64,000 bases of DNA from an uncultured delta proteobacterium (GTDB lineage: Bacteria > Desulfobacterota > Desulfomonilia > Desulfomonilales > Desulfomonilaceae): contig CAWBKB010000006.1 in assembly GCA_963789265.1 (NCBI GenBank), positions 352,001-416,000 of the forward strand, written 5' to 3'. Both the position numbers and the translations under genes were made by a program. Positions 1 through 64,000 of the stretch are shown here, in pieces. The notes beneath the pieces are model-generated. The model worked only from the letters and a program-made list of their open reading frames with translations. It ran no database searches and was not told the DNA's origin. Position 1 is the first letter of the stretch; each line of letters starts with the position of its first letter.

Positions 1-1
1 G

Positions 2-694
2 GGCGTCCCCGTGGGTAGGATTAGTGCAATTCGAATGGCCCCCGCCGGCCGGCTCGTCGAAGTCGTACTGAGTTTGGATAAGAAGTTCAAAATCAGCGGA
101 GATCTGGGAATAAAAATGGACCTGATGGGGTTGACCGGTTTAAAGTATCTGGAAATGGACACGTTCCCGCCAAATCAGCAAAAGGAACAAATAGTCCTGG
201 ATTTCAAGCCCCGTTACCCGGTAATTCCCACGTATCCTTCCGATATCAGAGAATTCGGGACCGCTTTGGAAAGCATTTTCCAGAAGGTTAAGGCGGTGGA
301 TTTGGCACAGATTTCCGGCAACCTGTTGAGAGTGACTACGAGACTTGACACGATACTGTCCGATCCCAAGTTGGACACCATCGGCGCTAATGCCGCGGGA
401 ACCCTGCGCGAGCTTAGAGAGGCCGCAAGAAAGGTCAATGAAGAAATTTCACGTTCACAGCTTTCCAAAGTGATTACCCGGACATTCGACAAAGCGGGAA
501 ACTTTTTTCAGGAGAGCACGTCAACTACACGAAGCGCGGATCGTCTAATTCGACGCGCGGATAACAACCTCAACAATCTCAGTCAAAAGCTTGATAGAAG
601 CGCGGACAACCTAATCGACTTCACACGGATGATAAAACTCAAGCCGTCCAGCATATTGTTTGGACCGGGAGAAAAAGCCCGACAAACGCGCTGA
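2..694 (+). CDS. MCE/MlaD family protein, 5'-truncated by the window edge
   Basis: Frame is open from the edge; GVPVGRISAIRM...VEVVLSLD MCE motif, long helical C-terminus ending KPSSILFG. Confidence 0.85.
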   Translation, partial: GVPVGRISAIRMAPAGRLVEVVLSLDKKFKISGDLGIKMDLMGLTGLKYLEMDTFPPNQQKEQIVLDFKPRYPVIPTYPSDIREFGTALESIFQKVKAVDLAQISGNLLRVTTRLDTILSDPKLDTIGANAAGTLRELREAARKVNEEISRSQLSKVITRTFDKAGNFFQESTSTTRSADRLIRRADNNLNNLSQKLDRSADNLIDFTRMIKLKPSSILFGPGEKARQTR

Positions 695-827
695 CGTGTT
701 TGTACGACCCATGAATCGCTTGCCGGCAGAAGGTCATCCCGCGATTTGGTTGTCGGGACCCCACTTTTCGAACTGTTGCAAGTCTTGACGGCAATAAGGC
801 CGTTTATCCGGAGGGTGGCACTCGAAC

Positions 828-1532
828 TTGAAACACAACCGGCTACCAAGCTCTACTTTTGCGAGTCCTATAGCAGCGGTCTTCACCCTGGGACTTATTG
901 TTGTTTTGGCCGGCTGTGCGCTGCGGTCCCGCGAGTCGATTACGTATCATGTCTTCGATTATCCCACACCCGCCAGGGAATATAAACCGCCCATTCCCGA
1001 TACTCTTATGGTTTATCGCTTTCTCCCCGCTTCTTCAGTGGATACAGAATCTCTGGTTGTCACCCGATCCTCAGAGGCTAAGCAGTCGGCGACGCTCCAC
1101 CGCTGGAAGGAAGACCCTGCGGATATGATAACCGATTTAGTGGTGCGCGATCTGGAGAACTCCGGGCTCTTTGAAAAGACTGTGGACCAATTGAGCACCG
1201 TGCGCTATCGCTATGCCCTGGAGGCTACTATACGCAAGCTTCAGGGGATTATAACGGAAGACAAGGCCAAAGCATTGCTCGAAGTCAAGGCCACCCTCAC
1301 GGACTTCGAGGCACCGGCCGGCACAGAGAAATATCTCTTAAAAAAACTTTATAAAATAGAGGTCCCGAGCCGGGACACTACGCCGAATTCCATAATCAAG
1401 GCGCTCGATCTCGCTGTAAAAGAGCTGTCAGAGGGTCTCCAAGCCGACATTCGTGTTGCCCTGGAATCCAAAGTTCGCGATCGGAAGAAAAGCGTACCAC
1501 GCCATCGCCCCGTCCGTAGGTCAAGAATTTAA
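828..1532 (+). CDS. ABC-type transport auxiliary lipoprotein (PqiC-like)
   Basis: Lipobox VLAGC; HRWKEDPADMI motif; follows the MCE gene. Confidence 0.75.
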   Translation: MKHNRLPSSTFASPIAAVFTLGLIVVLAGCALRSRESITYHVFDYPTPAREYKPPIPDTLMVYRFLPASSVDTESLVVTRSSEAKQSATLHRWKEDPADMITDLVVRDLENSGLFEKTVDQLSTVRYRYALEATIRKLQGIITEDKAKALLEVKATLTDFEAPAGTEKYLLKKLYKIEVPSRDTTPNSIIKALDLAVKELSEGLQADIRVALESKVRDRKKSVPRHRPVRRSRI

Positions 1533-1600
1533 ATCGATGGAGTAAAATAACTCAGCTTTGAAGCGTAACCTTTCGATTATTCACGCTCATATCACCTGCG

Positions 1601-1624
1601 GGAAAGTTCCTGCAGGGACTTTTC
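1601..1624. terminator. Possible terminator hairpin
   Basis: GGAAAGTTCC-TGCA-GGGACTTTTC, 70 nt after the stop codon. Confidence 0.35.
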
Positions 1625-1913
1625 GGATCTGACGTACTGAAAAAAATTGCCGTTCGAAGTCAGGGCTGGTATTTCCTTGGGCGATGCTTTGGCATTATAC
1701 TCCTACCAGGACGCTATTATTGACCAGTGTGGTAAAACGCGTTCAGAGGTATGGGGCTTGGGCCTCCGCTAACTCTTCCCGCCAAGGGAGGACAAATTGA
1801 TTTATCGTTTCCCCCCGTTCCGTAATATACCGGAGAGTGGGGAGAGGGGAAGACGGCTTAGACTTAAAGTCGAATTCCAGCGGGCGGCAATATCACTACA
1901 GCGGCGAGGCTGA

Positions 1914-2282
1914 ATGATGAAGCGTATCCTTGTTGTGGACGACGAGAAACATATCTGCGAGCTGTACAAGAGCGAACTCGAAGATGAAGGATACAGAGTG
2001 ACGTTGGCACACTCCGGTGAAGAGGCTCTTGCAGCAGTTGAAAGCAATCCCCCCGACCTCATTGTCCTCGACATCCAAATGCCCGGAATGGATGGGATCG
2101 AGACTTTGGAAAAGTTGTTGGGCCGGGATCAGGGCATTCCCATAATACTTAACACTGCTTACAGCCATTATCGAGATGACTTCACCACATGGGGGGCGGA
2201 TGCTTATGTTGTCAAATCTTCCGACACCTCAAAACTCAAGAAAGAGATAAAACGGCTGCTGGCAAACGAACGGCCGCAATGA
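1914..2282 (+). CDS. Single-domain response regulator receiver
   Basis: ILVVDDE...DLIVLDIQMPGMDG...TAY...VVK. Confidence 0.9.
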   Translation: MMKRILVVDDEKHICELYKSELEDEGYRVTLAHSGEEALAAVESNPPDLIVLDIQMPGMDGIETLEKLLGRDQGIPIILNTAYSHYRDDFTTWGADAYVVKSSDTSKLKKEIKRLLANERPQ

Positions 2283-2283
2283 C

Positions 2284-3510
2284 ATGAAGAATACATTGAC
2301 TATTTTGATGGCCGGAGGGAAAGGAGAGCGACTCTATCCGCTCACCAAGGCACGCGCGAAACCTTCCGTCAGATTCGGCGGCATATATCGGATCGTCGAT
2401 TTCACCCTTTCCAATTGTCTCAACTCGGACATTCGGCGAATATATGTGCTGACACAGTATCGATCCCTTTCTCTTGACCGTCACATACGGCTCGGCTGGA
2501 GCGTCTTCAATCACGAGTTGGGCGAGTTCATAGAGTGTGTACCACCCCAACAGCGAAACGTCGATCGCTGGTACCGGGGGACAGCGGATAGCATTTACCA
2601 GAATATTTACCTGCTCCAAAGGGAACGCCCCGAACGTGTGCTTATCCTCTCGGGTGATCACGTTTACAAGATGAACTACAACGACATGCTTGCCTTCCAC
2701 ATGGAGCAAAATGCCGAACTGACCGTTGCAGGCGTCGAGATCGAGCGTTCCGCGGCCGTCCATTTTGGAATTATAGGGAGCGACGACAGCTTCAGGATTG
2801 TCGACTGGGCGGAAAAACCCGCGGATCCGAAGCCGGTGCCGGGAAAGCCGGATAAATCATTCGTCTCTATGGGGGTTTACATATTCAACACCGATGTGCT
2901 CGTCAAGAACGTGATTGCGGATGCCAAGGACACTTCATCCTCGCACGATTTTGGAAAGGATGTGGTCCCACGGATGATCCACAACAGTAGGGTCTTCGTG
3001 CACAACTTCAAGGAAGCCAACAATGAAGAGGGTCGTTACTGGAGAGACATTGGAACAATCGACGCCTACTGGGAGGCCAATATGGACCTCTGCTCGGACG
3101 TTCCCCAGTGCAACCTCTACGACACGAAATGGCCTATTCGGACTTATCAGGGGCAAGTGCCTCCTGCGAGAACGGTGTCTGTGGCCGGTGAAGGGAGCGA
3201 AGAGCGTCTGCATAGCCACGTCTGGAATTCGATGATATCAGGCGGCTGTGTGCTTTCCGGATGCACCGTAAAGAACTCTGTGCTTTCTCAGGGCGTTCGT
3301 GTCAATGCGGGGAGTGTTGTGGAGGAATCCGTACTTCTCGATGGCGTGTACGTGGGGCAACATGTGGGAATCCGCAAAGCGATCATAGATCAGGATGTTA
3401 TAGTTCCGGACGGGTTTACCATTGGATACGAGCCTGAAAAGGATAAGCGCCGGTTCACGATCTCTCCGGGGAACGTGGTTCTTGTACCTCGTGGAATCAA
3501 GCTCGATTAG
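2284..3510 (+). CDS. glgC: Glucose-1-phosphate adenylyltransferase
   Basis: AGGKGERLYPLTKARAKPSVRFGG, WYRGTAD, LSGDHVYKMNY, YWRDIGT. Confidence 0.97.
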   Translation: MKNTLTILMAGGKGERLYPLTKARAKPSVRFGGIYRIVDFTLSNCLNSDIRRIYVLTQYRSLSLDRHIRLGWSVFNHELGEFIECVPPQQRNVDRWYRGTADSIYQNIYLLQRERPERVLILSGDHVYKMNYNDMLAFHMEQNAELTVAGVEIERSAAVHFGIIGSDDSFRIVDWAEKPADPKPVPGKPDKSFVSMGVYIFNTDVLVKNVIADAKDTSSSHDFGKDVVPRMIHNSRVFVHNFKEANNEEGRYWRDIGTIDAYWEANMDLCSDVPQCNLYDTKWPIRTYQGQVPPARTVSVAGEGSEERLHSHVWNSMISGGCVLSGCTVKNSVLSQGVRVNAGSVVEESVLLDGVYVGQHVGIRKAIIDQDVIVPDGFTIGYEPEKDKRRFTISPGNVVLVPRGIKLD

Positions 3511-3570
3511 CGGCAGCCGACTTTAGACCAATTTTCTTCGGGACTGTTCACGTGACAAACAAGCTTTACC

Positions 3571-3718
3571 GTCATTGCGAGGGCGCCGGCCCGTGGCTAT
3601 CTTTCATCCGGGTGAGCATAAATTGCCGGTGGGACGTCCCGCGCGGAACGCGGGATTGCCCGTCATCCCTAATAGACAGGCTAGAAGCCTGTCTCACCAT
3701 TCACTCCTCGCAATGACA
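3571..3718. repeat. Composite palindromic repeat (GTCATTGCGAG...CTCGCAATGACA shell, inner REP pair, mini-hairpin at 3637-3656)
   Basis: Inverted ends; 3622-3718 is the reverse complement of 19103-19187 apart from the mini-hairpin and a few substitutions. Confidence 0.85.
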
Positions 3719-3811
3719 TTGCGCTCTTAACCGGGCTCTTTGGCAACGGCACAATTCCGATTTTTGTGTATTCCCTAACTTCAAACAGGTTCAGAAGGCG
3801 AGGATTGTATA

Positions 3812-4606
3812 ATGCCGGAGGTACCCGTTCGAGGACGGTTGCTGGCCTATGAGAGACAGCCCGAAGATCTTGATAGATCATCGCTGTCGGTAGTCTTTAT
3901 TCACGGTAGCGGCGGCGACCGCGAAGATTGGCGTGCGCAGCTTGACGGGCTCTCATGGGCGGCCACCGTCGTCGCGTTGGAATTGCCCGGTCACGGAGCA
4001 TCCGAGCCGCCCGGAGAAATCTCCGTAGGCGCATACGCGCGATGGGTGACGGATTTCGTTGATGTCCTGGGACTACAAAGAGTCGTACTCGTCGGATGTT
4101 CTCTGGGAAGCGCCATCACGGAGTGGATCGCTCTTTTCGCTGCCCGGCCCTGGCTTGTAGGGATCGGATTGGTCGGAGCAGGCGCTCGCCTGCGTGTTCA
4201 TCCGGCCTTCCTGGATGGCCTCCGGCAGGATAAGGAGACGGCGCTGGCCATGCTTTCCGACTACTGCCTTTCGCCGGCATCAGGCGAACCGCTTCGCACA
4301 AGACTAAGGGAAAGATACCTCAAGACATCAGCGGATTTAGTTCATGGGGATCTGAGCGCGTGTAACGAGTTCGATGTGATGGATAAAATCCATCAGGTAC
4401 GATTGCCGACCTCGATTCTTGTAGGAGAAGATGACCGACTCACTCCGGTCAAATATGCGCGCTTCCTGCACGACAAAATTAGCGGCTCACACCTGGCCGT
4501 CGTGCCCCAAGCGGGCCACTTGGTCATGATGGAAAAGCCGGAGGAGTTCAACCGCCTCCTCGCTGAGTTCCTCGCCGAACTGAAGGGGCGACCGAACAGC
4601 CCCTAA
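3812..4606 (+). CDS. Alpha/beta hydrolase
   Basis: VFIHGSGG, LPGHGAS, GCSLGS nucleophile elbow, GEDD, AGH. Confidence 0.9.
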   Translation: MPEVPVRGRLLAYERQPEDLDRSSLSVVFIHGSGGDREDWRAQLDGLSWAATVVALELPGHGASEPPGEISVGAYARWVTDFVDVLGLQRVVLVGCSLGSAITEWIALFAARPWLVGIGLVGAGARLRVHPAFLDGLRQDKETALAMLSDYCLSPASGEPLRTRLRERYLKTSADLVHGDLSACNEFDVMDKIHQVRLPTSILVGEDDRLTPVKYARFLHDKISGSHLAVVPQAGHLVMMEKPEEFNRLLAEFLAELKGRPNSP

Positions 4607-4622
4607 AGCAATCATATACTTG

Positions 4623-5654
4623 TCATGTGTTGGAGATCTCTCGGAGAAGATCTATATCTTCGAGCATCTTTCCAGCCCCGCGAGCCACAGTAGACAGGGG
4701 ATCCTCGGGTACCACTATAGGGACTCCAATCTCGCGGCGCACCCGCACGTCCAGGTTCTTCAGGAGAGAGCCTCCTCCCGTGAGGACTATTCCTGTGTCG
4801 ATAATATCCGCCGCCAATTCGGGCGGACATTGTTCCAGGGCCATTTTCACGCTGTCCACGATGGAATTCACCGAATCCATTATGGCGTGTGCCACATCTG
4901 TGGAGCTTACTGTTATGGTTTTGGGAATGCCATCCATCAAATCCCGGCCCTTTATGTCTACTTCCTCAACCTCGTCGTCCAGACTGGCCCGGCCCACCAG
5001 TATTTTGATCTGCTCGGCAGTGGATGGTCCTATAAGAAGGCTGTAATTCTTGCGGATGAACTCGAGGATGTCCATATCGAGCTTGTCCCCGGCGATCTTG
5101 CTCGAGTTGCTGTAAACTATACCCGTCAGCGAAATTATCGCGACCTCTGTGGTTCCGCCGCCTATATCGACAATCATGTTGCTCATCGGCTCGGTAACTG
5201 GAAGACCGGCGCCCATGGCCGCCGCCATAGCCTCCTGGACGATGAACACTTCGTGAGCCCCCACGTTTAGGGCGGAGTCCCGCACTGCCCGTCTTTCGAC
5301 CGGGGTGACGCCGGCAGGCACAGAGATGATTACCCGTGGTCTGACAAAGGATTTCCGTTGGTGAACTTTTTGGATAAAGAACTTCAGCATTAAGCTGGCA
5401 ATCTCGAAGTTAGCTATGACGCCTTCCCTGAGCGGACGAAACACCTCGATGGAACCCGGAACTCGCCCTATCATCTTCTTGGCGTCCTCGCCTATCCAAA
5501 TCTCCGAATTTCGCTTATCCTTTCTTCGGATTGCCACGACCGACGGCTCGTTGAGCACGATCCCTTTTCCACGTGCATATACCAGCGTATTTGCCGTACC
5601 CAGGTCTATCGCCAGGTCCTTCGAAACTTTGGATGCTAAAAAGCTAAGAAGCAT
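4623..5654 (-). CDS. mreB: Rod shape-determining protein MreB
   Basis: AIDLGTANTLVY, VDIGGGTTEVA, LTGGGSLL. Confidence 0.95.
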   Translation of the reverse strand: MLLSFLASKVSKDLAIDLGTANTLVYARGKGIVLNEPSVVAIRRKDKRNSEIWIGEDAKKMIGRVPGSIEVFRPLREGVIANFEIASLMLKFFIQKVHQRKSFVRPRVIISVPAGVTPVERRAVRDSALNVGAHEVFIVQEAMAAAMGAGLPVTEPMSNMIVDIGGGTTEVAIISLTGIVYSNSSKIAGDKLDMDILEFIRKNYSLLIGPSTAEQIKILVGRASLDDEVEEVDIKGRDLMDGIPKTITVSSTDVAHAIMDSVNSIVDSVKMALEQCPPELAADIIDTGIVLTGGGSLLKNLDVRVRREIGVPIVVPEDPLSTVARGAGKMLEDIDLLREISNT

Positions 5655-5966
5655 CTGTTGCCCTTCGAAGAGCGTTGTCTGGTAACGAAAAGAAAAGAAG
5701 TCCGGAGGTCAAAAAGTCTGAATGAGGGAATGATTACGAAACGCCCTCACCGCGAGTCTTCCGAACTCTGTGCACAGGATTGCTAGGGGGCGCCATTTCC
5801 GGCCGCTAGGTAGACCGGCAACACAGCGCTTTACGTAAGCGCCGTGTGCTTTCAAGAACTCTGCTGAGAAGCCTGGCTTGACCAGGGATTCGCGGTTTTT
5901 GACCTCGCAAAATTCAATCGGAATACTATAGTCTTTGCGTTGTCCGGTGCATAACAGCCCATTAGG

Positions 5967-7238
5967 TCAAAGCTTCACTTCAATGATGGAATTCTTTTTC
6001 AGCTCTTCGATATATTCCTTCATGCGGGCATGAATGGTCTCATGTCTTACCAGGGCGATCACCTTGTTTCGGACCTTTTTGTATTCTTTTTCTTCCGCTG
6101 GGGTCAATATACCCAGAGTTTTCTTGGTCTTGGAGTCCGGCGATGCTGCTGCACCCTTTTCGGAAGCGACCTCTTTGGCAGGGCCGGCGTTTGCTTTGGG
6201 AGGTCCCTCCTTGTTGGCAGCCTGACGCTGCTTTTGCATCTCTTTCCAGCGTTTCTCCAATTGTTTGCGGACCTTTTCCGGGATCTTGACCTTCTTCACG
6301 GTCCTGCCTTTAGCATCCACAAGATAAAACATGATCAGCGCGTCCGGGCCTGTCAAAGGTGGACTCACGTCCCCCGGTTTCATACGCTGCACGAGCTTCT
6401 GCATGGCAGGAACCATGTCCTTGTAGTTCATGGCCCCAAGATTTCCGCCCGAGGAGGCCAGGGAGTCTTGCGAGTACTTCTTGGCAAGCTTGGCAAAATC
6501 AACCCCCGTCATGGCCTCCTTGTAAATCTGCTTTGCCTTCTCCATTACTTTGGCGACGCTCTTGCGACTCTTATCCGCCGGCATCTTCAGTGTGATCTGT
6601 CGAAGCCTCAACCTGCCTCCTACAAATAGTTGCTCGTAAGTGGGAATTGCAGGTCCGGTCTGCGCTCCGCTCGCCGGCTTTGGTGTGAAGCTTTCGACAA
6701 GTTTCTTATAAAGCTCTTCGATATTGTCCCGATTTTTCTTGAAGTATTTTTGGGCGTCCTCTTCACTCAATGGGACTTTTTGCAGCACTTCACTGGCAAT
6801 TAATCGACTTAATATGAGTTGGCGCTTCATTATTTTTCGGTATTCAGCATAATTAATCCCGTGACCAGCCAGCAAGAGAACGAATTGCTCTTGCGTAAGT
6901 CCATTCCGCTTTCTTATCGCTTCTATGGAAGCATCCACCCCTTTGTCATCGACCTTAATCCCCTTCTTGACCGCGGCCTGTTCCAGGAGATGGGTAACTA
7001 TAAGCTCATCGAGGATGTCTCGGTCCGTGGGCACTTTACCCGGTGGTATGACCCCTAGAGGCAGGTTCGTGAGATTTCGCATAAATGGTTGTTTGTGTTT
7101 CCTTATGTCCGACTCCAGGATCACATCTCCATTTACTATGGCGGCTATCCGGTCCGAGTAGCCTTCAGCATGGAGGAGTGGAACGATCCACGCTGAGCCG
7201 AGAATCAGCAATATAAGGCAGACGTTGGTCCTTTTCAT
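5967..7238 (-). CDS. SurA-family chaperone/parvulin peptidyl-prolyl isomerase
   Basis: Signal peptide, DRIAAIVNGDVI, FAKLAKKYSQD...GGNLG; follows mfd. Confidence 0.85.
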   Translation of the reverse strand: MKRTNVCLILLILGSAWIVPLLHAEGYSDRIAAIVNGDVILESDIRKHKQPFMRNLTNLPLGVIPPGKVPTDRDILDELIVTHLLEQAAVKKGIKVDDKGVDASIEAIRKRNGLTQEQFVLLLAGHGINYAEYRKIMKRQLILSRLIASEVLQKVPLSEEDAQKYFKKNRDNIEELYKKLVESFTPKPASGAQTGPAIPTYEQLFVGGRLRLRQITLKMPADKSRKSVAKVMEKAKQIYKEAMTGVDFAKLAKKYSQDSLASSGGNLGAMNYKDMVPAMQKLVQRMKPGDVSPPLTGPDALIMFYLVDAKGRTVKKVKIPEKVRKQLEKRWKEMQKQRQAANKEGPPKANAGPAKEVASEKGAAASPDSKTKKTLGILTPAEEKEYKKVRNKVIALVRHETIHARMKEYIEELKKNSIIEVKL

Positions 7239-7747
7239 GTTTCCTTGCCGGTATTCCGGCAGACCTTTAACTAAGTCTCGATGCTTCTTTCACACAAAAC
7301 GGGTTTGCTCGCATCGAGCCAAACGGATTCCTTGCCTTGTCTCTCATACCAGTCCGCGCAACCCGGGGCAAGCATTCATCGTGGAACCCGGGCAAATAGG
7401 CCGGGGGCGGCCTATTTCCCGTCTTAAATACCATGTACAGTTCCAAACCGTTACATGTTTAATCAAAAGCAGTCCTTTTTGCAACCTTGTAGGAATCTAG
7501 TTGTCAGGCTCTGCCGCGACCACATATACCGCCGGGCTCCGCCGCAAAATGTCAGGTCAGCTTCGAGAGAGCAACCGGCAAGCAGTGCTTTGAATCATCA
7601 GGCGTGCAGATCGGCTTCGAAGCCGGAGCCTCCTCCTACGGACCTACGGACCTCCGGGCTGAGGACTGGGACCTGGAACAGTGAAGAGTGCAAGTTGCCG
7701 CGATTGAGCCTTGCTCGCCGACACGCGCATTGATATTGATACTCATT

Positions 7748-10700
7748 TCAAAGAGATGGATTAACACTTTCAGCACCGGACCTTTTGCCGTTGATTGACT
7801 CCCTCAGACGCTCCAGCAGAGCCAAGCACTTCTTGATCCTGGACATAGGGTCCACTTTCCCGACGCGAAATGCAAGGCGATCCCCGGGTAGAAGTCGAAT
7901 CCGCCCGTCATTTTGAGACCAACTGATCAGAGTTTGCGGATTTACCCGAGTTTCCGTATCAAACGTGAAGACGAGGTCCTGTTCGTTATAATCGAGCCTC
8001 AGGATTCGCACTTCTTTCATGGCCAGCCTTATCCGCATGACCTGCATCAGTTGGGCAACCTGCAAAGGAGTCTGACCGTAGAGATCCACAATCTCTTCTT
8101 CTATCTCGTCAATTTCGGCCGGCTCGGAGGCCCTGGAAAGCCTCTTATAAAGGTTCATACGCTGTTGCGGATCGGGAGCGTAATCTTCGGGAATAAAGGC
8201 TTCCAACTTGAGGCGTATGTCCGGATCGATCCGAGGCGCGGGTTCTTCCCCCTTTATCTCTTGAATGGCCTGCTGCAGCAATTCCAGGTACATTTCGTAT
8301 CCCACTTGGGCCACGTGTCCGGACTGTGATGTTCCCAGGATGTTGCCTGCGCCACGGATCTCCATATCTCTCATTGCAATTCGGAAGCCCTGACCGAGAT
8401 TGGAATATTCCTGTATTACCGCGAGCCTCTTGATCGCGTCTGCGGTCATGAGGGTCTCCGGCGGAGTAAGCAAGTAAGCGTACGCCCGCATGTGCGATCG
8501 CCCTACGCGTCCCCTGAGCTGATATAGGTCTGCGAGTCCAAAAGCGTCGGCCCTTTCTATTATTATGGTGTTGGCCCTGGGGATATCGAGTCCGGATTCA
8601 ATTATGCTCGTGCAAACCAGAATGTTGATCCCCCCGGTAATGAATTCCAACATCACTCGTTCCAACTCACGGTCCGCCATTTGGCCGTGAGCTACCCCGA
8701 ATCGACCTTCCGGGACGAGCTTTTGAAGTGCAGCAGAGCGTTTATAAATGGTTCGGACCCGGTTGTGAATGTAGAAGGCCTGTCCGCCCCGACTTATTTC
8801 CCGCACAAGCGCCTCTCTTATGACCTCATCGGACTGCCGCATGACGTGCGTTCGGATCGATTGCCGGTTTGCGGGTGGAGTTTCAATTACCGACAGGTCA
8901 CGTATTCCGGTGAGGGACAGATTCAGTGTCCTGGGAATAGGCGTCGCGGTCAAGGTGAGCACGTCAACGTGAGCCTTGAACTTCTTGATCCTCTCCTTGT
9001 GCGAGACTCCAAAACGTTGCTCCTCGTCAACCACCAGCAGCCCCAGATCTTTGAATTCCACATCTTTTTGCAACAGTCTGTGCGTACCTATCATCAGATC
9101 GACTTTTCCAGCAGCAAGCCGCTTCAGGGTTTCCTTCTGCTCGGCCGGGCTACGGAAGCGCGACGGTACACCCACATGAAAAGGATATCCGTTCAAGCGA
9201 CGGGTGAAGGTGTCGTAATGCTGCTGGGCAAGAACCGTGGTGGGGACCAGGACTGCAACTTGTTTGCCGTCCATCATAACTCGAAATGCAGCCCTCAGCG
9301 CGACTTCAGTTTTGCCGTAGCCGACGTCTCCGCATACAAGCCTATCCATGGGTTTGTCCTGGTCCATGGCCTCCATGACGTCTGAAATGGCCTTGGTCTG
9401 ATCCGGCGTTTCTTCAAATTCGAAGGAAGCCTCAAAAGCAGCAAAAACTTCATCCATAGCGGAGTACGGCCTGCGGGCGCTCACCTGTCGTTTGGCAAAT
9501 ATCTCCAGGAGTTCTCGAGCCATTTCCCGGATCGACTTCTTGACCTTGGCCTTGGTCTTGCTCCATCCCTTGCCGCCCAGACGGTCTATCCGAGGAGGCT
9601 CCTCAGAACCGGAAATGTACTTTTGGATCACCTGCAAGCGCTCAACAGGATGATAGAGCAAATCCCCGCCGGAATATTCGATCACCATTACTTCGCCGGG
9701 GATGCCGTCGAATTCCTTGGAAGCAAGACCGCGAAATATGCCGATGCCGTAATCTTCGTGAACTACAGGTTCGCCTTCGACCAGATCGGTCAAAGAGGAG
9801 AGCAATGTTCCTCTTGCGCGCCTCTTGGGGGGAATTCTCACTCTGGCGCCGAAAATCTCTTCTTCGGTCACAATTATCCGGCGAGCCTCTTGCATTCGGA
9901 ATCCGGCGGATAGCGCTCCTATGCACAGGCGAATACCGGGTATTGGGGTCGAATCGAGGTTTGATCGTTCAAAAAGTCCGCTTCTGAAATCTAAATTGAG
10001 CGAATAAGGTTCCAGAAGTTTGAGAAGGCGATGAGCCTGGCCTTGAGTGTGGCTGACCAACAAGACTTCATTACCGTCGTCCCGCCATGATTCCAGACGT
10101 TTGACAAGTCTTGCCATGCTCGTGTCGTAAGTCTTGGTCCCCAGGAGATCCCGTCTTATGTCGTCATTTGTCTGGCAGTTAATCCTAAAGGCCCGAAGGT
10201 GCGGATTTTCAATTTCCAAAGGAGACACGACCACAGTACGGAATTTTTCCACTTCGCGCACGAACTCATCCGGAGAAAGATAAAGTTCTTCAGGCCGCGG
10301 AACGGGGAGTCCCTCCTGTGTGGCAGATTCCCAGCCTCGGAAAATTTCTTCTTGCAGATCTTCAAATGCGCGGCCCAGAGTATCCGCGTCGGGAAGCATC
10401 AGGACAGAATCGCGGGGGAGGTAGTCAAACAGGCTCTGCAAGTTCGGAAAGAAATAAGGAAGATAGCATTCAGCCCCGGGAAATCTCACCGAATGTCGGA
10501 AATCATCGACAAGCCTCTGGCGAACCCTCTTTTCCACTCCCTGCTCTTCACAAACGTCCAACAGCCGTTGTAAGCCTGCGCCCAAAGCTTTTTCATCCGG
10601 AATCAGCGCGTGGACGGGACCGACTTGAACCTCGGAAACAGCTTCGCGAGATCTCTGATTGGAAGGATCGAAGAAACGGATCGACTCGATACGATCCCCC

Positions 10701-11320
10701 GTCTGCTCGATGCGTACCGGGTAAGGATAAAACGGAGGGTACAAGTCGATTATGAATCCCCGCACCGAAAAGTCGCCCGCGTCCTCAACCAGCGGTGAAC
10801 GTGAGTATCCGGCGGCAACCAACCTTTCCAGCAGAGACTCTCGGTCCAGATCTTGCCCCAAAGACAGGCTGAAGCCGGCTCGTTGAAACTCGGCTTTGGG
10901 CAAGACTTTGCGGACAATAGCATCCAGACCGACTGCCAGCACGCGCGGCGGCTTCCCTTCGGAAAGACGAAACAGCCCTGCCATGCGACTGATCCAAACA
11001 TCTGTTTCGATGCCTCCGAAAGAGTAGGGGAGAACCTCTGAAGACGGATATCGAATAAGCTCGTCCTGGAGGGCGCGCCTGGCGACTTCCTCTTCGCCGA
11101 GATAAGAACGTAAGTCTGTGGCAGCCTCCGAAGCGGTTTCGCCGTCCGGGCTTACCAGGACAATCGTCCGGGCTCCCCTCTCGACTGCGGCTGCTATCAG
11201 AAATGTCGGTGCTGAGCCTCCCAAACCATAGACCCCTCCATTTTCCGTGGAATCAGCGAGAAAACGCACGGCTTCTTCAAAAGGGTTGGAGACTATATGT
11301 GTCAACGAAGCGACTTTCAT
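7748..11320 (-). CDS. mfd: Transcription-repair coupling factor
   Basis: GDVGYGKTEVA, DEEQRFGV, TATPIPRTL, QLRGRVGRS, DMEIRGAGN. Confidence 0.98.
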   Translation of the reverse strand: MKVASLTHIVSNPFEEAVRFLADSTENGGVYGLGGSAPTFLIAAAVERGARTIVLVSPDGETASEAATDLRSYLGEEEVARRALQDELIRYPSSEVLPYSFGGIETDVWISRMAGLFRLSEGKPPRVLAVGLDAIVRKVLPKAEFQRAGFSLSLGQDLDRESLLERLVAAGYSRSPLVEDAGDFSVRGFIIDLYPPFYPYPVRIEQTGDRIESIRFFDPSNQRSREAVSEVQVGPVHALIPDEKALGAGLQRLLDVCEEQGVEKRVRQRLVDDFRHSVRFPGAECYLPYFFPNLQSLFDYLPRDSVLMLPDADTLGRAFEDLQEEIFRGWESATQEGLPVPRPEELYLSPDEFVREVEKFRTVVVSPLEIENPHLRAFRINCQTNDDIRRDLLGTKTYDTSMARLVKRLESWRDDGNEVLLVSHTQGQAHRLLKLLEPYSLNLDFRSGLFERSNLDSTPIPGIRLCIGALSAGFRMQEARRIIVTEEEIFGARVRIPPKRRARGTLLSSLTDLVEGEPVVHEDYGIGIFRGLASKEFDGIPGEVMVIEYSGGDLLYHPVERLQVIQKYISGSEEPPRIDRLGGKGWSKTKAKVKKSIREMARELLEIFAKRQVSARRPYSAMDEVFAAFEASFEFEETPDQTKAISDVMEAMDQDKPMDRLVCGDVGYGKTEVALRAAFRVMMDGKQVAVLVPTTVLAQQHYDTFTRRLNGYPFHVGVPSRFRSPAEQKETLKRLAAGKVDLMIGTHRLLQKDVEFKDLGLLVVDEEQRFGVSHKERIKKFKAHVDVLTLTATPIPRTLNLSLTGIRDLSVIETPPANRQSIRTHVMRQSDEVIREALVREISRGGQAFYIHNRVRTIYKRSAALQKLVPEGRFGVAHGQMADRELERVMLEFITGGINILVCTSIIESGLDIPRANTIIIERADAFGLADLYQLRGRVGRSHMRAYAYLLTPPETLMTADAIKRLAVIQEYSNLGQGFRIAMRDMEIRGAGNILGTSQSGHVAQVGYEMYLELLQQAIQEIKGEEPAPRIDPDIRLKLEAFIPEDYAPDPQQRMNLYKRLSRASEPAEIDEIEEEIVDLYGQTPLQVAQLMQVMRIRLAMKEVRILRLDYNEQDLVFTFDTETRVNPQTLISWSQNDGRIRLLPGDRLAFRVGKVDPMSRIKKCLALLERLRESINGKRSGAESVNPSL

Positions 11321-11560
11321 AAACTCGAATTCTTTCGACTCTCAGGATTCGAGTCGGTTCCGATATACCGGTCCCCGTTGGGTAAAAGTTCGGGGAGAAC
11401 GGATGAATCTTTGTCAAAGGACAACAGGGTAATTTAGTTCACAGCGATCCAATTTGGCAATAGTTGCGTGAACCCACAAACGATGAATGGCGTCGGATTG
11501 ATCCCATTGACTTGAGCGGTGCGATCAGTTATCCATTTGACAAAACTCCGAGGTGAAACT

Positions 11561-12268
11561 GTGGCTGAGAAGAAGCTCTCGCGCAAGGAACTCCTTAAGG
11601 AACCTGATGAATTCCTTACCATAACCGGCAAAGTGATTGAATACACACGAGATTATCCGAAGACCGTCGCGGCGGGAATCGCTCTCGTGGTGATCGTCTT
11701 GTTGGCCGGGGCAGGCGTCTATTATTACTACAAGAACCGCGAGGCTAAGAGCCACGAACTCATCGAGCAAGTGTGGCGCGACTATGAGGTCGCCGTTCAA
11801 TCTCCGCGCCAACCGACTCCTGAGAAATTAGATCAACTTTTTGCTGAATTCAACGCTATGGCGAAGCAGTACAAGTCCCTTCCAGCCGGAGAGATCGCGC
11901 TACTATATAGTGGGCATGTGCTATATGCGAAGGGCGATTTCAAGGGAGCACTGCAACGGTATGAGGCGATGCAGTCCACCAATCTCGTGAAAAATGGTCT
12001 AGGTCCTCTCGTTCTCTACCATATTGCGATGTGTCGTTTTCACCTCAAGGAGTACGATCGGGCTGTAATGTTGTTCGATCAACTTTCGAAGGACATCAAT
12101 TCCCCATATCGGCGTGAGGCCTACGGCACGATCGCCAGGATCTACGAATTGATGGGCAAGAACAAAGAAGCCATTCAGGCATACCGGCAATATCTCAAGA
12201 TGTTTCCGGAAGCACCCGATGCTGCTTTTGTCAGAGCAAAAATAGCCGAAATCGCAGCACGGGCTTAG
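11561..12268 (+). CDS. Membrane-anchored TPR protein (YfgM-like)
   Basis: GTG start after GAGG; KKLSRKELLKEPDEF, single TM segment, TPR helices. Confidence 0.8.
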   Translation: MAEKKLSRKELLKEPDEFLTITGKVIEYTRDYPKTVAAGIALVVIVLLAGAGVYYYYKNREAKSHELIEQVWRDYEVAVQSPRQPTPEKLDQLFAEFNAMAKQYKSLPAGEIALLYSGHVLYAKGDFKGALQRYEAMQSTNLVKNGLGPLVLYHIAMCRFHLKEYDRAVMLFDQLSKDINSPYRREAYGTIARIYELMGKNKEAIQAYRQYLKMFPEAPDAAFVRAKIAEIAARA

Positions 12269-12328
12269 CATCCCGACAGCGGGAAATGCTTTGCCCTGTT
12301 CCTCGCAGCGTTGTGGCCGCGGGAATTC

Positions 12329-12550
12329 TCATTGTCGCTGAATTATCACATCCATTTCGGATACCCAGACTTCGAAAGAGGATTGTCCCAATTCTATCCG
12401 AAAGGCGCCTTGTGTCTCCTGAATCTCAGGGTCGAATGCACCTCGTGCCAGAAGCTCGTCCAGGATGGTCCTCACTTCGGCAAACTCAAGGTCTTCCACG
12501 AAAAATATATTGAACACGCGGTGCGCGTGCAAGAAAGGCATGGATTCCAT
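12329..12550 (-). CDS. Small hypothetical protein
   Basis: 73 aa ATG ORF with globular amphipathic composition filling the gap between the TPR gene and HU. Confidence 0.5.
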   Translation of the reverse strand: MESMPFLHAHRVFNIFFVEDLEFAEVRTILDELLARGAFDPEIQETQGAFRIELGQSSFEVWVSEMDVIIQRQ

Positions 12551-12643
12551 AATTCTATTCTCTTAAGGAAGAGAATAGACGCATCTGCAATCAGCGTCAA
12601 CACCGAGGGCGACGGTCTACGCGCATGAAAATGGCGATAGTGC

Positions 12644-12672
12644 TTGACATCCAAAATCATAGTTTGTATAAA
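12644..12672 (+). promoter_or_regulatory. Sigma70-type promoter for HU
   Basis: TTGACA-N17-TATAAA. Confidence 0.65.
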
Positions 12673-12734
12673 CGGCGGGGGGATTGTGTTTTAACTATTT
12701 ATGATTCAATAGAGTTGGTGAAAGGAGGAGTGAC

Positions 12735-13010
12735 ATGACAAAAGCGGAACTGGTATCGCGTATCGCCGAGGAGGCGGGAATTTCGAAGAAGGCCGCTGCA
12801 GCGGCATTAGCTTCGGTGGTATCCGCGATTCATGAAGTGCTGAAGAAAGCCCAGAAGATTCGGGTCACGGATCTGGGTAGTTTCAGCGTAGTGAAACGTC
12901 AGGCGCGTCAGGGCGTCAATCCGAGAACTGGTAAGCCGATCAAGATACCTGCCACCAAGGCCCCCAAGTTCACTGCGGCCAAAGCTTTGAAAGATGCCGT
13001 CAAGAAGTAG
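12735..13010 (+). CDS. hup: HU family DNA-binding protein
   Basis: MTKAELV...GSF...RQGVNPRTGKPIKIPATKAPKF; RBS AGGAGG. Confidence 0.95.
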   Translation: MTKAELVSRIAEEAGISKKAAAAALASVVSAIHEVLKKAQKIRVTDLGSFSVVKRQARQGVNPRTGKPIKIPATKAPKFTAAKALKDAVKK

Positions 13011-13244
13011 CTGAACAATGGGCTGCGGGCATGATAGTGTCTGAGTTTATCCTCATTGCATGAATTGGGGACGTGGACATCGCTTCGGACGGGTCGGTAG
13101 CCGTGGACATGCCGGTGAACAGGGTTTACAAATGCAAAAGAGATAAGCGCAGAATCGGCTTTTCCAATACAGTGAGTGGACTTATTAAGATAAGGCTGAA
13201 CGAATAGGTGAATTCTCTGCGAAGAGAAGCTTGACCGTTCATAC

Positions 13245-13281
13245 AAAAAAGGGGTCACGCGAAGAGGGCTGCCCCTTTTTT
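13245..13281. terminator. Bidirectional intrinsic terminator
   Basis: AAAAAAGGGG...CCCCTTTTTT. Confidence 0.7.
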
Positions 13282-13299
13282 CGTTCCTCTGGTGTATTC

Positions 13300-13461
13300 G
13301 TGAGAAAGTTACTTCTAATATTGCTCTCAGTGTTGCCGTTCTTAGGCTCCTGTGCCAGCCTTCTGGACGGCCATTATGTTACAAAACAAGGGCGAGATAA
13401 TCCATTCACACCGCAACAAGATAAGTACGAAGCTCCAAGAGACCCAACCGCAAGATATTAA
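13300..13461 (+). CDS. Small putative lipoprotein
   Basis: GTG start; MRKLLLILLSVLPFLGSC signal peptide and lipobox. Confidence 0.55.
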   Translation: MRKLLLILLSVLPFLGSCASLLDGHYVTKQGRDNPFTPQQDKYEAPRDPTARY

Positions 13462-13624
13462 GAGTACTCGCCAAGAATTTTAGCAATTACACTAAAGTAG
13501 TATCCATTTACTTAAGCGGGAATCTGCAGCATTGACAATCTTTTCCCTGGCTATAGCAAGTGAATGCCTGCCTAAAGGAGGCCTCATACCATTTCTGGTT
13601 CAAAAGAATGATTAAGGACGTCTT

Positions 13625-13680
13625 GGCCGGCAGGGACGCCGGCCCTACCAAGCTGTAGCGACGGGCCTCCGTGCCCGTCG
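13625..13680. repeat. GTAG-type REP pair
   Basis: GGCCGGC-AGGGAC-GCCGGCC-CTAC followed by GTAG-CGACGGGC...GCCCGTCG. Confidence 0.75.
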
Positions 13681-13771
13681 TCTTACATGTATGAAAGCGC
13701 ATTGGTCTCAGGGACTCACCCAAGCCGGACGGCCGCAGCACAGATCGTAATGACGTACAGGACCGGAAGGA

Positions 13772-14326
13772 TCAACGAGGAATCGTCGCTCCTTTATCCG
13801 GCGGCTGAACGGGGTTACGAGGCGGTCCCATGTCTTTCTCCGGGATGCCGCCGGGACATCGGGAAGGTTGGAGCAAGGAATGGAGTTGTTTGTGAAAGTC
13901 CCTGAAAAAAAGCACTAGACGCGCGCGCTGGCGTACGGTGATAACCTTTGAGACATCGTCATACTGTTGAAAACGTAGCCCTTCTAACTGCTTCCTCTTG
14001 TTACGAATGTCGTCTAGAATCCGCGCCAACTCTTCGTCGTTCGGGGACTTGGAGGCATCGTTTAACTGCTTCCTCAGTGCCTCAACATCCTGCGACAGAT
14101 CCTTTCGCAACACTTTCCGCTCGGAGAGAAATTTGTGACGTATTGCGAGAATCTTGTCCGCAGTGGCTTGGTCCAGGTCAAGGGCTTCAATCATCTTCCA
14201 CATGGTCAGGATCTCTATTCTGTCCTGTACCTTGTCCCCCATCGCACCAGGCCGCAGGGCAAATACACTGGTAGCCGCAACGAGGATCACTCCCGCGGCA
14301 ATGAACGCGGCGATTATCCTAGACAT
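13772..14326 (-). CDS. Periplasmic Spy/CpxP/heavy-metal-resistance-like helical protein
   Basis: Signal peptide, EALDLD...ITVRQRARLVLF pattern; third gene of the ECF operon. Confidence 0.7.
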   Translation of the reverse strand: MSRIIAAFIAAGVILVAATSVFALRPGAMGDKVQDRIEILTMWKMIEALDLDQATADKILAIRHKFLSERKVLRKDLSQDVEALRKQLNDASKSPNDEELARILDDIRNKRKQLEGLRFQQYDDVSKVITVRQRARLVLFFRDFHKQLHSLLQPSRCPGGIPEKDMGPPRNPVQPPDKGATIPR

Positions 14327-14386
14327 TTTTCTTCCTTCTCGCTCTGTCGAACTTTCCGGCCGGACTGAAACGCTTGCCGCTTCTCG

Positions 14387-14938
14387 TCAAAGATACAACG
14401 GCCCGGGATCATCCTCCACATCAAGCCACTGTAGGTCCTTATCGTCAAGCGATGCACCTCGCGTGTCGATCCTTCCGAGCATCTGACCGCCGGAGAACGA
14501 AACGACCGGGTACTCCTCCGATACCGGTCCATAAACTTGCTGGAGTTCCTGAATCAGATCGGGCGACATTACGCGCCGATCCGCAATCGGTCTACTCACA
14601 GGTTGCAGGAATGACACATGAATAATAATCAATGCCATGACTGCGGCAACAAGCACACCCGCGGCCTTCCCCCAAGAAAACCATGCAGTCTTCAGCTCTT
14701 TCTCTTTCAGCCTTGCATCCAGGGACTGGTAGTAGAGTTTCCAGAAATCCTCCTCCGGCTCTTCAGGGACGACAGAGGCAATTGCAGAAAACAGCGCGAA
14801 AGTATCTTCTTTTACCTGTCTGCAATGCGCGCACAGGCGCAGGTGGTTTTCAAGACGTTCCTGCTGTGGAGGACCCAGGCCCTCGTCCAACTCGGCTACA
14901 ATCAGTCTTTCTGCTTCATTACACTCTAGCGTTTTCAT
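14387..14938 (-). CDS. zf-HC2 anti-sigma factor
   Basis: C...HLRLCAHC zinc motif plus TM helix; overlaps the ECF stop codon. Confidence 0.88.
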   Translation of the reverse strand: MKTLECNEAERLIVAELDEGLGPPQQERLENHLRLCAHCRQVKEDTFALFSAIASVVPEEPEEDFWKLYYQSLDARLKEKELKTAWFSWGKAAGVLVAAVMALIIIHVSFLQPVSRPIADRRVMSPDLIQELQQVYGPVSEEYPVVSFSGGQMLGRIDTRGASLDDKDLQWLDVEDDPGPLYL

Positions 14939-15462
14939 TTTGAACCCAGCTTTTCTTTAAGAGCTTTGATACCCTGAAAGAAGTTGCCCCGTGCCCCGCC
15001 CTCGGTCCCCCCGAGAAGCCTGGCTATTTCTTTATAATCCAATTCCTCATAAATCCTCAATTGAACTGTCAGGCGCTGCTTTTCCGGGAGTCTCTCCAAT
15101 GCCTTTCTCATTCTTTCAAGATTTCGCGCCTTGTCCAACCGTTCCCCTGCGGGCTCTTTAGGATCCGCCAATTGCTCGAGTGCATCCGGAACCAGCGTAG
15201 CTTTACGTTTTCTCAGATGGTCCCTCAATGTATTCAAGGCAATGCTATAAAGCCACGTTTTGATCGAGGACACCATCATGAATTTTGGCAGACCTTCGAA
15301 AGCCTTCAGAAAGGTCATCTGAGATATGTCTTTTGCCTCCTCCGGGTCTCCGACAATCCGCAGGATCATAATCGTGAGAGGCTTCGAATACCTACTCACG
15401 AGTTCGGAAAAAACCTCCTTGTTACCTTTTCGGAACTCCCTGAGCAGGTCCGCATCGTTCAT
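14935..15462 (-). CDS. ECF RNA polymerase sigma factor
   Basis: AKDISQMTFLKAF, KTWLYSIALN, LPEKQR...YKEIARLL. Confidence 0.92.
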   Translation of the reverse strand: MNDADLLREFRKGNKEVFSELVSRYSKPLTIMILRIVGDPEEAKDISQMTFLKAFEGLPKFMMVSSIKTWLYSIALNTLRDHLRKRKATLVPDALEQLADPKEPAGERLDKARNLERMRKALERLPEKQRLTVQLRIYEELDYKEIARLLGGTEGGARGNFFQGIKALKEKLGSK

Positions 15463-15591
15463 TCGGTCTTCCCGTTTCTAATATATTGGACGCAAATACG
15501 GCGGCAATGTTATACGGTAGGAGAAAAAATCGGAAACACTATTAGTTTTTTTTACGTACATGCAGGGCAAAAAAATTCCTGACGCATTTTA

Positions 15592-15754
15592 TACCCATTG
15601 CCAAAAGTTCTGTCCGATTGGAGATAGCCTGACACCGTCATTCCGGCGGAGGCCGGAATCCAGTCTTTTCAATCCCGCGTTCCTCGCGGGACTGGACCCT
15701 GGCTTTCGCCGGGGTGACGGGTGGTGAACAGGTCATTACTTTTGGCAATAGCTA
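15592..15754. mobile_element. MITE with IS630-like ends and palindromic cargo
   Basis: TACCCATTGCCAAAAGT / ACTTTTGGCAATAGCTA inverted ends, TA on both flanks; contains a GTCATTCCGGC...GGGGTGAC repeat. Confidence 0.65.
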
Positions 15755-15859
15755 TAATCCTCAAGCTCCCAGTTCGCGGCACCGGGCAGACCACAAAGGC
15801 GCAAACAACAACCCTTGCAAATTGCCTGCTCGGTGCTCTGGGAAGACGGTTCGGTTTCG

Positions 15860-16705
15860 TTACGCGGCAGCCAATTGTGAACGCAGATAATTACCCTTGA
15901 GTTTCTCCAGGGCTGATCTCTCTATCTGGCGGGCCCGTTCCCTGGTTATCCCAAAATGCTTACCCAGTTCCTTCAAGGTTACCGGTTCCTCGGAGAGTAT
16001 TCGTTTTTCCACGATGTACTTTTCTCGCGGATTCAAACTTTCCAAAGCGCGGTCCGCCCATTCCCTGAGGTCCTCCCGCTCTTGAAGTTCCGAAAGAATC
16101 TCTTCCTGATCAGGCGTGTTGTCCTTTAAGGTGTCCGCGAACGAATCCCGGGAACGATCGCCGATCAAATCATCGAGCGAAAGATCATGCGCCTTCAAGC
16201 GGGCTGCCATATCTATTACTTCGTTCTCGGTCACGTTGATCCTCAATGCCAATTTCGCCACGTTTTCTTGCCGATCGTCCGGATCAAGTGCCTCCGGAAG
16301 GTCGGAAATCCTATAGAAGAGCTTACGCTGAGCTTGGGTTGTTCCTATTTTTACCAAGGACCATGAGCGGATAATATAATTCTGGATATACGCCCTGATC
16401 CACCAGATCGCGTAAGATATGAGCCTGTATCCTTTGTCCGGATCGTACCTCTCCACAGCCTTCATAAGGCCGATATTCCCCTCTTGAATCAGATCCATCA
16501 ACCTCACCCCGTAATTGCGGTACCCAAGAGCCACCTTGATTACGAACCTCAAGTTCGATGTGATAAGGTTCTGCCCCGCTTCTAAATCATCGTGGTCCCT
16601 ATAGCTATAAGCCAACTCCGTTTCTTGTTTTCGAGTCAAAACAGGATAGTGCTCTATTTGAGACAAATATATCTTCAGTCCGTCCGTTTCGATGGGATAA
16701 TTCAT
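15860..16705 (-). CDS. rpoH: RNA polymerase sigma-32 factor
   Basis: RpoH box SWSLVKIGTTQAQRKLFY; ATG at 16705 follows GGAGG. Confidence 0.92.
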   Translation of the reverse strand: MNYPIETDGLKIYLSQIEHYPVLTRKQETELAYSYRDHDDLEAGQNLITSNLRFVIKVALGYRNYGVRLMDLIQEGNIGLMKAVERYDPDKGYRLISYAIWWIRAYIQNYIIRSWSLVKIGTTQAQRKLFYRISDLPEALDPDDRQENVAKLALRINVTENEVIDMAARLKAHDLSLDDLIGDRSRDSFADTLKDNTPDQEEILSELQEREDLREWADRALESLNPREKYIVEKRILSEEPVTLKELGKHFGITRERARQIERSALEKLKGNYLRSQLAAA

Positions 16706-16965
16706 CCTTCCACCTCCCGGATTGTTTACCGAGTGTCTGTACATACAATTGGATGCGGGGGAGAGAAAAAAGTTTCATTTCCCGCCTCACGTACAGCCGC
16801 CAGGCTAGGCTGTACGACTTCCGGCTGCTTTTAATGCTCCCCCCGGTTCAGGATTTTTTGTCGGTCACTGATATTACTTGTTGCGATGATGGGATATTAT
16901 AGCGATAATAGATAGATATGCACTCTTGTGCATAGGTTCGGTCTCATATTTCGGTACCATCGCGG

Positions 16966-17160
16966 TCACTCTCGCTCACGCGGGAATCCATTGCAAGGGC
17001 ACCTTTCGTGTACGCCCGTAAGCCGGCCCAGGATGTGGTGATCCCCGCTAACGCGGGGAACAGCATCATTTGGCTCACGGGATACAAGTGGCTGAATAAG
17101 GAACAGTGGGGCAGGCATCTTGCCTGCCTTGGTGACAGGCAAGATGCCTGTCCTACCTGC
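16966..17160. repeat. Cluster of degenerate palindromic repeats
   Basis: GTCACTCTCGCTCACGCGGGAATCCA; ATCCCCGC-TAAC-GCGGGGA; GTGGGGCAGGCATCTTGCCTGCC...GACAGGCAAGATGCCTGTCCTAC. Confidence 0.7.
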
Positions 17161-17265
17161 CTGAGCGATGCGGCTCATCCCGCAAGATGCGGAATTCACC
17201 ATATCTTACACGGGCCAAGCCGAACGAAGTGTCCAGAATTGTTGCTCTAACACCGCTTATCATTA

Positions 17266-17721
17266 TTACGTGACTTTAGGGGGCAATTTAACGCGCCTAT
17301 GCTTCTTCTTTTGGTACTTCTTCAAGTGCACAGCGGATTTCTTTTTCTTAATCGGTTTCTTCTCTATAGCAGGTTTTTCTTCTTTTAGAGCGGCTTTTCC
17401 CGGTCCGGGCTCTTTATTTAGCTCCGGGGCAGCCTCTCCCTGTTTCACGGCCTCCTCGGAAACCTCGGCAGGTGTCGGACCAAACTGCCCCATCATGTCT
17501 TTTATGCCGACAACGATCTTATCGAGGACCATTGCCACCTGTGGCAGTAAAAGAGCTTCTGAGAGTTTATTCAGAGGATCGGGGATAATTCCCCGCGCTA
17601 TCAACGGGGAGCAGTTGCACTCCTCTTTGCCCACCACGTACGTACCCGCAGAATACGAACGGTCGACGCAGGCGGTGGCGAGAGCAATAATCACCACTGC
17701 AGCGATTGAAAAGGATCGCAT
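17266..17721 (-). CDS. Hypothetical exported protein with a Lys-rich tail
   Basis: RBS AGGAG; hydrophobic N-terminus (IIALATAC); KKPIKKKK tail. Confidence 0.7.
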   Translation of the reverse strand: MRSFSIAAVVIIALATACVDRSYSAGTYVVGKEECNCSPLIARGIIPDPLNKLSEALLLPQVAMVLDKIVVGIKDMMGQFGPTPAEVSEEAVKQGEAAPELNKEPGPGKAALKEEKPAIEKKPIKKKKSAVHLKKYQKKKHRRVKLPPKVT

Positions 17722-17855
17722 CTCTCTTCTCCTGCATGGAATGGCTTTATTTTATTATATGGAAATGACGAAAAAAATCAAGAACTTCATTTTTGAGGCG
17801 CTCTGCATGCACCCTAATTGGACTGAGAGCCGGCGGACTTGATGCAATTTCCTAA

Positions 17856-18833
17856 TCAAAAGGTATAGGTCGCGCTAATACCTATCGCGACTAGATTATG
17901 CCACGAATCCATTGAAAATCGAGTCGATGCTCCCCCCCTCTGCGACGTGGCCGGCCCCTGCAACGTGGCCCCACCTGAGAGTTCCATGTGGTCATACTTT
18001 ACAAAAATCCCCAGATACGCATCTTTACTAACAGGCCTGGACCAGCCGAAAAATGATTCAAACCAGAAACCGGTGACGGCTTGCCCGTCGACCGTCGTGA
18101 TTGAGCCCGCTAAGTCCTGTGCCGCGTCCACCCGCGCCAAAGTGAGTGGCGAGGCCAGGATATCAAGCCTCACGACCGATCCGACAAAATGGCTGTGAGC
18201 GTAATAGATACCCAGGTACGGAATGTGTACGTGGATGTGATCGTGAAACGATCCGGTGGACGCCACCAGAGCGGACTTGTAGTCAAAGTTTTCAAATCGG
18301 TAGCCTGCGGTGAGTCCCGCTGAATATGGAGTCCCACCTAGTCCGATATGATAAATAGCCGCGACGTCGGCTTCGAAGAACTGAGCCAGCGTATCCCATG
18401 ATCGACGGTTCCCTTCCAGCAGGAAATCACTTCGTAATGATTGAGGGACGTTGATCCACGCCTGGGCTCGCAACGCGAGATCGTGCGAAACAAATGTTTC
18501 TCCCTGAAGACCGAAAAGCAGGCCGTTAACGTTCAACTCTTTCTTTCCGGGAGCAATGTTGCCGTTATCGCCATCCCTGAACTTGATCTCATTGACACCC
18601 CACAGGTATCCGAAGCGGCCCTCGATGAGCGACTTCTTCGGGCGCTCATGCCAGAGAATCGGCGGCGGGCCGGGGCATGGCACGAATTCCGCGGCCGAGA
18701 CCGCATCTGAAAAGGCTGAGAGCACAACAACGAGAAGGACAATGATTACCGCGAAGTTCAGTCTCGACTTTCCGACCCTGTCCGACACCGACTTGAAGAG
18801 AAATTCGTACGAAGGGGGCGTAGGCGTGGGCAT
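17856..18833 (-). CDS. Putative outer-membrane beta-barrel protein (start uncertain)
   Basis: Signal-like hydrophobic stretch, alternating beta-strands, C-terminal SATYTF beta-signal. Confidence 0.7.
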   Translation of the reverse strand: MPTPTPPSYEFLFKSVSDRVGKSRLNFAVIIVLLVVVLSAFSDAVSAAEFVPCPGPPPILWHERPKKSLIEGRFGYLWGVNEIKFRDGDNGNIAPGKKELNVNGLLFGLQGETFVSHDLALRAQAWINVPQSLRSDFLLEGNRRSWDTLAQFFEADVAAIYHIGLGGTPYSAGLTAGYRFENFDYKSALVASTGSFHDHIHVHIPYLGIYYAHSHFVGSVVRLDILASPLTLARVDAAQDLAGSITTVDGQAVTGFWFESFFGWSRPVSKDAYLGIFVKYDHMELSGGATLQGPATSQRGGASTRFSMDSWHNLVAIGISATYTF

Positions 18834-19102
18834 CCAGATCTCATCAGGGGTCCCTATCGAATGGGGTTTATATGGATCCTGTATTTTGACGCTTACGCGG
18901 CTTATGAGTGCAGTGTGAGCGAGTACTGACAAGAGCTTTACATCCCGGGTTTCAAGAAACCGCCGTGACCTGTTGATAGTCAGTCATGTGAAGATACGTG
19001 CAGTAATCGGACCGGCTACTATTTATCGGAACTAACTAGAATTGTCAAGCATTAAAAGCACTTGTGCGAAACCATTCGCTTATGCGGGGGATCTTCTGCA
19101 CC

Positions 19103-19470
<368 letters not shown>

Positions 19471-19644
19471 TCTTCCTTCGGGATGTTGTCCCCGCTTCCG
19501 TGGTTAAACCTCGGCCTCATGATATCTTTGTAGGAAGATGGAATGAAATGTGACAGAAGAAGGTTCGCATTCCTCCCCCAGCCAAGAACAGGTGAGTCTG
19601 ATCACAATGTGACCATACACTCACGCGCGGGCCTTCCTGCCCTT

Positions 19645-19725
19645 TGTCATTGCGAGGAGTGAAACGACGAAGCAATCTAAGCGGCGTTTAAGGCAAGAGA
19701 TTGCTTCGCTTCGCTCGCAATGACA
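19645..19725. repeat. TGTCATTGCGAG...CTCGCAATGACA palindromic element (intact reference copy)
   Basis: Perfect 12-bp inverted ends; internal AAGCAATCT/AGATTGCTT. Confidence 0.9.
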
Positions 19726-19892
19726 GTCTTTTTCTCGTGCGCAAGTGAAAGGTTACAACACAACTCTCCGGATTTCCGTTGCAGCGGTAAAGCCCGTCCC
19801 CCGAGCAAGCAAGCTTTCAGATCATGTCCGTGTGATAGGTTTGCAGTTTACCACCCCTTTTAACCCGAGGCCATTAAAAAAGGGAAAGAGAT

Positions 19893-20060
19893 GTAACCAT
19901 TCATTCGCGTGCGGGAACGGACATTCGCGAGAAACTGTCATTGCGAGGAGTGCAACGACGAAGCAATCTCCAGTGGCGGTGCTTGTGAGATTGCCACGGG
20001 CTGTCGCCCTCGCAATGACATGCTTCGCAAGCTCTCGCCCCTGCGTAAGTGAATACTTAC
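19893..20060. mobile_element. MITE with IS66-like GTAA ends
   Basis: GTAACCATTCA...TGAATACTTAC; 8-bp flanks AAAGAGAT/AAAGAGTT; cargo is the TGTCATTGCGAG element at 19936-20020. Confidence 0.7.
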
Positions 20061-20222
20061 AAAGAGTTGGACACTCCCATAGGCGTTAAAGTAGAGTTGG
20101 CTGCCTGGTCTTGAGCACTTCAGATGACTGACAGGCCTTCAAAGTCCCCCTTTGGTAAAGGGGCATTTTCAATTGTTTTCCCAAAATCCCGTCCGACCCG
20201 CGTCCCGATCCGCCCGATCACT

Positions 20223-21113
20223 CTATTTGACCACGAGAACCGGCCTTTCACTTTGCTCCACTATCCGTTGGGATACACTACCCCAAATAATTCCTTCGAC
20301 ATGACCTTTGCCCTGCGAACCCATAATGATGATCGATACATCTTCTTCCGTGGCGATGCGCTTGATTGCCTGAAAGGCGCTTTTTTCTTCCAGGAGATAA
20401 GTCTTGGCCTGAAATCCCAATGCCTGAAGAGTTCGTTCCAGGGATTCCAATCTTTCTTTCCTCACTTCAATTGATTCTTGCGCCACATCAGCTTTAGGCC
20501 CCGATCTCTTGCCAAGATCATCGGCAACGTGAACGGCGATGATCTCCGAGCCACCAATTTGCAGAAGCGATGGTAGGTATTCTTCAACTCTTTCGGTCGG
20601 TGGAGACCAATCTACCGGGTAAAGAATCTTTTGAAACAAATTTATGCAAAAGCGCTCTATCACTTCTCCTTTAACCTCTAAGAGAGTGTGGTATTTGGTC
20701 ACCAAAATCGGCATAGCCGCTTCACGGATGATTCGATCGGTTGTGGAGCCGACAAAGAGATCGCCCAGCAGACTGCGTTTCTGCCTGCCTGCCACGATAA
20801 GAGATACTTCTTCCTCCTTGGCGATTCTAAGGATCTCTGAAACAAGTGGTCCTGTGGCAATTGTGGCCTTGACTTGGATTCCTTCGGATCGGAGGTATTC
20901 GGAATAAGTAGCGAATTGTTTATCCGCAGCCTGTTGAATGCTGGTGAGATTGACAACACCTCCCCAATCGGCCCTAGAAAAAGGTTTCTCTATGTCAATC
21001 ACGTGGAGCAGAACCACTTCTTGCAATCCTGCCGACTTCAGGCAAGTAATACTTTTGAGAATTTCTAAAGAGAATTCCTCAAACCTGGTGGGGAACAGTA
21101 TACGTTCGAACAT
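20223..21113 (-). CDS. Tandem-domain universal stress protein
   Basis: MFERILFPT...VGSTTDRII; second domain KILYPVDWS...WGSVSQRIV...PVLVVK. Confidence 0.92.
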   Translation of the reverse strand: MFERILFPTRFEEFSLEILKSITCLKSAGLQEVVLLHVIDIEKPFSRADWGGVVNLTSIQQAADKQFATYSEYLRSEGIQVKATIATGPLVSEILRIAKEEEVSLIVAGRQKRSLLGDLFVGSTTDRIIREAAMPILVTKYHTLLEVKGEVIERFCINLFQKILYPVDWSPPTERVEEYLPSLLQIGGSEIIAVHVADDLGKRSGPKADVAQESIEVRKERLESLERTLQALGFQAKTYLLEEKSAFQAIKRIATEEDVSIIIMGSQGKGHVEGIIWGSVSQRIVEQSERPVLVVK

Positions 21114-21450
21114 AATTTGTCCTCCGTTCCTGGATACGGGGAACCGTTGGAGGAATTTGAGCCGTAATGGAGCATGTCCATCGGAATCCATAATTCCATG
21201 TCGCTAACACGCAGCAAATTTTCTCTGAATATACTTCATCTTTAAGTCAAAGCGAAGACTTTACGACGGGCGTCCAAAGAGCGCAATGCCTCGAACTGAT
21301 TTGTTGAATTCGTACCAGCGACAATACTACAAATCTCGGATTAAGTGACGCGGCAGTTTAGGCTCTGACTGTACAGGGATTGCTTTCCGCGCCACGCGAG
21401 ATTCTCGACGAGAATCATTCACTGGCGGGATTGATAGACGACCTTGACGC

Positions 21451-21583
21451 GTATGCATTCAGTTACAGCCGGAATTTGCAGGTGGCTTCGTGGGGTGGGT
21501 TTTCTAGCCCGCCATTGAACAGGGATTTCCTGGGCAGGCTGTCCCGCGCCTCGCGGGACTGCCCCACAAGACTGAATGGTTAC
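21451..21583. mobile_element. MITE with IS66-like ends carrying a REP pair
   Basis: GTATGCATTCAG...CTGAATGGTTAC; CCTTGACGC direct repeat on both flanks. Confidence 0.7.
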
Positions 21584-21603
21584 CCTTGACGCGCCGGGTG
21601 GCG

Positions 21604-21632
21604 TTGTCTTACCGGGCACTGAATGTTATATA
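21604..21632 (+). promoter_or_regulatory. Possible valS promoter
   Basis: TTGTCT-N17-TATATA with a TGn extension. Confidence 0.4.
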
Positions 21633-21683
21633 AAAGGTCTGCCGTACCGAAAAGTCCCAACGAATAGAATCAAGGAGTAGTTC

Positions 21684-24353
21684 ATGGGTGAGGATCTATT
21701 ACCCAAGGCATACGAACCCGCGGAAATCGAAAAGCGCTGGTATACTTTCTGGCTGGACCACAAATTGTTCGCGGCGCATGAAAAGCCGACCGGTAAGGAT
21801 TACTCGATCGTGATTCCTCCGCCCAACGTGACCGGTTCGCTCCACATGGGGCATGCCTTAAACAACACACTTCAAGACATTCTGATCCGTTACAAAAGAA
21901 TGAACGGTTACAATACCCTCTGGATGCCGGGAATGGACCATGCCGGAATCGCGACTCAGAACGTGGTGGAAAGGCAGCTTGCCGCAGAAGGGCTCAAACG
22001 GGAAGACCTGGGGCGGGAGAAATTCGTTGAACGGGTTTGGACTTGGAAGGCACACTCGGGAGGCGTAATCATCAACCAGCTAAAAAGGTTGGGTTGTTCC
22101 TGCGACTGGGATCGAGAACGCTTCACCATGGACGAAGGTCTTTCCAAAGCTGTTCGCGAGGTCTTTGTGCGGCTGTACGAAGAAGGACTGATCTACAAAG
22201 GGGACTACATCGTAAACTGGTGTCCGCGCTGCCACACAGCCTTATCCGATCTTGAAGTGGAGCACGAAGAGGCGCCGGGCCATCTCTGGTACATCCGCTA
22301 TCCGGTCGAGGGATCGGATGAATCCCTCATTGTTGCCACAACCCGGCCGGAGACGATGTTGGGTGATACTGCGGTTGCGGTGAACCCGGAAGATAAGCGC
22401 TACGCTCACCTCGTAGGCAAGTACGCGATACTCCCCCTGGTGGGGCGCAAGTTGAAGATCGTGGCCGATCCGATCGTAGCTATGGATTTCGGCACCGGCG
22501 CGCTGAAAGTGACACCATCCCACGACATGACCGACTTCGAAATATCGTTGCGGCACGGCCTGGAACACGTGACGATAATGGATACAAACGGGCTAATCAA
22601 TGAGAATGGCGCCCATTTCAAAGGAATGGACCGATACGAATGCCGGAAGGCGATCGTAAAGGAACTCGAAGAGAAGGGCTTTCTGGTGAAGATAGAGCCT
22701 TATGCGCTGGGGCTCGGCCGGTGCTACCGCTGCAAAGAGGTGGTAGAGCCGCTCATCTCCAAACAGTGGTTCGTGAAAGTGGCGCCGCTGGCGGAAAAGG
22801 CCCTAAAGGCAGTGCAAGACGGTTCTACGAGAATTATTCCGGAACATTGGACCAAGACTTACTACGAATGGATGAACAATATTCGCGATTGGTGCGTTTC
22901 CCGCCAAATCTGGTGGGGGCATCGTATACCCGCGTGGACATGCCAAGACTGTGAGCAGGTGATCGTAGCTCGAGAAGAGCCCTCGGAATGTCCTTCCTGC
23001 AACGGGTCCCGCCTGGTTCAAGAGACGGACGTGCTGGACACTTGGTTCTCGTCCGCTCTTTGGCCCTTTTCGACAATGGGCTGGCCGGAGATAACACCTC
23101 TGCTCAAAACGTTTTACCCCACCTCGTGCCTTGTCACCGGTTTTGACATTCTCTTCTTTTGGGTTGCGCGCATGATGATGATGGGGCTCAAATTCATGGA
23201 TGATGTGCCTTTCAGGGAGGTTTACATTCATGCCCTGGTAAGGGACGAGCTGGGCAAAAAGATGAGCAAGTCCCTGGGTAATGTGATCGATCCGCTCATG
23301 ATCATGGACAAATTCGGCACGGATGCTTTCAGATTCACTCTGGCCGCTCTCGCTGCTCAGGGTCGAGATATTCGTCTGTCAGAGACGCGCATCGAGGGAT
23401 ACCGCAACTTCATGAACAAGATCTGGAACGCGGTCCGTTTCTCGTTGCCTTATCTCATCGGCCTTGACCAAGACGTATCTCCGGAACCGGCTGAGGTGCT
23501 CTCTCTCCCCGAGAGATGGATACTTTCCCGTCTGAACAGGACAGTTCGGGAAGTGCGGCAAGCCATAGAGGGATACCGCTTCAACGACGCGGCCCAGGCC
23601 CTCTATCATTTCACCTGGCATGAATTCTGCGACTGGTACATCGAAGCGGCCAAGATTCCGCTGAGCGGCGACGATCCCCAAAGGGCTCAGCGGTCCGCGG
23701 TTGTCTTGCGCCACGTGCTCGATTCGCTCATGCGCCTGCTTCACCCATTTATCCCGTTTATCACAGAAGAAATTGCGTCCAAGATTATCCCGGACCGAAC
23801 GAGCGTCATGCACGGGCCATTCCCGGAAGTGGATCTGTCAAGGATAGATTCCGATGCCGAGCGGGAAATGGGTATCCTCATGGGCGTAATTGGCGGAGTG
23901 CGCAACATAAGGGCCGAAATGAATCTCCCGCCTGCGAAGGCGCTGCCGGTCGTTGTCGCACCTTCCTCAGAAGAAGAGCGCAGGCCGGTGGATGCGAACA
24001 GAATTATGATCAGTTCGCTGGGGAGAGTATCCGAATTCACGCTTGGAGCGGCAGGGGAAAACCGCGAACCGCCCAGCATGTCTGCCACCGCGGTTGTCGG
24101 GGACATGCGTATCTTTGTCCCGCTCGAAGGAATTGTGGACCCGGATGCAGAAATAACGCGTCTGACGAAGGAATTGGCCAAGACTTCCAGGGAGTTGGAG
24201 AGCGTTGACAAGAAGCTGTCAAATGCCGATTTTATGGCTAAGGCCAATCCTGAAGCCATTCAGAAGCAAAAGGACCGGCAATCCGAGTTATCGGCAAAAC
24301 TGGCCGGGCTCGGCGAGGGACTGGAAAAGATGCGAAGCCTAAAAGTGGGGTAG
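21684..24353 (+). CDS. valS: Valine--tRNA ligase
   Basis: PPPNVTGSLHMGH, RQIWWGHRIP, KMSKS, C-terminal coiled coil. Confidence 0.98.
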   Translation: MGEDLLPKAYEPAEIEKRWYTFWLDHKLFAAHEKPTGKDYSIVIPPPNVTGSLHMGHALNNTLQDILIRYKRMNGYNTLWMPGMDHAGIATQNVVERQLAAEGLKREDLGREKFVERVWTWKAHSGGVIINQLKRLGCSCDWDRERFTMDEGLSKAVREVFVRLYEEGLIYKGDYIVNWCPRCHTALSDLEVEHEEAPGHLWYIRYPVEGSDESLIVATTRPETMLGDTAVAVNPEDKRYAHLVGKYAILPLVGRKLKIVADPIVAMDFGTGALKVTPSHDMTDFEISLRHGLEHVTIMDTNGLINENGAHFKGMDRYECRKAIVKELEEKGFLVKIEPYALGLGRCYRCKEVVEPLISKQWFVKVAPLAEKALKAVQDGSTRIIPEHWTKTYYEWMNNIRDWCVSRQIWWGHRIPAWTCQDCEQVIVAREEPSECPSCNGSRLVQETDVLDTWFSSALWPFSTMGWPEITPLLKTFYPTSCLVTGFDILFFWVARMMMMGLKFMDDVPFREVYIHALVRDELGKKMSKSLGNVIDPLMIMDKFGTDAFRFTLAALAAQGRDIRLSETRIEGYRNFMNKIWNAVRFSLPYLIGLDQDVSPEPAEVLSLPERWILSRLNRTVREVRQAIEGYRFNDAAQALYHFTWHEFCDWYIEAAKIPLSGDDPQRAQRSAVVLRHVLDSLMRLLHPFIPFITEEIASKIIPDRTSVMHGPFPEVDLSRIDSDAEREMGILMGVIGGVRNIRAEMNLPPAKALPVVVAPSSEEERRPVDANRIMISSLGRVSEFTLGAAGENREPPSMSATAVVGDMRIFVPLEGIVDPDAEITRLTKELAKTSRELESVDKKLSNADFMAKANPEAIQKQKDRQSELSAKLAGLGEGLEKMRSLKVG

Positions 24354-24437
24354 CGTACCGGGAACAGCATCTTCGGAGCGCACTAAGTACAGCGTTTCAC
24401 AAGTACGGTGCCACTTGCACGGTAGTGCCGGCGCCAC

Positions 24438-24646
24438 GGGACTGTCTCAAAAACGATGAAGCGGTCGGAATCGTAGCACGAATCCCTCACCCTGTATCCC
24501 TCTCCCAGAGAGCGAGGGAAGTGCAAAACTGCCCTGGATCTGCTCCCTCTCCCTCTGGGAGAGGGTTGGGGTGAGGGCGACGACTATAGGAATGAGCCTG
24601 AATCGTGGCACGATTCTGGTCATCAAAATAGTTCTGAGACACTTTC
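24438..24646. mobile_element. IS1182-type MITE copy 1 (209 bp), inserted in a GTAG REP
   Basis: GGGACTGTCTCAAAA / TTCTGAGACACTTTC ends; cargo CCCTCACCC...GGGTGAGGG palindrome. Confidence 0.8.
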
Positions 24647-24782
24647 TCCCTGCCGGCGGATCATCGGCGACCCCGCGTCGCGCGGGGAGGCCGGTCCTAC
24701 CAAAAGAGTTGCGACTACAGTTATCATGTGCATCAGATTACGGGACCGTATTTAGGAAATCAGGTACCAAGGCGGAGCATTC

Positions 24783-25523
24783 ATGCGGCTGGTCATTCAT
24801 AAACAGGTGGCATCTACACAGGACTTGGCCAAAGACTTGGCAGTTCGGGGCGAGCCCGAAGGGCTTGCCATCATGGCGCTGGCACAGACAAAAGGTCGAG
24901 GCAGATCTGGCCATGTGTGGGTGTCTCCTCCGGAAAAGAATCTGGCCATGTCAATGATATTGCGGCCTCGTCTGGCTCCCGAAGAAGCCCCGCTGTTGGG
25001 GCTGATGGCGTCAATTGTGGTGGCGGAAGTGGTTGAAGCTGCGATCGGGAGAGCCGTGCAACTCAAGTGGCCGAATGATGTGCTCGTGGACGGGAGAAAG
25101 ATCGCTGGAATTTTGCCTGAGGCCAGCCTGAACAGCCATGAAATCAAATTCGTTATCATTGGGATCGGCCTTAATGTGAACGCGAGTCTGACAGATTTTT
25201 CGCCTGATTTGAGGGATTCGATCACCTCAATGCTGCTGCTGAGCGCCGGAAGGCACTGGGATCTCGAGGCGATTGCCAGGGATTTGTTGGAAAGAATGGA
25301 TTCCCTGTATCGCCGCGTTGAGAGGGAAGGGTGCGATTTAATACCCGATCTTTGGACCGCCAGATGGGGCCACAAGAAGGCTCGATTGGTCCGGGCCTCC
25401 GTGCCTTACACGGCAGAAGGCCTCGATGCTGATGGAGCCCTTCTGATCAGATCCAGGAGCGGCGAATTGGAACGCCTGACTTCGGCGGAATCAGAGTTGG
25501 TCTGGCCGGACTTGCGAAGATGA
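24783..25523 (+). CDS. birA: Biotin--[acetyl-CoA-carboxylase] ligase (no HTH domain)
   Basis: QTKGRGRSGHVWVSP, KWPNDV, KIAGIL, GIGLNV. Confidence 0.95.
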   Translation: MRLVIHKQVASTQDLAKDLAVRGEPEGLAIMALAQTKGRGRSGHVWVSPPEKNLAMSMILRPRLAPEEAPLLGLMASIVVAEVVEAAIGRAVQLKWPNDVLVDGRKIAGILPEASLNSHEIKFVIIGIGLNVNASLTDFSPDLRDSITSMLLLSAGRHWDLEAIARDLLERMDSLYRRVEREGCDLIPDLWTARWGHKKARLVRASVPYTAEGLDADGALLIRSRSGELERLTSAESELVWPDLRR

Positions 25524-25591
25524 CGTGACGGTAACCGCCCTATTTGAGCAGTATTACAAACTGGTGGGACAATTCATGTGAAGGAGTGAAC

Positions 25592-26359
25592 ATGGGAACG
25601 ACAAGAGCTATTTGTAGGCTTCCTGTCATTGTAGTTGTGTTAGTCCTGCTGGCCTGCGCAGGGTTCAGCGCCTGGGGGCTTTATTCCTGGCTGTGGCCCA
25701 AAGTCGAAACTACCGTTCAATTTGTGGTCGACAAGTACGACGCTTTGGTTCCCGAAATCACCATTCACGACGGGACCGCAACGATCAGTGCCCCGCAGCC
25801 CTACTACGTCAAAACCGGGGACAAGAATGTAGCTGTGGTCATAGACACACGAGAAAACAAGGAGAAGGACGCATTGGACTATTTGAAGGGAGTCCAGGCG
25901 GGCGCGGTGCTCACCAGAGAAAGTGTGGTCACGAAGAGCCAGGGGCAAATCCGCATACTTCCCCTGAAAAACGCCCCTAACTTTGTTATGAATTCTCGCA
26001 ATATTAGAGCTCTTTTCACACGATACGGGCCCATCGCCACGCGCCTTGTCATTCTTGTGCTCGTAATCTATTTTCTTGTTGTAAAACCCCTCGAAGCAAT
26101 AATTCTAGCACTGATCCCGTACTTGGGGGCCCGTTCCTATTCCGTGCGCCTCAATTACGGTGAGGCAATCAAGATTGCTGTGGTGGCTATGATTCCGTCA
26201 GTGACCTTGGATCTGTTTCTTGACCTTTCGGGAATCAGGATTCCCATGCCGATCGTAATCTATTTTGGTTTGTACTTTGCCCTGCTTTTCCTTGCTGTGT
26301 GGGACCTCGTCCGAAGCGAGCCTTCGCCGGCCGGCCCCTCCACCACGATAAACCCTTAG
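25592..26359 (+). CDS. Membrane protein, DUF1189-like
   Basis: N-terminal TM, PEITIHDG soluble domain, C-terminal TMs with LNYGEAIKIAVVA. Confidence 0.65.
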   Translation: MGTTRAICRLPVIVVVLVLLACAGFSAWGLYSWLWPKVETTVQFVVDKYDALVPEITIHDGTATISAPQPYYVKTGDKNVAVVIDTRENKEKDALDYLKGVQAGAVLTRESVVTKSQGQIRILPLKNAPNFVMNSRNIRALFTRYGPIATRLVILVLVIYFLVVKPLEAIILALIPYLGARSYSVRLNYGEAIKIAVVAMIPSVTLDLFLDLSGIRIPMPIVIYFGLYFALLFLAVWDLVRSEPSPAGPSTTINP

Positions 26360-26372
26360 GACCGGTGAACTC

Positions 26373-26573
26373 ATGGAATTCTTTCTCTGCGTGATCGGAA
26401 TGGTGTTAGTAGTCGAGGGTATGCCGTATTTTGCGTTCCCGGAAAAGATGAAGGAATTCATGGAAACAATTCACGGGCAAGAGGATGCTACTCTGCGGAT
26501 TATCGGAGGTACCCTTATCATACTAGGACTGCTGATTTTGTTGGTTGCGCGAAAGGGCCTCGGCTCTGCATGA
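26373..26573 (+). CDS. DUF2065 family membrane protein
   Basis: IGMVLVVEGMPYFAFPEKMK...LRIIG. Confidence 0.85.
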   Translation: MEFFLCVIGMVLVVEGMPYFAFPEKMKEFMETIHGQEDATLRIIGGTLIILGLLILLVARKGLGSA

Positions 26574-27704
26574 AACTGGACGAACCGAAGACCAAAGGTC
26601 CGTTTCCCGAGCAATCTAACGCAAACACTCCTCACAGCTTCCGCCTCCATACCTATACTTATGGATTGCCCCCGGAACTGATCGCCCAAGAACCTGCACC
26701 GGTCAGGGACGAGTCCCGATTATTGGCGCTTCACCGATACACAGGGGAAATTCTACACCACAAATTCAGAGACCTGCCTTCTTTGCTGCATCCCTCAGAT
26801 CTGCTTGTAATAAACGAAACCAAGGTGACGCCAGCTTCTTTAGTCGCTCGCAAGGCAAGCGGCGGCCGCGTGGACCTCCTCGTTCTGGATCCCGCGAGGG
26901 CGGGAGCGACAAGGAGTCCGGACAGCCTTGCAGTACGCACTTGCCTGGTTCGGTCAAGCAAAAGGCTTAGACAGGGGGATGCGATCCAAATTGAGACCGG
27001 GCCGGAAATAACGGTGGAAGAAATCATTGCGCCCGGTCGAGTTCGGGTACGCTTCCCGGTGCCGGAGGATGGCTTCTTGAGCCTGCTTGAACTCTACGGC
27101 CGGCCGCCGCTCCCTCCGTACATTAAGGCCGAGCCCGGGCGCGAAAGGAGTGATCGAGAGCGTTACCAGAACCGTTTACGCTAAAGTTCCCGGATCGGTG
27201 GCCGCTCCCACTGCCGGACTTCACTTCACTGAAAGACTTCTCGAAGAACTTCAAGAAAGAGGCGTAAGCATAGTCAGGATACGCCTTCAGGTGGGGCCGG
27301 GGACGTTCACCCCCGTTCGAGTAGAAGACATTCGGCTCCATCGCATGGAATCGGAATCTTACGAGATCTCCGAATTCGCGGCCTGCTCCATTGCGAAAGC
27401 TTACAAGGCTGGGCGCCGCATAATTGCCGTGGGAACTACCACCGTCAGGGCTCTGGAATCCGCAACAATCGAGGAGGGTCTTGTAAGGGCGGGTAAAGGT
27501 GAAACAGACCTTTTCATACTGCCGGGACACTCGTTCAAAGTGGTTCGGGGTATGGTCACCAATTTCCACCTCCCGGGATCCACTTTGCTGATGCTGGCAT
27601 GTGCGCTGGGGGGAATCGATCTGGTGATGAACGCGTATCGCGAGGCAGTCACGGAAAGGTATCGCTTTTTCAGTTACGGAGACGCGTGCTTAATAGTTGA
27701 TTAA
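26570..27704 (+). CDS. queA: tRNA preQ1 S-adenosylmethionine ribosyltransferase-isomerase; +1 frameshift near 27170
   Basis: LPPELIAQEP, PLPPYI, RYQ/TVYA, GSVAAPTAGLHFT, TNFHLP, YRFFSYGDA split over two frames. Confidence 0.93.
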
Positions 27705-27994
27705 TTTGAATAAATAGGTGTCCCAAAAAAGGCGGGACCCCCTCCGGGGCATCGGGTAGGACGCTTGGCGGGAGTCTCAGGAAGGATATTTTGGTAGGAC
27801 TGATGCAGGTGGGCAACTTCTAGTAGGATAGGGTTTACTTGTCAAGTCTTTTTTTATGAAAAAGAGTCATCCACGCGTGAAAACAGGATCATAAGGTTAG
27901 CCGCGCCGAAGTAGGCGTTATCTTCCCTCTCTATGATGATTTATAAATCCGATATCTATGTGGTATCCTGGAATTAATAAATCTGAATAATATA

Positions 27995-28024
27995 TTGACA
28001 TCACAGCTTATTTGTATGTATAAT
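27995..28024 (+). promoter_or_regulatory. Sigma70 promoter
   Basis: TTGACA-N18-TATAAT, both hexamers perfect. Confidence 0.65.
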
Positions 28025-28079
28025 GGCGAAATCATCAAAATATTCGGTAGACAACACATTAAAGCTAAGGAGAGCTTGC

Positions 28080-28502
28080 ATGCGAAGACCCCTGTGGAAA
28101 ACCGTCGGCATCATGGCCCTATTCTCCGCCGTTCCCGCCCTATGTTTCGCGGGGTCGGCAGGGGCCGGAACTAACTCTCAGGAATTTGATAAAACACCCA
28201 GGCCGAGTGTGTCTCAAGCGAACAGCCGCGGCGGAGCTTGCCAGAATAACCCGACCGCGGCGATAAAGCTGACCGGTCCTAAGCTGAAAGCTCCCGGTAA
28301 GCTCACGCCTCTGTACCCTCCAAATGTGGCACGTAATCCGGGGACCTCGCAGGGCGGGACGACCGGCCTTGCCGCCATCCTTCACTTCCTGCTCCCGGCC
28401 AAGGGGGACCTTGATAAGTACTTTAAAGCGAAGGACAAAGCATTCCGGGACCGTAGCAGATCAGGGGGGAACCCGTTTCGGAGCAGTGACGCCAAACAGT
28501 GA
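28080..28502 (+). CDS. Hypothetical secreted protein
   Basis: AGGAG RBS, ATG, signal peptide, upstream promoter. Confidence 0.7.
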   Translation: MRRPLWKTVGIMALFSAVPALCFAGSAGAGTNSQEFDKTPRPSVSQANSRGGACQNNPTAAIKLTGPKLKAPGKLTPLYPPNVARNPGTSQGGTTGLAAILHFLLPAKGDLDKYFKAKDKAFRDRSRSGGNPFRSSDAKQ

Positions 28503-28579
28503 ATCGGACCACAGGGGAAACGCTTGAGGCGAGCCGATTGCCGGAATTCCTTTTTTTCGTTCACAGTCATGCGTTGGCG

Positions 28580-28770
28580 CATAGGCGTTAACTTAACCCC
28601 GCGAGACGTGGGGTTCCCCCCTTTCGTAAAGGGGGGCCAGGGGGGATTTTGGGATAACTACTTGAAAATCCCCCTAAATCCCCCTTTATAAGGGGGGACT
28701 TTGATCGCCCTCGGCCTGCATGGACCTCCCGAAAAGGAACGAAATTGCCTTAACTTAACGCGAAAATGCG
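28580..28770. repeat. Degenerate MITE-like element with CCCCCTTT...AAAGGGGG palindromic cargo
   Basis: CATAGGCGTTAACTTAA and TTAACTTAACGCG ends; two poly-C/poly-G hairpins in inverted arrangement. Confidence 0.6.
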
Positions 28771-28845
28771 TTCGCGGGATTCCCACCAATCTGAACTAAG
28801 TGTCAACGCGAAATGCGTATGGCGATAATTCCTTCGAGAACCGCT

Positions 28846-29536
28846 CTAATTTCCGGGCGATTCGGATCGACTTAAAACTACCAGCGCGTCCACAGCTACA
28901 GGTTTTCCGCCCTTGAGTATTAAGGGATTGATGTCTATTTCTTTTATTGGTTCGTTTCTCAATCCCGATATCTCCGAGCTTGATCAGTATGCCGCTCAAC
29001 ATATCCGTGTCCGCGGCTTCCATACCTCGGATGGCTTCCAGGATTTTGTGGCCCTTGATTTCCCGCATCATATCGTCCGCGTCTCGGGGCTTGAGAGGCG
29101 CAAGGCGAAACGATACATCCTTCAGGATTTCGGTAAAAATGCCCCCCAAGCCGAACATGACGCACGGGCCGAACTGGGGGTCTCGGGTCAAGCCGGCCAT
29201 AAGCTCTCGTTGCCCCTTGATCATTTCCTGAACAAGAATGCCGCCCGGCATTCCGTTCATTCTTGTCTTTATCTCGCGGAATGCGGCGACGGCTTCGCTT
29301 TCGGTCCTGATGTCAAGCCGTATTATGTTGGTTTCCGTCTTGTGACTAATTTCGGAGGAACACCCCTTTAACACAAGAGGATAGCCTATCTTTCGTGCAG
29401 CGGAAATGAGATCTTTCTCATCCTCCACGAGCACTTCTCTCGTCACAGGGATGCCGTACCCGGCCAGCAACTGTTTGGATTCGTATTCCGACAGCACATG
29501 TCTGCCCGTACTGAGGGCCTCTTGAATTATCTGCAT
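28846..29536 (-). CDS. ATP-grasp subunit of ADP-forming acetate/acyl-CoA ligase; frameshift near 28955
   Basis: LSEYESKQLL, IGYPLVLK, HKTE, DPQFGPCVMFGLGG; shifted frame gives IKEIDINPL...VAVDALVV. Confidence 0.88.
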
Positions 29537-30165
29537 TTTTTGCCTCCTACCCATCTTTATATCTTGCGAGAAACTGTTTGCGCAACCTCATCCGCGCGCG
29601 CAGAGGGTACGTTTCCGCAGGAAGTTTGAAATTCGGCATCCAGTCCCATACGCAAGCCAGGATAGTCTATTGGATTGGAGGATTACCAGGGGATTCTATC
29701 AATCACCCCACGGCCGCGGTCGCCTCTCCACCGAAAGTGGATTCCCTCAACGTCCGGATCCCGGCTTTGGCAGCAAGATGTACGATTTCTCTTGATTCCT
29801 TTGACCCAAACGTTTAGAGGTGTATTATTATGACAGTTGAATCAGGAGGGAGGCCTTAGTGAGTCCTCCGATCTCTTGATTCGTTATGACATCCACCTGA
29901 ATGACTGTCCCCCGAAATAAATTGTCCGATTCGGAGAACAAAGGGGTGAACGCTCGGGGCGAGGTATTGGGATAATTTTGCCGCGAGGTTGTTCCCGGAC
30001 CGGAAGGTGGTGTAGCATACAGAGGTCCTGTTCCCAACAGTCTATCAAGATGACAATCCGCAGAATGGACATCGATTCTAACCGCAGGTTATAAGTAGTT
30101 GATACAGTGAATCCGGCAATAGACCTGATTCTCAAGGCAAGCGCATCCAGGCCAAGGAGAAAACA

Positions 30166-30918
30166 ATGCCCAAGAAGCCTCCCAGACGGGATCCTATTAT
30201 CGTATACAAAAGAGAAGAAAAAGGCCTGAAGCCGTTTCTCCCTAAGGCCAGAGGAGGATTTCGCTTTGGGCCCCCGCAACGCCCCCAATCCAGGCCCAAA
30301 AAGCCCAAAGAGACCAAGGCGGTCATTCCTGAGAAGGTGCGCTTCCATGCCGCGAATCTGGCGGAAATAGAAGCTTTGCCTTCACCTCAGAAAGAGATAA
30401 CATCAGCTTGCTATTACCTGTGCTTTTTGGTGCATGAGACGAAGACCAGCACAGATCTTTTTCCGCTCAAACACAATGTGCTCGAGAAGATATTCAAGAG
30501 CGGGCACAATTGTCTGACGGTGAACTACGTCCGTCGAGGCGACAAAGAGATTTACAGCCTTTCGCCCGAGGCCAAGAAGACCTGGGAGGCCGAGACCGGT
30601 GGGAACAAGCATCATGTGCGAATGTATCTTTCCTCGAAGTGCAAAGTGGAGTTCGAAGAAGGCTATTTTGACCTCTACCATTTCCATATAGTGATCGAGC
30701 CATTCCGTTTCTCTTTCTACCTTCCGATTCATCAGGCGCCTTGGCTGGATAAGAGGCGTCTCTCCAAGAGACGTTTTCATTACCCGCAGACCGTTGAATA
30801 CGGGCTCGTCCGGGGCAAAGTAATTACCACTTCCCGAAAAGCTACAATGGTGCCGTTGGAACACATAAAGGCGGAGCTTCAAAAACTATTGGATTTGGAC
30901 GTAGAGAAGAAACGTTGA
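30166..30918 (+). CDS. Basic hypothetical protein, possibly YkyB-like
   Basis: AAGGAG RBS, 250 aa ORF; Lys/Arg/Pro-rich N-terminus; LFPLKHNVLEK...FSFYLP pattern. Confidence 0.75.
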   Translation: MPKKPPRRDPIIVYKREEKGLKPFLPKARGGFRFGPPQRPQSRPKKPKETKAVIPEKVRFHAANLAEIEALPSPQKEITSACYYLCFLVHETKTSTDLFPLKHNVLEKIFKSGHNCLTVNYVRRGDKEIYSLSPEAKKTWEAETGGNKHHVRMYLSSKCKVEFEEGYFDLYHFHIVIEPFRFSFYLPIHQAPWLDKRRLSKRRFHYPQTVEYGLVRGKVITTSRKATMVPLEHIKAELQKLLDLDVEKKR

Positions 30919-30946
30919 TTCTCAAAGGGGCCCGATTAGGGCCTCT

Positions 30947-32092
30947 TCACGAGACACCGCACTCCCGGGAGATAATGGTCTGAAGTATTTCCGAAGTGCC
31001 GCCACCGAAGAGCAGGAACCTGCAATCTCTGTAGTAGCGCTGGACGTCGTATTCCATCGAGTAGCTGTACGCTCCGAATATGCGGGTCGCTTCATCGGAT
31101 GCGCGGCAAGCAACTTCAGAAGCGAAGTACTTCGCCATAGACGCTTCCTTGAGAGCGCGTTCGCCACGATCCACCATTTCTGCCGCTTTGTAAATCATCA
31201 AGTGTGAGGCCCATATTTCAGTAGCCATATTGGCAATCTTCTGCTGGATCAGTTGAAAGCTGCCGATTCTTTTTCCAAATTGCGATCGTTCCAGGGAATA
31301 GCGTTTCGATTGGTCGTACGCGGCCCGTGCCAGTCCCAGAGATAGAGCCCCGGTCATCACCCGGATGACTGCCAATATCCGCAAGAGGTTGCCCACGCCT
31401 TGCCCCTCTTTCCCTAACCTATTCTCCAATGGTACGCGTACGTCCGTGAAAGCGAGCTCCGAAACTTCCGTGGCTAAGGTACCAAGCTTATCGAACTTTT
31501 TGGACACATAAAGTCCGGGAGTATCCCGCTCGATGAGAAAGAAATTCAAGCCCCTTAGTCCCTTGGACTTGTCGGCCTGACAGAGAACCGTGAAGAAGTC
31601 TGCCACAGGAGCGTTCGTAATCCAGGTTTTGGAGCCATTGATAAGCCAGGAGTCGCCATCCAGGCGAGCCGTGGTCTTGACTCCGGCCAGATCCGTAGCC
31701 GCGTCAGCCTCTGTCAATGCAAAGGAGGCAACTTTCTCGCCGCGGATAGCCGGCTTCAACATCCGTTCGTGCTGTTCGGGGGTCCCGTACTCAAAAAGAA
31801 AGTTTGTTCCCATCAAGCACTGCATTGCGGTGAACGCGGCTACGCTCATGGACCCGCGCGCCAACTCTTCTACCATCGTACAGAACTGCACGGTATTTCC
31901 CCCGGCTCCGCCGACCGATCTCGGATAACGTATTCCGTAAGCACCGGTCTTGGCTATTTTTTGGAACATCCAACGGGGAAACTTCTCGGCCTCGTCCATT
32001 TCGCGCGCTTTTGGGATTATTTCCGCATCGGTAAAGCGCGCGAACGTCTTTCGAATCAGGGCCTCCGGTTTTGGTTTTGGAATTGCGTTCAC
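30947..32092 (-). CDS. Acyl-CoA dehydrogenase
   Basis: FALTEADAATD, INGSKTWITNA, RSQFGKRIGSFQ, GGGTSEI. Confidence 0.95.
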   Translation of the reverse strand: MNAIPKPKPEALIRKTFARFTDAEIIPKAREMDEAEKFPRWMFQKIAKTGAYGIRYPRSVGGAGGNTVQFCTMVEELARGSMSVAAFTAMQCLMGTNFLFEYGTPEQHERMLKPAIRGEKVASFALTEADAATDLAGVKTTARLDGDSWLINGSKTWITNAPVADFFTVLCQADKSKGLRGLNFFLIERDTPGLYVSKKFDKLGTLATEVSELAFTDVRVPLENRLGKEGQGVGNLLRILAVIRVMTGALSLGLARAAYDQSKRYSLERSQFGKRIGSFQLIQQKIANMATEIWASHLMIYKAAEMVDRGERALKEASMAKYFASEVACRASDEATRIFGAYSYSMEYDVQRYYRDCRFLLFGGGTSEILQTIISRECGVS

Positions 32093-32130
32093 TGTTTGTC
32101 CTCAGTAGGTTGGGGGAGAGAGGGCCCACA

Positions 32131-33321
32131 TTATCCGTGCTCTCGTACCGTGTGGGTTAGTGCGGGAAGGACCTCGAAGAGATCGCCCACAATGGCAAAA
32201 TCAGCTATCTCGAAAATAGGCGCTTCAGGATTCTTGTTGATGGCCACCACATATCGGGACCCGTCCATTCCAGCCTTGTGTTGCACCGCACCCGAGACGC
32301 CGCATGCAAAATAGACCTCAGGTCTAACAGTCTGGCCGGTTTGTCCGACTTGTTGTTCTTGCGGGAGAAAACCTTCTTCCACCACCACCCGTGTACCTGC
32401 GACCTGTCCACCAACAGCATCGGCGAACTCGTTCAAAACCTTCATTCCTAAGTCAGAGCAAACCGGCCGGCCGCCGGCCACAATTATTTTTGCGAGCGGC
32501 AAACTCACTCCCTTGTCTTCGCTCGTTACACATTCAAGGACGTTGGTGAATTCCTTGCAGTCAGCCATACTGATTTCTTCAACGCGGATTTCACCATTTC
32601 TCGATTGATCGCGGTCGAGCGCTTTCATGATTCCCGGTCGCACGGTCGCAGTTTGCGGCCTGGAAAACTTCGAGACGATGGTTGCCATGATGTTTCCGCC
32701 GAAAGCCGGACGTGTCTGAAGAAGTATGCGCTCTTCAGGATCTATCGATAGCCGCGTACAGTCAGCGGTTAGCCCCAGGCCAAGCCTTCGGGCTATTCTT
32801 GGCGCCAGATCTCTCCCCAGATGGGTCGCGGCAATGAGCAGAATGTTTGGTTTGTGCCGCCGGACAAGTTCGCCCAGAATGTGAGTGTAAGTGCAGGTCT
32901 GATAATATGAAAGAGCCGCATGTTCGACGACGACGCACCGATCGGCCCCATGCTGGATTAGCTGGCGTGCGTGATCTCGGATTCCATCTCCCAGAGCCGC
33001 GGCCACGACTTCTTCGCCGAGTTCGTCGGCAAGGGCTCGCGCACAGCCAAGAAGCTCGAACGCGGATCTGTGGAAGACATTTTCGCTCTGTTCCGCAAAA
33101 ACCCACACGCCTCGATAGTCGCTGAAATCCGGCGATTCTCGGGTCGGAATCTCGCCGGTCAGTGCCTCGAATTTGCACGATTCCAGGCACGCGCCGCACA
33201 ATGTGCATCTGTCTTCAATCCATCTCGGTTTCTTGTCTATGGCTTCCAGTGCCTGATATGGGCATGATCGCATGCAAAGGCCGCATGAATTGCATTTTTC
33301 AAGATCAATGCGGATAGCCAT
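32131..33321 (-). CDS. etfA: Electron transfer flavoprotein alpha subunit with an N-terminal 2x[4Fe-4S] domain
   Basis: CxxCxxCxxxCP and CxxCxxCxxxC; GLTADCT, QVGQTG, GVSGAVQH. Confidence 0.95.
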   Translation of the reverse strand: MAIRIDLEKCNSCGLCMRSCPYQALEAIDKKPRWIEDRCTLCGACLESCKFEALTGEIPTRESPDFSDYRGVWVFAEQSENVFHRSAFELLGCARALADELGEEVVAAALGDGIRDHARQLIQHGADRCVVVEHAALSYYQTCTYTHILGELVRRHKPNILLIAATHLGRDLAPRIARRLGLGLTADCTRLSIDPEERILLQTRPAFGGNIMATIVSKFSRPQTATVRPGIMKALDRDQSRNGEIRVEEISMADCKEFTNVLECVTSEDKGVSLPLAKIIVAGGRPVCSDLGMKVLNEFADAVGGQVAGTRVVVEEGFLPQEQQVGQTGQTVRPEVYFACGVSGAVQHKAGMDGSRYVVAINKNPEAPIFEIADFAIVGDLFEVLPALTHTVREHG

Positions 33322-33322
33322 T

Positions 33323-34120
33323 TTATTCTCCGAGCCGGATCTCCTTCTCGCGAAGGGCTTTCACCAACTCTGCGGCAATGGTTGACGGAGATCCTTCCAG
33401 AAAGCGCGTATTCCGAGCTTCTTTGGGAGTGAACGTCCTGATCACTTGAGTGAGCGAGCCGGCAAACCCCAAGTCTTGGACCTTGGCGCCGATGTCCGCT
33501 GCATTCCATATCTCTATTGGGGCGCGATCTGATGTCGCTAACAGTATGCCTTGAACTGTGGGGTGACGCGGCTCGTTAAGGGACGCGAGAACGGTCAGGA
33601 GGGCGGGGGTTGGGGCTTCTATTCTTTCGCAGCCGGTCTCGATAGCGCGTTCTACAACGACTCTGCCGTCCATGACCTCCAACCGCCTCACGTATGTAAG
33701 CTGCGGAATACCGAGGAACTCAGCAACTTGCGGCCCGATTTGGGCTGTGTCGCCATCCACGGCCTGTCGCCCCGCGATGATAAGATCGAACTCGCCGATT
33801 CGCTTCAGCGCCAGCCCCAACGCGGTGGATGTTGCCCATGTATCCGCGCCCGCGAAAGCGCGATCTGTGAGCAGGATGCCTTGATCGGCTCCCATGGAAA
33901 TCGCCTCACACACGGCCTCTATCGCCTGCGGGGGGCCCATGCTCAGGGCCGTCACCTTGCCGCCTGTGCTGTCCTTGATGCTGAGAGCGGCTTCCAGGGC
34001 GTGGCGATCTTCCGGATTTATGATGCTTTCGACACCTTCTCTGAGAAGATTGCCCGTTTTCGGGTCAATTTTGACTTCGGTGGTGTTGGGCACCTGTTTG
34101 ACTAGGACGACAATATGCAT
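33323..34120 (-). CDS. etfB: Electron transfer flavoprotein beta subunit
   Basis: MHIVVLVKQVP, AFAGADTWATS, GRQAVDGDTAQIGP. Confidence 0.95.
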   Translation of the reverse strand: MHIVVLVKQVPNTTEVKIDPKTGNLLREGVESIINPEDRHALEAALSIKDSTGGKVTALSMGPPQAIEAVCEAISMGADQGILLTDRAFAGADTWATSTALGLALKRIGEFDLIIAGRQAVDGDTAQIGPQVAEFLGIPQLTYVRRLEVMDGRVVVERAIETGCERIEAPTPALLTVLASLNEPRHPTVQGILLATSDRAPIEIWNAADIGAKVQDLGFAGSLTQVIRTFTPKEARNTRFLEGSPSTIAAELVKALREKEIRLGE

Positions 34121-34669
34121 AGAGATCTCCGTCGGACCGGTGAGGTGGGCAGCGCAAAAATAGCTCCGGAACGAAGGTTTTGTCAAGTTTAACCGGATAT
34201 GAGTTTTCTCCCCCTTTCATCGAAAAGTTTTTCAGCTCGTGGCTGATGCCAAAAAAAACGCCATGGACACTGTCAGTCCAAGGCGTTTCCTCCTGGAGAA
34301 ACAAAATGTGAGGAAAAAAACAGTCAAGGCGGCGGCATGATCAAACACACAATTGCTGGCCAGCCGTTACGGTACCAATTCGGCTACAACCATTTCGTCC
34401 GGATCTGGGAACCCTTTTTAGGAAATAGCAATTAAGGTCCTGCTCAGTCCTACCGCGTGAGTTGTGCCGCCCCGAATAACTTTAATCCTTCAATCCCGTG
34501 CCCTCTTTAGATACAACATCCATGCCAAAGATAAATATCATCAAATTACAATATGTTATTCAATGGTAAAATGGCGAAAAGCTGAGGAAGTGCGAGAATC
34601 GCCCAGAGGCAGCGATATTGTGGGCGTGAAATGCACACCGGATATCCCGCCAGATCTCCGATCATTATG

Positions 34670-34790
34670 GTTTAGCCTATCAAAGGACTCTATGAGACTT
34701 TTGAGTTCCGGTCGGCGGCTGTGTTCGGCTGCATTTCCCGATTGCAGCTCTTTTTCCACTTTTTTGAGATAATCTTTAACCGCACCCAGC
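34670..34790 (-). pseudogene. N-terminal remnant resembling a Type ISP/IIG restriction-modification enzyme
   Basis: DYLKKVEKELQSGNAAEHSRRPELKSLIES resembles the GNATEH N-terminal motif; truncated. Confidence 0.55.
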
Positions 34791-34859
34791 ACGTGATGAA
34801 CTCCTCTCTCTTCCAGAGATACGTCCTTATACAATATCCGAAGAGGAATTTCCTAGGAA

Positions 34860-35010
34860 TTGAGGTTCACCGCAAAAGCCGTTACCGAGGGCATTGAGGC
34901 CCACATAGGGGACGCGGTCCATGTCCCCGTATACGCCGCCGAAAAGACATTCGCAGATTGCTTCAAATATCGGAACAAGATTGGGATCGATATAGCCACC
35001 GAGGCCATGA
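34860..35010 (+). pseudogene. Fragment of an AbiEi-family (type IV TA) antitoxin
   Basis: TEGIEAH...VPVYAAEKTFADCFKYRNKIGIDIATEAMK; no N-terminus. Confidence 0.7.
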
Positions 35011-35110
35011 AGCGGAGACTACCCATCTCGCAACAACTCGCTTGGAAATCATCAGGTTGAGGGGTGGCAGCTCATCGTTGCCGGGCTGGAAGAACGGCGA
35101 GAAATACCTT

Positions 35111-35449
35111 CTATACTGCAATTCCATGGGATTCGGGAGTTTCTTCCGGTACAAAACGAACCTCCACTCTCTTGTGAAGAGCAGCGGCTATCCTTGACGC
35201 CATCAAAAGAAAGTCTTCTTCGTAATCTGCCTCTTCGATATCCGCAACGACAGAAGCACTTATACCGGCAAGGTCGGCGAGCTGTTCACGGCTGAGACCT
35301 GCTTGGTTACGGAGGTTATAGACCGCTTGCGCAATATCAGCCTTGACCCGTTCCTCTTCGTAAAGAGCAATCTCCTTCGGGTCATTACCGATATATCTGT
35401 CATAGGCCCACTGGAAAGCATCAGAACTGAGTTTCTTTTCTTCTTCCAT
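35111..35449 (-). CDS. XRE/HTH antitoxin (HigA-like)
   Basis: IAQAVYNLRNQAGLSREQLADLAG...RIAAALHKRVEVRF. Confidence 0.85.
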   Translation of the reverse strand: MEEEKKLSSDAFQWAYDRYIGNDPKEIALYEEERVKADIAQAVYNLRNQAGLSREQLADLAGISASVVADIEEADYEEDFLLMASRIAAALHKRVEVRFVPEETPESHGIAV

Positions 35450-35450
35450 T

Positions 35451-35825
35451 TTAGGGCTCCCAGACAAAAGTGTGGAGGATGGAATCTCTCTCGAACTCGG
35501 CTTTCCTCTCCATAGCCCGATCAATTTCCCTTGGCGGAACTTTTTGAGTTTTCTTGATCAACCCGCGAGAGATCACAACGGCGCGTCCTTCATGAAAGAA
35601 ATATAGCATCCGGTGGTTGACGTTTCCACGTTTAACTCTCAGTTCATAAATATCGTCTCTTAGGTAGGCAGCGAAAGGTCTATTGAGTTCATATTCCTGA
35701 TTTCTCAATCGTTCGATACGTTCCAAGCATTTGCGCTTATCCTTTGCCTCCAAATCATCCAGCCAGTCTATCATAGGAACTTTGCCATCGGCCTTCTTGA
35801 AGAATATGACTTGAACCTCCGGCAA
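35451..35825 (-). CDS. RelE/ParE (HigB/Gp49-like) toxin
   Basis: YLRDDIYELRVK...HRMLYFF...KKTQKVPPREIDRA. Confidence 0.88.
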   Translation of the reverse strand: MPEVQVIFFKKADGKVPMIDWLDDLEAKDKRKCLERIERLRNQEYELNRPFAAYLRDDIYELRVKRGNVNHRMLYFFHEGRAVVISRGLIKKTQKVPPREIDRAMERKAEFERDSILHTFVWEP

Positions 35826-36039
35826 TGGTTCGTCCTCCGCGAGTTTTTATCAAGGAATTCGAAAAATGGGTCAAGAGAGACTTTTTCACAAGTTTCTCCA
35901 TTTTCACTTTCTGAATTCCACAACACTCCTCTATCATTTAGGAAATTCCCGCTCCTCAATAATGTTTGAGTGGAAATACTGGAATTCCCTCTCTCCTGTG
36001 CGAATATACTATACTGATGGTGAATTCTTCAGGTAGCTA

Positions 36040-36921
36040 GTGCAAATGGATCGACCGCAAAATCTTCCGACCCGCTGGACCGTCAAAGACATCCTGGAAT
36101 GGACCGCGGGGTATTTCAAGAAAAAAGGTATAACCACTGCCCGGCTCGATGCAGAACTTCTTCTCGCTCATTGCCTGGGAGTGGATCGGCTTCACCTGTA
36201 CTTGAATCTGGAAAGACCTCTGAAGCAAGAGGAGCGAGCCCGATATCGAGAGTTGATCCGCCGCCGCGCCCTGCGGGAGCCTGTGTCTCTGATTAGAGGG
36301 ATCAAAGAGTTTTGGTCCTTGCGTCTAAAAGCTGTACCGGGAGTCCTCATACCCAGGCCCGATACGGAGGCGCTGGTAGAGGCGGTTCTGGAAGAAATCC
36401 GGCATCACCCGAATCCAAATATACTGGAAATCGGCACCGGGTCCGGGGCAATAGCAATTGCAATTGCTCTCGAAAACCGTGGCTTCCGGATCGTTGCCAC
36501 TGATATCGATACCCTAGCGCTCGAAGCCGCGCGTTTCAATGCAATCAATTTGGGCGCGGGTGCCTCCATAGATTTTCTCGCCTCGGACCTCTTCACGGCA
36601 ATCAAACCGGGAAGTAAATTCGAAGTGGTCTGTTGCAACCCGCCGTATATTCCGAGCGACGTGATCCCGACCCTGGAACCGGAGATTAATTTTGAACCTC
36701 GCAAGGCTCTGGACGGCGGCCCGGACGGCCTGGACGTTATTCGTCAACTCGCATCCCAGGCCGGGAATTACCTGGCTGAGAACGGGGCCTTGATCATTGA
36801 AATCGGATCGGAACAGGAAGCTTCGGTTCGTGAAATGTTTGAGACTCTCGGAGGTCTCCATGATATACGCACATTCCCGGACCTGTCGGGAAAGCCACGA
36901 GTCGTTAGCGGTAGACTCTGA
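36040..36921 (+). CDS. prmC: Release factor glutamine methyltransferase
   Basis: ARLDAELLL, VLIPRPDTE, EIGTGSGAI, NPPY, ALDGGPDGL. Confidence 0.96.
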   Translation: MQMDRPQNLPTRWTVKDILEWTAGYFKKKGITTARLDAELLLAHCLGVDRLHLYLNLERPLKQEERARYRELIRRRALREPVSLIRGIKEFWSLRLKAVPGVLIPRPDTEALVEAVLEEIRHHPNPNILEIGTGSGAIAIAIALENRGFRIVATDIDTLALEAARFNAINLGAGASIDFLASDLFTAIKPGSKFEVVCCNPPYIPSDVIPTLEPEINFEPRKALDGGPDGLDVIRQLASQAGNYLAENGALIIEIGSEQEASVREMFETLGGLHDIRTFPDLSGKPRVVSGRL

Positions 36922-37540
36922 AACCCGCTTCGTAATCGTTGGTCTGGGAAAATTCGGGTGCATCGCGCTGGATCGCCTGAGCAGTTCATTCCCGGAGTCC
37001 CGGATCATTGTGATCGAACGGGACAATGCAAAATCCGAAGGCAAGTACCCCGACTCAATCAATTTGATCCAAGGAGACGCAGTCTCTTTCTTGCTCGATT
37101 CCCCTTTGCTCCGTGCCGAAGACCTTATAATTCCGATGGTCCCGTTCCATCTGGCGGCTGCGTACGTCTTGGCGCGGCACCCCGAGTCACGCGGAACGCC
37201 AATTCCCGAACAGGTGATAGGATTGCTCCCCAATCCTCTGCTTATCAACGAGTCCAATGTCGTTTGCAGCCGTGCGGACTTTCTGTGTCCCGACGATTGC
37301 CCGGAGGGTGAGTTATGCACTGTGACAGGCGAGCCCAGGGTACCCCTGTACGACGATCTGGGACGGCTAGAAATGCCAGGCTACAATCTACTGGTTCAGA
37401 AAAGTTTGCAGATCCTGCCGGGGGTGGGAGGTTATAAACTGGGAGATCTTCAACGGCTTGCCGAGCTTGCGGACAAAGGCCGGCTGATTATTGCCACTTC
37501 GTGCAAATGCCACGGTATTCTAACTACCATCGTTGCATGA
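36860..37540 (+). CDS. Hypothetical protein with a Rossmann-like N-terminus and Cys-rich C-terminus (start uncertain)
   Basis: IVGLGKFG; CPDDCPEGELCTVTG; TSCKCHG. Confidence 0.7.
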   Translation: MIYAHSRTCRESHESLAVDSETRFVIVGLGKFGCIALDRLSSSFPESRIIVIERDNAKSEGKYPDSINLIQGDAVSFLLDSPLLRAEDLIIPMVPFHLAAAYVLARHPESRGTPIPEQVIGLLPNPLLINESNVVCSRADFLCPDDCPEGELCTVTGEPRVPLYDDLGRLEMPGYNLLVQKSLQILPGVGGYKLGDLQRLAELADKGRLIIATSCKCHGILTTIVA

Positions 37541-37737
37541 CAAACCTTTCATGCACATTCTCCTTTAACAGGAGATTGCAAATTTCGTCAAATTAGGAAG
37601 AAGACCAAAGAGGAAGGATTTGCAGCCGAGACATTGCGAAGTTCTCAAATGCATTTCTTTAAATTGCTGGACCAAGACGGCTAGGATTTGAGCCGCTTAA
37701 CATACGCGTACCTTGGAGCGGAGAAGAGGTGAGATCT

Positions 37738-38100
37738 ATGAAGACAATATTAGCGTTTCCGACAGTTCTTGTTGCGGCATTAGTCCTGGTAATGGTTCAT
37801 GCCGGCCCCACTTACGCGCAACACACATCGATAGCGGTTGCCAATGCCGGGGCCGCGGTGGACTCCGTGGTCGGGACTGGAGGACACGTACCCGCGCAAC
37901 TGGTTAGAGGAGGCCACGGCCGAGGTTTTCGTTTCGGACATCGAAGGCCGTTCTTTTTCGGCGGGATCGGTGTAGTGCCGTATTCTTACTATGGTGATGA
38001 CTACTTCTATGGATGCGGTGAGGGATGTTATCAGGAAGGCGCCAAGACCTGTGTTTGGAACGGATACAAATACAGGTGCTACGTTGAGCCGTCGTATTGA
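37738..38100 (+). CDS. Small secreted Gly/His/Tyr-rich protein
   Basis: Signal peptide, RGGHGRGFRFG, Tyr/Cys-rich C-terminus. Confidence 0.7.
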   Translation: MKTILAFPTVLVAALVLVMVHAGPTYAQHTSIAVANAGAAVDSVVGTGGHVPAQLVRGGHGRGFRFGHRRPFFFGGIGVVPYSYYGDDYFYGCGEGCYQEGAKTCVWNGYKYRCYVEPSY

Positions 38101-38284
38101 TGCTATTGATCCGGGGCATTTGTGTGGCGGACGGCGAGGAATTAGAATAACCGCGGGAGTACCGGGGACGGCGTGGAGAGACCCTCAGTTCCGGTTTTTC
38201 GGCGGCCGGTGCGGCCTATGACGATACCGCCCGGCCGGAGAAGGTCGTTCCCCGGTCTACACGCGTCCCCGGGTGAGCTTGGCA

Positions 38285-39484
38285 TCAATCTGAATTAGGT
38301 TCTTCCTTGGGTTGCGCTCGGCGTGGCAATGGAATGTTGCAAAGTTGGCGGAGTAGCCTGCTCCTTACTATAAAGAGGCCGTTCCCTTTAGGCTTTTGGG
38401 AGGTCCATAGCATCACCACAGCGTCACCTTTACCCGGCACAAAGGACATGATGCTGTGAAAGCCCGGCACACCGCCGTTTTTGCTCACGACGGAATATCC
38501 GCCGGCCTTTTTCTCAAACCAACCGGGAGTCCCGGAAAAGTCGGGATTAATTCGCCTGATCATTAGCTCAAAGGTCGCGTGATTCAGCAACGCTCCGGGT
38601 CGAAGGGCCTTGTAGAATTTCAGTAGATCCGAGAGCGTGCTTTGAAGATGACCGGATGGCATCGCGTAGGGGCCACCCTTAATCCTATGTTCTATTGGTA
38701 TGAGTTCCCCCTTTAGGGCCCTGTACCCTGTGGCCATGTTACGGTCGGCAATTCCCGAGCCTGTGTGGTCCATGTGCAATGGCCCAAAGACCGTCTTTCG
38801 CATGTAGTTCAGATACCTCATACCGCTGACGGCTTCGATGATCTTTCCCACTACCGCAAAATTGAAGTTGTTATATTCCTGGTTAGTTCCAGGTGCAAAG
38901 TCCAAGGGCACATCTTCAGCGGCTTGGAGCATTTCTAGAAAGGTCGGATACTTCCAGCCCATCTCAGGAATGCCGCTTTGATGGGCCATAAACTGTTTGA
39001 TCGTAATTGATTGCCAACTCTTAGGGAGCCTTTTCAAGTATTTGGCGGCTGGAGCATTTAGGTCCAACTTCCCTTGCTCGACGAGCAACATGGCCCCGAC
39101 AGCCGTGATAGCTTTGGAGAGCGAGCCAATATAGAAAACGGTATTCATATCCGGCGCTTCACCCGATGCGAAGGACTTTACTCCATACCCTTTCTCTACT
39201 ACTACTTGCCCGTTTCTTACGACGCCGACAACCAAACCGGGCAATTGCTTACGCCTCATGGCCGGCACGATGATACGATTGGCGGCGGCTTCAGCAAAAT
39301 TGCTCGCGTGTGGCCCCCCCGGCTTAATCCATTTCTCCTGAGCCGGAGCGGAAGTCGGTAAGAGTGTTAAAAGGAGTCCCACGAACAACACAAGTTGGAG
39401 TTTTTGGCTGTGACCCGGAGAAACGATCTCCGATCGACGTTTCATTTCAGAATAGTCCATAGTTAGGTCCTGCCTTGTTACCAT
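38285..39484 (-). CDS. Serine hydrolase, beta-lactamase family
   Basis: FYIGSLSK (SxxK), HQSGIP, EYNN, KNGGVPGF. Confidence 0.92.
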   Translation of the reverse strand: MVTRQDLTMDYSEMKRRSEIVSPGHSQKLQLVLFVGLLLTLLPTSAPAQEKWIKPGGPHASNFAEAAANRIIVPAMRRKQLPGLVVGVVRNGQVVVEKGYGVKSFASGEAPDMNTVFYIGSLSKAITAVGAMLLVEQGKLDLNAPAAKYLKRLPKSWQSITIKQFMAHQSGIPEMGWKYPTFLEMLQAAEDVPLDFAPGTNQEYNNFNFAVVGKIIEAVSGMRYLNYMRKTVFGPLHMDHTGSGIADRNMATGYRALKGELIPIEHRIKGGPYAMPSGHLQSTLSDLLKFYKALRPGALLNHATFELMIRRINPDFSGTPGWFEKKAGGYSVVSKNGGVPGFHSIMSFVPGKGDAVVMLWTSQKPKGNGLFIVRSRLLRQLCNIPLPRRAQPKEEPNSD

Positions 39485-39711
39485 TTAGATGCTCCTATGC
39501 ATTTCTGGGTTCAAATGGATACTAGTTGAATTTTCCTGGTCTCGGGATGACATTTGGTGCTAACTTGCCACTATCCTATTGGTCATAGGGGGTGTAGTGA
39601 AACACCCAGCCATCCGCCGCCGCCATCTTCGGTGGATGGCCTGCTTTGGTTCGATGGTGCGGGACTTCGTTGCACAATCAAGGTGGGGAAAGAGATCTCG
39701 GGAGCAATAAG

Positions 39712-40167
39712 TTGGCTACATCGTTCGTGAGTTGCGTCATGCATTACGTATTCAGCACCAAAGGGCGCAACCCTCTCTTAGTCGACCAGATGAGGACAAG
39801 CCTCTGGGCCTATATGGGGGCCATTTCACGCAATTATCGGATGAAAGCCTTGGCTGTTTGGTGGAACTGCAGACCACGTCCACATTTTGATGTCGTTACC
39901 TTCGTCGATTTCCATTGCTGATGGTATTCGACTGATCAAGGGCAATTCATCTAAGTGGGTTAATGAAACGTTCCCCTCTCCGACAGGTTTTGCTTGGCAG
40001 ACCGGATATGGAGCATTTAGTGTGAGCCGCTTGTTCATTCCGGAAACCATCGGCTATATCAATAATCAACCATCCCATCACAGAATCACAACCTTTCAAG
40101 AGGAGTACGTGTACACTTTTTGGAGAAACATGGATTGGAATACGACGTACGATATTTGTGGGGATAA
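39712..40167 (+). pseudogene. tnpA: IS200/IS605-superfamily Y1 HUH transposase (REP-associated type); two frameshifts
   Basis: HYVFSTKGR, GGTADHVHIL, KGNSSKW, FAWQTGYGAFSVS, YINNQ..HH, LEKHGLEYDVRYLW across three frames. Confidence 0.85.
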
Positions 40168-40193
40168 GGTTCGTCCAGAAACCTGGCGATAAA

Positions 40194-41868
40194 GAAACTG
40201 TCTCAAAAGTCGATTTTGGGCTCACGATTCTCAACCGATTTTACTAATGAGATGTGAAAAGAGAATCGGAGAGGGAAAGGATTATGCCGCAAATCAGAGC
40301 CGACTACAAGCAGGTGTTTCTGCTTCCGCCCGCTATAGATGACTGGATAGGGCCTGATCATCCAGCGCGCTTCATAGGAGACTTTGTGGATTCCTTGGAT
40401 TTGGAGGTGCTGGGTTTTCGAGTTCCGAATGGCGAAACGGGCCGTCCTCCCTATATTACCGATCTTTTGTTGAAGGCATGGCTCTACGGCTATTTCAGCA
40501 GAATCAGGTCATCGCGCAAGCTTGAGAAGGCATGCATGGAGAACATGGGATTGATTTGGCTGACGGGTATGAATGCAGCGGATCATAATACCCTGTGGCG
40601 ATTCTGGAGGGACAACAAGAAGGTTTTCAAGGGAATATTCAAACAATCGGTTCAAGTGGCAGTCAAAGCCGAGTTGATAGGTATGGCGGTTCATGCATTG
40701 GATGGAACCAAGATCCCTGTCGGATCATCTCGGGAGAAGTTCGAGAACCAAGATCAGTTGGAGCGGATGCTTGAGAATTTGGACAAGTGCGTTGCCGACG
40801 TCATGACGGAGACAGAGAGGTGCGAGCAAGAGGAGGGCGGCGAATGGCGTCTTCCCGAAGCCCTTCAGGACGAGTTGAAACGCAAGGAGCGGATACAGAA
40901 GGCCTTGCAGGAATTGGATAAGACTGACAAGAAGGTCGTCCATCCCTGCGAGCCGGATGCCCGGTACATGAAAACCGGCGGTCTACTGAGCCCTCTTACA
41001 ATGCTCAAGCGGTGGCAGACCAACAAAGCGGCATGATTGTGGCTGAGGAAGTGGTCGACGAAGGCAATGACAATGGGCAGCTTGTTCCCATGCTGGATCG
41101 AGTTCAGGAAAATTTGGGCGCAACCGCAGAGGAAACCGTGGCGGACGCAGGATACTTCGCATCGGCTCAAATCGCGTTGGCCGAAGAGAAGGAGTACGAG
41201 GTCTTGGTCGCCAAGTCGTCGGGAGAGTCCGCTGCGGAAAAAGGCGCTCAATGGGACCCTTATCACGCTTCCCAGTTCGTCTACGACCAAGAGCGAGACG
41301 TCTGTATTTGTCCGCAAGGCGCATCGCTGAACTTTCTTCAGAAGAAAGTCACAGGAAAAAACGGAAACGAGATCCGGCGGTATCGATGCCGGGACTACTT
41401 GACGTGTCCTGAACGGTGGAAGTGCAGCAAGAGCAAGAATGGCCGTCTCATAGACATTAACATCTATCGTGACGCAGTTGAGCGTCACCGCAAGAAACGG
41501 GAGGTCCCGGAAAGCAAGACGCTACTCCGAGCCCGCAAGGTGATCATTGAGCCGGTCTTTGCATGGATAAAGAGCCACTTGGACTTTAGACGGTGGACCG
41601 TGTCCGGATTATCCAATGCGAAGGCTCAATGGTCTTTGATGTGCGCCACCTTGAATCTCAAGAAGCTCTACAGCCATTGGCTGACGGGGCGTCTGGTGCT
41701 AACCGCGGCCTAAGACATCAGGACGGAGAGTGACTCATGGCTGCCTGAGGCATACTCATAGCCGGCCCCGGCTCGTCGGAGACAAGGGAGGCCAAGGTGC
41801 GAGATTAACCGCACCCTACCACCCCGAGAGTCGTCATCGTGCCACTACAACCGTTTTGAGACACTCTC
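40194..41868 (+). mobile_element. IS1182-family insertion sequence
   Basis: 15-bp inverted ends GAAACTGTCTCAAAA / TTTTGAGACACTCTC enclosing a transposase gene. Confidence 0.9.
40283..41713 (+). CDS. IS1182-family transposase; frameshift near 40980
   Basis: DHPARFI, GRPPY, SSRKLE, LDGTKI, DARYMK/SYNAQ, ADAGY, IEPVFAWIK. Confidence 0.9.
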
Positions 41869-42050
41869 TTTATCGCCGGGAGAGCAGGAACAACAGGCCT
41901 TTGTCGTCCCTTTAGGGACGATTGATGCCTTGGATAGGCCAGGAACGGCCCGCCGTCCCTACAGGACTGGAATATGCTTGGTTTTCGACTCCACCTGGCG
42001 ATGAATCGCCAGGCTACTATCAAATGTTCCTCCGGAACACGATTCGTGCA
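41869..42050. repeat. REP cluster adjoining the IS1182 right end
   Basis: GTCCC-TTTA-GGGAC; GTCCCTACAGGAC; CCTGGCGATGAATCGCCAGG-CTAC. Confidence 0.8.
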
Positions 42051-42109
42051 GATCCTTATTTTTACGTCAAGGCGCATCACAGTCTTTTGGGTATGACGGC
42101 CCCACGATC

Positions 42110-44197
42110 TTAGTGTGAACCTTCAATCACTAAGTGCAATGTTCGGCTAAGCTCTTCGGCACTGTATGGTTTGGCGACAACGCCGCTAAAACCGTATCTT
42201 TTATACTGACTCATAATCGGGTCATTTGAGTAACCGCTCGAGACGACGGCTTTCACCTTGGGCTCGATCTTCACCAGTCTGCGGAGCGTATCCTGACCTC
42301 CCATCCCGCCGGGAATGGTCAGATCCAGGATAACTGCACTGTAAGGAGTCCCCAAGTCTTTGGCGGAACGGTAGAGCTGGACGGCCTCCTCACCATCTCT
42401 TGCTACATCAACTTCGTAGCCTAGAATCATGAGCATTTCCCTTGCCATATCCCTTATTGTCTCTTCATCGTCCATGAGCAGTATTTTCCCCTCGCCGGCA
42501 ACAACCCTCCCGAGAGAATCTTTGTGTTGAGCCACAACTTTCTGAGAGGCAGGGAGATAGACATGAAAGGTTGTGCCGACCCCCGCCTCGGACTCAACTG
42601 TAATCAAGCCATCGTGGTTCTTCACGATGGAATAGGCGGTTGCAAGCCCCAAACCGCTCCCTTTCTGCTTGGTCGTGAAATAAGGGTCGAATATTTTGGG
42701 AAGAATCCGGGCTGGTATACCGACACCCTGGTCTCGTATGGATAACTTGAGGTATTCCTCATTGTTCAAAGAGAGTCCGTCTCCATCGCTTGCCGAGATA
42801 TTCTCAAGAAGCACCTGAATCACGCCCCCTTCAGGCATGGCTTGGTCAGCATTTATTATCAGGTTGCTGATTACTTGGCTGATCTGACCCACGTCAACAT
42901 CGACCTGATAAACATCATCGGGAGCAGAAAGTTCACAGCGGACGTTCGAGCCGCTGGACGCAAACTCGCATGACTCTCTGACCAGTTCTAAGATCGAAGT
43001 GGTCTTTCTGATCGGCGCCCCGCCTTTGGAAAAAGTGAGCAACTGCTGAGTCAGATCTCTGGCCCTGGCGACCGCTTTCTCAGCCTCTTCCATTCTGTGA
43101 GCAATCTTGTCGGGAGAATGTGGAGACATCTTTGCAACGGCAATGTTGCCCAGAATCGAGGTGAGAATATTGTTGAAGTCATGGGCTATTCCCCCGGCGA
43201 GGATTCCAATAGACTCAAGCTTTTCCATCCGGACCAGATCATCGATTGCCCTCTTTCGCGCTGTAATATCGCGGCAAATTCCTCTGAATCCTGACGGCTC
43301 ATCGAGGGCGTCTCTGATTAAAGATATGGAAATAGTGAGGCTTCTCTTTGTTCCATCCTTTCTCGTTATCTCGTGATCGAATATCTTATGGGGTTTCCCG
43401 GTGCTCCGAACCTTGTCAAATGCCTGGAGCGTTCTTTCGGCATTGTCCTCGTCCATGAGTTGCCGATAACTCATTGTCATCAGGGCTTCCCTGGAATAGC
43501 CGGCGATCTCACACATATTGTCGTTGAAGAAGGTGAAATTGCCTGCCATATCAACTTCATAATAGCCGTCTTGAATGGTCTCAATAATATTTCGATATTT
43601 TTCTTCTGATTTGCGCAGATCTTCCTCCATCTTCCTGCGCTCGACAATTTCATTCTTAAGTTCATCCCGGTGCTTCTGAATTAGATGAAGCTGCTTTTTT
43701 TCCGGCGTCAAGTTCTCGACCAGAACTAGGACGGATCGGTACTCTTTCATTTTGAGGGGGCGAAAAGTCATACGCCCCCATATTCGCCTTTTTCGAATTT
43801 GAAGCACCGCAACGTGTTCCCGCGGCTTTTTGGTAGAAAATACTCTTTTCAAGACGGACTGAACTTCTTGACCGGCTAAGGCGTCAACAAATAGAGAAGA
43901 AAAAGGGCTGCCCAGTATTCTCTTATAGCCCCTGTCAACACTTGAGCAGGCTTGGTTGGCAAAAATAATATTGAATTCTCGATCGATCAAAAAGGCAGGA
44001 ACAGGGAGGGACTGGAGCAGTTTGCCGAATGAGCTCGTCCGGACTCCTGTCAGATCGAAGCTGCCGGAAGGGGTCAGGGCGTCTTCAGATAAGCCCTCCA
44101 AACTGACGTTTTCTGTCACTGGGTTCGCTCCTTGCAGGCTGTTTCGGGTTTCGTCATGGCATTCAAAAAAGTACGATATCTGATGGGTCTTTCGCAC
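42110..44197 (-). CDS. PAS-domain hybrid histidine kinase/response regulator (start uncertain)
   Basis: Two PAS domains, AGGIAHDFNN, NLIINA, FTTKQKGSGLGL, receiver LLMDDE...DLTIPG. Confidence 0.95.
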   Translation of the reverse strand: MRKTHQISYFFECHDETRNSLQGANPVTENVSLEGLSEDALTPSGSFDLTGVRTSSFGKLLQSLPVPAFLIDREFNIIFANQACSSVDRGYKRILGSPFSSLFVDALAGQEVQSVLKRVFSTKKPREHVAVLQIRKRRIWGRMTFRPLKMKEYRSVLVLVENLTPEKKQLHLIQKHRDELKNEIVERRKMEEDLRKSEEKYRNIIETIQDGYYEVDMAGNFTFFNDNMCEIAGYSREALMTMSYRQLMDEDNAERTLQAFDKVRSTGKPHKIFDHEITRKDGTKRSLTISISLIRDALDEPSGFRGICRDITARKRAIDDLVRMEKLESIGILAGGIAHDFNNILTSILGNIAVAKMSPHSPDKIAHRMEEAEKAVARARDLTQQLLTFSKGGAPIRKTTSILELVRESCEFASSGSNVRCELSAPDDVYQVDVDVGQISQVISNLIINADQAMPEGGVIQVLLENISASDGDGLSLNNEEYLKLSIRDQGVGIPARILPKIFDPYFTTKQKGSGLGLATAYSIVKNHDGLITVESEAGVGTTFHVYLPASQKVVAQHKDSLGRVVAGEGKILLMDDEETIRDMAREMLMILGYEVDVARDGEEAVQLYRSAKDLGTPYSAVILDLTIPGGMGGQDTLRRLVKIEPKVKAVVSSGYSNDPIMSQYKRYGFSGVVAKPYSAEELSRTLHLVIEGSH

Positions 44198-44583
44198 TCA
44201 TTGTACGCGCCCCGGCACGGCAGGACGCATGATAACTAATACCGAGACAAAAGTCTAAGAAATTCAAAGCCGTTTTTCTCTTTCAGGCAAAGTCCTTTAG
44301 CGCAGGTTCGGGCGAAAGCAGATTTCCCATCTGCATCACCCGCTGGAGTCGCGGATGCTTTGCGTCCGGCGATTCGCTCCGTGAGAGGTTGAGGCTTCGT
44401 GAAAGCCCTTTTTTTAGAACTGTCGAGGAGACGCGGGAGGCAACAGCGCGATGTAGCGCACGGTGGCTATTGAGTCACGTTTATATGGGCCATTACAGGT
44501 CTGCTCGAACCTCCAGGTTCACTTTCTTTTTTCCGGGCAGAATCGCCTCCATTTGGCGTAGCCCTCGCTGAGATTCTTTCGGG

Positions 44584-44778
44584 TCATCGGGGTTCCGACC
44601 TGTCAGATTCTATCCGAATTTGGTTCGCTCCCGTAGCCATAGCCCTTAGCAGTCTTTCAAATAGACGTTGCAAGCCATTCTCTGACAGTCCATATTTTTC
44701 CATAAGTTCCGCATCCGAGAGTCCTTGGTCGATATCCGACATGATCTCCGCCACCGGAACCCGTATGGTCTGCTTCAT
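44584..44778 (-). CDS. Small hypothetical protein
   Basis: GGAG RBS; DIDQGLSDAELMEKYGLSENGLQRLFERL HTH-like motif. Confidence 0.7.
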   Translation of the reverse strand: MKQTIRVPVAEIMSDIDQGLSDAELMEKYGLSENGLQRLFERLLRAMATGANQIRIESDRSEPR

Positions 44779-44973
44779 AGAATCAGCTCCACCCTACAGA
44801 ACACGGTATTAGATATTCTAAGAAATGTGCCGCCTCATTTCACTTTAATGCAGGAGTTTCTACGTAGAAAGCCGAATCTCATCGTATGAATCATAGTTGT
44901 CTTTGACATACATACCATAAATTCATACCATAGGCTGTAGATTTTTGGTCTGCACGAAGTCAATTAATCAGCA

Positions 44974-45255
44974 ATGACTATTCAGACCAGAATCCACTTA
45001 GACCGTTTTGACATTGGAGAAATATTCGGTCAGGTCATTCAGGAGCTTCGGCGACAGCGAGGACTCTCCCAGGAAGCGCTTGGATTCGAGAGTGGGTTAC
45101 ATCGAACTTATGTCAGCCTGTTGGAGCGGGGAAAGAAAAGTCCTACATTAGTAACCATTTTTCTCCTCGCAACTGCCTTAGATTTACCGCCCTCGGAGAT
45201 AGTCCGACGCGTCGAATCTCATTTGCGATGGAGTGCTGAAGATACTTCGGAGTAA
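44974..45255 (+). CDS. XRE-family HTH regulator, C-protein-like
   Basis: LSQEALGFESGLHRTYVSLLERGKKSPTL. Confidence 0.9.
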   Translation: MTIQTRIHLDRFDIGEIFGQVIQELRRQRGLSQEALGFESGLHRTYVSLLERGKKSPTLVTIFLLATALDLPPSEIVRRVESHLRWSAEDTSE

Positions 45256-45323
45256 AGCAGACAAATCTCGGAAGGAACCTTTCCTGTGCTCACGCCCGAA
45301 CGAAGACGGGCGGCAATGAGTAC

Positions 45324-45533
45324 CAAACTGTCTCAAAATTCTTGAACTGGACGCAATCGTAACATGAAATTCCCTCACCCTGACCCTCTCCCAAAGGGCG
45401 AGGGGACGCTAATAGAGACCTTGGATCAGCTCCCTCTCCCTCTGGGAGAGGGCTGGGGTGAGGGCACCGAAAATGCTGACCAGGCTTAATCGTGGCACGA
45501 TTCTGGGCATCAAATTAGTTTTGAGACAGTTTG
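45324..45533. mobile_element. IS1182-type MITE copy 2 (210 bp)
   Basis: Perfect 15-bp inverted ends CAAACTGTCTCAAAA/TTTTGAGACAGTTTG; GTAC 4-bp duplication. Confidence 0.88.
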
Positions 45534-45819
45534 GTACCGCCGGCCTCACATCCGGGGAGTGTTCTCCACATGCCCGGCCTTCAACACATGCTCTCCCAAC
45601 TTGCAACCGGCTCACTTATTAACGATTCTTCATAAGAACCAAAGGGTTACCCTAAGATCCGCTGATGTATAATTTGGTACGGAAGTTGCTTCCAAGGATG
45701 GCAGATGGAAACCATCAGGTTGAGACGCCAGGCTACTTCTCCCCCCCAGAGTACTGGCGTTTCGTTTGTGTGCGACAGATTTCAATCTCGGAGAAGACAA
45801 CCTAGATTGCTTCGCCGCT

Positions 45820-46945
45820 TCACCGCACCGACTCGCCCTTAGACACCTCGTAAATGGGGAAGTCCGTGTAGCCAACCTCGTCAAAAGAATACCAGAACCT
45901 TCGTATCTGCCGGCGGATTCAGGGGCCAGCCATTCGCGAAACGTTCCACAAGGTCAGGATTGCTTATGTACGGGCGTCCAAAGGAGATCAAATCAGCGCG
46001 ATGATTCCGAATAGCAGCATCAGCGGTTTCTTGGGTGTATCCGCAATTCCCAACAAGCGGCCCATTGAACATTTCGCGGAATTCCGCGAGCGTCATTGGC
46101 GTTCCAAGTTCGTGAAAACCGAAGCCCAAACCGTCCAACACGTGTAGATAGGCGAGTTCATATCGGTCAAGCTGTTTGGCAACATACAGAAAAGTCTCAC
46201 GATAGTCGGGCGAGCCCATATCGTTAAAATTGCCGTTAGGTGCAATGTGCACGCCTACTCTGCCGGACGGCCAAACAGTAAGAATTCCTCTGACAATCTC
46301 GTCCAGGAATCGGAAGCGATTTTCCAGGCTGCCTCCGTAGCGGTCCGTTCGATGATTGGTCTTTGATTGTAGAAATTGATCGATAAGGTACCCATTTGCC
46401 GCGTGTATCTCCACACCGTCGAACCCCGCTGCTTTGGCTCGCTCAGCCGCGCGGCGATAATCCTCCACGGCGGCCGATACTTCATCCGTTTCCAGCGCTC
46501 TAGGCGTTTCATACGGCTGTTTGCCGATAGGCGTATAAATGTAATCTCCATTGATTTTGATGGCCGAGGGCGCTACCGGTAATCCCTGAAGCTCATGGAA
46601 ACTACTGTGAGAGGCTCGTCCACAATGCCACAGTTGCAGGAAGATCGGCGTGCCTTTAGTATGCACCGCGTCAACCACCTTCTTCCAGGCTTCGGCCTGT
46701 TCGTCCGCGTAGATTCCCGGACTGTTCCGCCACCCTATACCTTGCTCGGAAATTACCGTCGCTTCCGTGATGATGAGTGCAGCGGAGGCTCTCTGAGCAT
46801 AGTACTCGGCCATCAATGAATTGGGCAGCCTTTCTTCGCCGGCTCGAGACCGGGTCAGCGGAGACATGACGATTCTGTTCTTCAGCGAGAGATCGCGCAA
46901 GGAATACCCGGCGAGCAAGGCGCCGGATTTCGTAAACTCAGGCAT
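45820..46945 (-). CDS. Old yellow enzyme-family alkene reductase (NemA-like); frameshift near 45896
   Basis: NRIVMSPLTRSRA, EIHAANGYLIDQF, RTDRYGGS; shifted tail gives GYTDFP. Confidence 0.92.
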
Positions 46946-47126
46946 GTTTCTTTCTCCTCATTCGTGTTGAACCCTATAAACAGAATTGGTTCCTCGGCCC
47001 ATCGGCCTAGTAACACCAAGATGACACAGGTGATTATGCCGTAATTTCCGCTGGGACGGCTTCTATCCTGATCTTAGGCCGCGCAGTGCATTGACATAAG
47101 CGGCAAGGTTTATTACGGTCGCGTCC

Positions 47127-48580
47127 ATGATCGAGCATGAAGAACATCGCAGTCCCGGCATCTGTATCCTGGTCCTTCAAATAATGGTATTGGCGGCGGT
47201 CCTTATTTTGGGGCACGCCTGCCTTGAGACTCCTGTCACTTTTGCAAAGGACTCGTCCTCCGTCTCTGTTGAAACAGATGCTGCGCGTGTGAGTGAGGAT
47301 TCGCGAGATCAGGCTTCTGAGAAGCACGATGATGCCGCCGTTCGGCAGCAGAGAAGGCCGGAAGAAAATCAAGCTCAGCTTCAAAAAGCAGAGGAACCCA
47401 ACCAGATTAAACAGCACTTGAGTGAAGAAGAAACGTCTAATGCAAGAAGTGATTCAGCCCCTGGATCGAGAATCAGGCGCCAGGTGGCTGGCGGGATTTA
47501 TTTCTTCCAAGCCCTGGAATTGCCCGTTGCGGCAGAAAAAGGAGTGGATAGAATCTGTCCTGGATGCGGTTGAACGCAATCACATTCCTGTCTGCAAAGA
47601 GATTCTGGGACTCGTTGCCACCCTGATTTCAATTGAATCAGGGTTTCAGGCCGATCCGCTGGTGGTGGGCCATTCGGGACGGAGAAGCATGGAGTCTCTT
47701 CTAAAGCGGGCCGAGCTAAAACTCAATGAGGAATATGGCCCTATGATGTCGATGCCTCCGATCCCGAAGTATTATGCCGCGTACAAAAAGAAGTATTGGC
47801 CTAAGTTGCTTGCATGTCATACTGAAAGTGATGTCGAGCTAATAGCAAAGCGTCTTGGCGAAGAATTGAAAAAGGATGCCAAAAACTTTCCCGCTGTCGT
47901 GGGGAACGTTGTGAATCAGAGGCTCAACAAGCTCGAAAACATCGTCAGAAGTAAAGGCTCCATGCAACTAAAGCTGTTGCGCGCCAGACCGGCCATGAGA
48001 GAGCGCGGCGAAGAGTTCACCGATGAAGAGCTTACCCAGTACATGTATACCCGTAATGGCGGCGTAGACGTAGGGGTTGCAGCGCTCAAACCCATGTTTG
48101 TTCAGTACCGCGGCGCGATATGCCAAGAAGAATAATCTGTCCTGGCTCTTCTTTGTGGGGATGGACTATCACTATGGTCCTTTTGCCAGCAGAAACATGG
48201 CGGAACAGATCCGGATAAGGGACCTTTCCGGCGAGAAGATAGCCATAGACGGCAGTTTTCTTAATCACGATGAAAACGGGAAACCTGACCACGAGGATTC
48301 GGACACTCTACTCGCCGCGTGCAAAGCCTTCCCGATCATCCCCAAGGAGGCTTTTTTCAAAGCTTTCTGCTTCGAACGGAGCCCTGATTACATATATACC
48401 GATGTTCATCGCTCCATTGCGGAGGCTCATAGCGAAAAATTCGGAGAAACGCCCTTTGCTGTAATAGGCGAGATAAGGGTGGGGGAAAGTGCGGAAATCA
48501 AATTCGGCATCACCTGGACCACCAGACTTTATCTGAACAAACTTGACCGTTACCTGAATGCTATACCCTGGGACAATTAA
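47127..48580 (+). CDS. DUF1615/YaiW-like exported protein, apparently split by frameshifts (~47420, ~48110)
   Basis: SIESGFQADP, GSMQ, YTRNGG, DYHYGPFASRN...Q...LSG..IAIDG; signal region lies in the upstream ORF. Confidence 0.6.
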
Positions 48581-48641
48581 TAACGGTGCCGCCTGATTGC
48601 AGACGTGCACAAATGACCGCAGGTGGGTATCCCCCAATTAC

Positions 48642-48898
48642 AGTAGGGTGGGCATCCTGCCCGCCAATTAATGTCGTGGGCATCCCGCCGCCCGACTGAT
48701 TTTGATGGAGTGGTCACTCATACCGGTTCGCTCACAATGAGTGAGACCCGGCAAATAGCGAACGGCACTGATCTGGCATCATGACGGAACTCAGGTCAAT
48801 GGCGCCCAACATCCATTCATAAGATCCCGGGTACCACCCCGCCATGCCCTTCATCTGGAATCGACGGGCAATCCCGCGCTTCGCGGGACCACCCTACT
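48642..48898. repeat. GTAG REP pair; right arm carries the mini-hairpin
   Basis: GTAGGGTGGGCATCCTGCCCGCC ... GACGGGCA[ATCCCGCGCTTCGCGGGA]CCACCCTAC. Confidence 0.8.
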
Positions 48899-48916
48899 GA
48901 TCTTATGTGCAAGCGA

Positions 48917-49729
48917 TCAATCGGCGAAGAACGCCGCGGTGGGACTCACGTCTATTCTTACCTCACGTACTCCGGGTACCTGCTCTGCCATCACCCTGAG
49001 TTCGTCCGCCAACTGTCCGGCCACTGTTGCGCCGGCTTGAGTATCTACATAGACCACTTGGTCCTTGGCTCTCACCCTGACACTAGGACACTCATCAATC
49101 AATCGGGCCTTGACCCTCGCGGCCGTGACCAAATCCTCCAGCACATTCTGAGACTCGGGTGTTGTTCGGAAATGCTCCAATCCGACCGCGTGGCTGATTA
49201 TATCGACTGCATCTTCGACTGTTATCTTGCGAATATGAATCACCATGTCGTAAAGATTGGGGTCCCAAGTGTCCGCACCGAAAAGCTTTAAACTCCACTG
49301 CCGTCTCTCATGGTCGTCCTTTTTCAGGACGTAAAGGGCTTCATCCTTGGAGATCTTTTCGCGTTCCATTTCCAGCCGGACTCGATCCTCGAGATCGGCC
49401 AATATGCGAACTTTGAGCACGTGGTTGACCTTCTTCAGGAAGAAGTGGCCTCCGAGGCCGTGATACACCACATTGTCCTTCCGAACATGCTCCAGGAAGG
49501 CTGCTTCAAAGAAGGCCAAGTACTTTTCTTTGCCGTAAGTGAAACGTTCCAAAACGGACGGTGCGTCGTGGAGAGCCCGCACCAGTTTTATTTCGGGGAT
49601 ATTGAAATGATCGGAAGCTTCGACGAGGACCTCGCGAGAGATGCAGTCGTACCCGAGTCTTTGTGCAACTCTCTCGGCGACATCTTTTCCTTTGCTGTAA
49701 GATCCCCTGGAAATAGTAATTATGGGCAT
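48917..49729 (-). CDS. Cytidylate kinase-like family protein with a C-terminal BON-like domain
   Basis: IITISRGSYSKG, LKVRILA, YDMVI; VKARL...VPGVREV. Confidence 0.85.
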   Translation of the reverse strand: MPIITISRGSYSKGKDVAERVAQRLGYDCISREVLVEASDHFNIPEIKLVRALHDAPSVLERFTYGKEKYLAFFEAAFLEHVRKDNVVYHGLGGHFFLKKVNHVLKVRILADLEDRVRLEMEREKISKDEALYVLKKDDHERRQWSLKLFGADTWDPNLYDMVIHIRKITVEDAVDIISHAVGLEHFRTTPESQNVLEDLVTAARVKARLIDECPSVRVRAKDQVVYVDTQAGATVAGQLADELRVMAEQVPGVREVRIDVSPTAAFFAD

Positions 49730-49807
49730 TGTCCCACTCCTTTCGACCGAACACTAAGTGCATCGTATAGCAAATACGGTGAGGCCAGGAACCTGGCACG
49801 GAAGAAA

Positions 49808-49893
49808 AGATTGCTTCGCTGCGCTCGCAACGACAGATAGCGTGAATGTCATTGCGAGGAGTGAAATCCCGCGTCCCGCGGGAAAGCAATCCC
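49808..49893. repeat. TGTCATTGCGAG-family element halves; one carries the mini-hairpin
   Basis: GATTGCTTCGCTGCGCTCGCAACGACA and TGTCATTGCGAGGAGTGAA[hairpin]AAGCAATC. Confidence 0.8.
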
Positions 49894-50046
49894 ACCTTGA
49901 AACTGCGCGTTCGAGTTCATGAATCGAAATACTAGTACATTTCTCCGTAAGCGAGTTCGGCATGCGCCGAACACTTTTTAGGATAATAATTTTGATCCAT
50001 CCTTACAAACAATTAATTTTTTCGCCGGTCCCGCAACTCACCGGTG

Positions 50047-51165
50047 TCAGTCCCCCTTGATCTTTCTCTCGGCTTTGCAGCTTACGCCGATTCCTTCCAG
50101 CCCCGTGTCGAAACATCCGCTACATGAGATGCACTTGGCTTTCGCGAGATCGCCACTCTTCCAGCGGTTGATCAGATCGGGCTCTCGGATTAGAGGCCGG
50201 CAAAATGCCACGTAATCTGCAATTCCATCGGCAAGAATTCTTGAAACCACAGCGGGAGACCTTATTCCACCCACAGTAACTATCGGCACGTTGACCGATT
50301 CTTTGAACCGACGCGCCAATTCCGCGAGGTAGGCCTCGTCCTCTTCCCGGTGAATATTTTGGCGAGAAGGCACCATTCCATTAACCGAGGCTCGATTGCC
50401 TCCGCTAACCTCGATGCAGTCTATTCCGTCGTCCACCAGCCTGCGGGCCACTTGGAGCGACTCGTCCGGAACTAGGCCTTCATCGACATAATCGTTGCCG
50501 CTCAGCTTGATGAAGACCGGATAATCCGAGCCGACCGCTCCTCTTACCGCTTCCATTGTCTCGCCGAGGAAACGGTAGCGCCTGCTTATGTTTCCCCCGT
50601 AACCGTCGGTTCGCCGATTTGTTGCGCCGGAGAGGAATTGATTGATACCGTACCCATGAGCGCCGTGAAGCTGTATCCCGTCGAATCCCGCCCTTTTGGC
50701 CCTGGAAGCGGCCGCTGCATAAGCTTCGATCACCTGGGCTATCTCCTGCCGCGTCATCTCCTTGGGTGTATTTCCGGTCAGAGCGTCAGGCACAGCGGAA
50801 GGGCCCCAGATTTCTCCTTCTTCCGGGAACAGTTCAGAGTTCGCCCGACTGCCGGTGTGGGCAAGCTGGGCCATCACTTTACCGCCTTGCGAATGGATTG
50901 CCACGGCCAGGCGGCTGAGCCCCTCCAACTGGTTGTCGCTGTAGTTACCAATCTGATAAAGTATGGCGATCCCATTGGGCATCACGTACTGAAACCCGGT
51001 AACAATTAGGCCCACCCCACCGGCAGCCAGCCTACCATAAAATTCTATTGCCGTATCCGTGACGTACCCTTTTCGGTCACCGACACCGGACCACGTGGCG
51101 CTTCGGACGGATCGGTTATTAAGTTCCAGGGACTTAATCATGGTCTTTTCAAAAAGTTCGGGCAT
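50047..51165 (-). CDS. NADH:flavin oxidoreductase (OYE-like)
   Basis: NRSVRSATW, QLHGAHGYGINQFLS, RTDGYGG, CRPLIREP, CISCSGC. Confidence 0.92.
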   Translation of the reverse strand: MPELFEKTMIKSLELNNRSVRSATWSGVGDRKGYVTDTAIEFYGRLAAGGVGLIVTGFQYVMPNGIAILYQIGNYSDNQLEGLSRLAVAIHSQGGKVMAQLAHTGSRANSELFPEEGEIWGPSAVPDALTGNTPKEMTRQEIAQVIEAYAAAASRAKRAGFDGIQLHGAHGYGINQFLSGATNRRTDGYGGNISRRYRFLGETMEAVRGAVGSDYPVFIKLSGNDYVDEGLVPDESLQVARRLVDDGIDCIEVSGGNRASVNGMVPSRQNIHREEDEAYLAELARRFKESVNVPIVTVGGIRSPAVVSRILADGIADYVAFCRPLIREPDLINRWKSGDLAKAKCISCSGCFDTGLEGIGVSCKAERKIKGD

Positions 51166-51299
51166 TAATCTTGTCTCCTTTCATCCGGCGTCAGAGAAGC
51201 TCCAGGGCCACAGGCGGATGTGATGTAAAGCCGAAGAAGGCCCGGTACCCTCTATTGCCTCGGCAACTCCTGTTATGAGGGGTGAAGAGCAGTTTCGGC

Positions 51300-51503
51300 T
51301 CACTCCTGATCAAAACCAAGTTCTTTGCCGATTTCTCTAAGGCTTTTGGAGGGAGTGTCCATCGATTCTCCCCGTTCTTTCCTCAATTCACGAAGATCTC
51401 CAAAGTCCTCCAATGCCTCCTGAATTTGCAGAAACTCTTCGTAAGGGAGAATTACAAACTCCTTTTTCCCTTCCTTTTCGATAACTTGTGGATGTAATCG
51501 CAT
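51300..51503 (-). CDS. Type II TA antitoxin
   Basis: HPQVIEKEGKKEFVILPYEEF; directly downstream of relE. Confidence 0.75.
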   Translation of the reverse strand: MRLHPQVIEKEGKKEFVILPYEEFLQIQEALEDFGDLRELRKERGESMDTPSKSLREIGKELGFDQE

Positions 51504-51511
51504 GACTGCTC

Positions 51512-51760
51512 CTATCTATATGCTTCCCTAAGATGGCGAATACGGTAAACAACGATTTTATCTCCTTTTACTTCGAAGAGGGCCCGCCATTTCCCCATCC
51601 TAAGCCGGTATTCCGGCCAATGATCCGTCAATTTCTTGATGTCGCCCTTGAGACCGCTTTCAAGCGCCAAAAGAGCATTGTACATGACGCGAGACTCATC
51701 TCTTGGCATGGCTTTCAGGTCTTTCTCAGCCTTCGGCTTCAGTTCGACAGTATATCTCAT
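51512..51760 (-). CDS. RelE/ParE family toxin
   Basis: AEKDLK, GDIKKL, YRLRMGKWRALF, IRHLREAY. Confidence 0.9.
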   Translation of the reverse strand: MRYTVELKPKAEKDLKAMPRDESRVMYNALLALESGLKGDIKKLTDHWPEYRLRMGKWRALFEVKGDKIVVYRIRHLREAYR

Positions 51761-52150
51761 TCCAATCTATTCCGTGAAATGCTGCAAGCGAGCGCGGAGA
51801 TACTAAGTCCTAAGTCTTGAGGGTCAGGCCTATTTTCTCAGCATTGATTCGTTTCTGCAATTCTCCATTAGTATCACGCTGGCTCTATCACTTTAGTGAT
51901 GATACCAAGAAAGGCGTGTCGATTACCAAGGACGTCCCACAGCTAATCTCTAGCGCATCTGGCTCCAATGTCAACTTTATAAGCCCGATCCCGGATCCAT
52001 GGGGCCAAGGCCCGATCTTGAGATCTTTCTCGCAACCAAGAAAAGATGGGGAGCAGTTGTTATGGAATATGCTATAGTTGGAACTACAGAAGGCCCGGCA
52101 AGACATTGACAAGAATAATTATGCTTGAGCATCATCACAGAGGACTTTAA

Positions 52151-52375
52151 TTGGACCAAAACAACTTTTCGATCTTTGACCTGCCTCCCTCTGAAAAACT
52201 GCAGCTAGTGGAAGACTTGTGGAATGACCTGGCAGCCACTCCAGAAGCGGTGCCGGTGCATGACTGGCAGAAAGAAGAATTGGCCAGAAGAAAGGCCAAT
52301 CTGATGAAAAACCCCGCTGCGGGGCTCACGTGGGAACAAGTGAAGAGACGGGTCCGAAGTCCTTATGGCCGCTGA
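52151..52375 (+). CDS. Putative addiction module antitoxin (TIGR02574-like)
   Basis: LPPSEKLQLVEDLWNDL...WQKEELARR...TWEQVK. Confidence 0.85.
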   Translation: MDQNNFSIFDLPPSEKLQLVEDLWNDLAATPEAVPVHDWQKEELARRKANLMKNPAAGLTWEQVKRRVRSPYGR

Positions 52376-52473
52376 ATTGATGGCCGCACTTCCTTTTACC
52401 CCTGTCATAAAAGGCCATCCGGCCCATTCTTCCTAAGCGTGTAAAATTCCTGCAATCGGTGCATCTGCGTCCA

Positions 52474-54129
52474 TCAATGAACCACTAGCAGAGTAAAGGG
52501 ATATACATAAGCCTGAAGAAATACCAGGCAACCCACAAGCGTAGCCAGGGCAAGGCTGTGGAAGAAAACGTACCGCAGAATGTCCCCCTCGTGGCCGTAC
52601 CACTGGGTTGCAGTACTGGCCACCACGATGCTCTGAGCGTCAATCATCTTGCCCATGACACCGCCCGCACTGTTGGCAGAACACATCAGCGTCGGGCTTA
52701 TACCTATCTGCTGGGCGGAAATCCGCTGCAAACTACCAAAAAGCACGTTGGAAGATGTGTCCGAACCTGTGAGTGCGACTCCAAGCCATCCGAGCAAAGT
52801 CCCGAAGAAAGGATAGAGGTGACCGGTCATGGCAAAAGCTATGCCCATAGTGGCATCCAGCCCGGAATATCGAGTCACGAATCCGAGAGAAAGCATGGCT
52901 GATATTGTCAAGATGGAATACTTAATCATCTTGATCGTTTCCCAGTAGATTCTCACCATGTCGCGGACGGAATAGCCCATAACAAAACCCGATATTATCG
53001 CTGCCAAGAGGATGCCTGTGCCTGTGGCCGACAACCAGTTGAGAACGTAGACTGCCTTCTCGGCCACAGGCTTTGTAACCACGGGAGGCATGCGCATCAC
53101 CATGAGGTGCAGGTCGGGGACCAGGAACTTGGGCATGGAAATCGCGTTGAGAAAATGCTTGAACGGCCCCAGACCCCACAGGAAGACGAGAACACTGAGG
53201 ATAATCCACGGCGTCCAGGCCCGAATCACTTCTCCTCTGGTGTAATCGTGACTTGCTCGCGCTTCAGCGGTCGCATCATGCCCGTTCAGCCCCCAAATCT
53301 GTTTCGGATGCCACTTCATCAAGAATATCGTCACCGCAGCCAGCGATACCAATGAAGATATGATGTCCACCAGCGAAGGGCCATGGAAATTAGAAACCAG
53401 AAATTGAGGAACTGCGAAAAAAACTCCGGCCACCAATGTAGCCGGCCATACGCCGATTATCCCGCGGAATCCCGCGTAAGCCCACACAAGCCAGAACGGG
53501 ACGAGAAGGGAGAAGAAGGGGAGGATGCGCCCTACCATCGCGCTCAAATGCATTTCGTTCAATCCGCTGACCCCTGCCAAAGTAGTGACCGGGATGCCCA
53601 AGGCTCCAAAAGCTACGGGGGCTGTGTTTGCAATCAAGGAGAGCCCGGAAGCTTCAAGCGGCCCGAAACCTAAACCGATCAAAATTGCGGCAGTAACAGC
53701 CACCGGAGTGCCAAATCCGGCGGCCCCTTCGAAGAAGGCTCCAAAGGCAAAAGCGATGAGCACTAACTGCAACCTGCTGTCCTGCGTAACAGCGGTAAGG
53801 CTGGTCTGTAGGATCTCGAACTGGCCTTTCTCCTTCGTGAGCCGATAGAGGAAAATGACGTGCAGGATGATCCAGCATATAGGCATGAGGCCGAAGCACG
53901 CCCCATAGATTGCGGTGGCTGTTGCGAGTTTTCCGGGCATGTGAAACATAGCCGTTGCCACAGCCAAAGCCGTGGCAAGACCCAGGAGAGCGGCATAGTG
54001 GGCCTTGATTCTGAGAATCGCCAGTGTCCCCAACAGGACCACTACCGGCAAAGCGGCACACAGCGTCGAGAGCGCAATATTATTCAGTGGATTGTAAACT
54101 TGTTGCCAAGGCACCTCCAAACCTCCCAT
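52474..54129 (-). CDS. lctP: L-lactate permease family transporter
   Basis: FFEGAAGFGTP, ANTAPVAFG, LTGSDTSSNVLFG, GGVMGKMI. Confidence 0.93.
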   Translation of the reverse strand: MGGLEVPWQQVYNPLNNIALSTLCAALPVVVLLGTLAILRIKAHYAALLGLATALAVATAMFHMPGKLATATAIYGACFGLMPICWIILHVIFLYRLTKEKGQFEILQTSLTAVTQDSRLQLVLIAFAFGAFFEGAAGFGTPVAVTAAILIGLGFGPLEASGLSLIANTAPVAFGALGIPVTTLAGVSGLNEMHLSAMVGRILPFFSLLVPFWLVWAYAGFRGIIGVWPATLVAGVFFAVPQFLVSNFHGPSLVDIISSLVSLAAVTIFLMKWHPKQIWGLNGHDATAEARASHDYTRGEVIRAWTPWIILSVLVFLWGLGPFKHFLNAISMPKFLVPDLHLMVMRMPPVVTKPVAEKAVYVLNWLSATGTGILLAAIISGFVMGYSVRDMVRIYWETIKMIKYSILTISAMLSLGFVTRYSGLDATMGIAFAMTGHLYPFFGTLLGWLGVALTGSDTSSNVLFGSLQRISAQQIGISPTLMCSANSAGGVMGKMIDAQSIVVASTATQWYGHEGDILRYVFFHSLALATLVGCLVFLQAYVYPFTLLVVH

Positions 54130-54193
54130 CTTCAGTCAAAAATCCCCCCCTTTCCCCATGAGCGTTAAAATAGCCAGCCTCTCAGAATTTGAG

Positions 54194-54600
54194 AGCCCCA
54201 GCGGGGCTCAATGATAGTAGCCCGGCAATTCAGAAACTGTCTCAAAACTATGTTGATGCCGAGCATCGTGCCACGATGGCTGCCCGGCACTAAAGTACCG
54301 GTCTACTCTCAATCGCCCCGATGGGGCTCAAATACAAACGTCCCGGAGGGACTAGTGATAGTAGCCCGGTAATTCATTGCCGGGAATAGGGAGCATTCGT
54401 GTTACGATTTCGTTCGGTTCCAGGGTTTTGAGACACTTTCTTCATTGCCGGGGGACCGGTGAGCGATGATCCAGTTCTTCGTTCCCAGGGCGCCGGAGGT
54501 AAAAATGCTTCGGGCGCCCTGGGGACGAACAGGCTCTCTTGGCCGCTTGTTCCCGGCGATCCCGCGTTCCGCGGGACTATCGGGATGTCCCTCCGGGACA
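54194..54600. repeat. REP cluster interrupted by a MITE; distal arm carries the mini-hairpin
   Basis: GATAGTAGCCCGGCAATTCA|TTGCCGGG ... CCCGGCG[ATCCCGCGTTCCGCGGGA]CTATC...GTCCCTCCGGGAC. Confidence 0.8.
54233..54440. mobile_element. IS1182-type MITE copy 3 (208 bp, inverted relative to copies 1 and 2)
   Basis: GAAACTGTCTCAAAA/TTTTGAGACACTTTC ends; TTCA 4-bp duplication; REP cargo. Confidence 0.88.
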
Positions 54601-54654
54601 GCAACGCCTCAGCAATCAATCAACCTTATTTTAACGGCTATGCCCCTTTCCCCG

Positions 54655-55974
54655 TTAATGTTGAATCCCGCGTTCCAGTGAAAGATTAATAATCTCGCAT
54701 GTATGAGACACACTCCAGCTACGGCCCCACTTTTTCCGGGCGTACTGGAGTTGCATTAAGCAACCGGGGTTGGAAGTAATGACCCTTTCGGCCCCCGTTT
54801 TGTCGATCGCTGCGACCTTGGCCTCAAGGATCTTCATGGCTCGTTCACGGTGGGTAATATTGTAGATTCCGGCCGAACCGCAGCATTGTCCTTCATCAAG
54901 GATGTCTTTCAGCGTGAGGCCGGGTATCAGGCCCAGCACGTCGCGCTGCGGAGTGATGAGCCTTTGCCCGTGGCGTAGGTGACAGGGATCATGAAAACAA
55001 ACTGTCTCGGGGATTGCACCAAGTTTGATGTAGTCCTTCAGCGCAGGAGCCAGGAATTCGGATATGTCCCGAACCTTTGCGGAAAATGCCTCAGCCTTCT
55101 CGGCCATGCGGGCACGCTGGCCAAGGGTTTCGCGGTAGGCTTTCAATTCGGATCCGCACGCGGCGCAGTCCGTGACAATCGCTTCCACTCTTTTTTCTTC
55201 GAACAGGTTTACATTGTGTTCGGCCATTTCGCGGTAAATTTTTCGCTCGCCTTCAGCGATGTTGGGTGTACCGCAACACTGCTGGTTTTTCGGAACAACG
55301 ACCGTGTACCCCGCTCGAGTGAGAATGTTTATTGTGGCTCGACTCACTTCTCCGAAGATGAGGTTCATTGCGCAGCCCAAGAAAAAGCCCACTCGGCCCC
55401 TTTCCTTTCCAACCGCGGGGATTTCTTCGGGCAGAGTATGGCTTAACGGCCGCACAGGAAGAGGCGGCAGCAAGGATTCCATAAATTCCAAATCAGGTGA
55501 GATGAGGCGCAAAATGTGGGATTTCTCAATTAGCCGTTGAAGCCCCGAATACTGGTACACGCGTAGAGGCGTTAAAAGATGCGAGAGCTTTTCCTGATCA
55601 CGAATGGCATGATGGAGGACAAATCGCTTCAATAGAGGCTGCGCGGTATTCTCCTCAATCCGATGCCGCGCCTCAAGGACTAATTCGCCCACTTTGACTC
55701 CCGCGGGGCAAACGGTTTGGCAATTGCGGCAGTCCAGGCAATGGTACATGTGGCCCACAAATTCTTCCGAAGCCGACAATCGTCCGTCAATGACTGCCTT
55801 GATCATAGCCACGCGGCCTCGGGGAGACTGGGTCTCTATACCGTCGGTGCGATAGGTCGGGCAGGTAGGGAGGCAGGTTCCGCACCTCATACACTGGAGG
55901 ACATCGCCGTAATCGTGAATATCCAAAGTAGCCAAAGCCTTGGCAATCTTCTCTGAATCGACGTGCTTGCCCAT
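54655..55974 (-). CDS. glcF: GlcF-like Fe-S subunit (2x[4Fe-4S] plus CCG domains)
   Basis: CMRCGTCLPTCPTY, SPRGR, QQCCG, FHDPCHL, CCGSAGIYN, NPGC. Confidence 0.85.
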   Translation of the reverse strand: MGKHVDSEKIAKALATLDIHDYGDVLQCMRCGTCLPTCPTYRTDGIETQSPRGRVAMIKAVIDGRLSASEEFVGHMYHCLDCRNCQTVCPAGVKVGELVLEARHRIEENTAQPLLKRFVLHHAIRDQEKLSHLLTPLRVYQYSGLQRLIEKSHILRLISPDLEFMESLLPPLPVRPLSHTLPEEIPAVGKERGRVGFFLGCAMNLIFGEVSRATINILTRAGYTVVVPKNQQCCGTPNIAEGERKIYREMAEHNVNLFEEKRVEAIVTDCAACGSELKAYRETLGQRARMAEKAEAFSAKVRDISEFLAPALKDYIKLGAIPETVCFHDPCHLRHGQRLITPQRDVLGLIPGLTLKDILDEGQCCGSAGIYNITHRERAMKILEAKVAAIDKTGAERVITSNPGCLMQLQYARKKWGRSWSVSHTCEIINLSLERGIQH

Positions 55975-55979
55975 AGAAG

Positions 55980-57368
55980 CTATTCTGTATTCTCCAGAAA
56001 TATTTTTCCCGGATTGAGACGGCCTTCAGGGTCGAAGGCCCGTTTGATCTTTCTCATAACCTCAATGGCCTTCGGGCCTACCATTTGAGGCAGATATTTG
56101 GATTTCGTGATTCCCGTGCCATGCTCGCCCGAGATGGTACCGCCGAGGCTGATGGCCTTTTTGAAAATTTCGTCATAAGCGGCTTCCACTCGATGAATTT
56201 CTTCGGTATCTCGTTCGTCGGTCAGACAAGTTGGGTGGAGATTGCCGTCACCCGCGTGCCCGAATGTCCCGATCTTTATTGAATATCTTTTGGCGGCTTC
56301 CTGGATGGCAGCCATCATCTCCGGGATAGCCGGCCGAGGCACCGTCACATCTTCGAGTATCGTGGTCGGCCTGACTCGCGCCAGAGCTGTGAGAGCATTC
56401 CGTCGAGCGGTGAACAGCTCTTCCGATTCTTTCAGGTCCTTGGCCACCCGCAATGTCCGGGCCCGGTTGGCTCGACAAGCTTCTTCAATGCCCGCGGCTT
56501 CCTCTCCAACAACCTCCGGGTGTCCGTCCGCCTCGATCAGAAGCAGTGCGGCCACATCGCGTGGCAGGCCGATCATGACGTGATCTTCCACGCAGTTAAT
56601 AGTCATCGAGTCCATCAGTTCCAGGGTAGAGGGAATGATCTTGCGTGAGATTATTGTGGAAACTGTGCGTGCAGCATCTATTATATCGTCGTACAGAGCA
56701 AGAAAGGTTTTCCTGGCCCGCGGCTTGGGAATGAGCTTTAGCGTTATCTTTGAGAAGATTCCGATTGTTCCTTCGGAACCCGTCAAGAATTTGGTGAGGT
56801 TGTACCCCGCCACGTCTTTCACGCACTTGGTTCCATAATGGACCTTGGACCCATCAATCAGCCACGTGTCAAGGGCAAGCACATAGTCGCCGGTGATCCC
56901 GTACTTCAGTCCTCGCAAACCTCCGGCATTTTCTGCCACGTTCCCGCCGATGGTACAAACCTTCATGCTTCCCGGATCGGGTGGATAGAACAGGTTTTGG
57001 GCTTCAACGGCAGCATGAAGATCCGCGGTAATCACCCCCGGTTCTACGGTCACTGAGAGGTCATTCGACTCGATCTCGATGATGCGGTTCATGGCAGTAG
57101 TGGCAATGACAATCCCGCCCTTCACCGGGACGGAACCGCCGCTCAGACCTGTACCGCTCCCCCTGGTGGTGACCGGCAGTCCTTCCCGTGCAGCGAATTC
57201 CAAGGTCAAACCGATATCTTCTTCTGTGATAACGCGGACAACCGCGTCAGGCTTGTGAGAAACAAGAGGAGCGGCGTCGTACGAGTAGCAAAGCAGCTCT
57301 GCCTCAGAGGACAGGACCTTGCTTTTGCCGAGCAGGCGTTCCAATTCGTTCACAAATGGTTTACGCAT
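55980..57368 (-). CDS. glcD: GlcD/LctD-like FAD-linked 2-hydroxyacid dehydrogenase
   Basis: RGSGTGLSGG, YPPDPGS, GSEGT, GHAGDGNLHP, SGEHGTG, LNPGKI. Confidence 0.88.
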   Translation of the reverse strand: MRKPFVNELERLLGKSKVLSSEAELLCYSYDAAPLVSHKPDAVVRVITEEDIGLTLEFAAREGLPVTTRGSGTGLSGGSVPVKGGIVIATTAMNRIIEIESNDLSVTVEPGVITADLHAAVEAQNLFYPPDPGSMKVCTIGGNVAENAGGLRGLKYGITGDYVLALDTWLIDGSKVHYGTKCVKDVAGYNLTKFLTGSEGTIGIFSKITLKLIPKPRARKTFLALYDDIIDAARTVSTIISRKIIPSTLELMDSMTINCVEDHVMIGLPRDVAALLLIEADGHPEVVGEEAAGIEEACRANRARTLRVAKDLKESEELFTARRNALTALARVRPTTILEDVTVPRPAIPEMMAAIQEAAKRYSIKIGTFGHAGDGNLHPTCLTDERDTEEIHRVEAAYDEIFKKAISLGGTISGEHGTGITKSKYLPQMVGPKAIEVMRKIKRAFDPEGRLNPGKIFLENTE

Positions 57369-57395
57369 CTTAAGGGCTGTTCGGCCGAGGCAACA

Positions 57396-57809
57396 TTACG
57401 CGGCCGTCAGTTCGTATGTCAGGCGGTCATCTTCAAGGTTGGTCACACGTATCTTCACTTTCATGCCTGCTTTGATTGCATCGTCAGGAAGAGAGCGGTC
57501 CATTCGGCCAAAGACCTTAATGCCGTCCGCGAATTCCGCGACTGCCAGCACGTACGGGACATCCTTTTCAAAGCCCGCAGGCGCATACATCGCCTTTGTG
57601 TACGTCAGGACAGTTCCCTCGCCCGCAACAGGGAACCATTCCATATCATCGCTGAGACAAACGTCGCAGTCACTGCGTGGCGGAAAGAATTTGGCTCCGC
57701 ATCGCATGCACAAGGTGCCGGACAACTCGTTATTCTTCAGCAGATCCACAAATTGTTCAGTCTTCGTCACACCGGTGAAACTTATGATGCCGAACTGTTC
57801 AAATCCCAT
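57396..57809 (-). CDS. DUF35 Zn-ribbon/OB-fold protein
   Basis: CMRCG...FPPR..CDVC; PYVLAVAE; GGAGG RBS. Confidence 0.9.
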   Translation of the reverse strand: MGFEQFGIISFTGVTKTEQFVDLLKNNELSGTLCMRCGAKFFPPRSDCDVCLSDDMEWFPVAGEGTVLTYTKAMYAPAGFEKDVPYVLAVAEFADGIKVFGRMDRSLPDDAIKAGMKVKIRVTNLEDDRLTYELTAA

Positions 57810-57831
57810 GTCAATCCTCCAGAAAAGGCGT

Positions 57832-57970
57832 TTACCGCGGAGAGCGCAGAGACCGCGGAGAAATAAGTGTTCTTTATTTCTGTGGCAGGTGAGATATATG
57901 TCTGTACGACTCACCTTGTCATGTCCAAAGCATTTATCTCTCTGCGATCTCTGTGAACTCTGCGGTGAAT
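57832..57970. repeat. CCGCGGAGAGCGCAGAG...CTCTGCGGT palindromic element
   Basis: Related to the cargo at 61286-61480 and to 19288/19440. Confidence 0.75.
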
Positions 57971-57973
57971 TTC

Positions 57974-59128
57974 TTACTCCGCCCCGAATATGCTCACATT
58001 GCCATAGATGCCTACGCCGCCTATGTTATGGACCAGCCCGATTTTCGCGTCCGGCACCTGCATATCCCCTGCCTCGCCTCGCAACTGCAAGATAATGGTA
58101 CGGATTTGCGAGCCTCCGGTGGCTCCGATGGGATGCCCCTTGGAGAGCAATCCTCCATCTACGTTGACCGGAATATTGCCTTCCTTATAGGTCTCTTTGT
58201 TTCGAATAAGCTCTTTCCCTCGGCCCGGCTCTGCGAATCCCAGGTCTTCGTACGCCATCATCTCTGCGATTGTGAAGCAATCGTGGACTTCGGCTACGTC
58301 CACGTCTTTTGCTGTTATGCCCGCCATTTCGTAAGCTCGCTTTGCTGCCAGTTGCGCACACTTCAGTCCGCTAAAGGTATCTCTACCGGCCATGTTTATC
58401 GGAGCCGTAGCCATGCCGAGCCCTTTTATCCAAATCGGTTTTTTGCAAAGGGCCTTCGCCCTTTCTTCGGAGGCAAGGATGACGCACGATGAGCCGTCCG
58501 CGTTCGCGCAACAATCGTACATCTTGAGAGGCGTGGCGATATACTTCGGCTCAAGCACTTTGTCCAGCGTCAAAGATTTGCGGAAGACCGCTTTCTCGTT
58601 GATCTGCCCGTAAGTTGAGGACTTGACGCGAATGAGGGCCAGGTCTTCCTCGGAAGTGCCGTACTTCTCGAAATGCCCGCGGGCGTACATTGCGTAGTAA
58701 GCCGGCATCATGGTTCCAAAAGGAGCTTCCCACTGAATATCCGCGCCGCGTCCCATTCTCTCTTGAGATTCCGCAGAAGAGATTTCGGACATCTTCTGGA
58801 AGCCCAGCACGAGCACAACGTCGTGAAGGCCGGACGCGATAAGTGCGTACGCGGTTCTGAGGCCACTGGAACTGGATGAGCACACGCTTTCTACATAGAA
58901 GGTGGGCTGGGGATTGAGCCCCAGGTACTCTGCCATAAGTCCTGCCGGCGTCCGCTGTTTGTCGTATTCAGGAGCCGAACAGATTACCGATGCGTCGATC
59001 TGTTCCGATTTGAGGCCCGCGTCTTGCATGGCGTCTCGGTAGGCTTCAAAAGCCAGTTCTCGGATCGAACCCGGGTAGGCCCGCACAAAAGCACTTTGGC
59101 CGACGCCGATTACCGCAACCTTTGCCAT
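57974..59128 (-). CDS. SCP2/archaeal-type thiolase
   Basis: VESVCSSS, EVHDCF, GGLLSKGHPIGATG, HNIGG. Confidence 0.92.
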   Translation of the reverse strand: MAKVAVIGVGQSAFVRAYPGSIRELAFEAYRDAMQDAGLKSEQIDASVICSAPEYDKQRTPAGLMAEYLGLNPQPTFYVESVCSSSSSGLRTAYALIASGLHDVVLVLGFQKMSEISSAESQERMGRGADIQWEAPFGTMMPAYYAMYARGHFEKYGTSEEDLALIRVKSSTYGQINEKAVFRKSLTLDKVLEPKYIATPLKMYDCCANADGSSCVILASEERAKALCKKPIWIKGLGMATAPINMAGRDTFSGLKCAQLAAKRAYEMAGITAKDVDVAEVHDCFTIAEMMAYEDLGFAEPGRGKELIRNKETYKEGNIPVNVDGGLLSKGHPIGATGGSQIRTIILQLRGEAGDMQVPDAKIGLVHNIGGVGIYGNVSIFGAE

Positions 59129-59419
59129 GTACTCCTCCTTATATTGAGATTGGAAACTTCGATAATTTGGAAGGTGTCAAATGATACCATGCGGCCGGGT
59201 TCGAGATCAACAGGCTCTCTGAGGACACGGAGATGAACTACGTACGCTCCTGTCGAGTTGACCCCAAGGCACGAGTCTGGTACAAATTGAATGAGCCCAG
59301 CCTTTAAAGGCTATAATCAGAGGGCGCAGCAAGACAAGTGCTGTTGCCTTTTTTCGCTTGTGCTGTGGATGTTGTTCACGGGATGCCATAAACTTTTACC
59401 AAACGAGAAGGAATAAGTG

Positions 59420-59896
59420 ATGAGCTTGGCCAAGCGTCCGATAACCTCTGAAGGACACAAGAAACTAAGAGAGGAACTCGACCGATTGATCCGCGTAGAG
59501 CGACCGGCGGTGATAAAGGAGATCGAAATAGCCTTGGGCCATGGAGATCTCTCAGAGAATGCGGAATACACGTACGGCAAAGAAAAACAGGCCCTCATTG
59601 AAACGCGTATCCGGAGCCTTCAGGATCGGCTTGCCGCTTGCGAAATAATAGATATTGAGAATCGCCCCCCGACGAACCGAATCGTATTCGGATGTTCCGT
59701 CACGATTGAGGATTTAGATACCAGTGAACAGAAGGTTTACCAGCTTCTTGGGCAGGACGAGGCCGACATAAGACGCGGGGTCATATCAGTCGATTCCCCG
59801 CTGGGGCGAGCCCTCATCGGCAAAGAGGTCGACGACGTTGTGGAGGTGAAAACTCCCAACGGCCTTCGAGAGTTCGAAGTCCTTGAGATCTCCTGA
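59420..59896 (+). CDS. greA: Transcription elongation factor GreA
   Basis: HGDLSENAEY, ISVDSPLGRALIGK. Confidence 0.95.
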   Translation: MSLAKRPITSEGHKKLREELDRLIRVERPAVIKEIEIALGHGDLSENAEYTYGKEKQALIETRIRSLQDRLAACEIIDIENRPPTNRIVFGCSVTIEDLDTSEQKVYQLLGQDEADIRRGVISVDSPLGRALIGKEVDDVVEVKTPNGLREFEVLEIS

Positions 59897-59939
59897 AACA
59901 AGCGATTTATAATTGCTCATGAGTTGGTCAGAGGCGGAT

Positions 59940-61259
59940 ATGCACGACAAAACTGCACCGCAATCGGCCGCGTCCTACCCCGGAGTTCTCATATTGTGCG
60001 ATTTTGACGGCACTGTGTCAACGAAGGACACTGTGAATCGTCTGGTGAGAGAACACGCGACGTCGCCGGAATGGCGCTATTACGTGAAGCGGTATATGCT
60101 CGGAGAAATAGGCTCCCGGGAAGTATACGAAGGCATCGCGCCCCTAATGAGGATGACTCGTGAGGACCTGGAAATGTTCGTCCGCAACCACGCGGCACTG
60201 GATCCGAGTTTTCCCCAATTCCTGGCATGGGCCAAGAGACGAGGAATCGACGTCAAAATTGTCTCCGACGGATTCGATGCCACAATAGAAAGATTGTTTC
60301 ACAACCACGGAATCTCGGGGCTGGAAATCTTCGCCAACACCCTAACCTTCGGAGACGACGGCAGAGTCTCAATGGCTAGCCCGCATTCCAATCCTGCATG
60401 CGGAACCTGTGGCACGTGCAAGTTGAGCATTTTGCGAAAGTTTCGGCCTTATTATGACAAGATCGTTTTGATCGGGGACGGGGAGTCCGACCGCCACGTC
60501 GCAGGTGAAGCCGATGTGGTATTGGCGCTAAACGAGCTTTTTGTATATTGCGCCCGGCATCGCATTCCATCGGTGCGTGTAAGCGGCTTTCAGGAAATTC
60601 CTCAATTACTCACAAGGGGCATCGCGGCCGTGGCATTCGACATGGACGGTACTTTGATCGATTCGCTTGACACCATTACAGACGCGTTTAATCACATGTT
60701 TAAGACGCTCGGTTACCCGTCGATGACCACAGCAGAAGTGGTCCGAACCACTTCAATCTCACTAAAGGATTTTACCGAGACTTACCTCAAACCAGAGGAA
60801 ACGGAAACAGGCATTCGAATCTTTCGAGAATACTACGACGGCATTTTCCTTGAGAAAACGACGATGATTCCGGGGGTAATGGAAACGCTCGCAGCACTTG
60901 ACGGGACAATACTCAAGGGGATCGTCACCAACAAGCGTGGCAATTACGCCCTAAAGCTCGCGGAGCATTTTGGATTCGCTCAAAACATGGCTCGCATCAT
61001 AGGCGCTGAAGACGGCTTCAAGGCTAAGCCGGCTGGAGAAATGTGCGAGGAATTTATCCGCTCGGTGGGGGCCTCCAAAGATAATACGGTCTATGTTGGG
61101 GATGCTCCAATTGATATTCAGGCAGCGAAAAACGCGGGCATAGATGCCTTTGCCGTGGCAAATCCCCTTTTCTCTGCGGAAGATCTGGCACTTTGTGCTC
61201 CCCGTAGAGTATTGAATGATATAACCGAGTTGCCTGCAGCGCTCCGGCCTCTGATATAA
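59940..61259 (+). CDS. Fused MtnX-like HAD-IB phosphatase and Gph-like HAD-IA hydrolase
   Basis: CDFDGTV...VSDGF...IGDGESD, then FDMDGTLIDS...VTNK...KP...VGDAPID. Confidence 0.85.
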   Translation: MHDKTAPQSAASYPGVLILCDFDGTVSTKDTVNRLVREHATSPEWRYYVKRYMLGEIGSREVYEGIAPLMRMTREDLEMFVRNHAALDPSFPQFLAWAKRRGIDVKIVSDGFDATIERLFHNHGISGLEIFANTLTFGDDGRVSMASPHSNPACGTCGTCKLSILRKFRPYYDKIVLIGDGESDRHVAGEADVVLALNELFVYCARHRIPSVRVSGFQEIPQLLTRGIAAVAFDMDGTLIDSLDTITDAFNHMFKTLGYPSMTTAEVVRTTSISLKDFTETYLKPEETETGIRIFREYYDGIFLEKTTMIPGVMETLAALDGTILKGIVTNKRGNYALKLAEHFGFAQNMARIIGAEDGFKAKPAGEMCEEFIRSVGASKDNTVYVGDAPIDIQAAKNAGIDAFAVANPLFSAEDLALCAPRRVLNDITELPAALRPLI

Positions 61260-61260
61260 G

Positions 61261-61487
61261 GTAACCGTTCAGCGGACTTCAAGATTCACCGCAGAGTCCG
61301 CAGAGAACGCAGAGATAAAGGATAGTTTATTCAATTCCACGTCAATCACCGCGTGTACAGTCAGGTCGGCATTGTCCTTCCCGCGTCGTGGGATCACATA
61401 CCGGAACCTGCTGTACACAATTCGCATAAGCGTTCGGAGAAAATAGAATTCTCCGCGGTCTCTGCGCTCTCCGCGGTGAACGATTAC
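61261..61487. mobile_element. MITE with IS66-like ends
   Basis: GTAACCGTTCA...TGAACGATTAC; perfect 8-bp duplication GATATAAG. Confidence 0.8.
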
Positions 61488-61642
61488 GATATAAGCTATG
61501 CGGCTGAATTGTCCGCGCTCGGAATTGTAGTCGCGTAAGAATTGGTTGAGAATGAGGGTAGTGGCTGGAACGGGCGTATTGCTATCCGAATGACTATTAT
61601 GAATATGGGAAATAACGGTATGTACTGGGACGGGGTCGGAAT

Positions 61643-63529
61643 ATGAAAACTAGTGTTTCGCTGTCCGAAGTTCATCGCACCGTATCAATTCCTGATGGAA
61701 AGCGCCTGCTGACACGTATGTTCGCCTTTTTCGGGCCCGCCTATTTGGTGAGTGTCGGCTATATGGATCCCGGCAATTGGGCGACCGATCTGGAGGGCGG
61801 ATCGAAGTTCGGTTATACGCTCATCTGGGTTCTGTTAGCATCCAACATCGCCGCGATAGTACTCCAAACTTTGGCCGCAAGGCTCGGAATTGTTACAGGC
61901 AGAGATTTGGCGCAGTCCTGTCGCGACCAGTACCCTCGTTCAGTTAATTACATGCTCTGGGTGTTGGCGGAAATTGGGATAGTGGCCTGCGATCTCGCGG
62001 AAGTGCTGGGAGGGGCAATCGGGATCAATCTCCTGTTCGGCATACCTCTCTTGTGGGGTGTAGTGCTTACAGGATTTGATGCGCTGCTCTTTCTGGCCAT
62101 TCAAAGTTTCGGGATTCGAAAATTCGAGAGTTTCATTCTGTCTTTGATTTTCACAATCGGTTTGTGCTTCGTATTTGAAATTTACTGGTCAGCTCCACAT
62201 TGGGGCGAGGCGGTCAAGGGTTTCGTCCCGAGTATACCCGCAGGAGCGCTTTACATTGTTGTCGGCATCATAGGAGCGACTGTGATGCCCCACAATTTGT
62301 ATCTGCATTCGGCTCTGGTACAAAGTCGAGCTTACAACACATCACCTGCAGGTAAACGACAGGCATGCCGTTTCAATTTTGTTGATTCCGCACTGGCTTT
62401 GAACGTCGCTTTTTTCATAAATGCGGCTATCCTGATCGTTTCCGCGGCAGCGTTCTACGGCAAGGGGACAGAGGTAACGGAACTCCAGCAGGCGCACAAG
62501 CTGCTCTCGCCTATGTTAGGGACAACTCTTGCGGGGGTCCTGTTTGCAATAGGTCTCATTTGCAGCGGCCAGGCCTCTACCATAACCGGTACTCTGGCAG
62601 GCCAGATTGTTATGGAGGGGTTTCTACATTTTAAGATCCGCCCGTTCTTAAGAAGATTAGTGACCCGTCTTCTAGCAATTGTACCGACAGTCTTGACGGT
62701 TCTGTTTATGGGTGCCGAGGGAAGCTACAAATTGTTGATCTTGAGCCAGGTCATCTTGAGTTTACAGCTCTCTTTTGCCATGATCCCACTTATCCATTTT
62801 ACCAACGACAAAAGGTTGATGGGGGATTTCGTCAACCGTTTCTGGCTAAAGATTCTCTCCTGGGCTGTGGCGCTCGGAATTCTAGGTCTGAATATTAAAC
62901 TCGTAAGCGATCAAATAGGAGAGTGGATACAATCCAGCCCAACGCCAACCTGGATATGGGCCACAATTGTGCCGCCGTTATGTATTCTCGGGCTGTTCCT
63001 CCTCTATATTTTTGTCCGACCCTTTATTCATCTGCCTGAAAAGGAGAAGCTTCCCGGATGGCGCACACTCAGTCATCTTATTCGCGCTGAAGAGGACAAG
63101 CTGGACCTGGAGGTGCACCGCTATAAGCGAATCGGGGTCGCTGTGGCGCACAACAAAGCAGATGAACGAGTCCTGAGCCATGCCCTGCCGGTTGCACGCC
63201 AGCACGATGCCTCACTCTATTTATTTCATGTAGTGGAAGGGGCGAGTAGCACGGTCTTCGGTGCTGACGCATTCGATGCCGAGACCAGACATGATGAAGA
63301 GTATCTCAGACAGCTCGCTGCCGCGCTCAACCACAGAGGGGTCGAAGTGGAGATTTTCTTGGGGTATGGAGAGGTGGCCAAGGAACTGATACGCATGGCT
63401 CAAGAGCAAGAAATTGATCTGTTGGTCATGGGCGGGCACGGACACAGGGGGCTCAGTGACCTTATATTCGGCAGCACCATCACGCCGGTGAGGCATGTTC
63501 TTGAAATACCCGTGCTTGTGGTCAGGTAG
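61643..63529 (+). CDS. mntH: Nramp divalent metal transporter with a C-terminal USP domain
   Basis: [31 protein letters not shown]-terminal [11 protein letters not shown]...FGS...PVLVV. Confidence 0.93.
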
Positions 63530-63655
63530 AATTTAAAGGCACTCGCCGCGAAGGAAGACAAAGCCCACTACGGCTGCTGAAACTCCGGTTGATCGCCGCG
63601 CAGTCCGTACCCCGCCTTGCTCTCACCCAGTCGGGAGCCTTTTTCGAAATCTCGC

Positions 63656-64000
63656 CTAAGATTTCAGCATTGCCAGAAAAATCAAAGGCGCGATGGCAAT
63701 CCGATAAAACGCGTAAGGGACAAGGTTCCAGCGCTGAAGCAAAGCGATAAACGTCTTCACTGCGATAGAGGCTGACAAGAATGATACAATTATTCCAACC
63801 GTGAAACATCGGAATGTCAGAAGCGTGAAACAAGCTCCAATTCTTGTAGAGATCGAATATCGCGGCCGCGCTCAATATTGGAACAGCCGCGAGAAACGAA
63901 TATTCTGCAGCAATCCGGCGATCGAGACCGCAGAACAGACCCCCGACAATTGTAGAAGCTGAACGGGACATTCCAGGCCACAATGCCAAGCACTGAAAAA
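63656..64000 (-). CDS. uppP: Undecaprenyl-diphosphate phosphatase, 3' part; frameshift near 63805
   Basis: [24 protein letters not shown]; shifted frame gives PYAFYRI. Confidence 0.88.

Follow-up and report, generated by a model that had tools for sequence, protein, structure and literature searches.

Small dispersed repeats of Nostoc and its relatives, SDR1-8, were reportedly described by Elhai and co-workers in 2008 as hairpin units of around 20 nt. These units are said to measure 21 to 27 nt, to lie inside other repeats and mini-transposons, to be restricted to a lineage and to have no gene of their own. Insertion sequences that target REP hairpins are gene-bearing, have defined ends and usually produce short target duplications. 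Such targeting was reported by Tobes and Pareja (2006), as cited in PMC3116915. The RAYT cleavage described in PMC8266576 takes place 5' or 3' of the REP at CT, and not in the REP or its loop. In Neisseria, the NTS (Ssn-related motifs, SRM) and the dRS3 core have been described, SsnA being a GIY-YIG single-strand nuclease (Chenal et al. 2025, PMC11893778). As set out in that account, Ssn proteins bind NTS/SRM-type hairpins as single strands, while SsnA requires a CAT flank and cuts at a site upstream of its motif; its cutting and binding depend on the CGTCAT and ATCYRG flanks.

The genome of a soil deltaproteobacterium, like those of its relatives, carries hundreds of copies of a GC-rich mini-hairpin of 17 to 19 bases, which is too small for an ordinary MITE, as the first-pass annotation had remarked. 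Its stem is a perfect 7 bp, TCCCGCG/CGCGGGA, and its loop consists of 3 nt, all pyrimidine; the 19-nt form looks like the 17-nt unit with one extra CG. The 6.06-Mb genome contains 219 strict copies (TCCCGCG-N1-6-CGCGGGA), or 463 copies when up to one substitution is allowed, as compared to 5 for a reversed-pattern control. In the window, that is, the whole 64-kb stretch of DNA analysed, CCCGCG-N1-8-CGCGGG occurs 8 times versus 0.06 expected from 100 shuffles, and in no shuffle did the count rise to 8. A pattern search of the window placed these eight full copies where they had first been reported, and the two degenerate copies noted with them proved to be true relatives with one or two mismatches (Table 1). 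All eight full copies lie between ORFs (threshold, at least 150 aa); genome-wide, a crude ORF map spanning 81% of the sequence contains 60 of the 219 strict copies. The fixed stem and the variable, pyrimidine-rich loop were also borne out. However, the T-A to C-G change at 24670, described at first as compensatory, marks a sub-family of 35 copies with a C-G outer pair. Chance, or a library or assembly artefact, can be regarded as already refuted: the motif is in large excess over shuffles and reversed patterns across many independent assemblies, being present in all seven independently assembled genomes of the genus (57 to 219 copies; reversed control, 0 to 1), and no point in support of such an origin was found. 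Beyond the genus, 17 of 24 genomes from the rest of the family have it, as against only 1 of 16 from the neighbouring family. The module is a lineage-specific, very small repeat.

Most copies are embedded in other repeats. When a repeated flank was defined as at least one 40-nt flank with at least 3 genome matches, 203 of the 219 strict copies had one; among 219 control sites drawn at random from non-coding DNA, 61 did. The earlier claim that the hosts are many and unrelated also stands. The strict copies sort into 56 flank contexts, 29 of them singletons, and the hosts include REPs of the GTAG/GTGG type, a REPIN-like MITE, Acido-Lenti-1-like hairpins and GTCAT-headed repeats that border small GIY-YIG (Ssn-like) genes. 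In 22 of the 56 contexts, hairpin-less paralogs carry 4 to 12 different bases at the hairpin slot. Hairpin-less paralogs matched on both flanks exist for 113 of the 219 copies; their intervening stretch is mostly 5 to 8 nt, with a zero-length gap in a single pair. These paralogs uphold the view that host bases are replaced, and since there is no target duplication, the event is a substitution rather than an insertion. The module replaces 4 to 15 host bases, mostly at or adjoining the tip of the host hairpin. It had been proposed that the event starts at the host loop and removes this loop plus part of the 3' arm. When 16 contexts were judged by eye on predicted folds, however, the replaced stretch was a stem arm or an inter-hairpin linker in about 6 of them. 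Because the hairpin sits inside many unrelated intergenic repeats, replacing a few bases at or near the tip of the host hairpin, it acts like one of the smallest inter-repeat mobile modules.

Table 1. Mini-hairpin copies, hosts and hairpin-less reference sites in the 64-kb window.
Feature	Position	Strand	Host or remark
Strict copy TCCCGCG-CGGAA-CGCGGGA	3637..3655	(-)	Inside GTGG-headed REP GTGGGACG..TTGCCCGTC
Host MITE of the 15673 copy	15591..15757	(+)	Ends ATTGCCAAAAGT / ACTTTTGGCAAT
Strict copy, loop TTCCT	15673..15691	(+)	Spacer of REPIN-like pair of GTCA-headed hairpins, ~168-nt MITE
Intact (hairpin-less) REP reference GACGGGCAAGATGCCCGTCCCAC	19158..19180	(+)	
Variant TCCCGCG-CAGAA-CGCGGGC, outer T...C	19228..19246	(-)	Family ..gatgcggttc..ctcaccagcatcctac
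Intact reference GTCATTGCGAGGAGTGAAACGACGAAGCAATC	19646..19677	(+)	Includes GAGGAGTGAAACGACGAAGCAATC at about 19654-19677
Strict copy, loop CCT	21542..21558	(+)	In REP GGCAGGCTG..CTGCCCCAC
C-G outer-pair variant CCCCGCG-TCG-CGCGGGG	24671..24687	(+)	Adjoins ..GGCCGGTCCTAC REP arm
Degenerate relative CCCCGCGAGACGTGGGGT	28597..28614	(.)	
Intact Acido-Lenti-1 (RF01687) match	41994..42039	(+)	Score 41.1 bits (gathering score 37); shows the 54560 host type without the mini-hairpin
Intact REP reference GTAGGGTGGGCATCCTGCCCGCC	48643..48665	(-)	
Strict copy, loop CTT	48872..48888	(+)	In REP GACGGGCAA..CCACCCTAC; intact partner 48643-48665
Strict copy, loop TCC	49867..49883	(+)	In GTCATTGCGAGGAGTGAAA..AAGCAATC repeat; hairpin-less form has CGACG
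Strict copy, loop TTC	54560..54576	(+)	In Acido-Lenti-1-like hairpin
Empty site ..ATTCACC-GCAGAG-TCCGCAGAG	61284..61305	(+)	Hairpin fills this slot in paralog C3:434760
Degenerate copy TCCCGCGTCGTGGGAT	61379..61394	(.)	In ~230-nt repeat upstream of Nramp gene

All four comparisons with intact references that had been drawn within the window hold (19158-19180, 48643-48665, about 19654-19677 and 41994-42039). At the slot of the 3637 host the hairpin-less form carries GATGCC (157 flank-pair matches), and at that of the 21542 host GAAAGC. The MITE around the 15673 copy, of which there are about 21 full copies plus some 45 cores, includes a sub-family in which 13 filled and 6 empty copies, near-identical otherwise, differ solely in having the hairpin or TATGTT (CATGTT) at this place. 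Relative to the intact hairpin, the 54560 host lacks about 15 nt, made up of its loop, all of its 3' arm and CTA, and the Rfam Acido-Lenti-1 model matched one filled copy as 12 nt longer. The repeat type that hosts the 49867 copy borders type-2 GIY-YIG genes, and paralogs of the repeat at 61379 have an intact hairpin. For the family hosting the 19228 variant, no hairpin-less form came to light.

Loop variants of the mini-hairpin are specific to the host family, from which it follows that most of the roughly 220 to 460 copies arose by later multiplication of composite hosts. Independent substitution events number a few tens, not hundreds, as the 56 contexts, 22 of them with demonstrable hairpin-less counterparts, show in part. 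Orthologous sites yielded no pair of empty and filled alleles. Five window copies lie in a stretch syntenic with genome G001, where all are absent together with their whole host repeats: the entire repeat block of the 3637 copy is missing, as are the 21542 copy and its host, and the 15591..15757 MITE is lacking from its site while copies occur elsewhere in G001 at 92-96% identity. The case for independent movement of the module therefore comes from paralogs only.

The substitutions may have been made by a templated patch or by a single-strand nuclease. Our overall reading, which we hold tentatively and with slightly less than even confidence, is that of a lineage-specific nested mini-repeat with an NTS-like core, spread by host multiplication plus a short templated patch, although the patch as mechanism is by itself rather doubtful. 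A host repeat would extrude as a hairpin in single-stranded DNA during replication or repair; synthesis would depart from the host near the hairpin tip, copy the very stable mini-hairpin from a pre-existing copy, and rejoin the host a few bases on, where 1-5 nt of homology at the junction would direct its return. Survival might be confined to patches at hairpin tips because these would spare host mobility. Over the 56 contexts, position -1 is a purine in 47 and in no case C, a pyrimidine follows at position +1 in 48, and positions -4 to -2 favour GCA, a bias consistent with short homology at the junctions or with preferred targets. The CA(A/G) bias of the left flank is partly inherited, as many hosts are related REPs, and by eye count it appears in only about one-third of non-REP hosts. 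The stretches replaced outside the tip loop also speak against this reading, and the stem, unchanged across genera, fits protein recognition better than an enzyme-free slip. In its favour, several REP sub-families whose loops differ share one junction, two Acido-Lenti-1 host sub-families do likewise, and a second, 16-nt palindrome, TCACGCCCGGGCGTGA, occupies the same REP slot with loss of identical host bases (15 copies, one context). Such fixed REP junctions with two fillers could equally reflect a nuclease cutting the host at set positions.

The invariant stem, the fixed REP junctions and their two fillers, together with the absence of C at -1, would also suit an enzyme, as the first-pass annotation had suggested: a hairpin-recognising nuclease or transposase would cut the extruded host twice on single-stranded DNA and join in the mini-hairpin. 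We consider this somewhat unlikely. The enzyme could be the RAYT-type Y1 HUH protein that belongs to the REP hosts, a single-strand nuclease of the Ssn-like GIY-YIG type, or some other partner. Of the 11 genomes with at least 37 hairpins, 9 have a 204-aa RAYT (C7:408825-409436), flanked by host REPs, and the other two are 84% and 86% complete; none of the 22 genomes lacking the hairpin has it. However, the genomes are kin, and these counts are therefore not independent; RAYT presence follows the REP hosts equally well, and in G023 as many as 109 REPs and 3 RAYT copies are accompanied by only 4 hairpins. None of the 6 Y1_Tnp matches is flanked by the mini-hairpin (five have none within 3 kb; the sixth is about 2.2 kb from one), and no donor gene or longer parent element was found. 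HUH cleavage at the host loop, as initially proposed, also fits poorly with junctions that are not always at the loop and with the RAYT cut sites given in PMC8266576. The genome does have 5 small GIY-YIG genes bordered by hairpin repeats, and binding of such hairpins by Ssn proteins (PMC11893778) would suit a nuclease; but the mini-hairpin lacks the CAT flank that SsnA needs, SsnA cuts upstream of its motif, and of the 6 other genomes of the genus, 4 yielded no type-1 Ssn-like gene (at least 60% identity). An old and immobile module, by which a few ancient substitutions placed a protein-binding hairpin into ancestral repeats that later spread by amplification and gene conversion, with the stem kept by selection, possibly as a site or decoy for an Ssn-like nuclease, seems unlikely. 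It would accommodate the host-specific loops, the seemingly single origin of the filled copies of one MITE, the REP-plus-hairpin composite shared with other genera, the lack of an orthologous empty/filled pair, and a conserved stem beside loops that drift by transitions alone. On the other hand, one genome holds 56 contexts with 29 singletons, within one host superfamily the junctions vary from genus to genus (16 loci, 4 genomes), and free decay is seen in about 240 copies with one mismatch and in a loop-less form, TCCCGCGGGA, which speaks against individual copies being under strong selection. Very improbable is an excision footprint, in which the hairpin would be the two remaining ends, TCCCGCG and CGCGGGA, of a departed, tip-targeting larger element. 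The loss of a few host bases does resemble imprecise excision, but the loop is stereotyped, unlike footprints. Moreover, no host slot holds a longer insert bracketed by CGCGGGA and one of the 771 solo TCCCGCG arms; the arms within 7-120 nt of each other are neighbouring degenerate copies.

The initial statement that no described system does this was too strong, as the small dispersed repeats and the dRS3 cores of Neisseria NTS are close analogues. With SDR1-8, as reportedly described, the mini-hairpin would share a very small, nested, lineage-restricted and geneless unit; it differs in phylum, in length (17-19 nt versus a reported 21-27 nt) and in the demonstrated substitution of host bases, and self-nesting was not seen in this genome. 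With the REP-targeting insertion sequences it shares the landing place, the REP hairpin tip, but it is 17 nt long and geneless, and target bases are lost. Like the REP, BIME and REPIN sequences described with RAYT (PMC8266576, PMC3116915), it is a high-copy intergenic palindrome; its hosts are classical GTAG/GTGG-headed REPs with a REP-flanked RAYT gene, and its pyrimidine triloops resemble those of these REPs, whereas it has no GTAG head, adjoins no Y1 gene and is a single 17-nt hairpin inside REPs. Compared with the NTS/SRM as portrayed in PMC11893778, it lacks the CGTCAT and ATCYRG flanks, nests in other repeats by substitution, a behaviour outside that portrayal, and also occurs in genomes without a detected full motif or type-1 gene. 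However, both have the stem TCCCGC(G)...(C)GCGGGA, copies are intergenic and clustered, bare cores outnumber full oriented motifs (here 219 versus 11 exact ones), and GIY-YIG genes here are flanked by full GTCAT-headed hairpin repeats. The GTCATTCCCGCG..CGCGGGAATCCAG family, an NTS/SRM-like repeat bordering a small GIY-YIG (Ssn-like) gene, has exactly the same 7-bp stem, and repeats with this stem border the gene at C7:415058-415348. The copies are not in-place, eroded remnants of this family, as they lack its flanks and sit in register inside other repeats. By analogy with dRS3 and NTS in Neisseria, the module is probably the flank-less core of this genome's own NTS/SRM-like repeats (CATTCCCGCG-NA-CGCGGGAATCCAG).

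The mini-hairpin and the pattern in which it substitutes for host bases are real and statistically strong. The source genome, a soil deltaproteobacterium (6.06 Mb in 9 contigs, 52% GC), carries 219 copies of the strict form TCCCGCG-N1-6-CGCGGGA and 347 of the looser CCCGCG-N1-8-CGCGGG. When up to one substitution was allowed in the strict form, 463 matches were obtained, compared to 5 for the reversed palindrome, and TCCCGCG is the commonest among the perfect 7-bp hairpin stems of this genome (n=200, loops of 3-5 nt). Within the window, where the genes are ordinary housekeeping ones (among them mfd, valS and genes for a sigma factor and a lactate permease), the looser pattern occurs 8 times against 0.06 expected, each time between ORFs of at least 150 aa. 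The valyl-tRNA synthetase (ValRS) encoded there is most similar, at 71% identity, to that of MAGs with Syntrophaceae/Syntrophales labels, which places the genome in the Thermodesulfobacteriota. Genome-wide, only 60 of the 219 strict copies fall inside ORFs, as drawn on a rough map in which ORFs make up 81% of the genome. Read on one strand, the loops consist almost wholly of pyrimidines (TCC 33, CCT 33, TCT 31, TTC 25, TTCCG 20, TTCCT 13) and their variants are separated from each other by transitions; variants of the outer pair also exist, with C-G in 35 copies and G-C in 45. We read the 19-nt form as a 17-nt unit that would have gained a single CG. Loop-less derivatives, TCCCGCGGGA, occupy the same host slots at several sites and probably arose by deletion of its centre from the palindrome.

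The copies are strongly nested within other intergenic repeats. At least one 40-nt flank had three or more genome hits for 203 of the 219 mini-hairpins, compared to 61 of 219 random non-coding positions. For 113 of the 219, hairpin-less paralogs were found that align with both flanks as far as the junction, and the stretch between the flanks in these paralogs is mostly 5-8 nt, with a zero-length gap seen once. When copies were grouped by 12 nt on each side, 56 contexts were obtained, 29 of them single-copy, and for 22 of the 56 there are hairpin-less counterparts in which a short stretch of 4-12 nt stands at the hairpin position. The replacement without target duplication claimed in the first-pass annotation is thus borne out by the hairpin-less paralogs: a target duplication was never seen at mini-hairpin sites, and host bases are lost instead. 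The cleanest cases are included in the table. As the loop variants are host-specific, the composite was therefore multiplied after each substitution, and the separate substitution events number in the tens. A repeat of about 230 nt with CGCAGAGAACGCAGAG-type ends, present in at least four copies, has room for two mini-hairpins; the copy in the window, upstream of an Nramp gene, has one of these slots empty and a degenerate hairpin in the second.

The same annotation held that, in the REP hosts, the event removes the loop plus part of the 3' arm. This describes REP-type hosts well, as these retain the 5' arm and one loop base and lack the remaining loop together with 3-4 nt of the 3' arm, but it does not extend to about 6 of 16 contexts read from folds, in which a stem arm or linker was replaced instead. 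An identical junction recurs across several REP sub-families carrying different loops, and this is also true of two sub-families of the Acido-Lenti-1 host. The flanks of the 56 contexts are biased: A or G precedes the hairpin (position -1) in 47 of them and C never does, the base after it (position +1) is C or T in 48, and GCA is favoured at positions -4 to -2. The REP slot also accepts a second filler, the 16-nt palindrome TCACGCCCGGGCGTGA, which is present as 15 copies of a single context and stands in for the same host bases. These 15 sites, in the GACAGGCAA|..|CTGTCCCAC slot, always lie within one larger composite repeat.

Features of the window and the source genome discussed in the text (W, window coordinates; C1, C4 and C7, contigs of the source genome)
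Feature	Location	Description
Filled/empty host		hairpin-less form GACGGGCAA + GATGCC + CGTCCCAC, GATGCC at the mini-hairpin position
Filled/empty host		hairpin-less form GGCAGGCTG + GAAAGC + CTGCCCCAC, GAAAGC at the mini-hairpin position
MITE host, ~168 nt	W 15591-15757	13 filled, 6 empty; sole difference is hairpin versus TATGTT
Acido-Lenti-1-like hairpin host		CCCGGCAA + TGAATTG + CCGGGCTAC
Host recognised by eye		GGTTCCCA + GGCAGAGC + CTGGGAACC
Acido-Lenti-1 RNA match (RF01687)	W 41994-42039
Repeat with CGCAGAGAACGCAGAG-type ends	W ~61270-61520
Nramp gene	W 61643-63529
Partial Y1_Tnp match (PF01797)	W 39860-40069 (+)	profile positions 47-121
Stretch syntenic with G001	W 1-39373	85-91% identity
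Loop-less derivative	C1:2191912	one example
TCACGCCCGGGCGTGA filler	C1:164726	one example
RAYT gene	C7:408825-409436	204 aa
Type-1 Ssn-like GIY-YIG gene	C7:415058-415348
Two Ssn-like genes with repeats	C7:413404-415700	outside the window
352-aa protein genes	C1:91572-92627; C4:127838-128854	99% identical
GTTTCAATCCACGCCCCTG-type array	C1:319933-320131	~66-nt spacing

Many of the hosts are REPs headed by GTAG or GTGG, and arrays of such REPs follow the gene for a REP-associated Y1 (HUH) transposase (RAYT). The sole match in an Rfam search of the window was to the Acido-Lenti-1 RNA, which matches 55 times genome-wide, frequently in inverted pairs with 10-150 nt between the two members. CTAC comes directly after its first hairpin, as in a REP read backwards. 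Because of the inverted pairs and the CTAC, Acido-Lenti-1 in this genome looks like a DNA repeat or the end of an element, not a free-standing RNA gene.

Across genomes, the mini-hairpin was found in all 7 genomes of the genus (57-219 copies), in 17 of 24 from the rest of the family (2-149 copies) and, as one copy, in 1 of 16 genomes of the neighbouring family; a reversed-pattern control gave 0-2 in the same genomes. In four other genera it again lies within REPs and GTCATTGCGAG-type repeats, with junctions that are partly different.

The stem itself can be connected to a described family. According to PMC11893778, NTS is defined as CGTCATTCCCGCGMAVGCGGGAATCYRG and is bound as single-stranded DNA by a GIY-YIG nuclease of about 94 aa, and dRS3, the bare palindrome of NTS, outnumbers the full motif about two to one. 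The source genome has five small GIY-YIG genes in addition to uvrC. The type-1 Ssn-like gene is flanked by CATTCCCGCG-YA-CGCGGGAATCCAG, the 7-bp stem of which (TCCCGCG/CGCGGGA) is identical to that of the mini-hairpin, and three more have GTCATTGCGAG..GAAGCAATC repeats at their flanks, the commonest repeat of this genome and itself a mini-hairpin host. Two Ssn-like genes, the type-1 gene and a type-2 gene at C7:413404-413682, lie 1.5 kb apart, each with its own GTCAT-headed hairpin repeats, one set with the TCCCGCG stem and the other of the GTCATTGCGAG..GAAGCAATC type. That Ssn-like genes are flanked by their own GTCAT-headed repeats suggests that the commonest family is an Ssn-related motif. 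On sequence likeness, we read the mini-hairpin as a putative flank-less core of an NTS-like family. It is far commoner than the full NTS-like motif in the source genome (219 versus 11 exact copies) and is also more widespread. The full motif with this stem was present in 9 of the 41 genomes searched, namely the 7 genomes of the genus together with G015 and G018, and was not found in G010, G019, G011 and G014, though these have 16-40 mini-hairpins each.

All five window copies within the stretch syntenic with the relative G001 are absent from that genome along with their whole host repeat blocks, and the sole mini-hairpin of G001 in this stretch lies within a different repeat. The comparison of orthologous empty and filled sites is therefore uninformative, and intergenic repeats turn over between the two genomes as whole units. 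It follows that independent movement of the module rests on the paralog comparisons and the diversity of contexts, not on orthologous alleles. Public reads came from three runs of one soil study, as low-depth Logan contigs that break in repeats, with parts of the stretch present in two, and they gave no usable view of the mini-hairpin sites; no RNA dataset was among the public runs listed for the stretch. As to strand bias relative to replication, orientation counts were 66/60 and 50/43, with a GC skew too weak for replichore assignment.

As to how the substitution arises, we tentatively favour a short patch that would be templated by a pre-existing copy at a time when the host has folded into a single-strand hairpin. 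Nuclease-driven cutting and joining ranks next, followed by an old, now immobile, protein-binding module. We consider it unlikely that a nuclease system acting on single-stranded DNA, be it dedicated or co-opted and whether Ssn-like GIY-YIG, RAYT-type HUH or another partner, would recognise extruded hairpin repeats, trim the tip bases and write in the stereotyped 17-nt hairpin. The source genome itself encodes two candidate systems of this kind, RAYT and Ssn-like. RAYT was present in 9 of 11 genomes with at least 37 hairpins and in 0 of 22 with none; REP hosts track the mini-hairpin as well as RAYT does, and G023 has 3 RAYTs and 109 REPs with only 4 hairpins. Known RAYT cleavage lies outside the REP, as described in PMC8266576. 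The search suggested in the annotation for a donor copy beside an HUH gene found none, as no Y1_Tnp gene in the source genome is adjoined by a mini-hairpin. Among the genomes, the type-1 Ssn-like gene and the mini-hairpin showed no strict co-occurrence. PMC11893778 states that SsnA cuts upstream of its motif and requires flanks; these are missing from the mini-hairpin.

The search for a partner also covered a 352-aa protein, present in two copies, with an N-terminal Y1 transposase-like domain and a tail that by eye is a DnaA-C-like helix-turn-helix. This protein was rejected, as it showed no link to the mini-hairpin: it is also common in the hairpin-poor neighbouring family, where 11 of 16 genomes have it, and within the genus it occurs in 2 of the 6 remaining genomes. 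The Y1_Tnp match in the window, with no hairpin within 3 kb, is probably a transposase fragment. No longer element with TCCCGCG...CGCGGGA ends was found.

The spread of REPs, NTS-like motifs and similar short palindromes is unsolved for every family; PMC8266576 states this for REPs and PMC11893778 leaves the origin of the NTS expansion open. The source genome offers a compact natural experiment, with a 17-nt module in at least 20 different hairpin repeats, mapped junctions and intact host references. The case shows that: repeat families are modular, with exchangeable hairpin cores; "repeat" copy number can in part be hitch-hiking on other repeats; and an Rfam "RNA motif", Acido-Lenti-1, acts here as a DNA repeat hosting the module. 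If the nuclease system were true, the mini-hairpin would be the smallest actively mobile DNA unit known, and bacterial repeat families would have a general route to swap protein-recognition modules; an enzyme behind it would represent a site-directed single-strand DNA editing activity.

When compared to known classes, the mini-hairpin shares with SRM/NTS the TTCCCGCG..GCGGGAA-type hairpin palindrome. The oriented flanks of that class (CGTCAT upstream, ATC then YRG downstream) were not seen, the only consensus over the 56 contexts being GCAR|..|YNG, nor were copies flanking an ssnA-type gene, as the five small GIY-YIG genes adjoin full GTCAT-headed forms and not the bare mini-hairpin. With respect to REPs and REPINs, GTAG/GTGG is absent from the mini-hairpin flanks and present in the hosts, and none of 6 Y1_Tnp hits is flanked by copies, the nearest being about 2.2 kb off. 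An identity as a MITE, a class of IS derivatives with terminal inverted repeats and a target-site duplication, was rejected since there is no target duplication, host bases are lost and no longer parent element was found. A CRISPR repeat, which would be regularly spaced in an array with unique spacers, was rejected as well, as the copies are dispersed and an array scan gave unrelated repeats only; one of these, a GTTTCAATCCACGCCCCTG-type repeat in a short array, is possibly a small CRISPR. Among the papers listed for nested or loop-inserted REP elements and for NIME/dRS3, no report of a mini-hairpin substituting repeat tips was found. Outside these classes, the small dispersed repeats that Elhai reportedly described in 2008, units of 21-27 nt nested within other repeats of heterocystous cyanobacteria, are alike in their nesting but differ in size and taxon. 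We regard them as an analogue and not the same family, as that family is defined by sequences from another phylum. The nearest described things are the dRS3/NTS cores and Elhai's small dispersed repeats.
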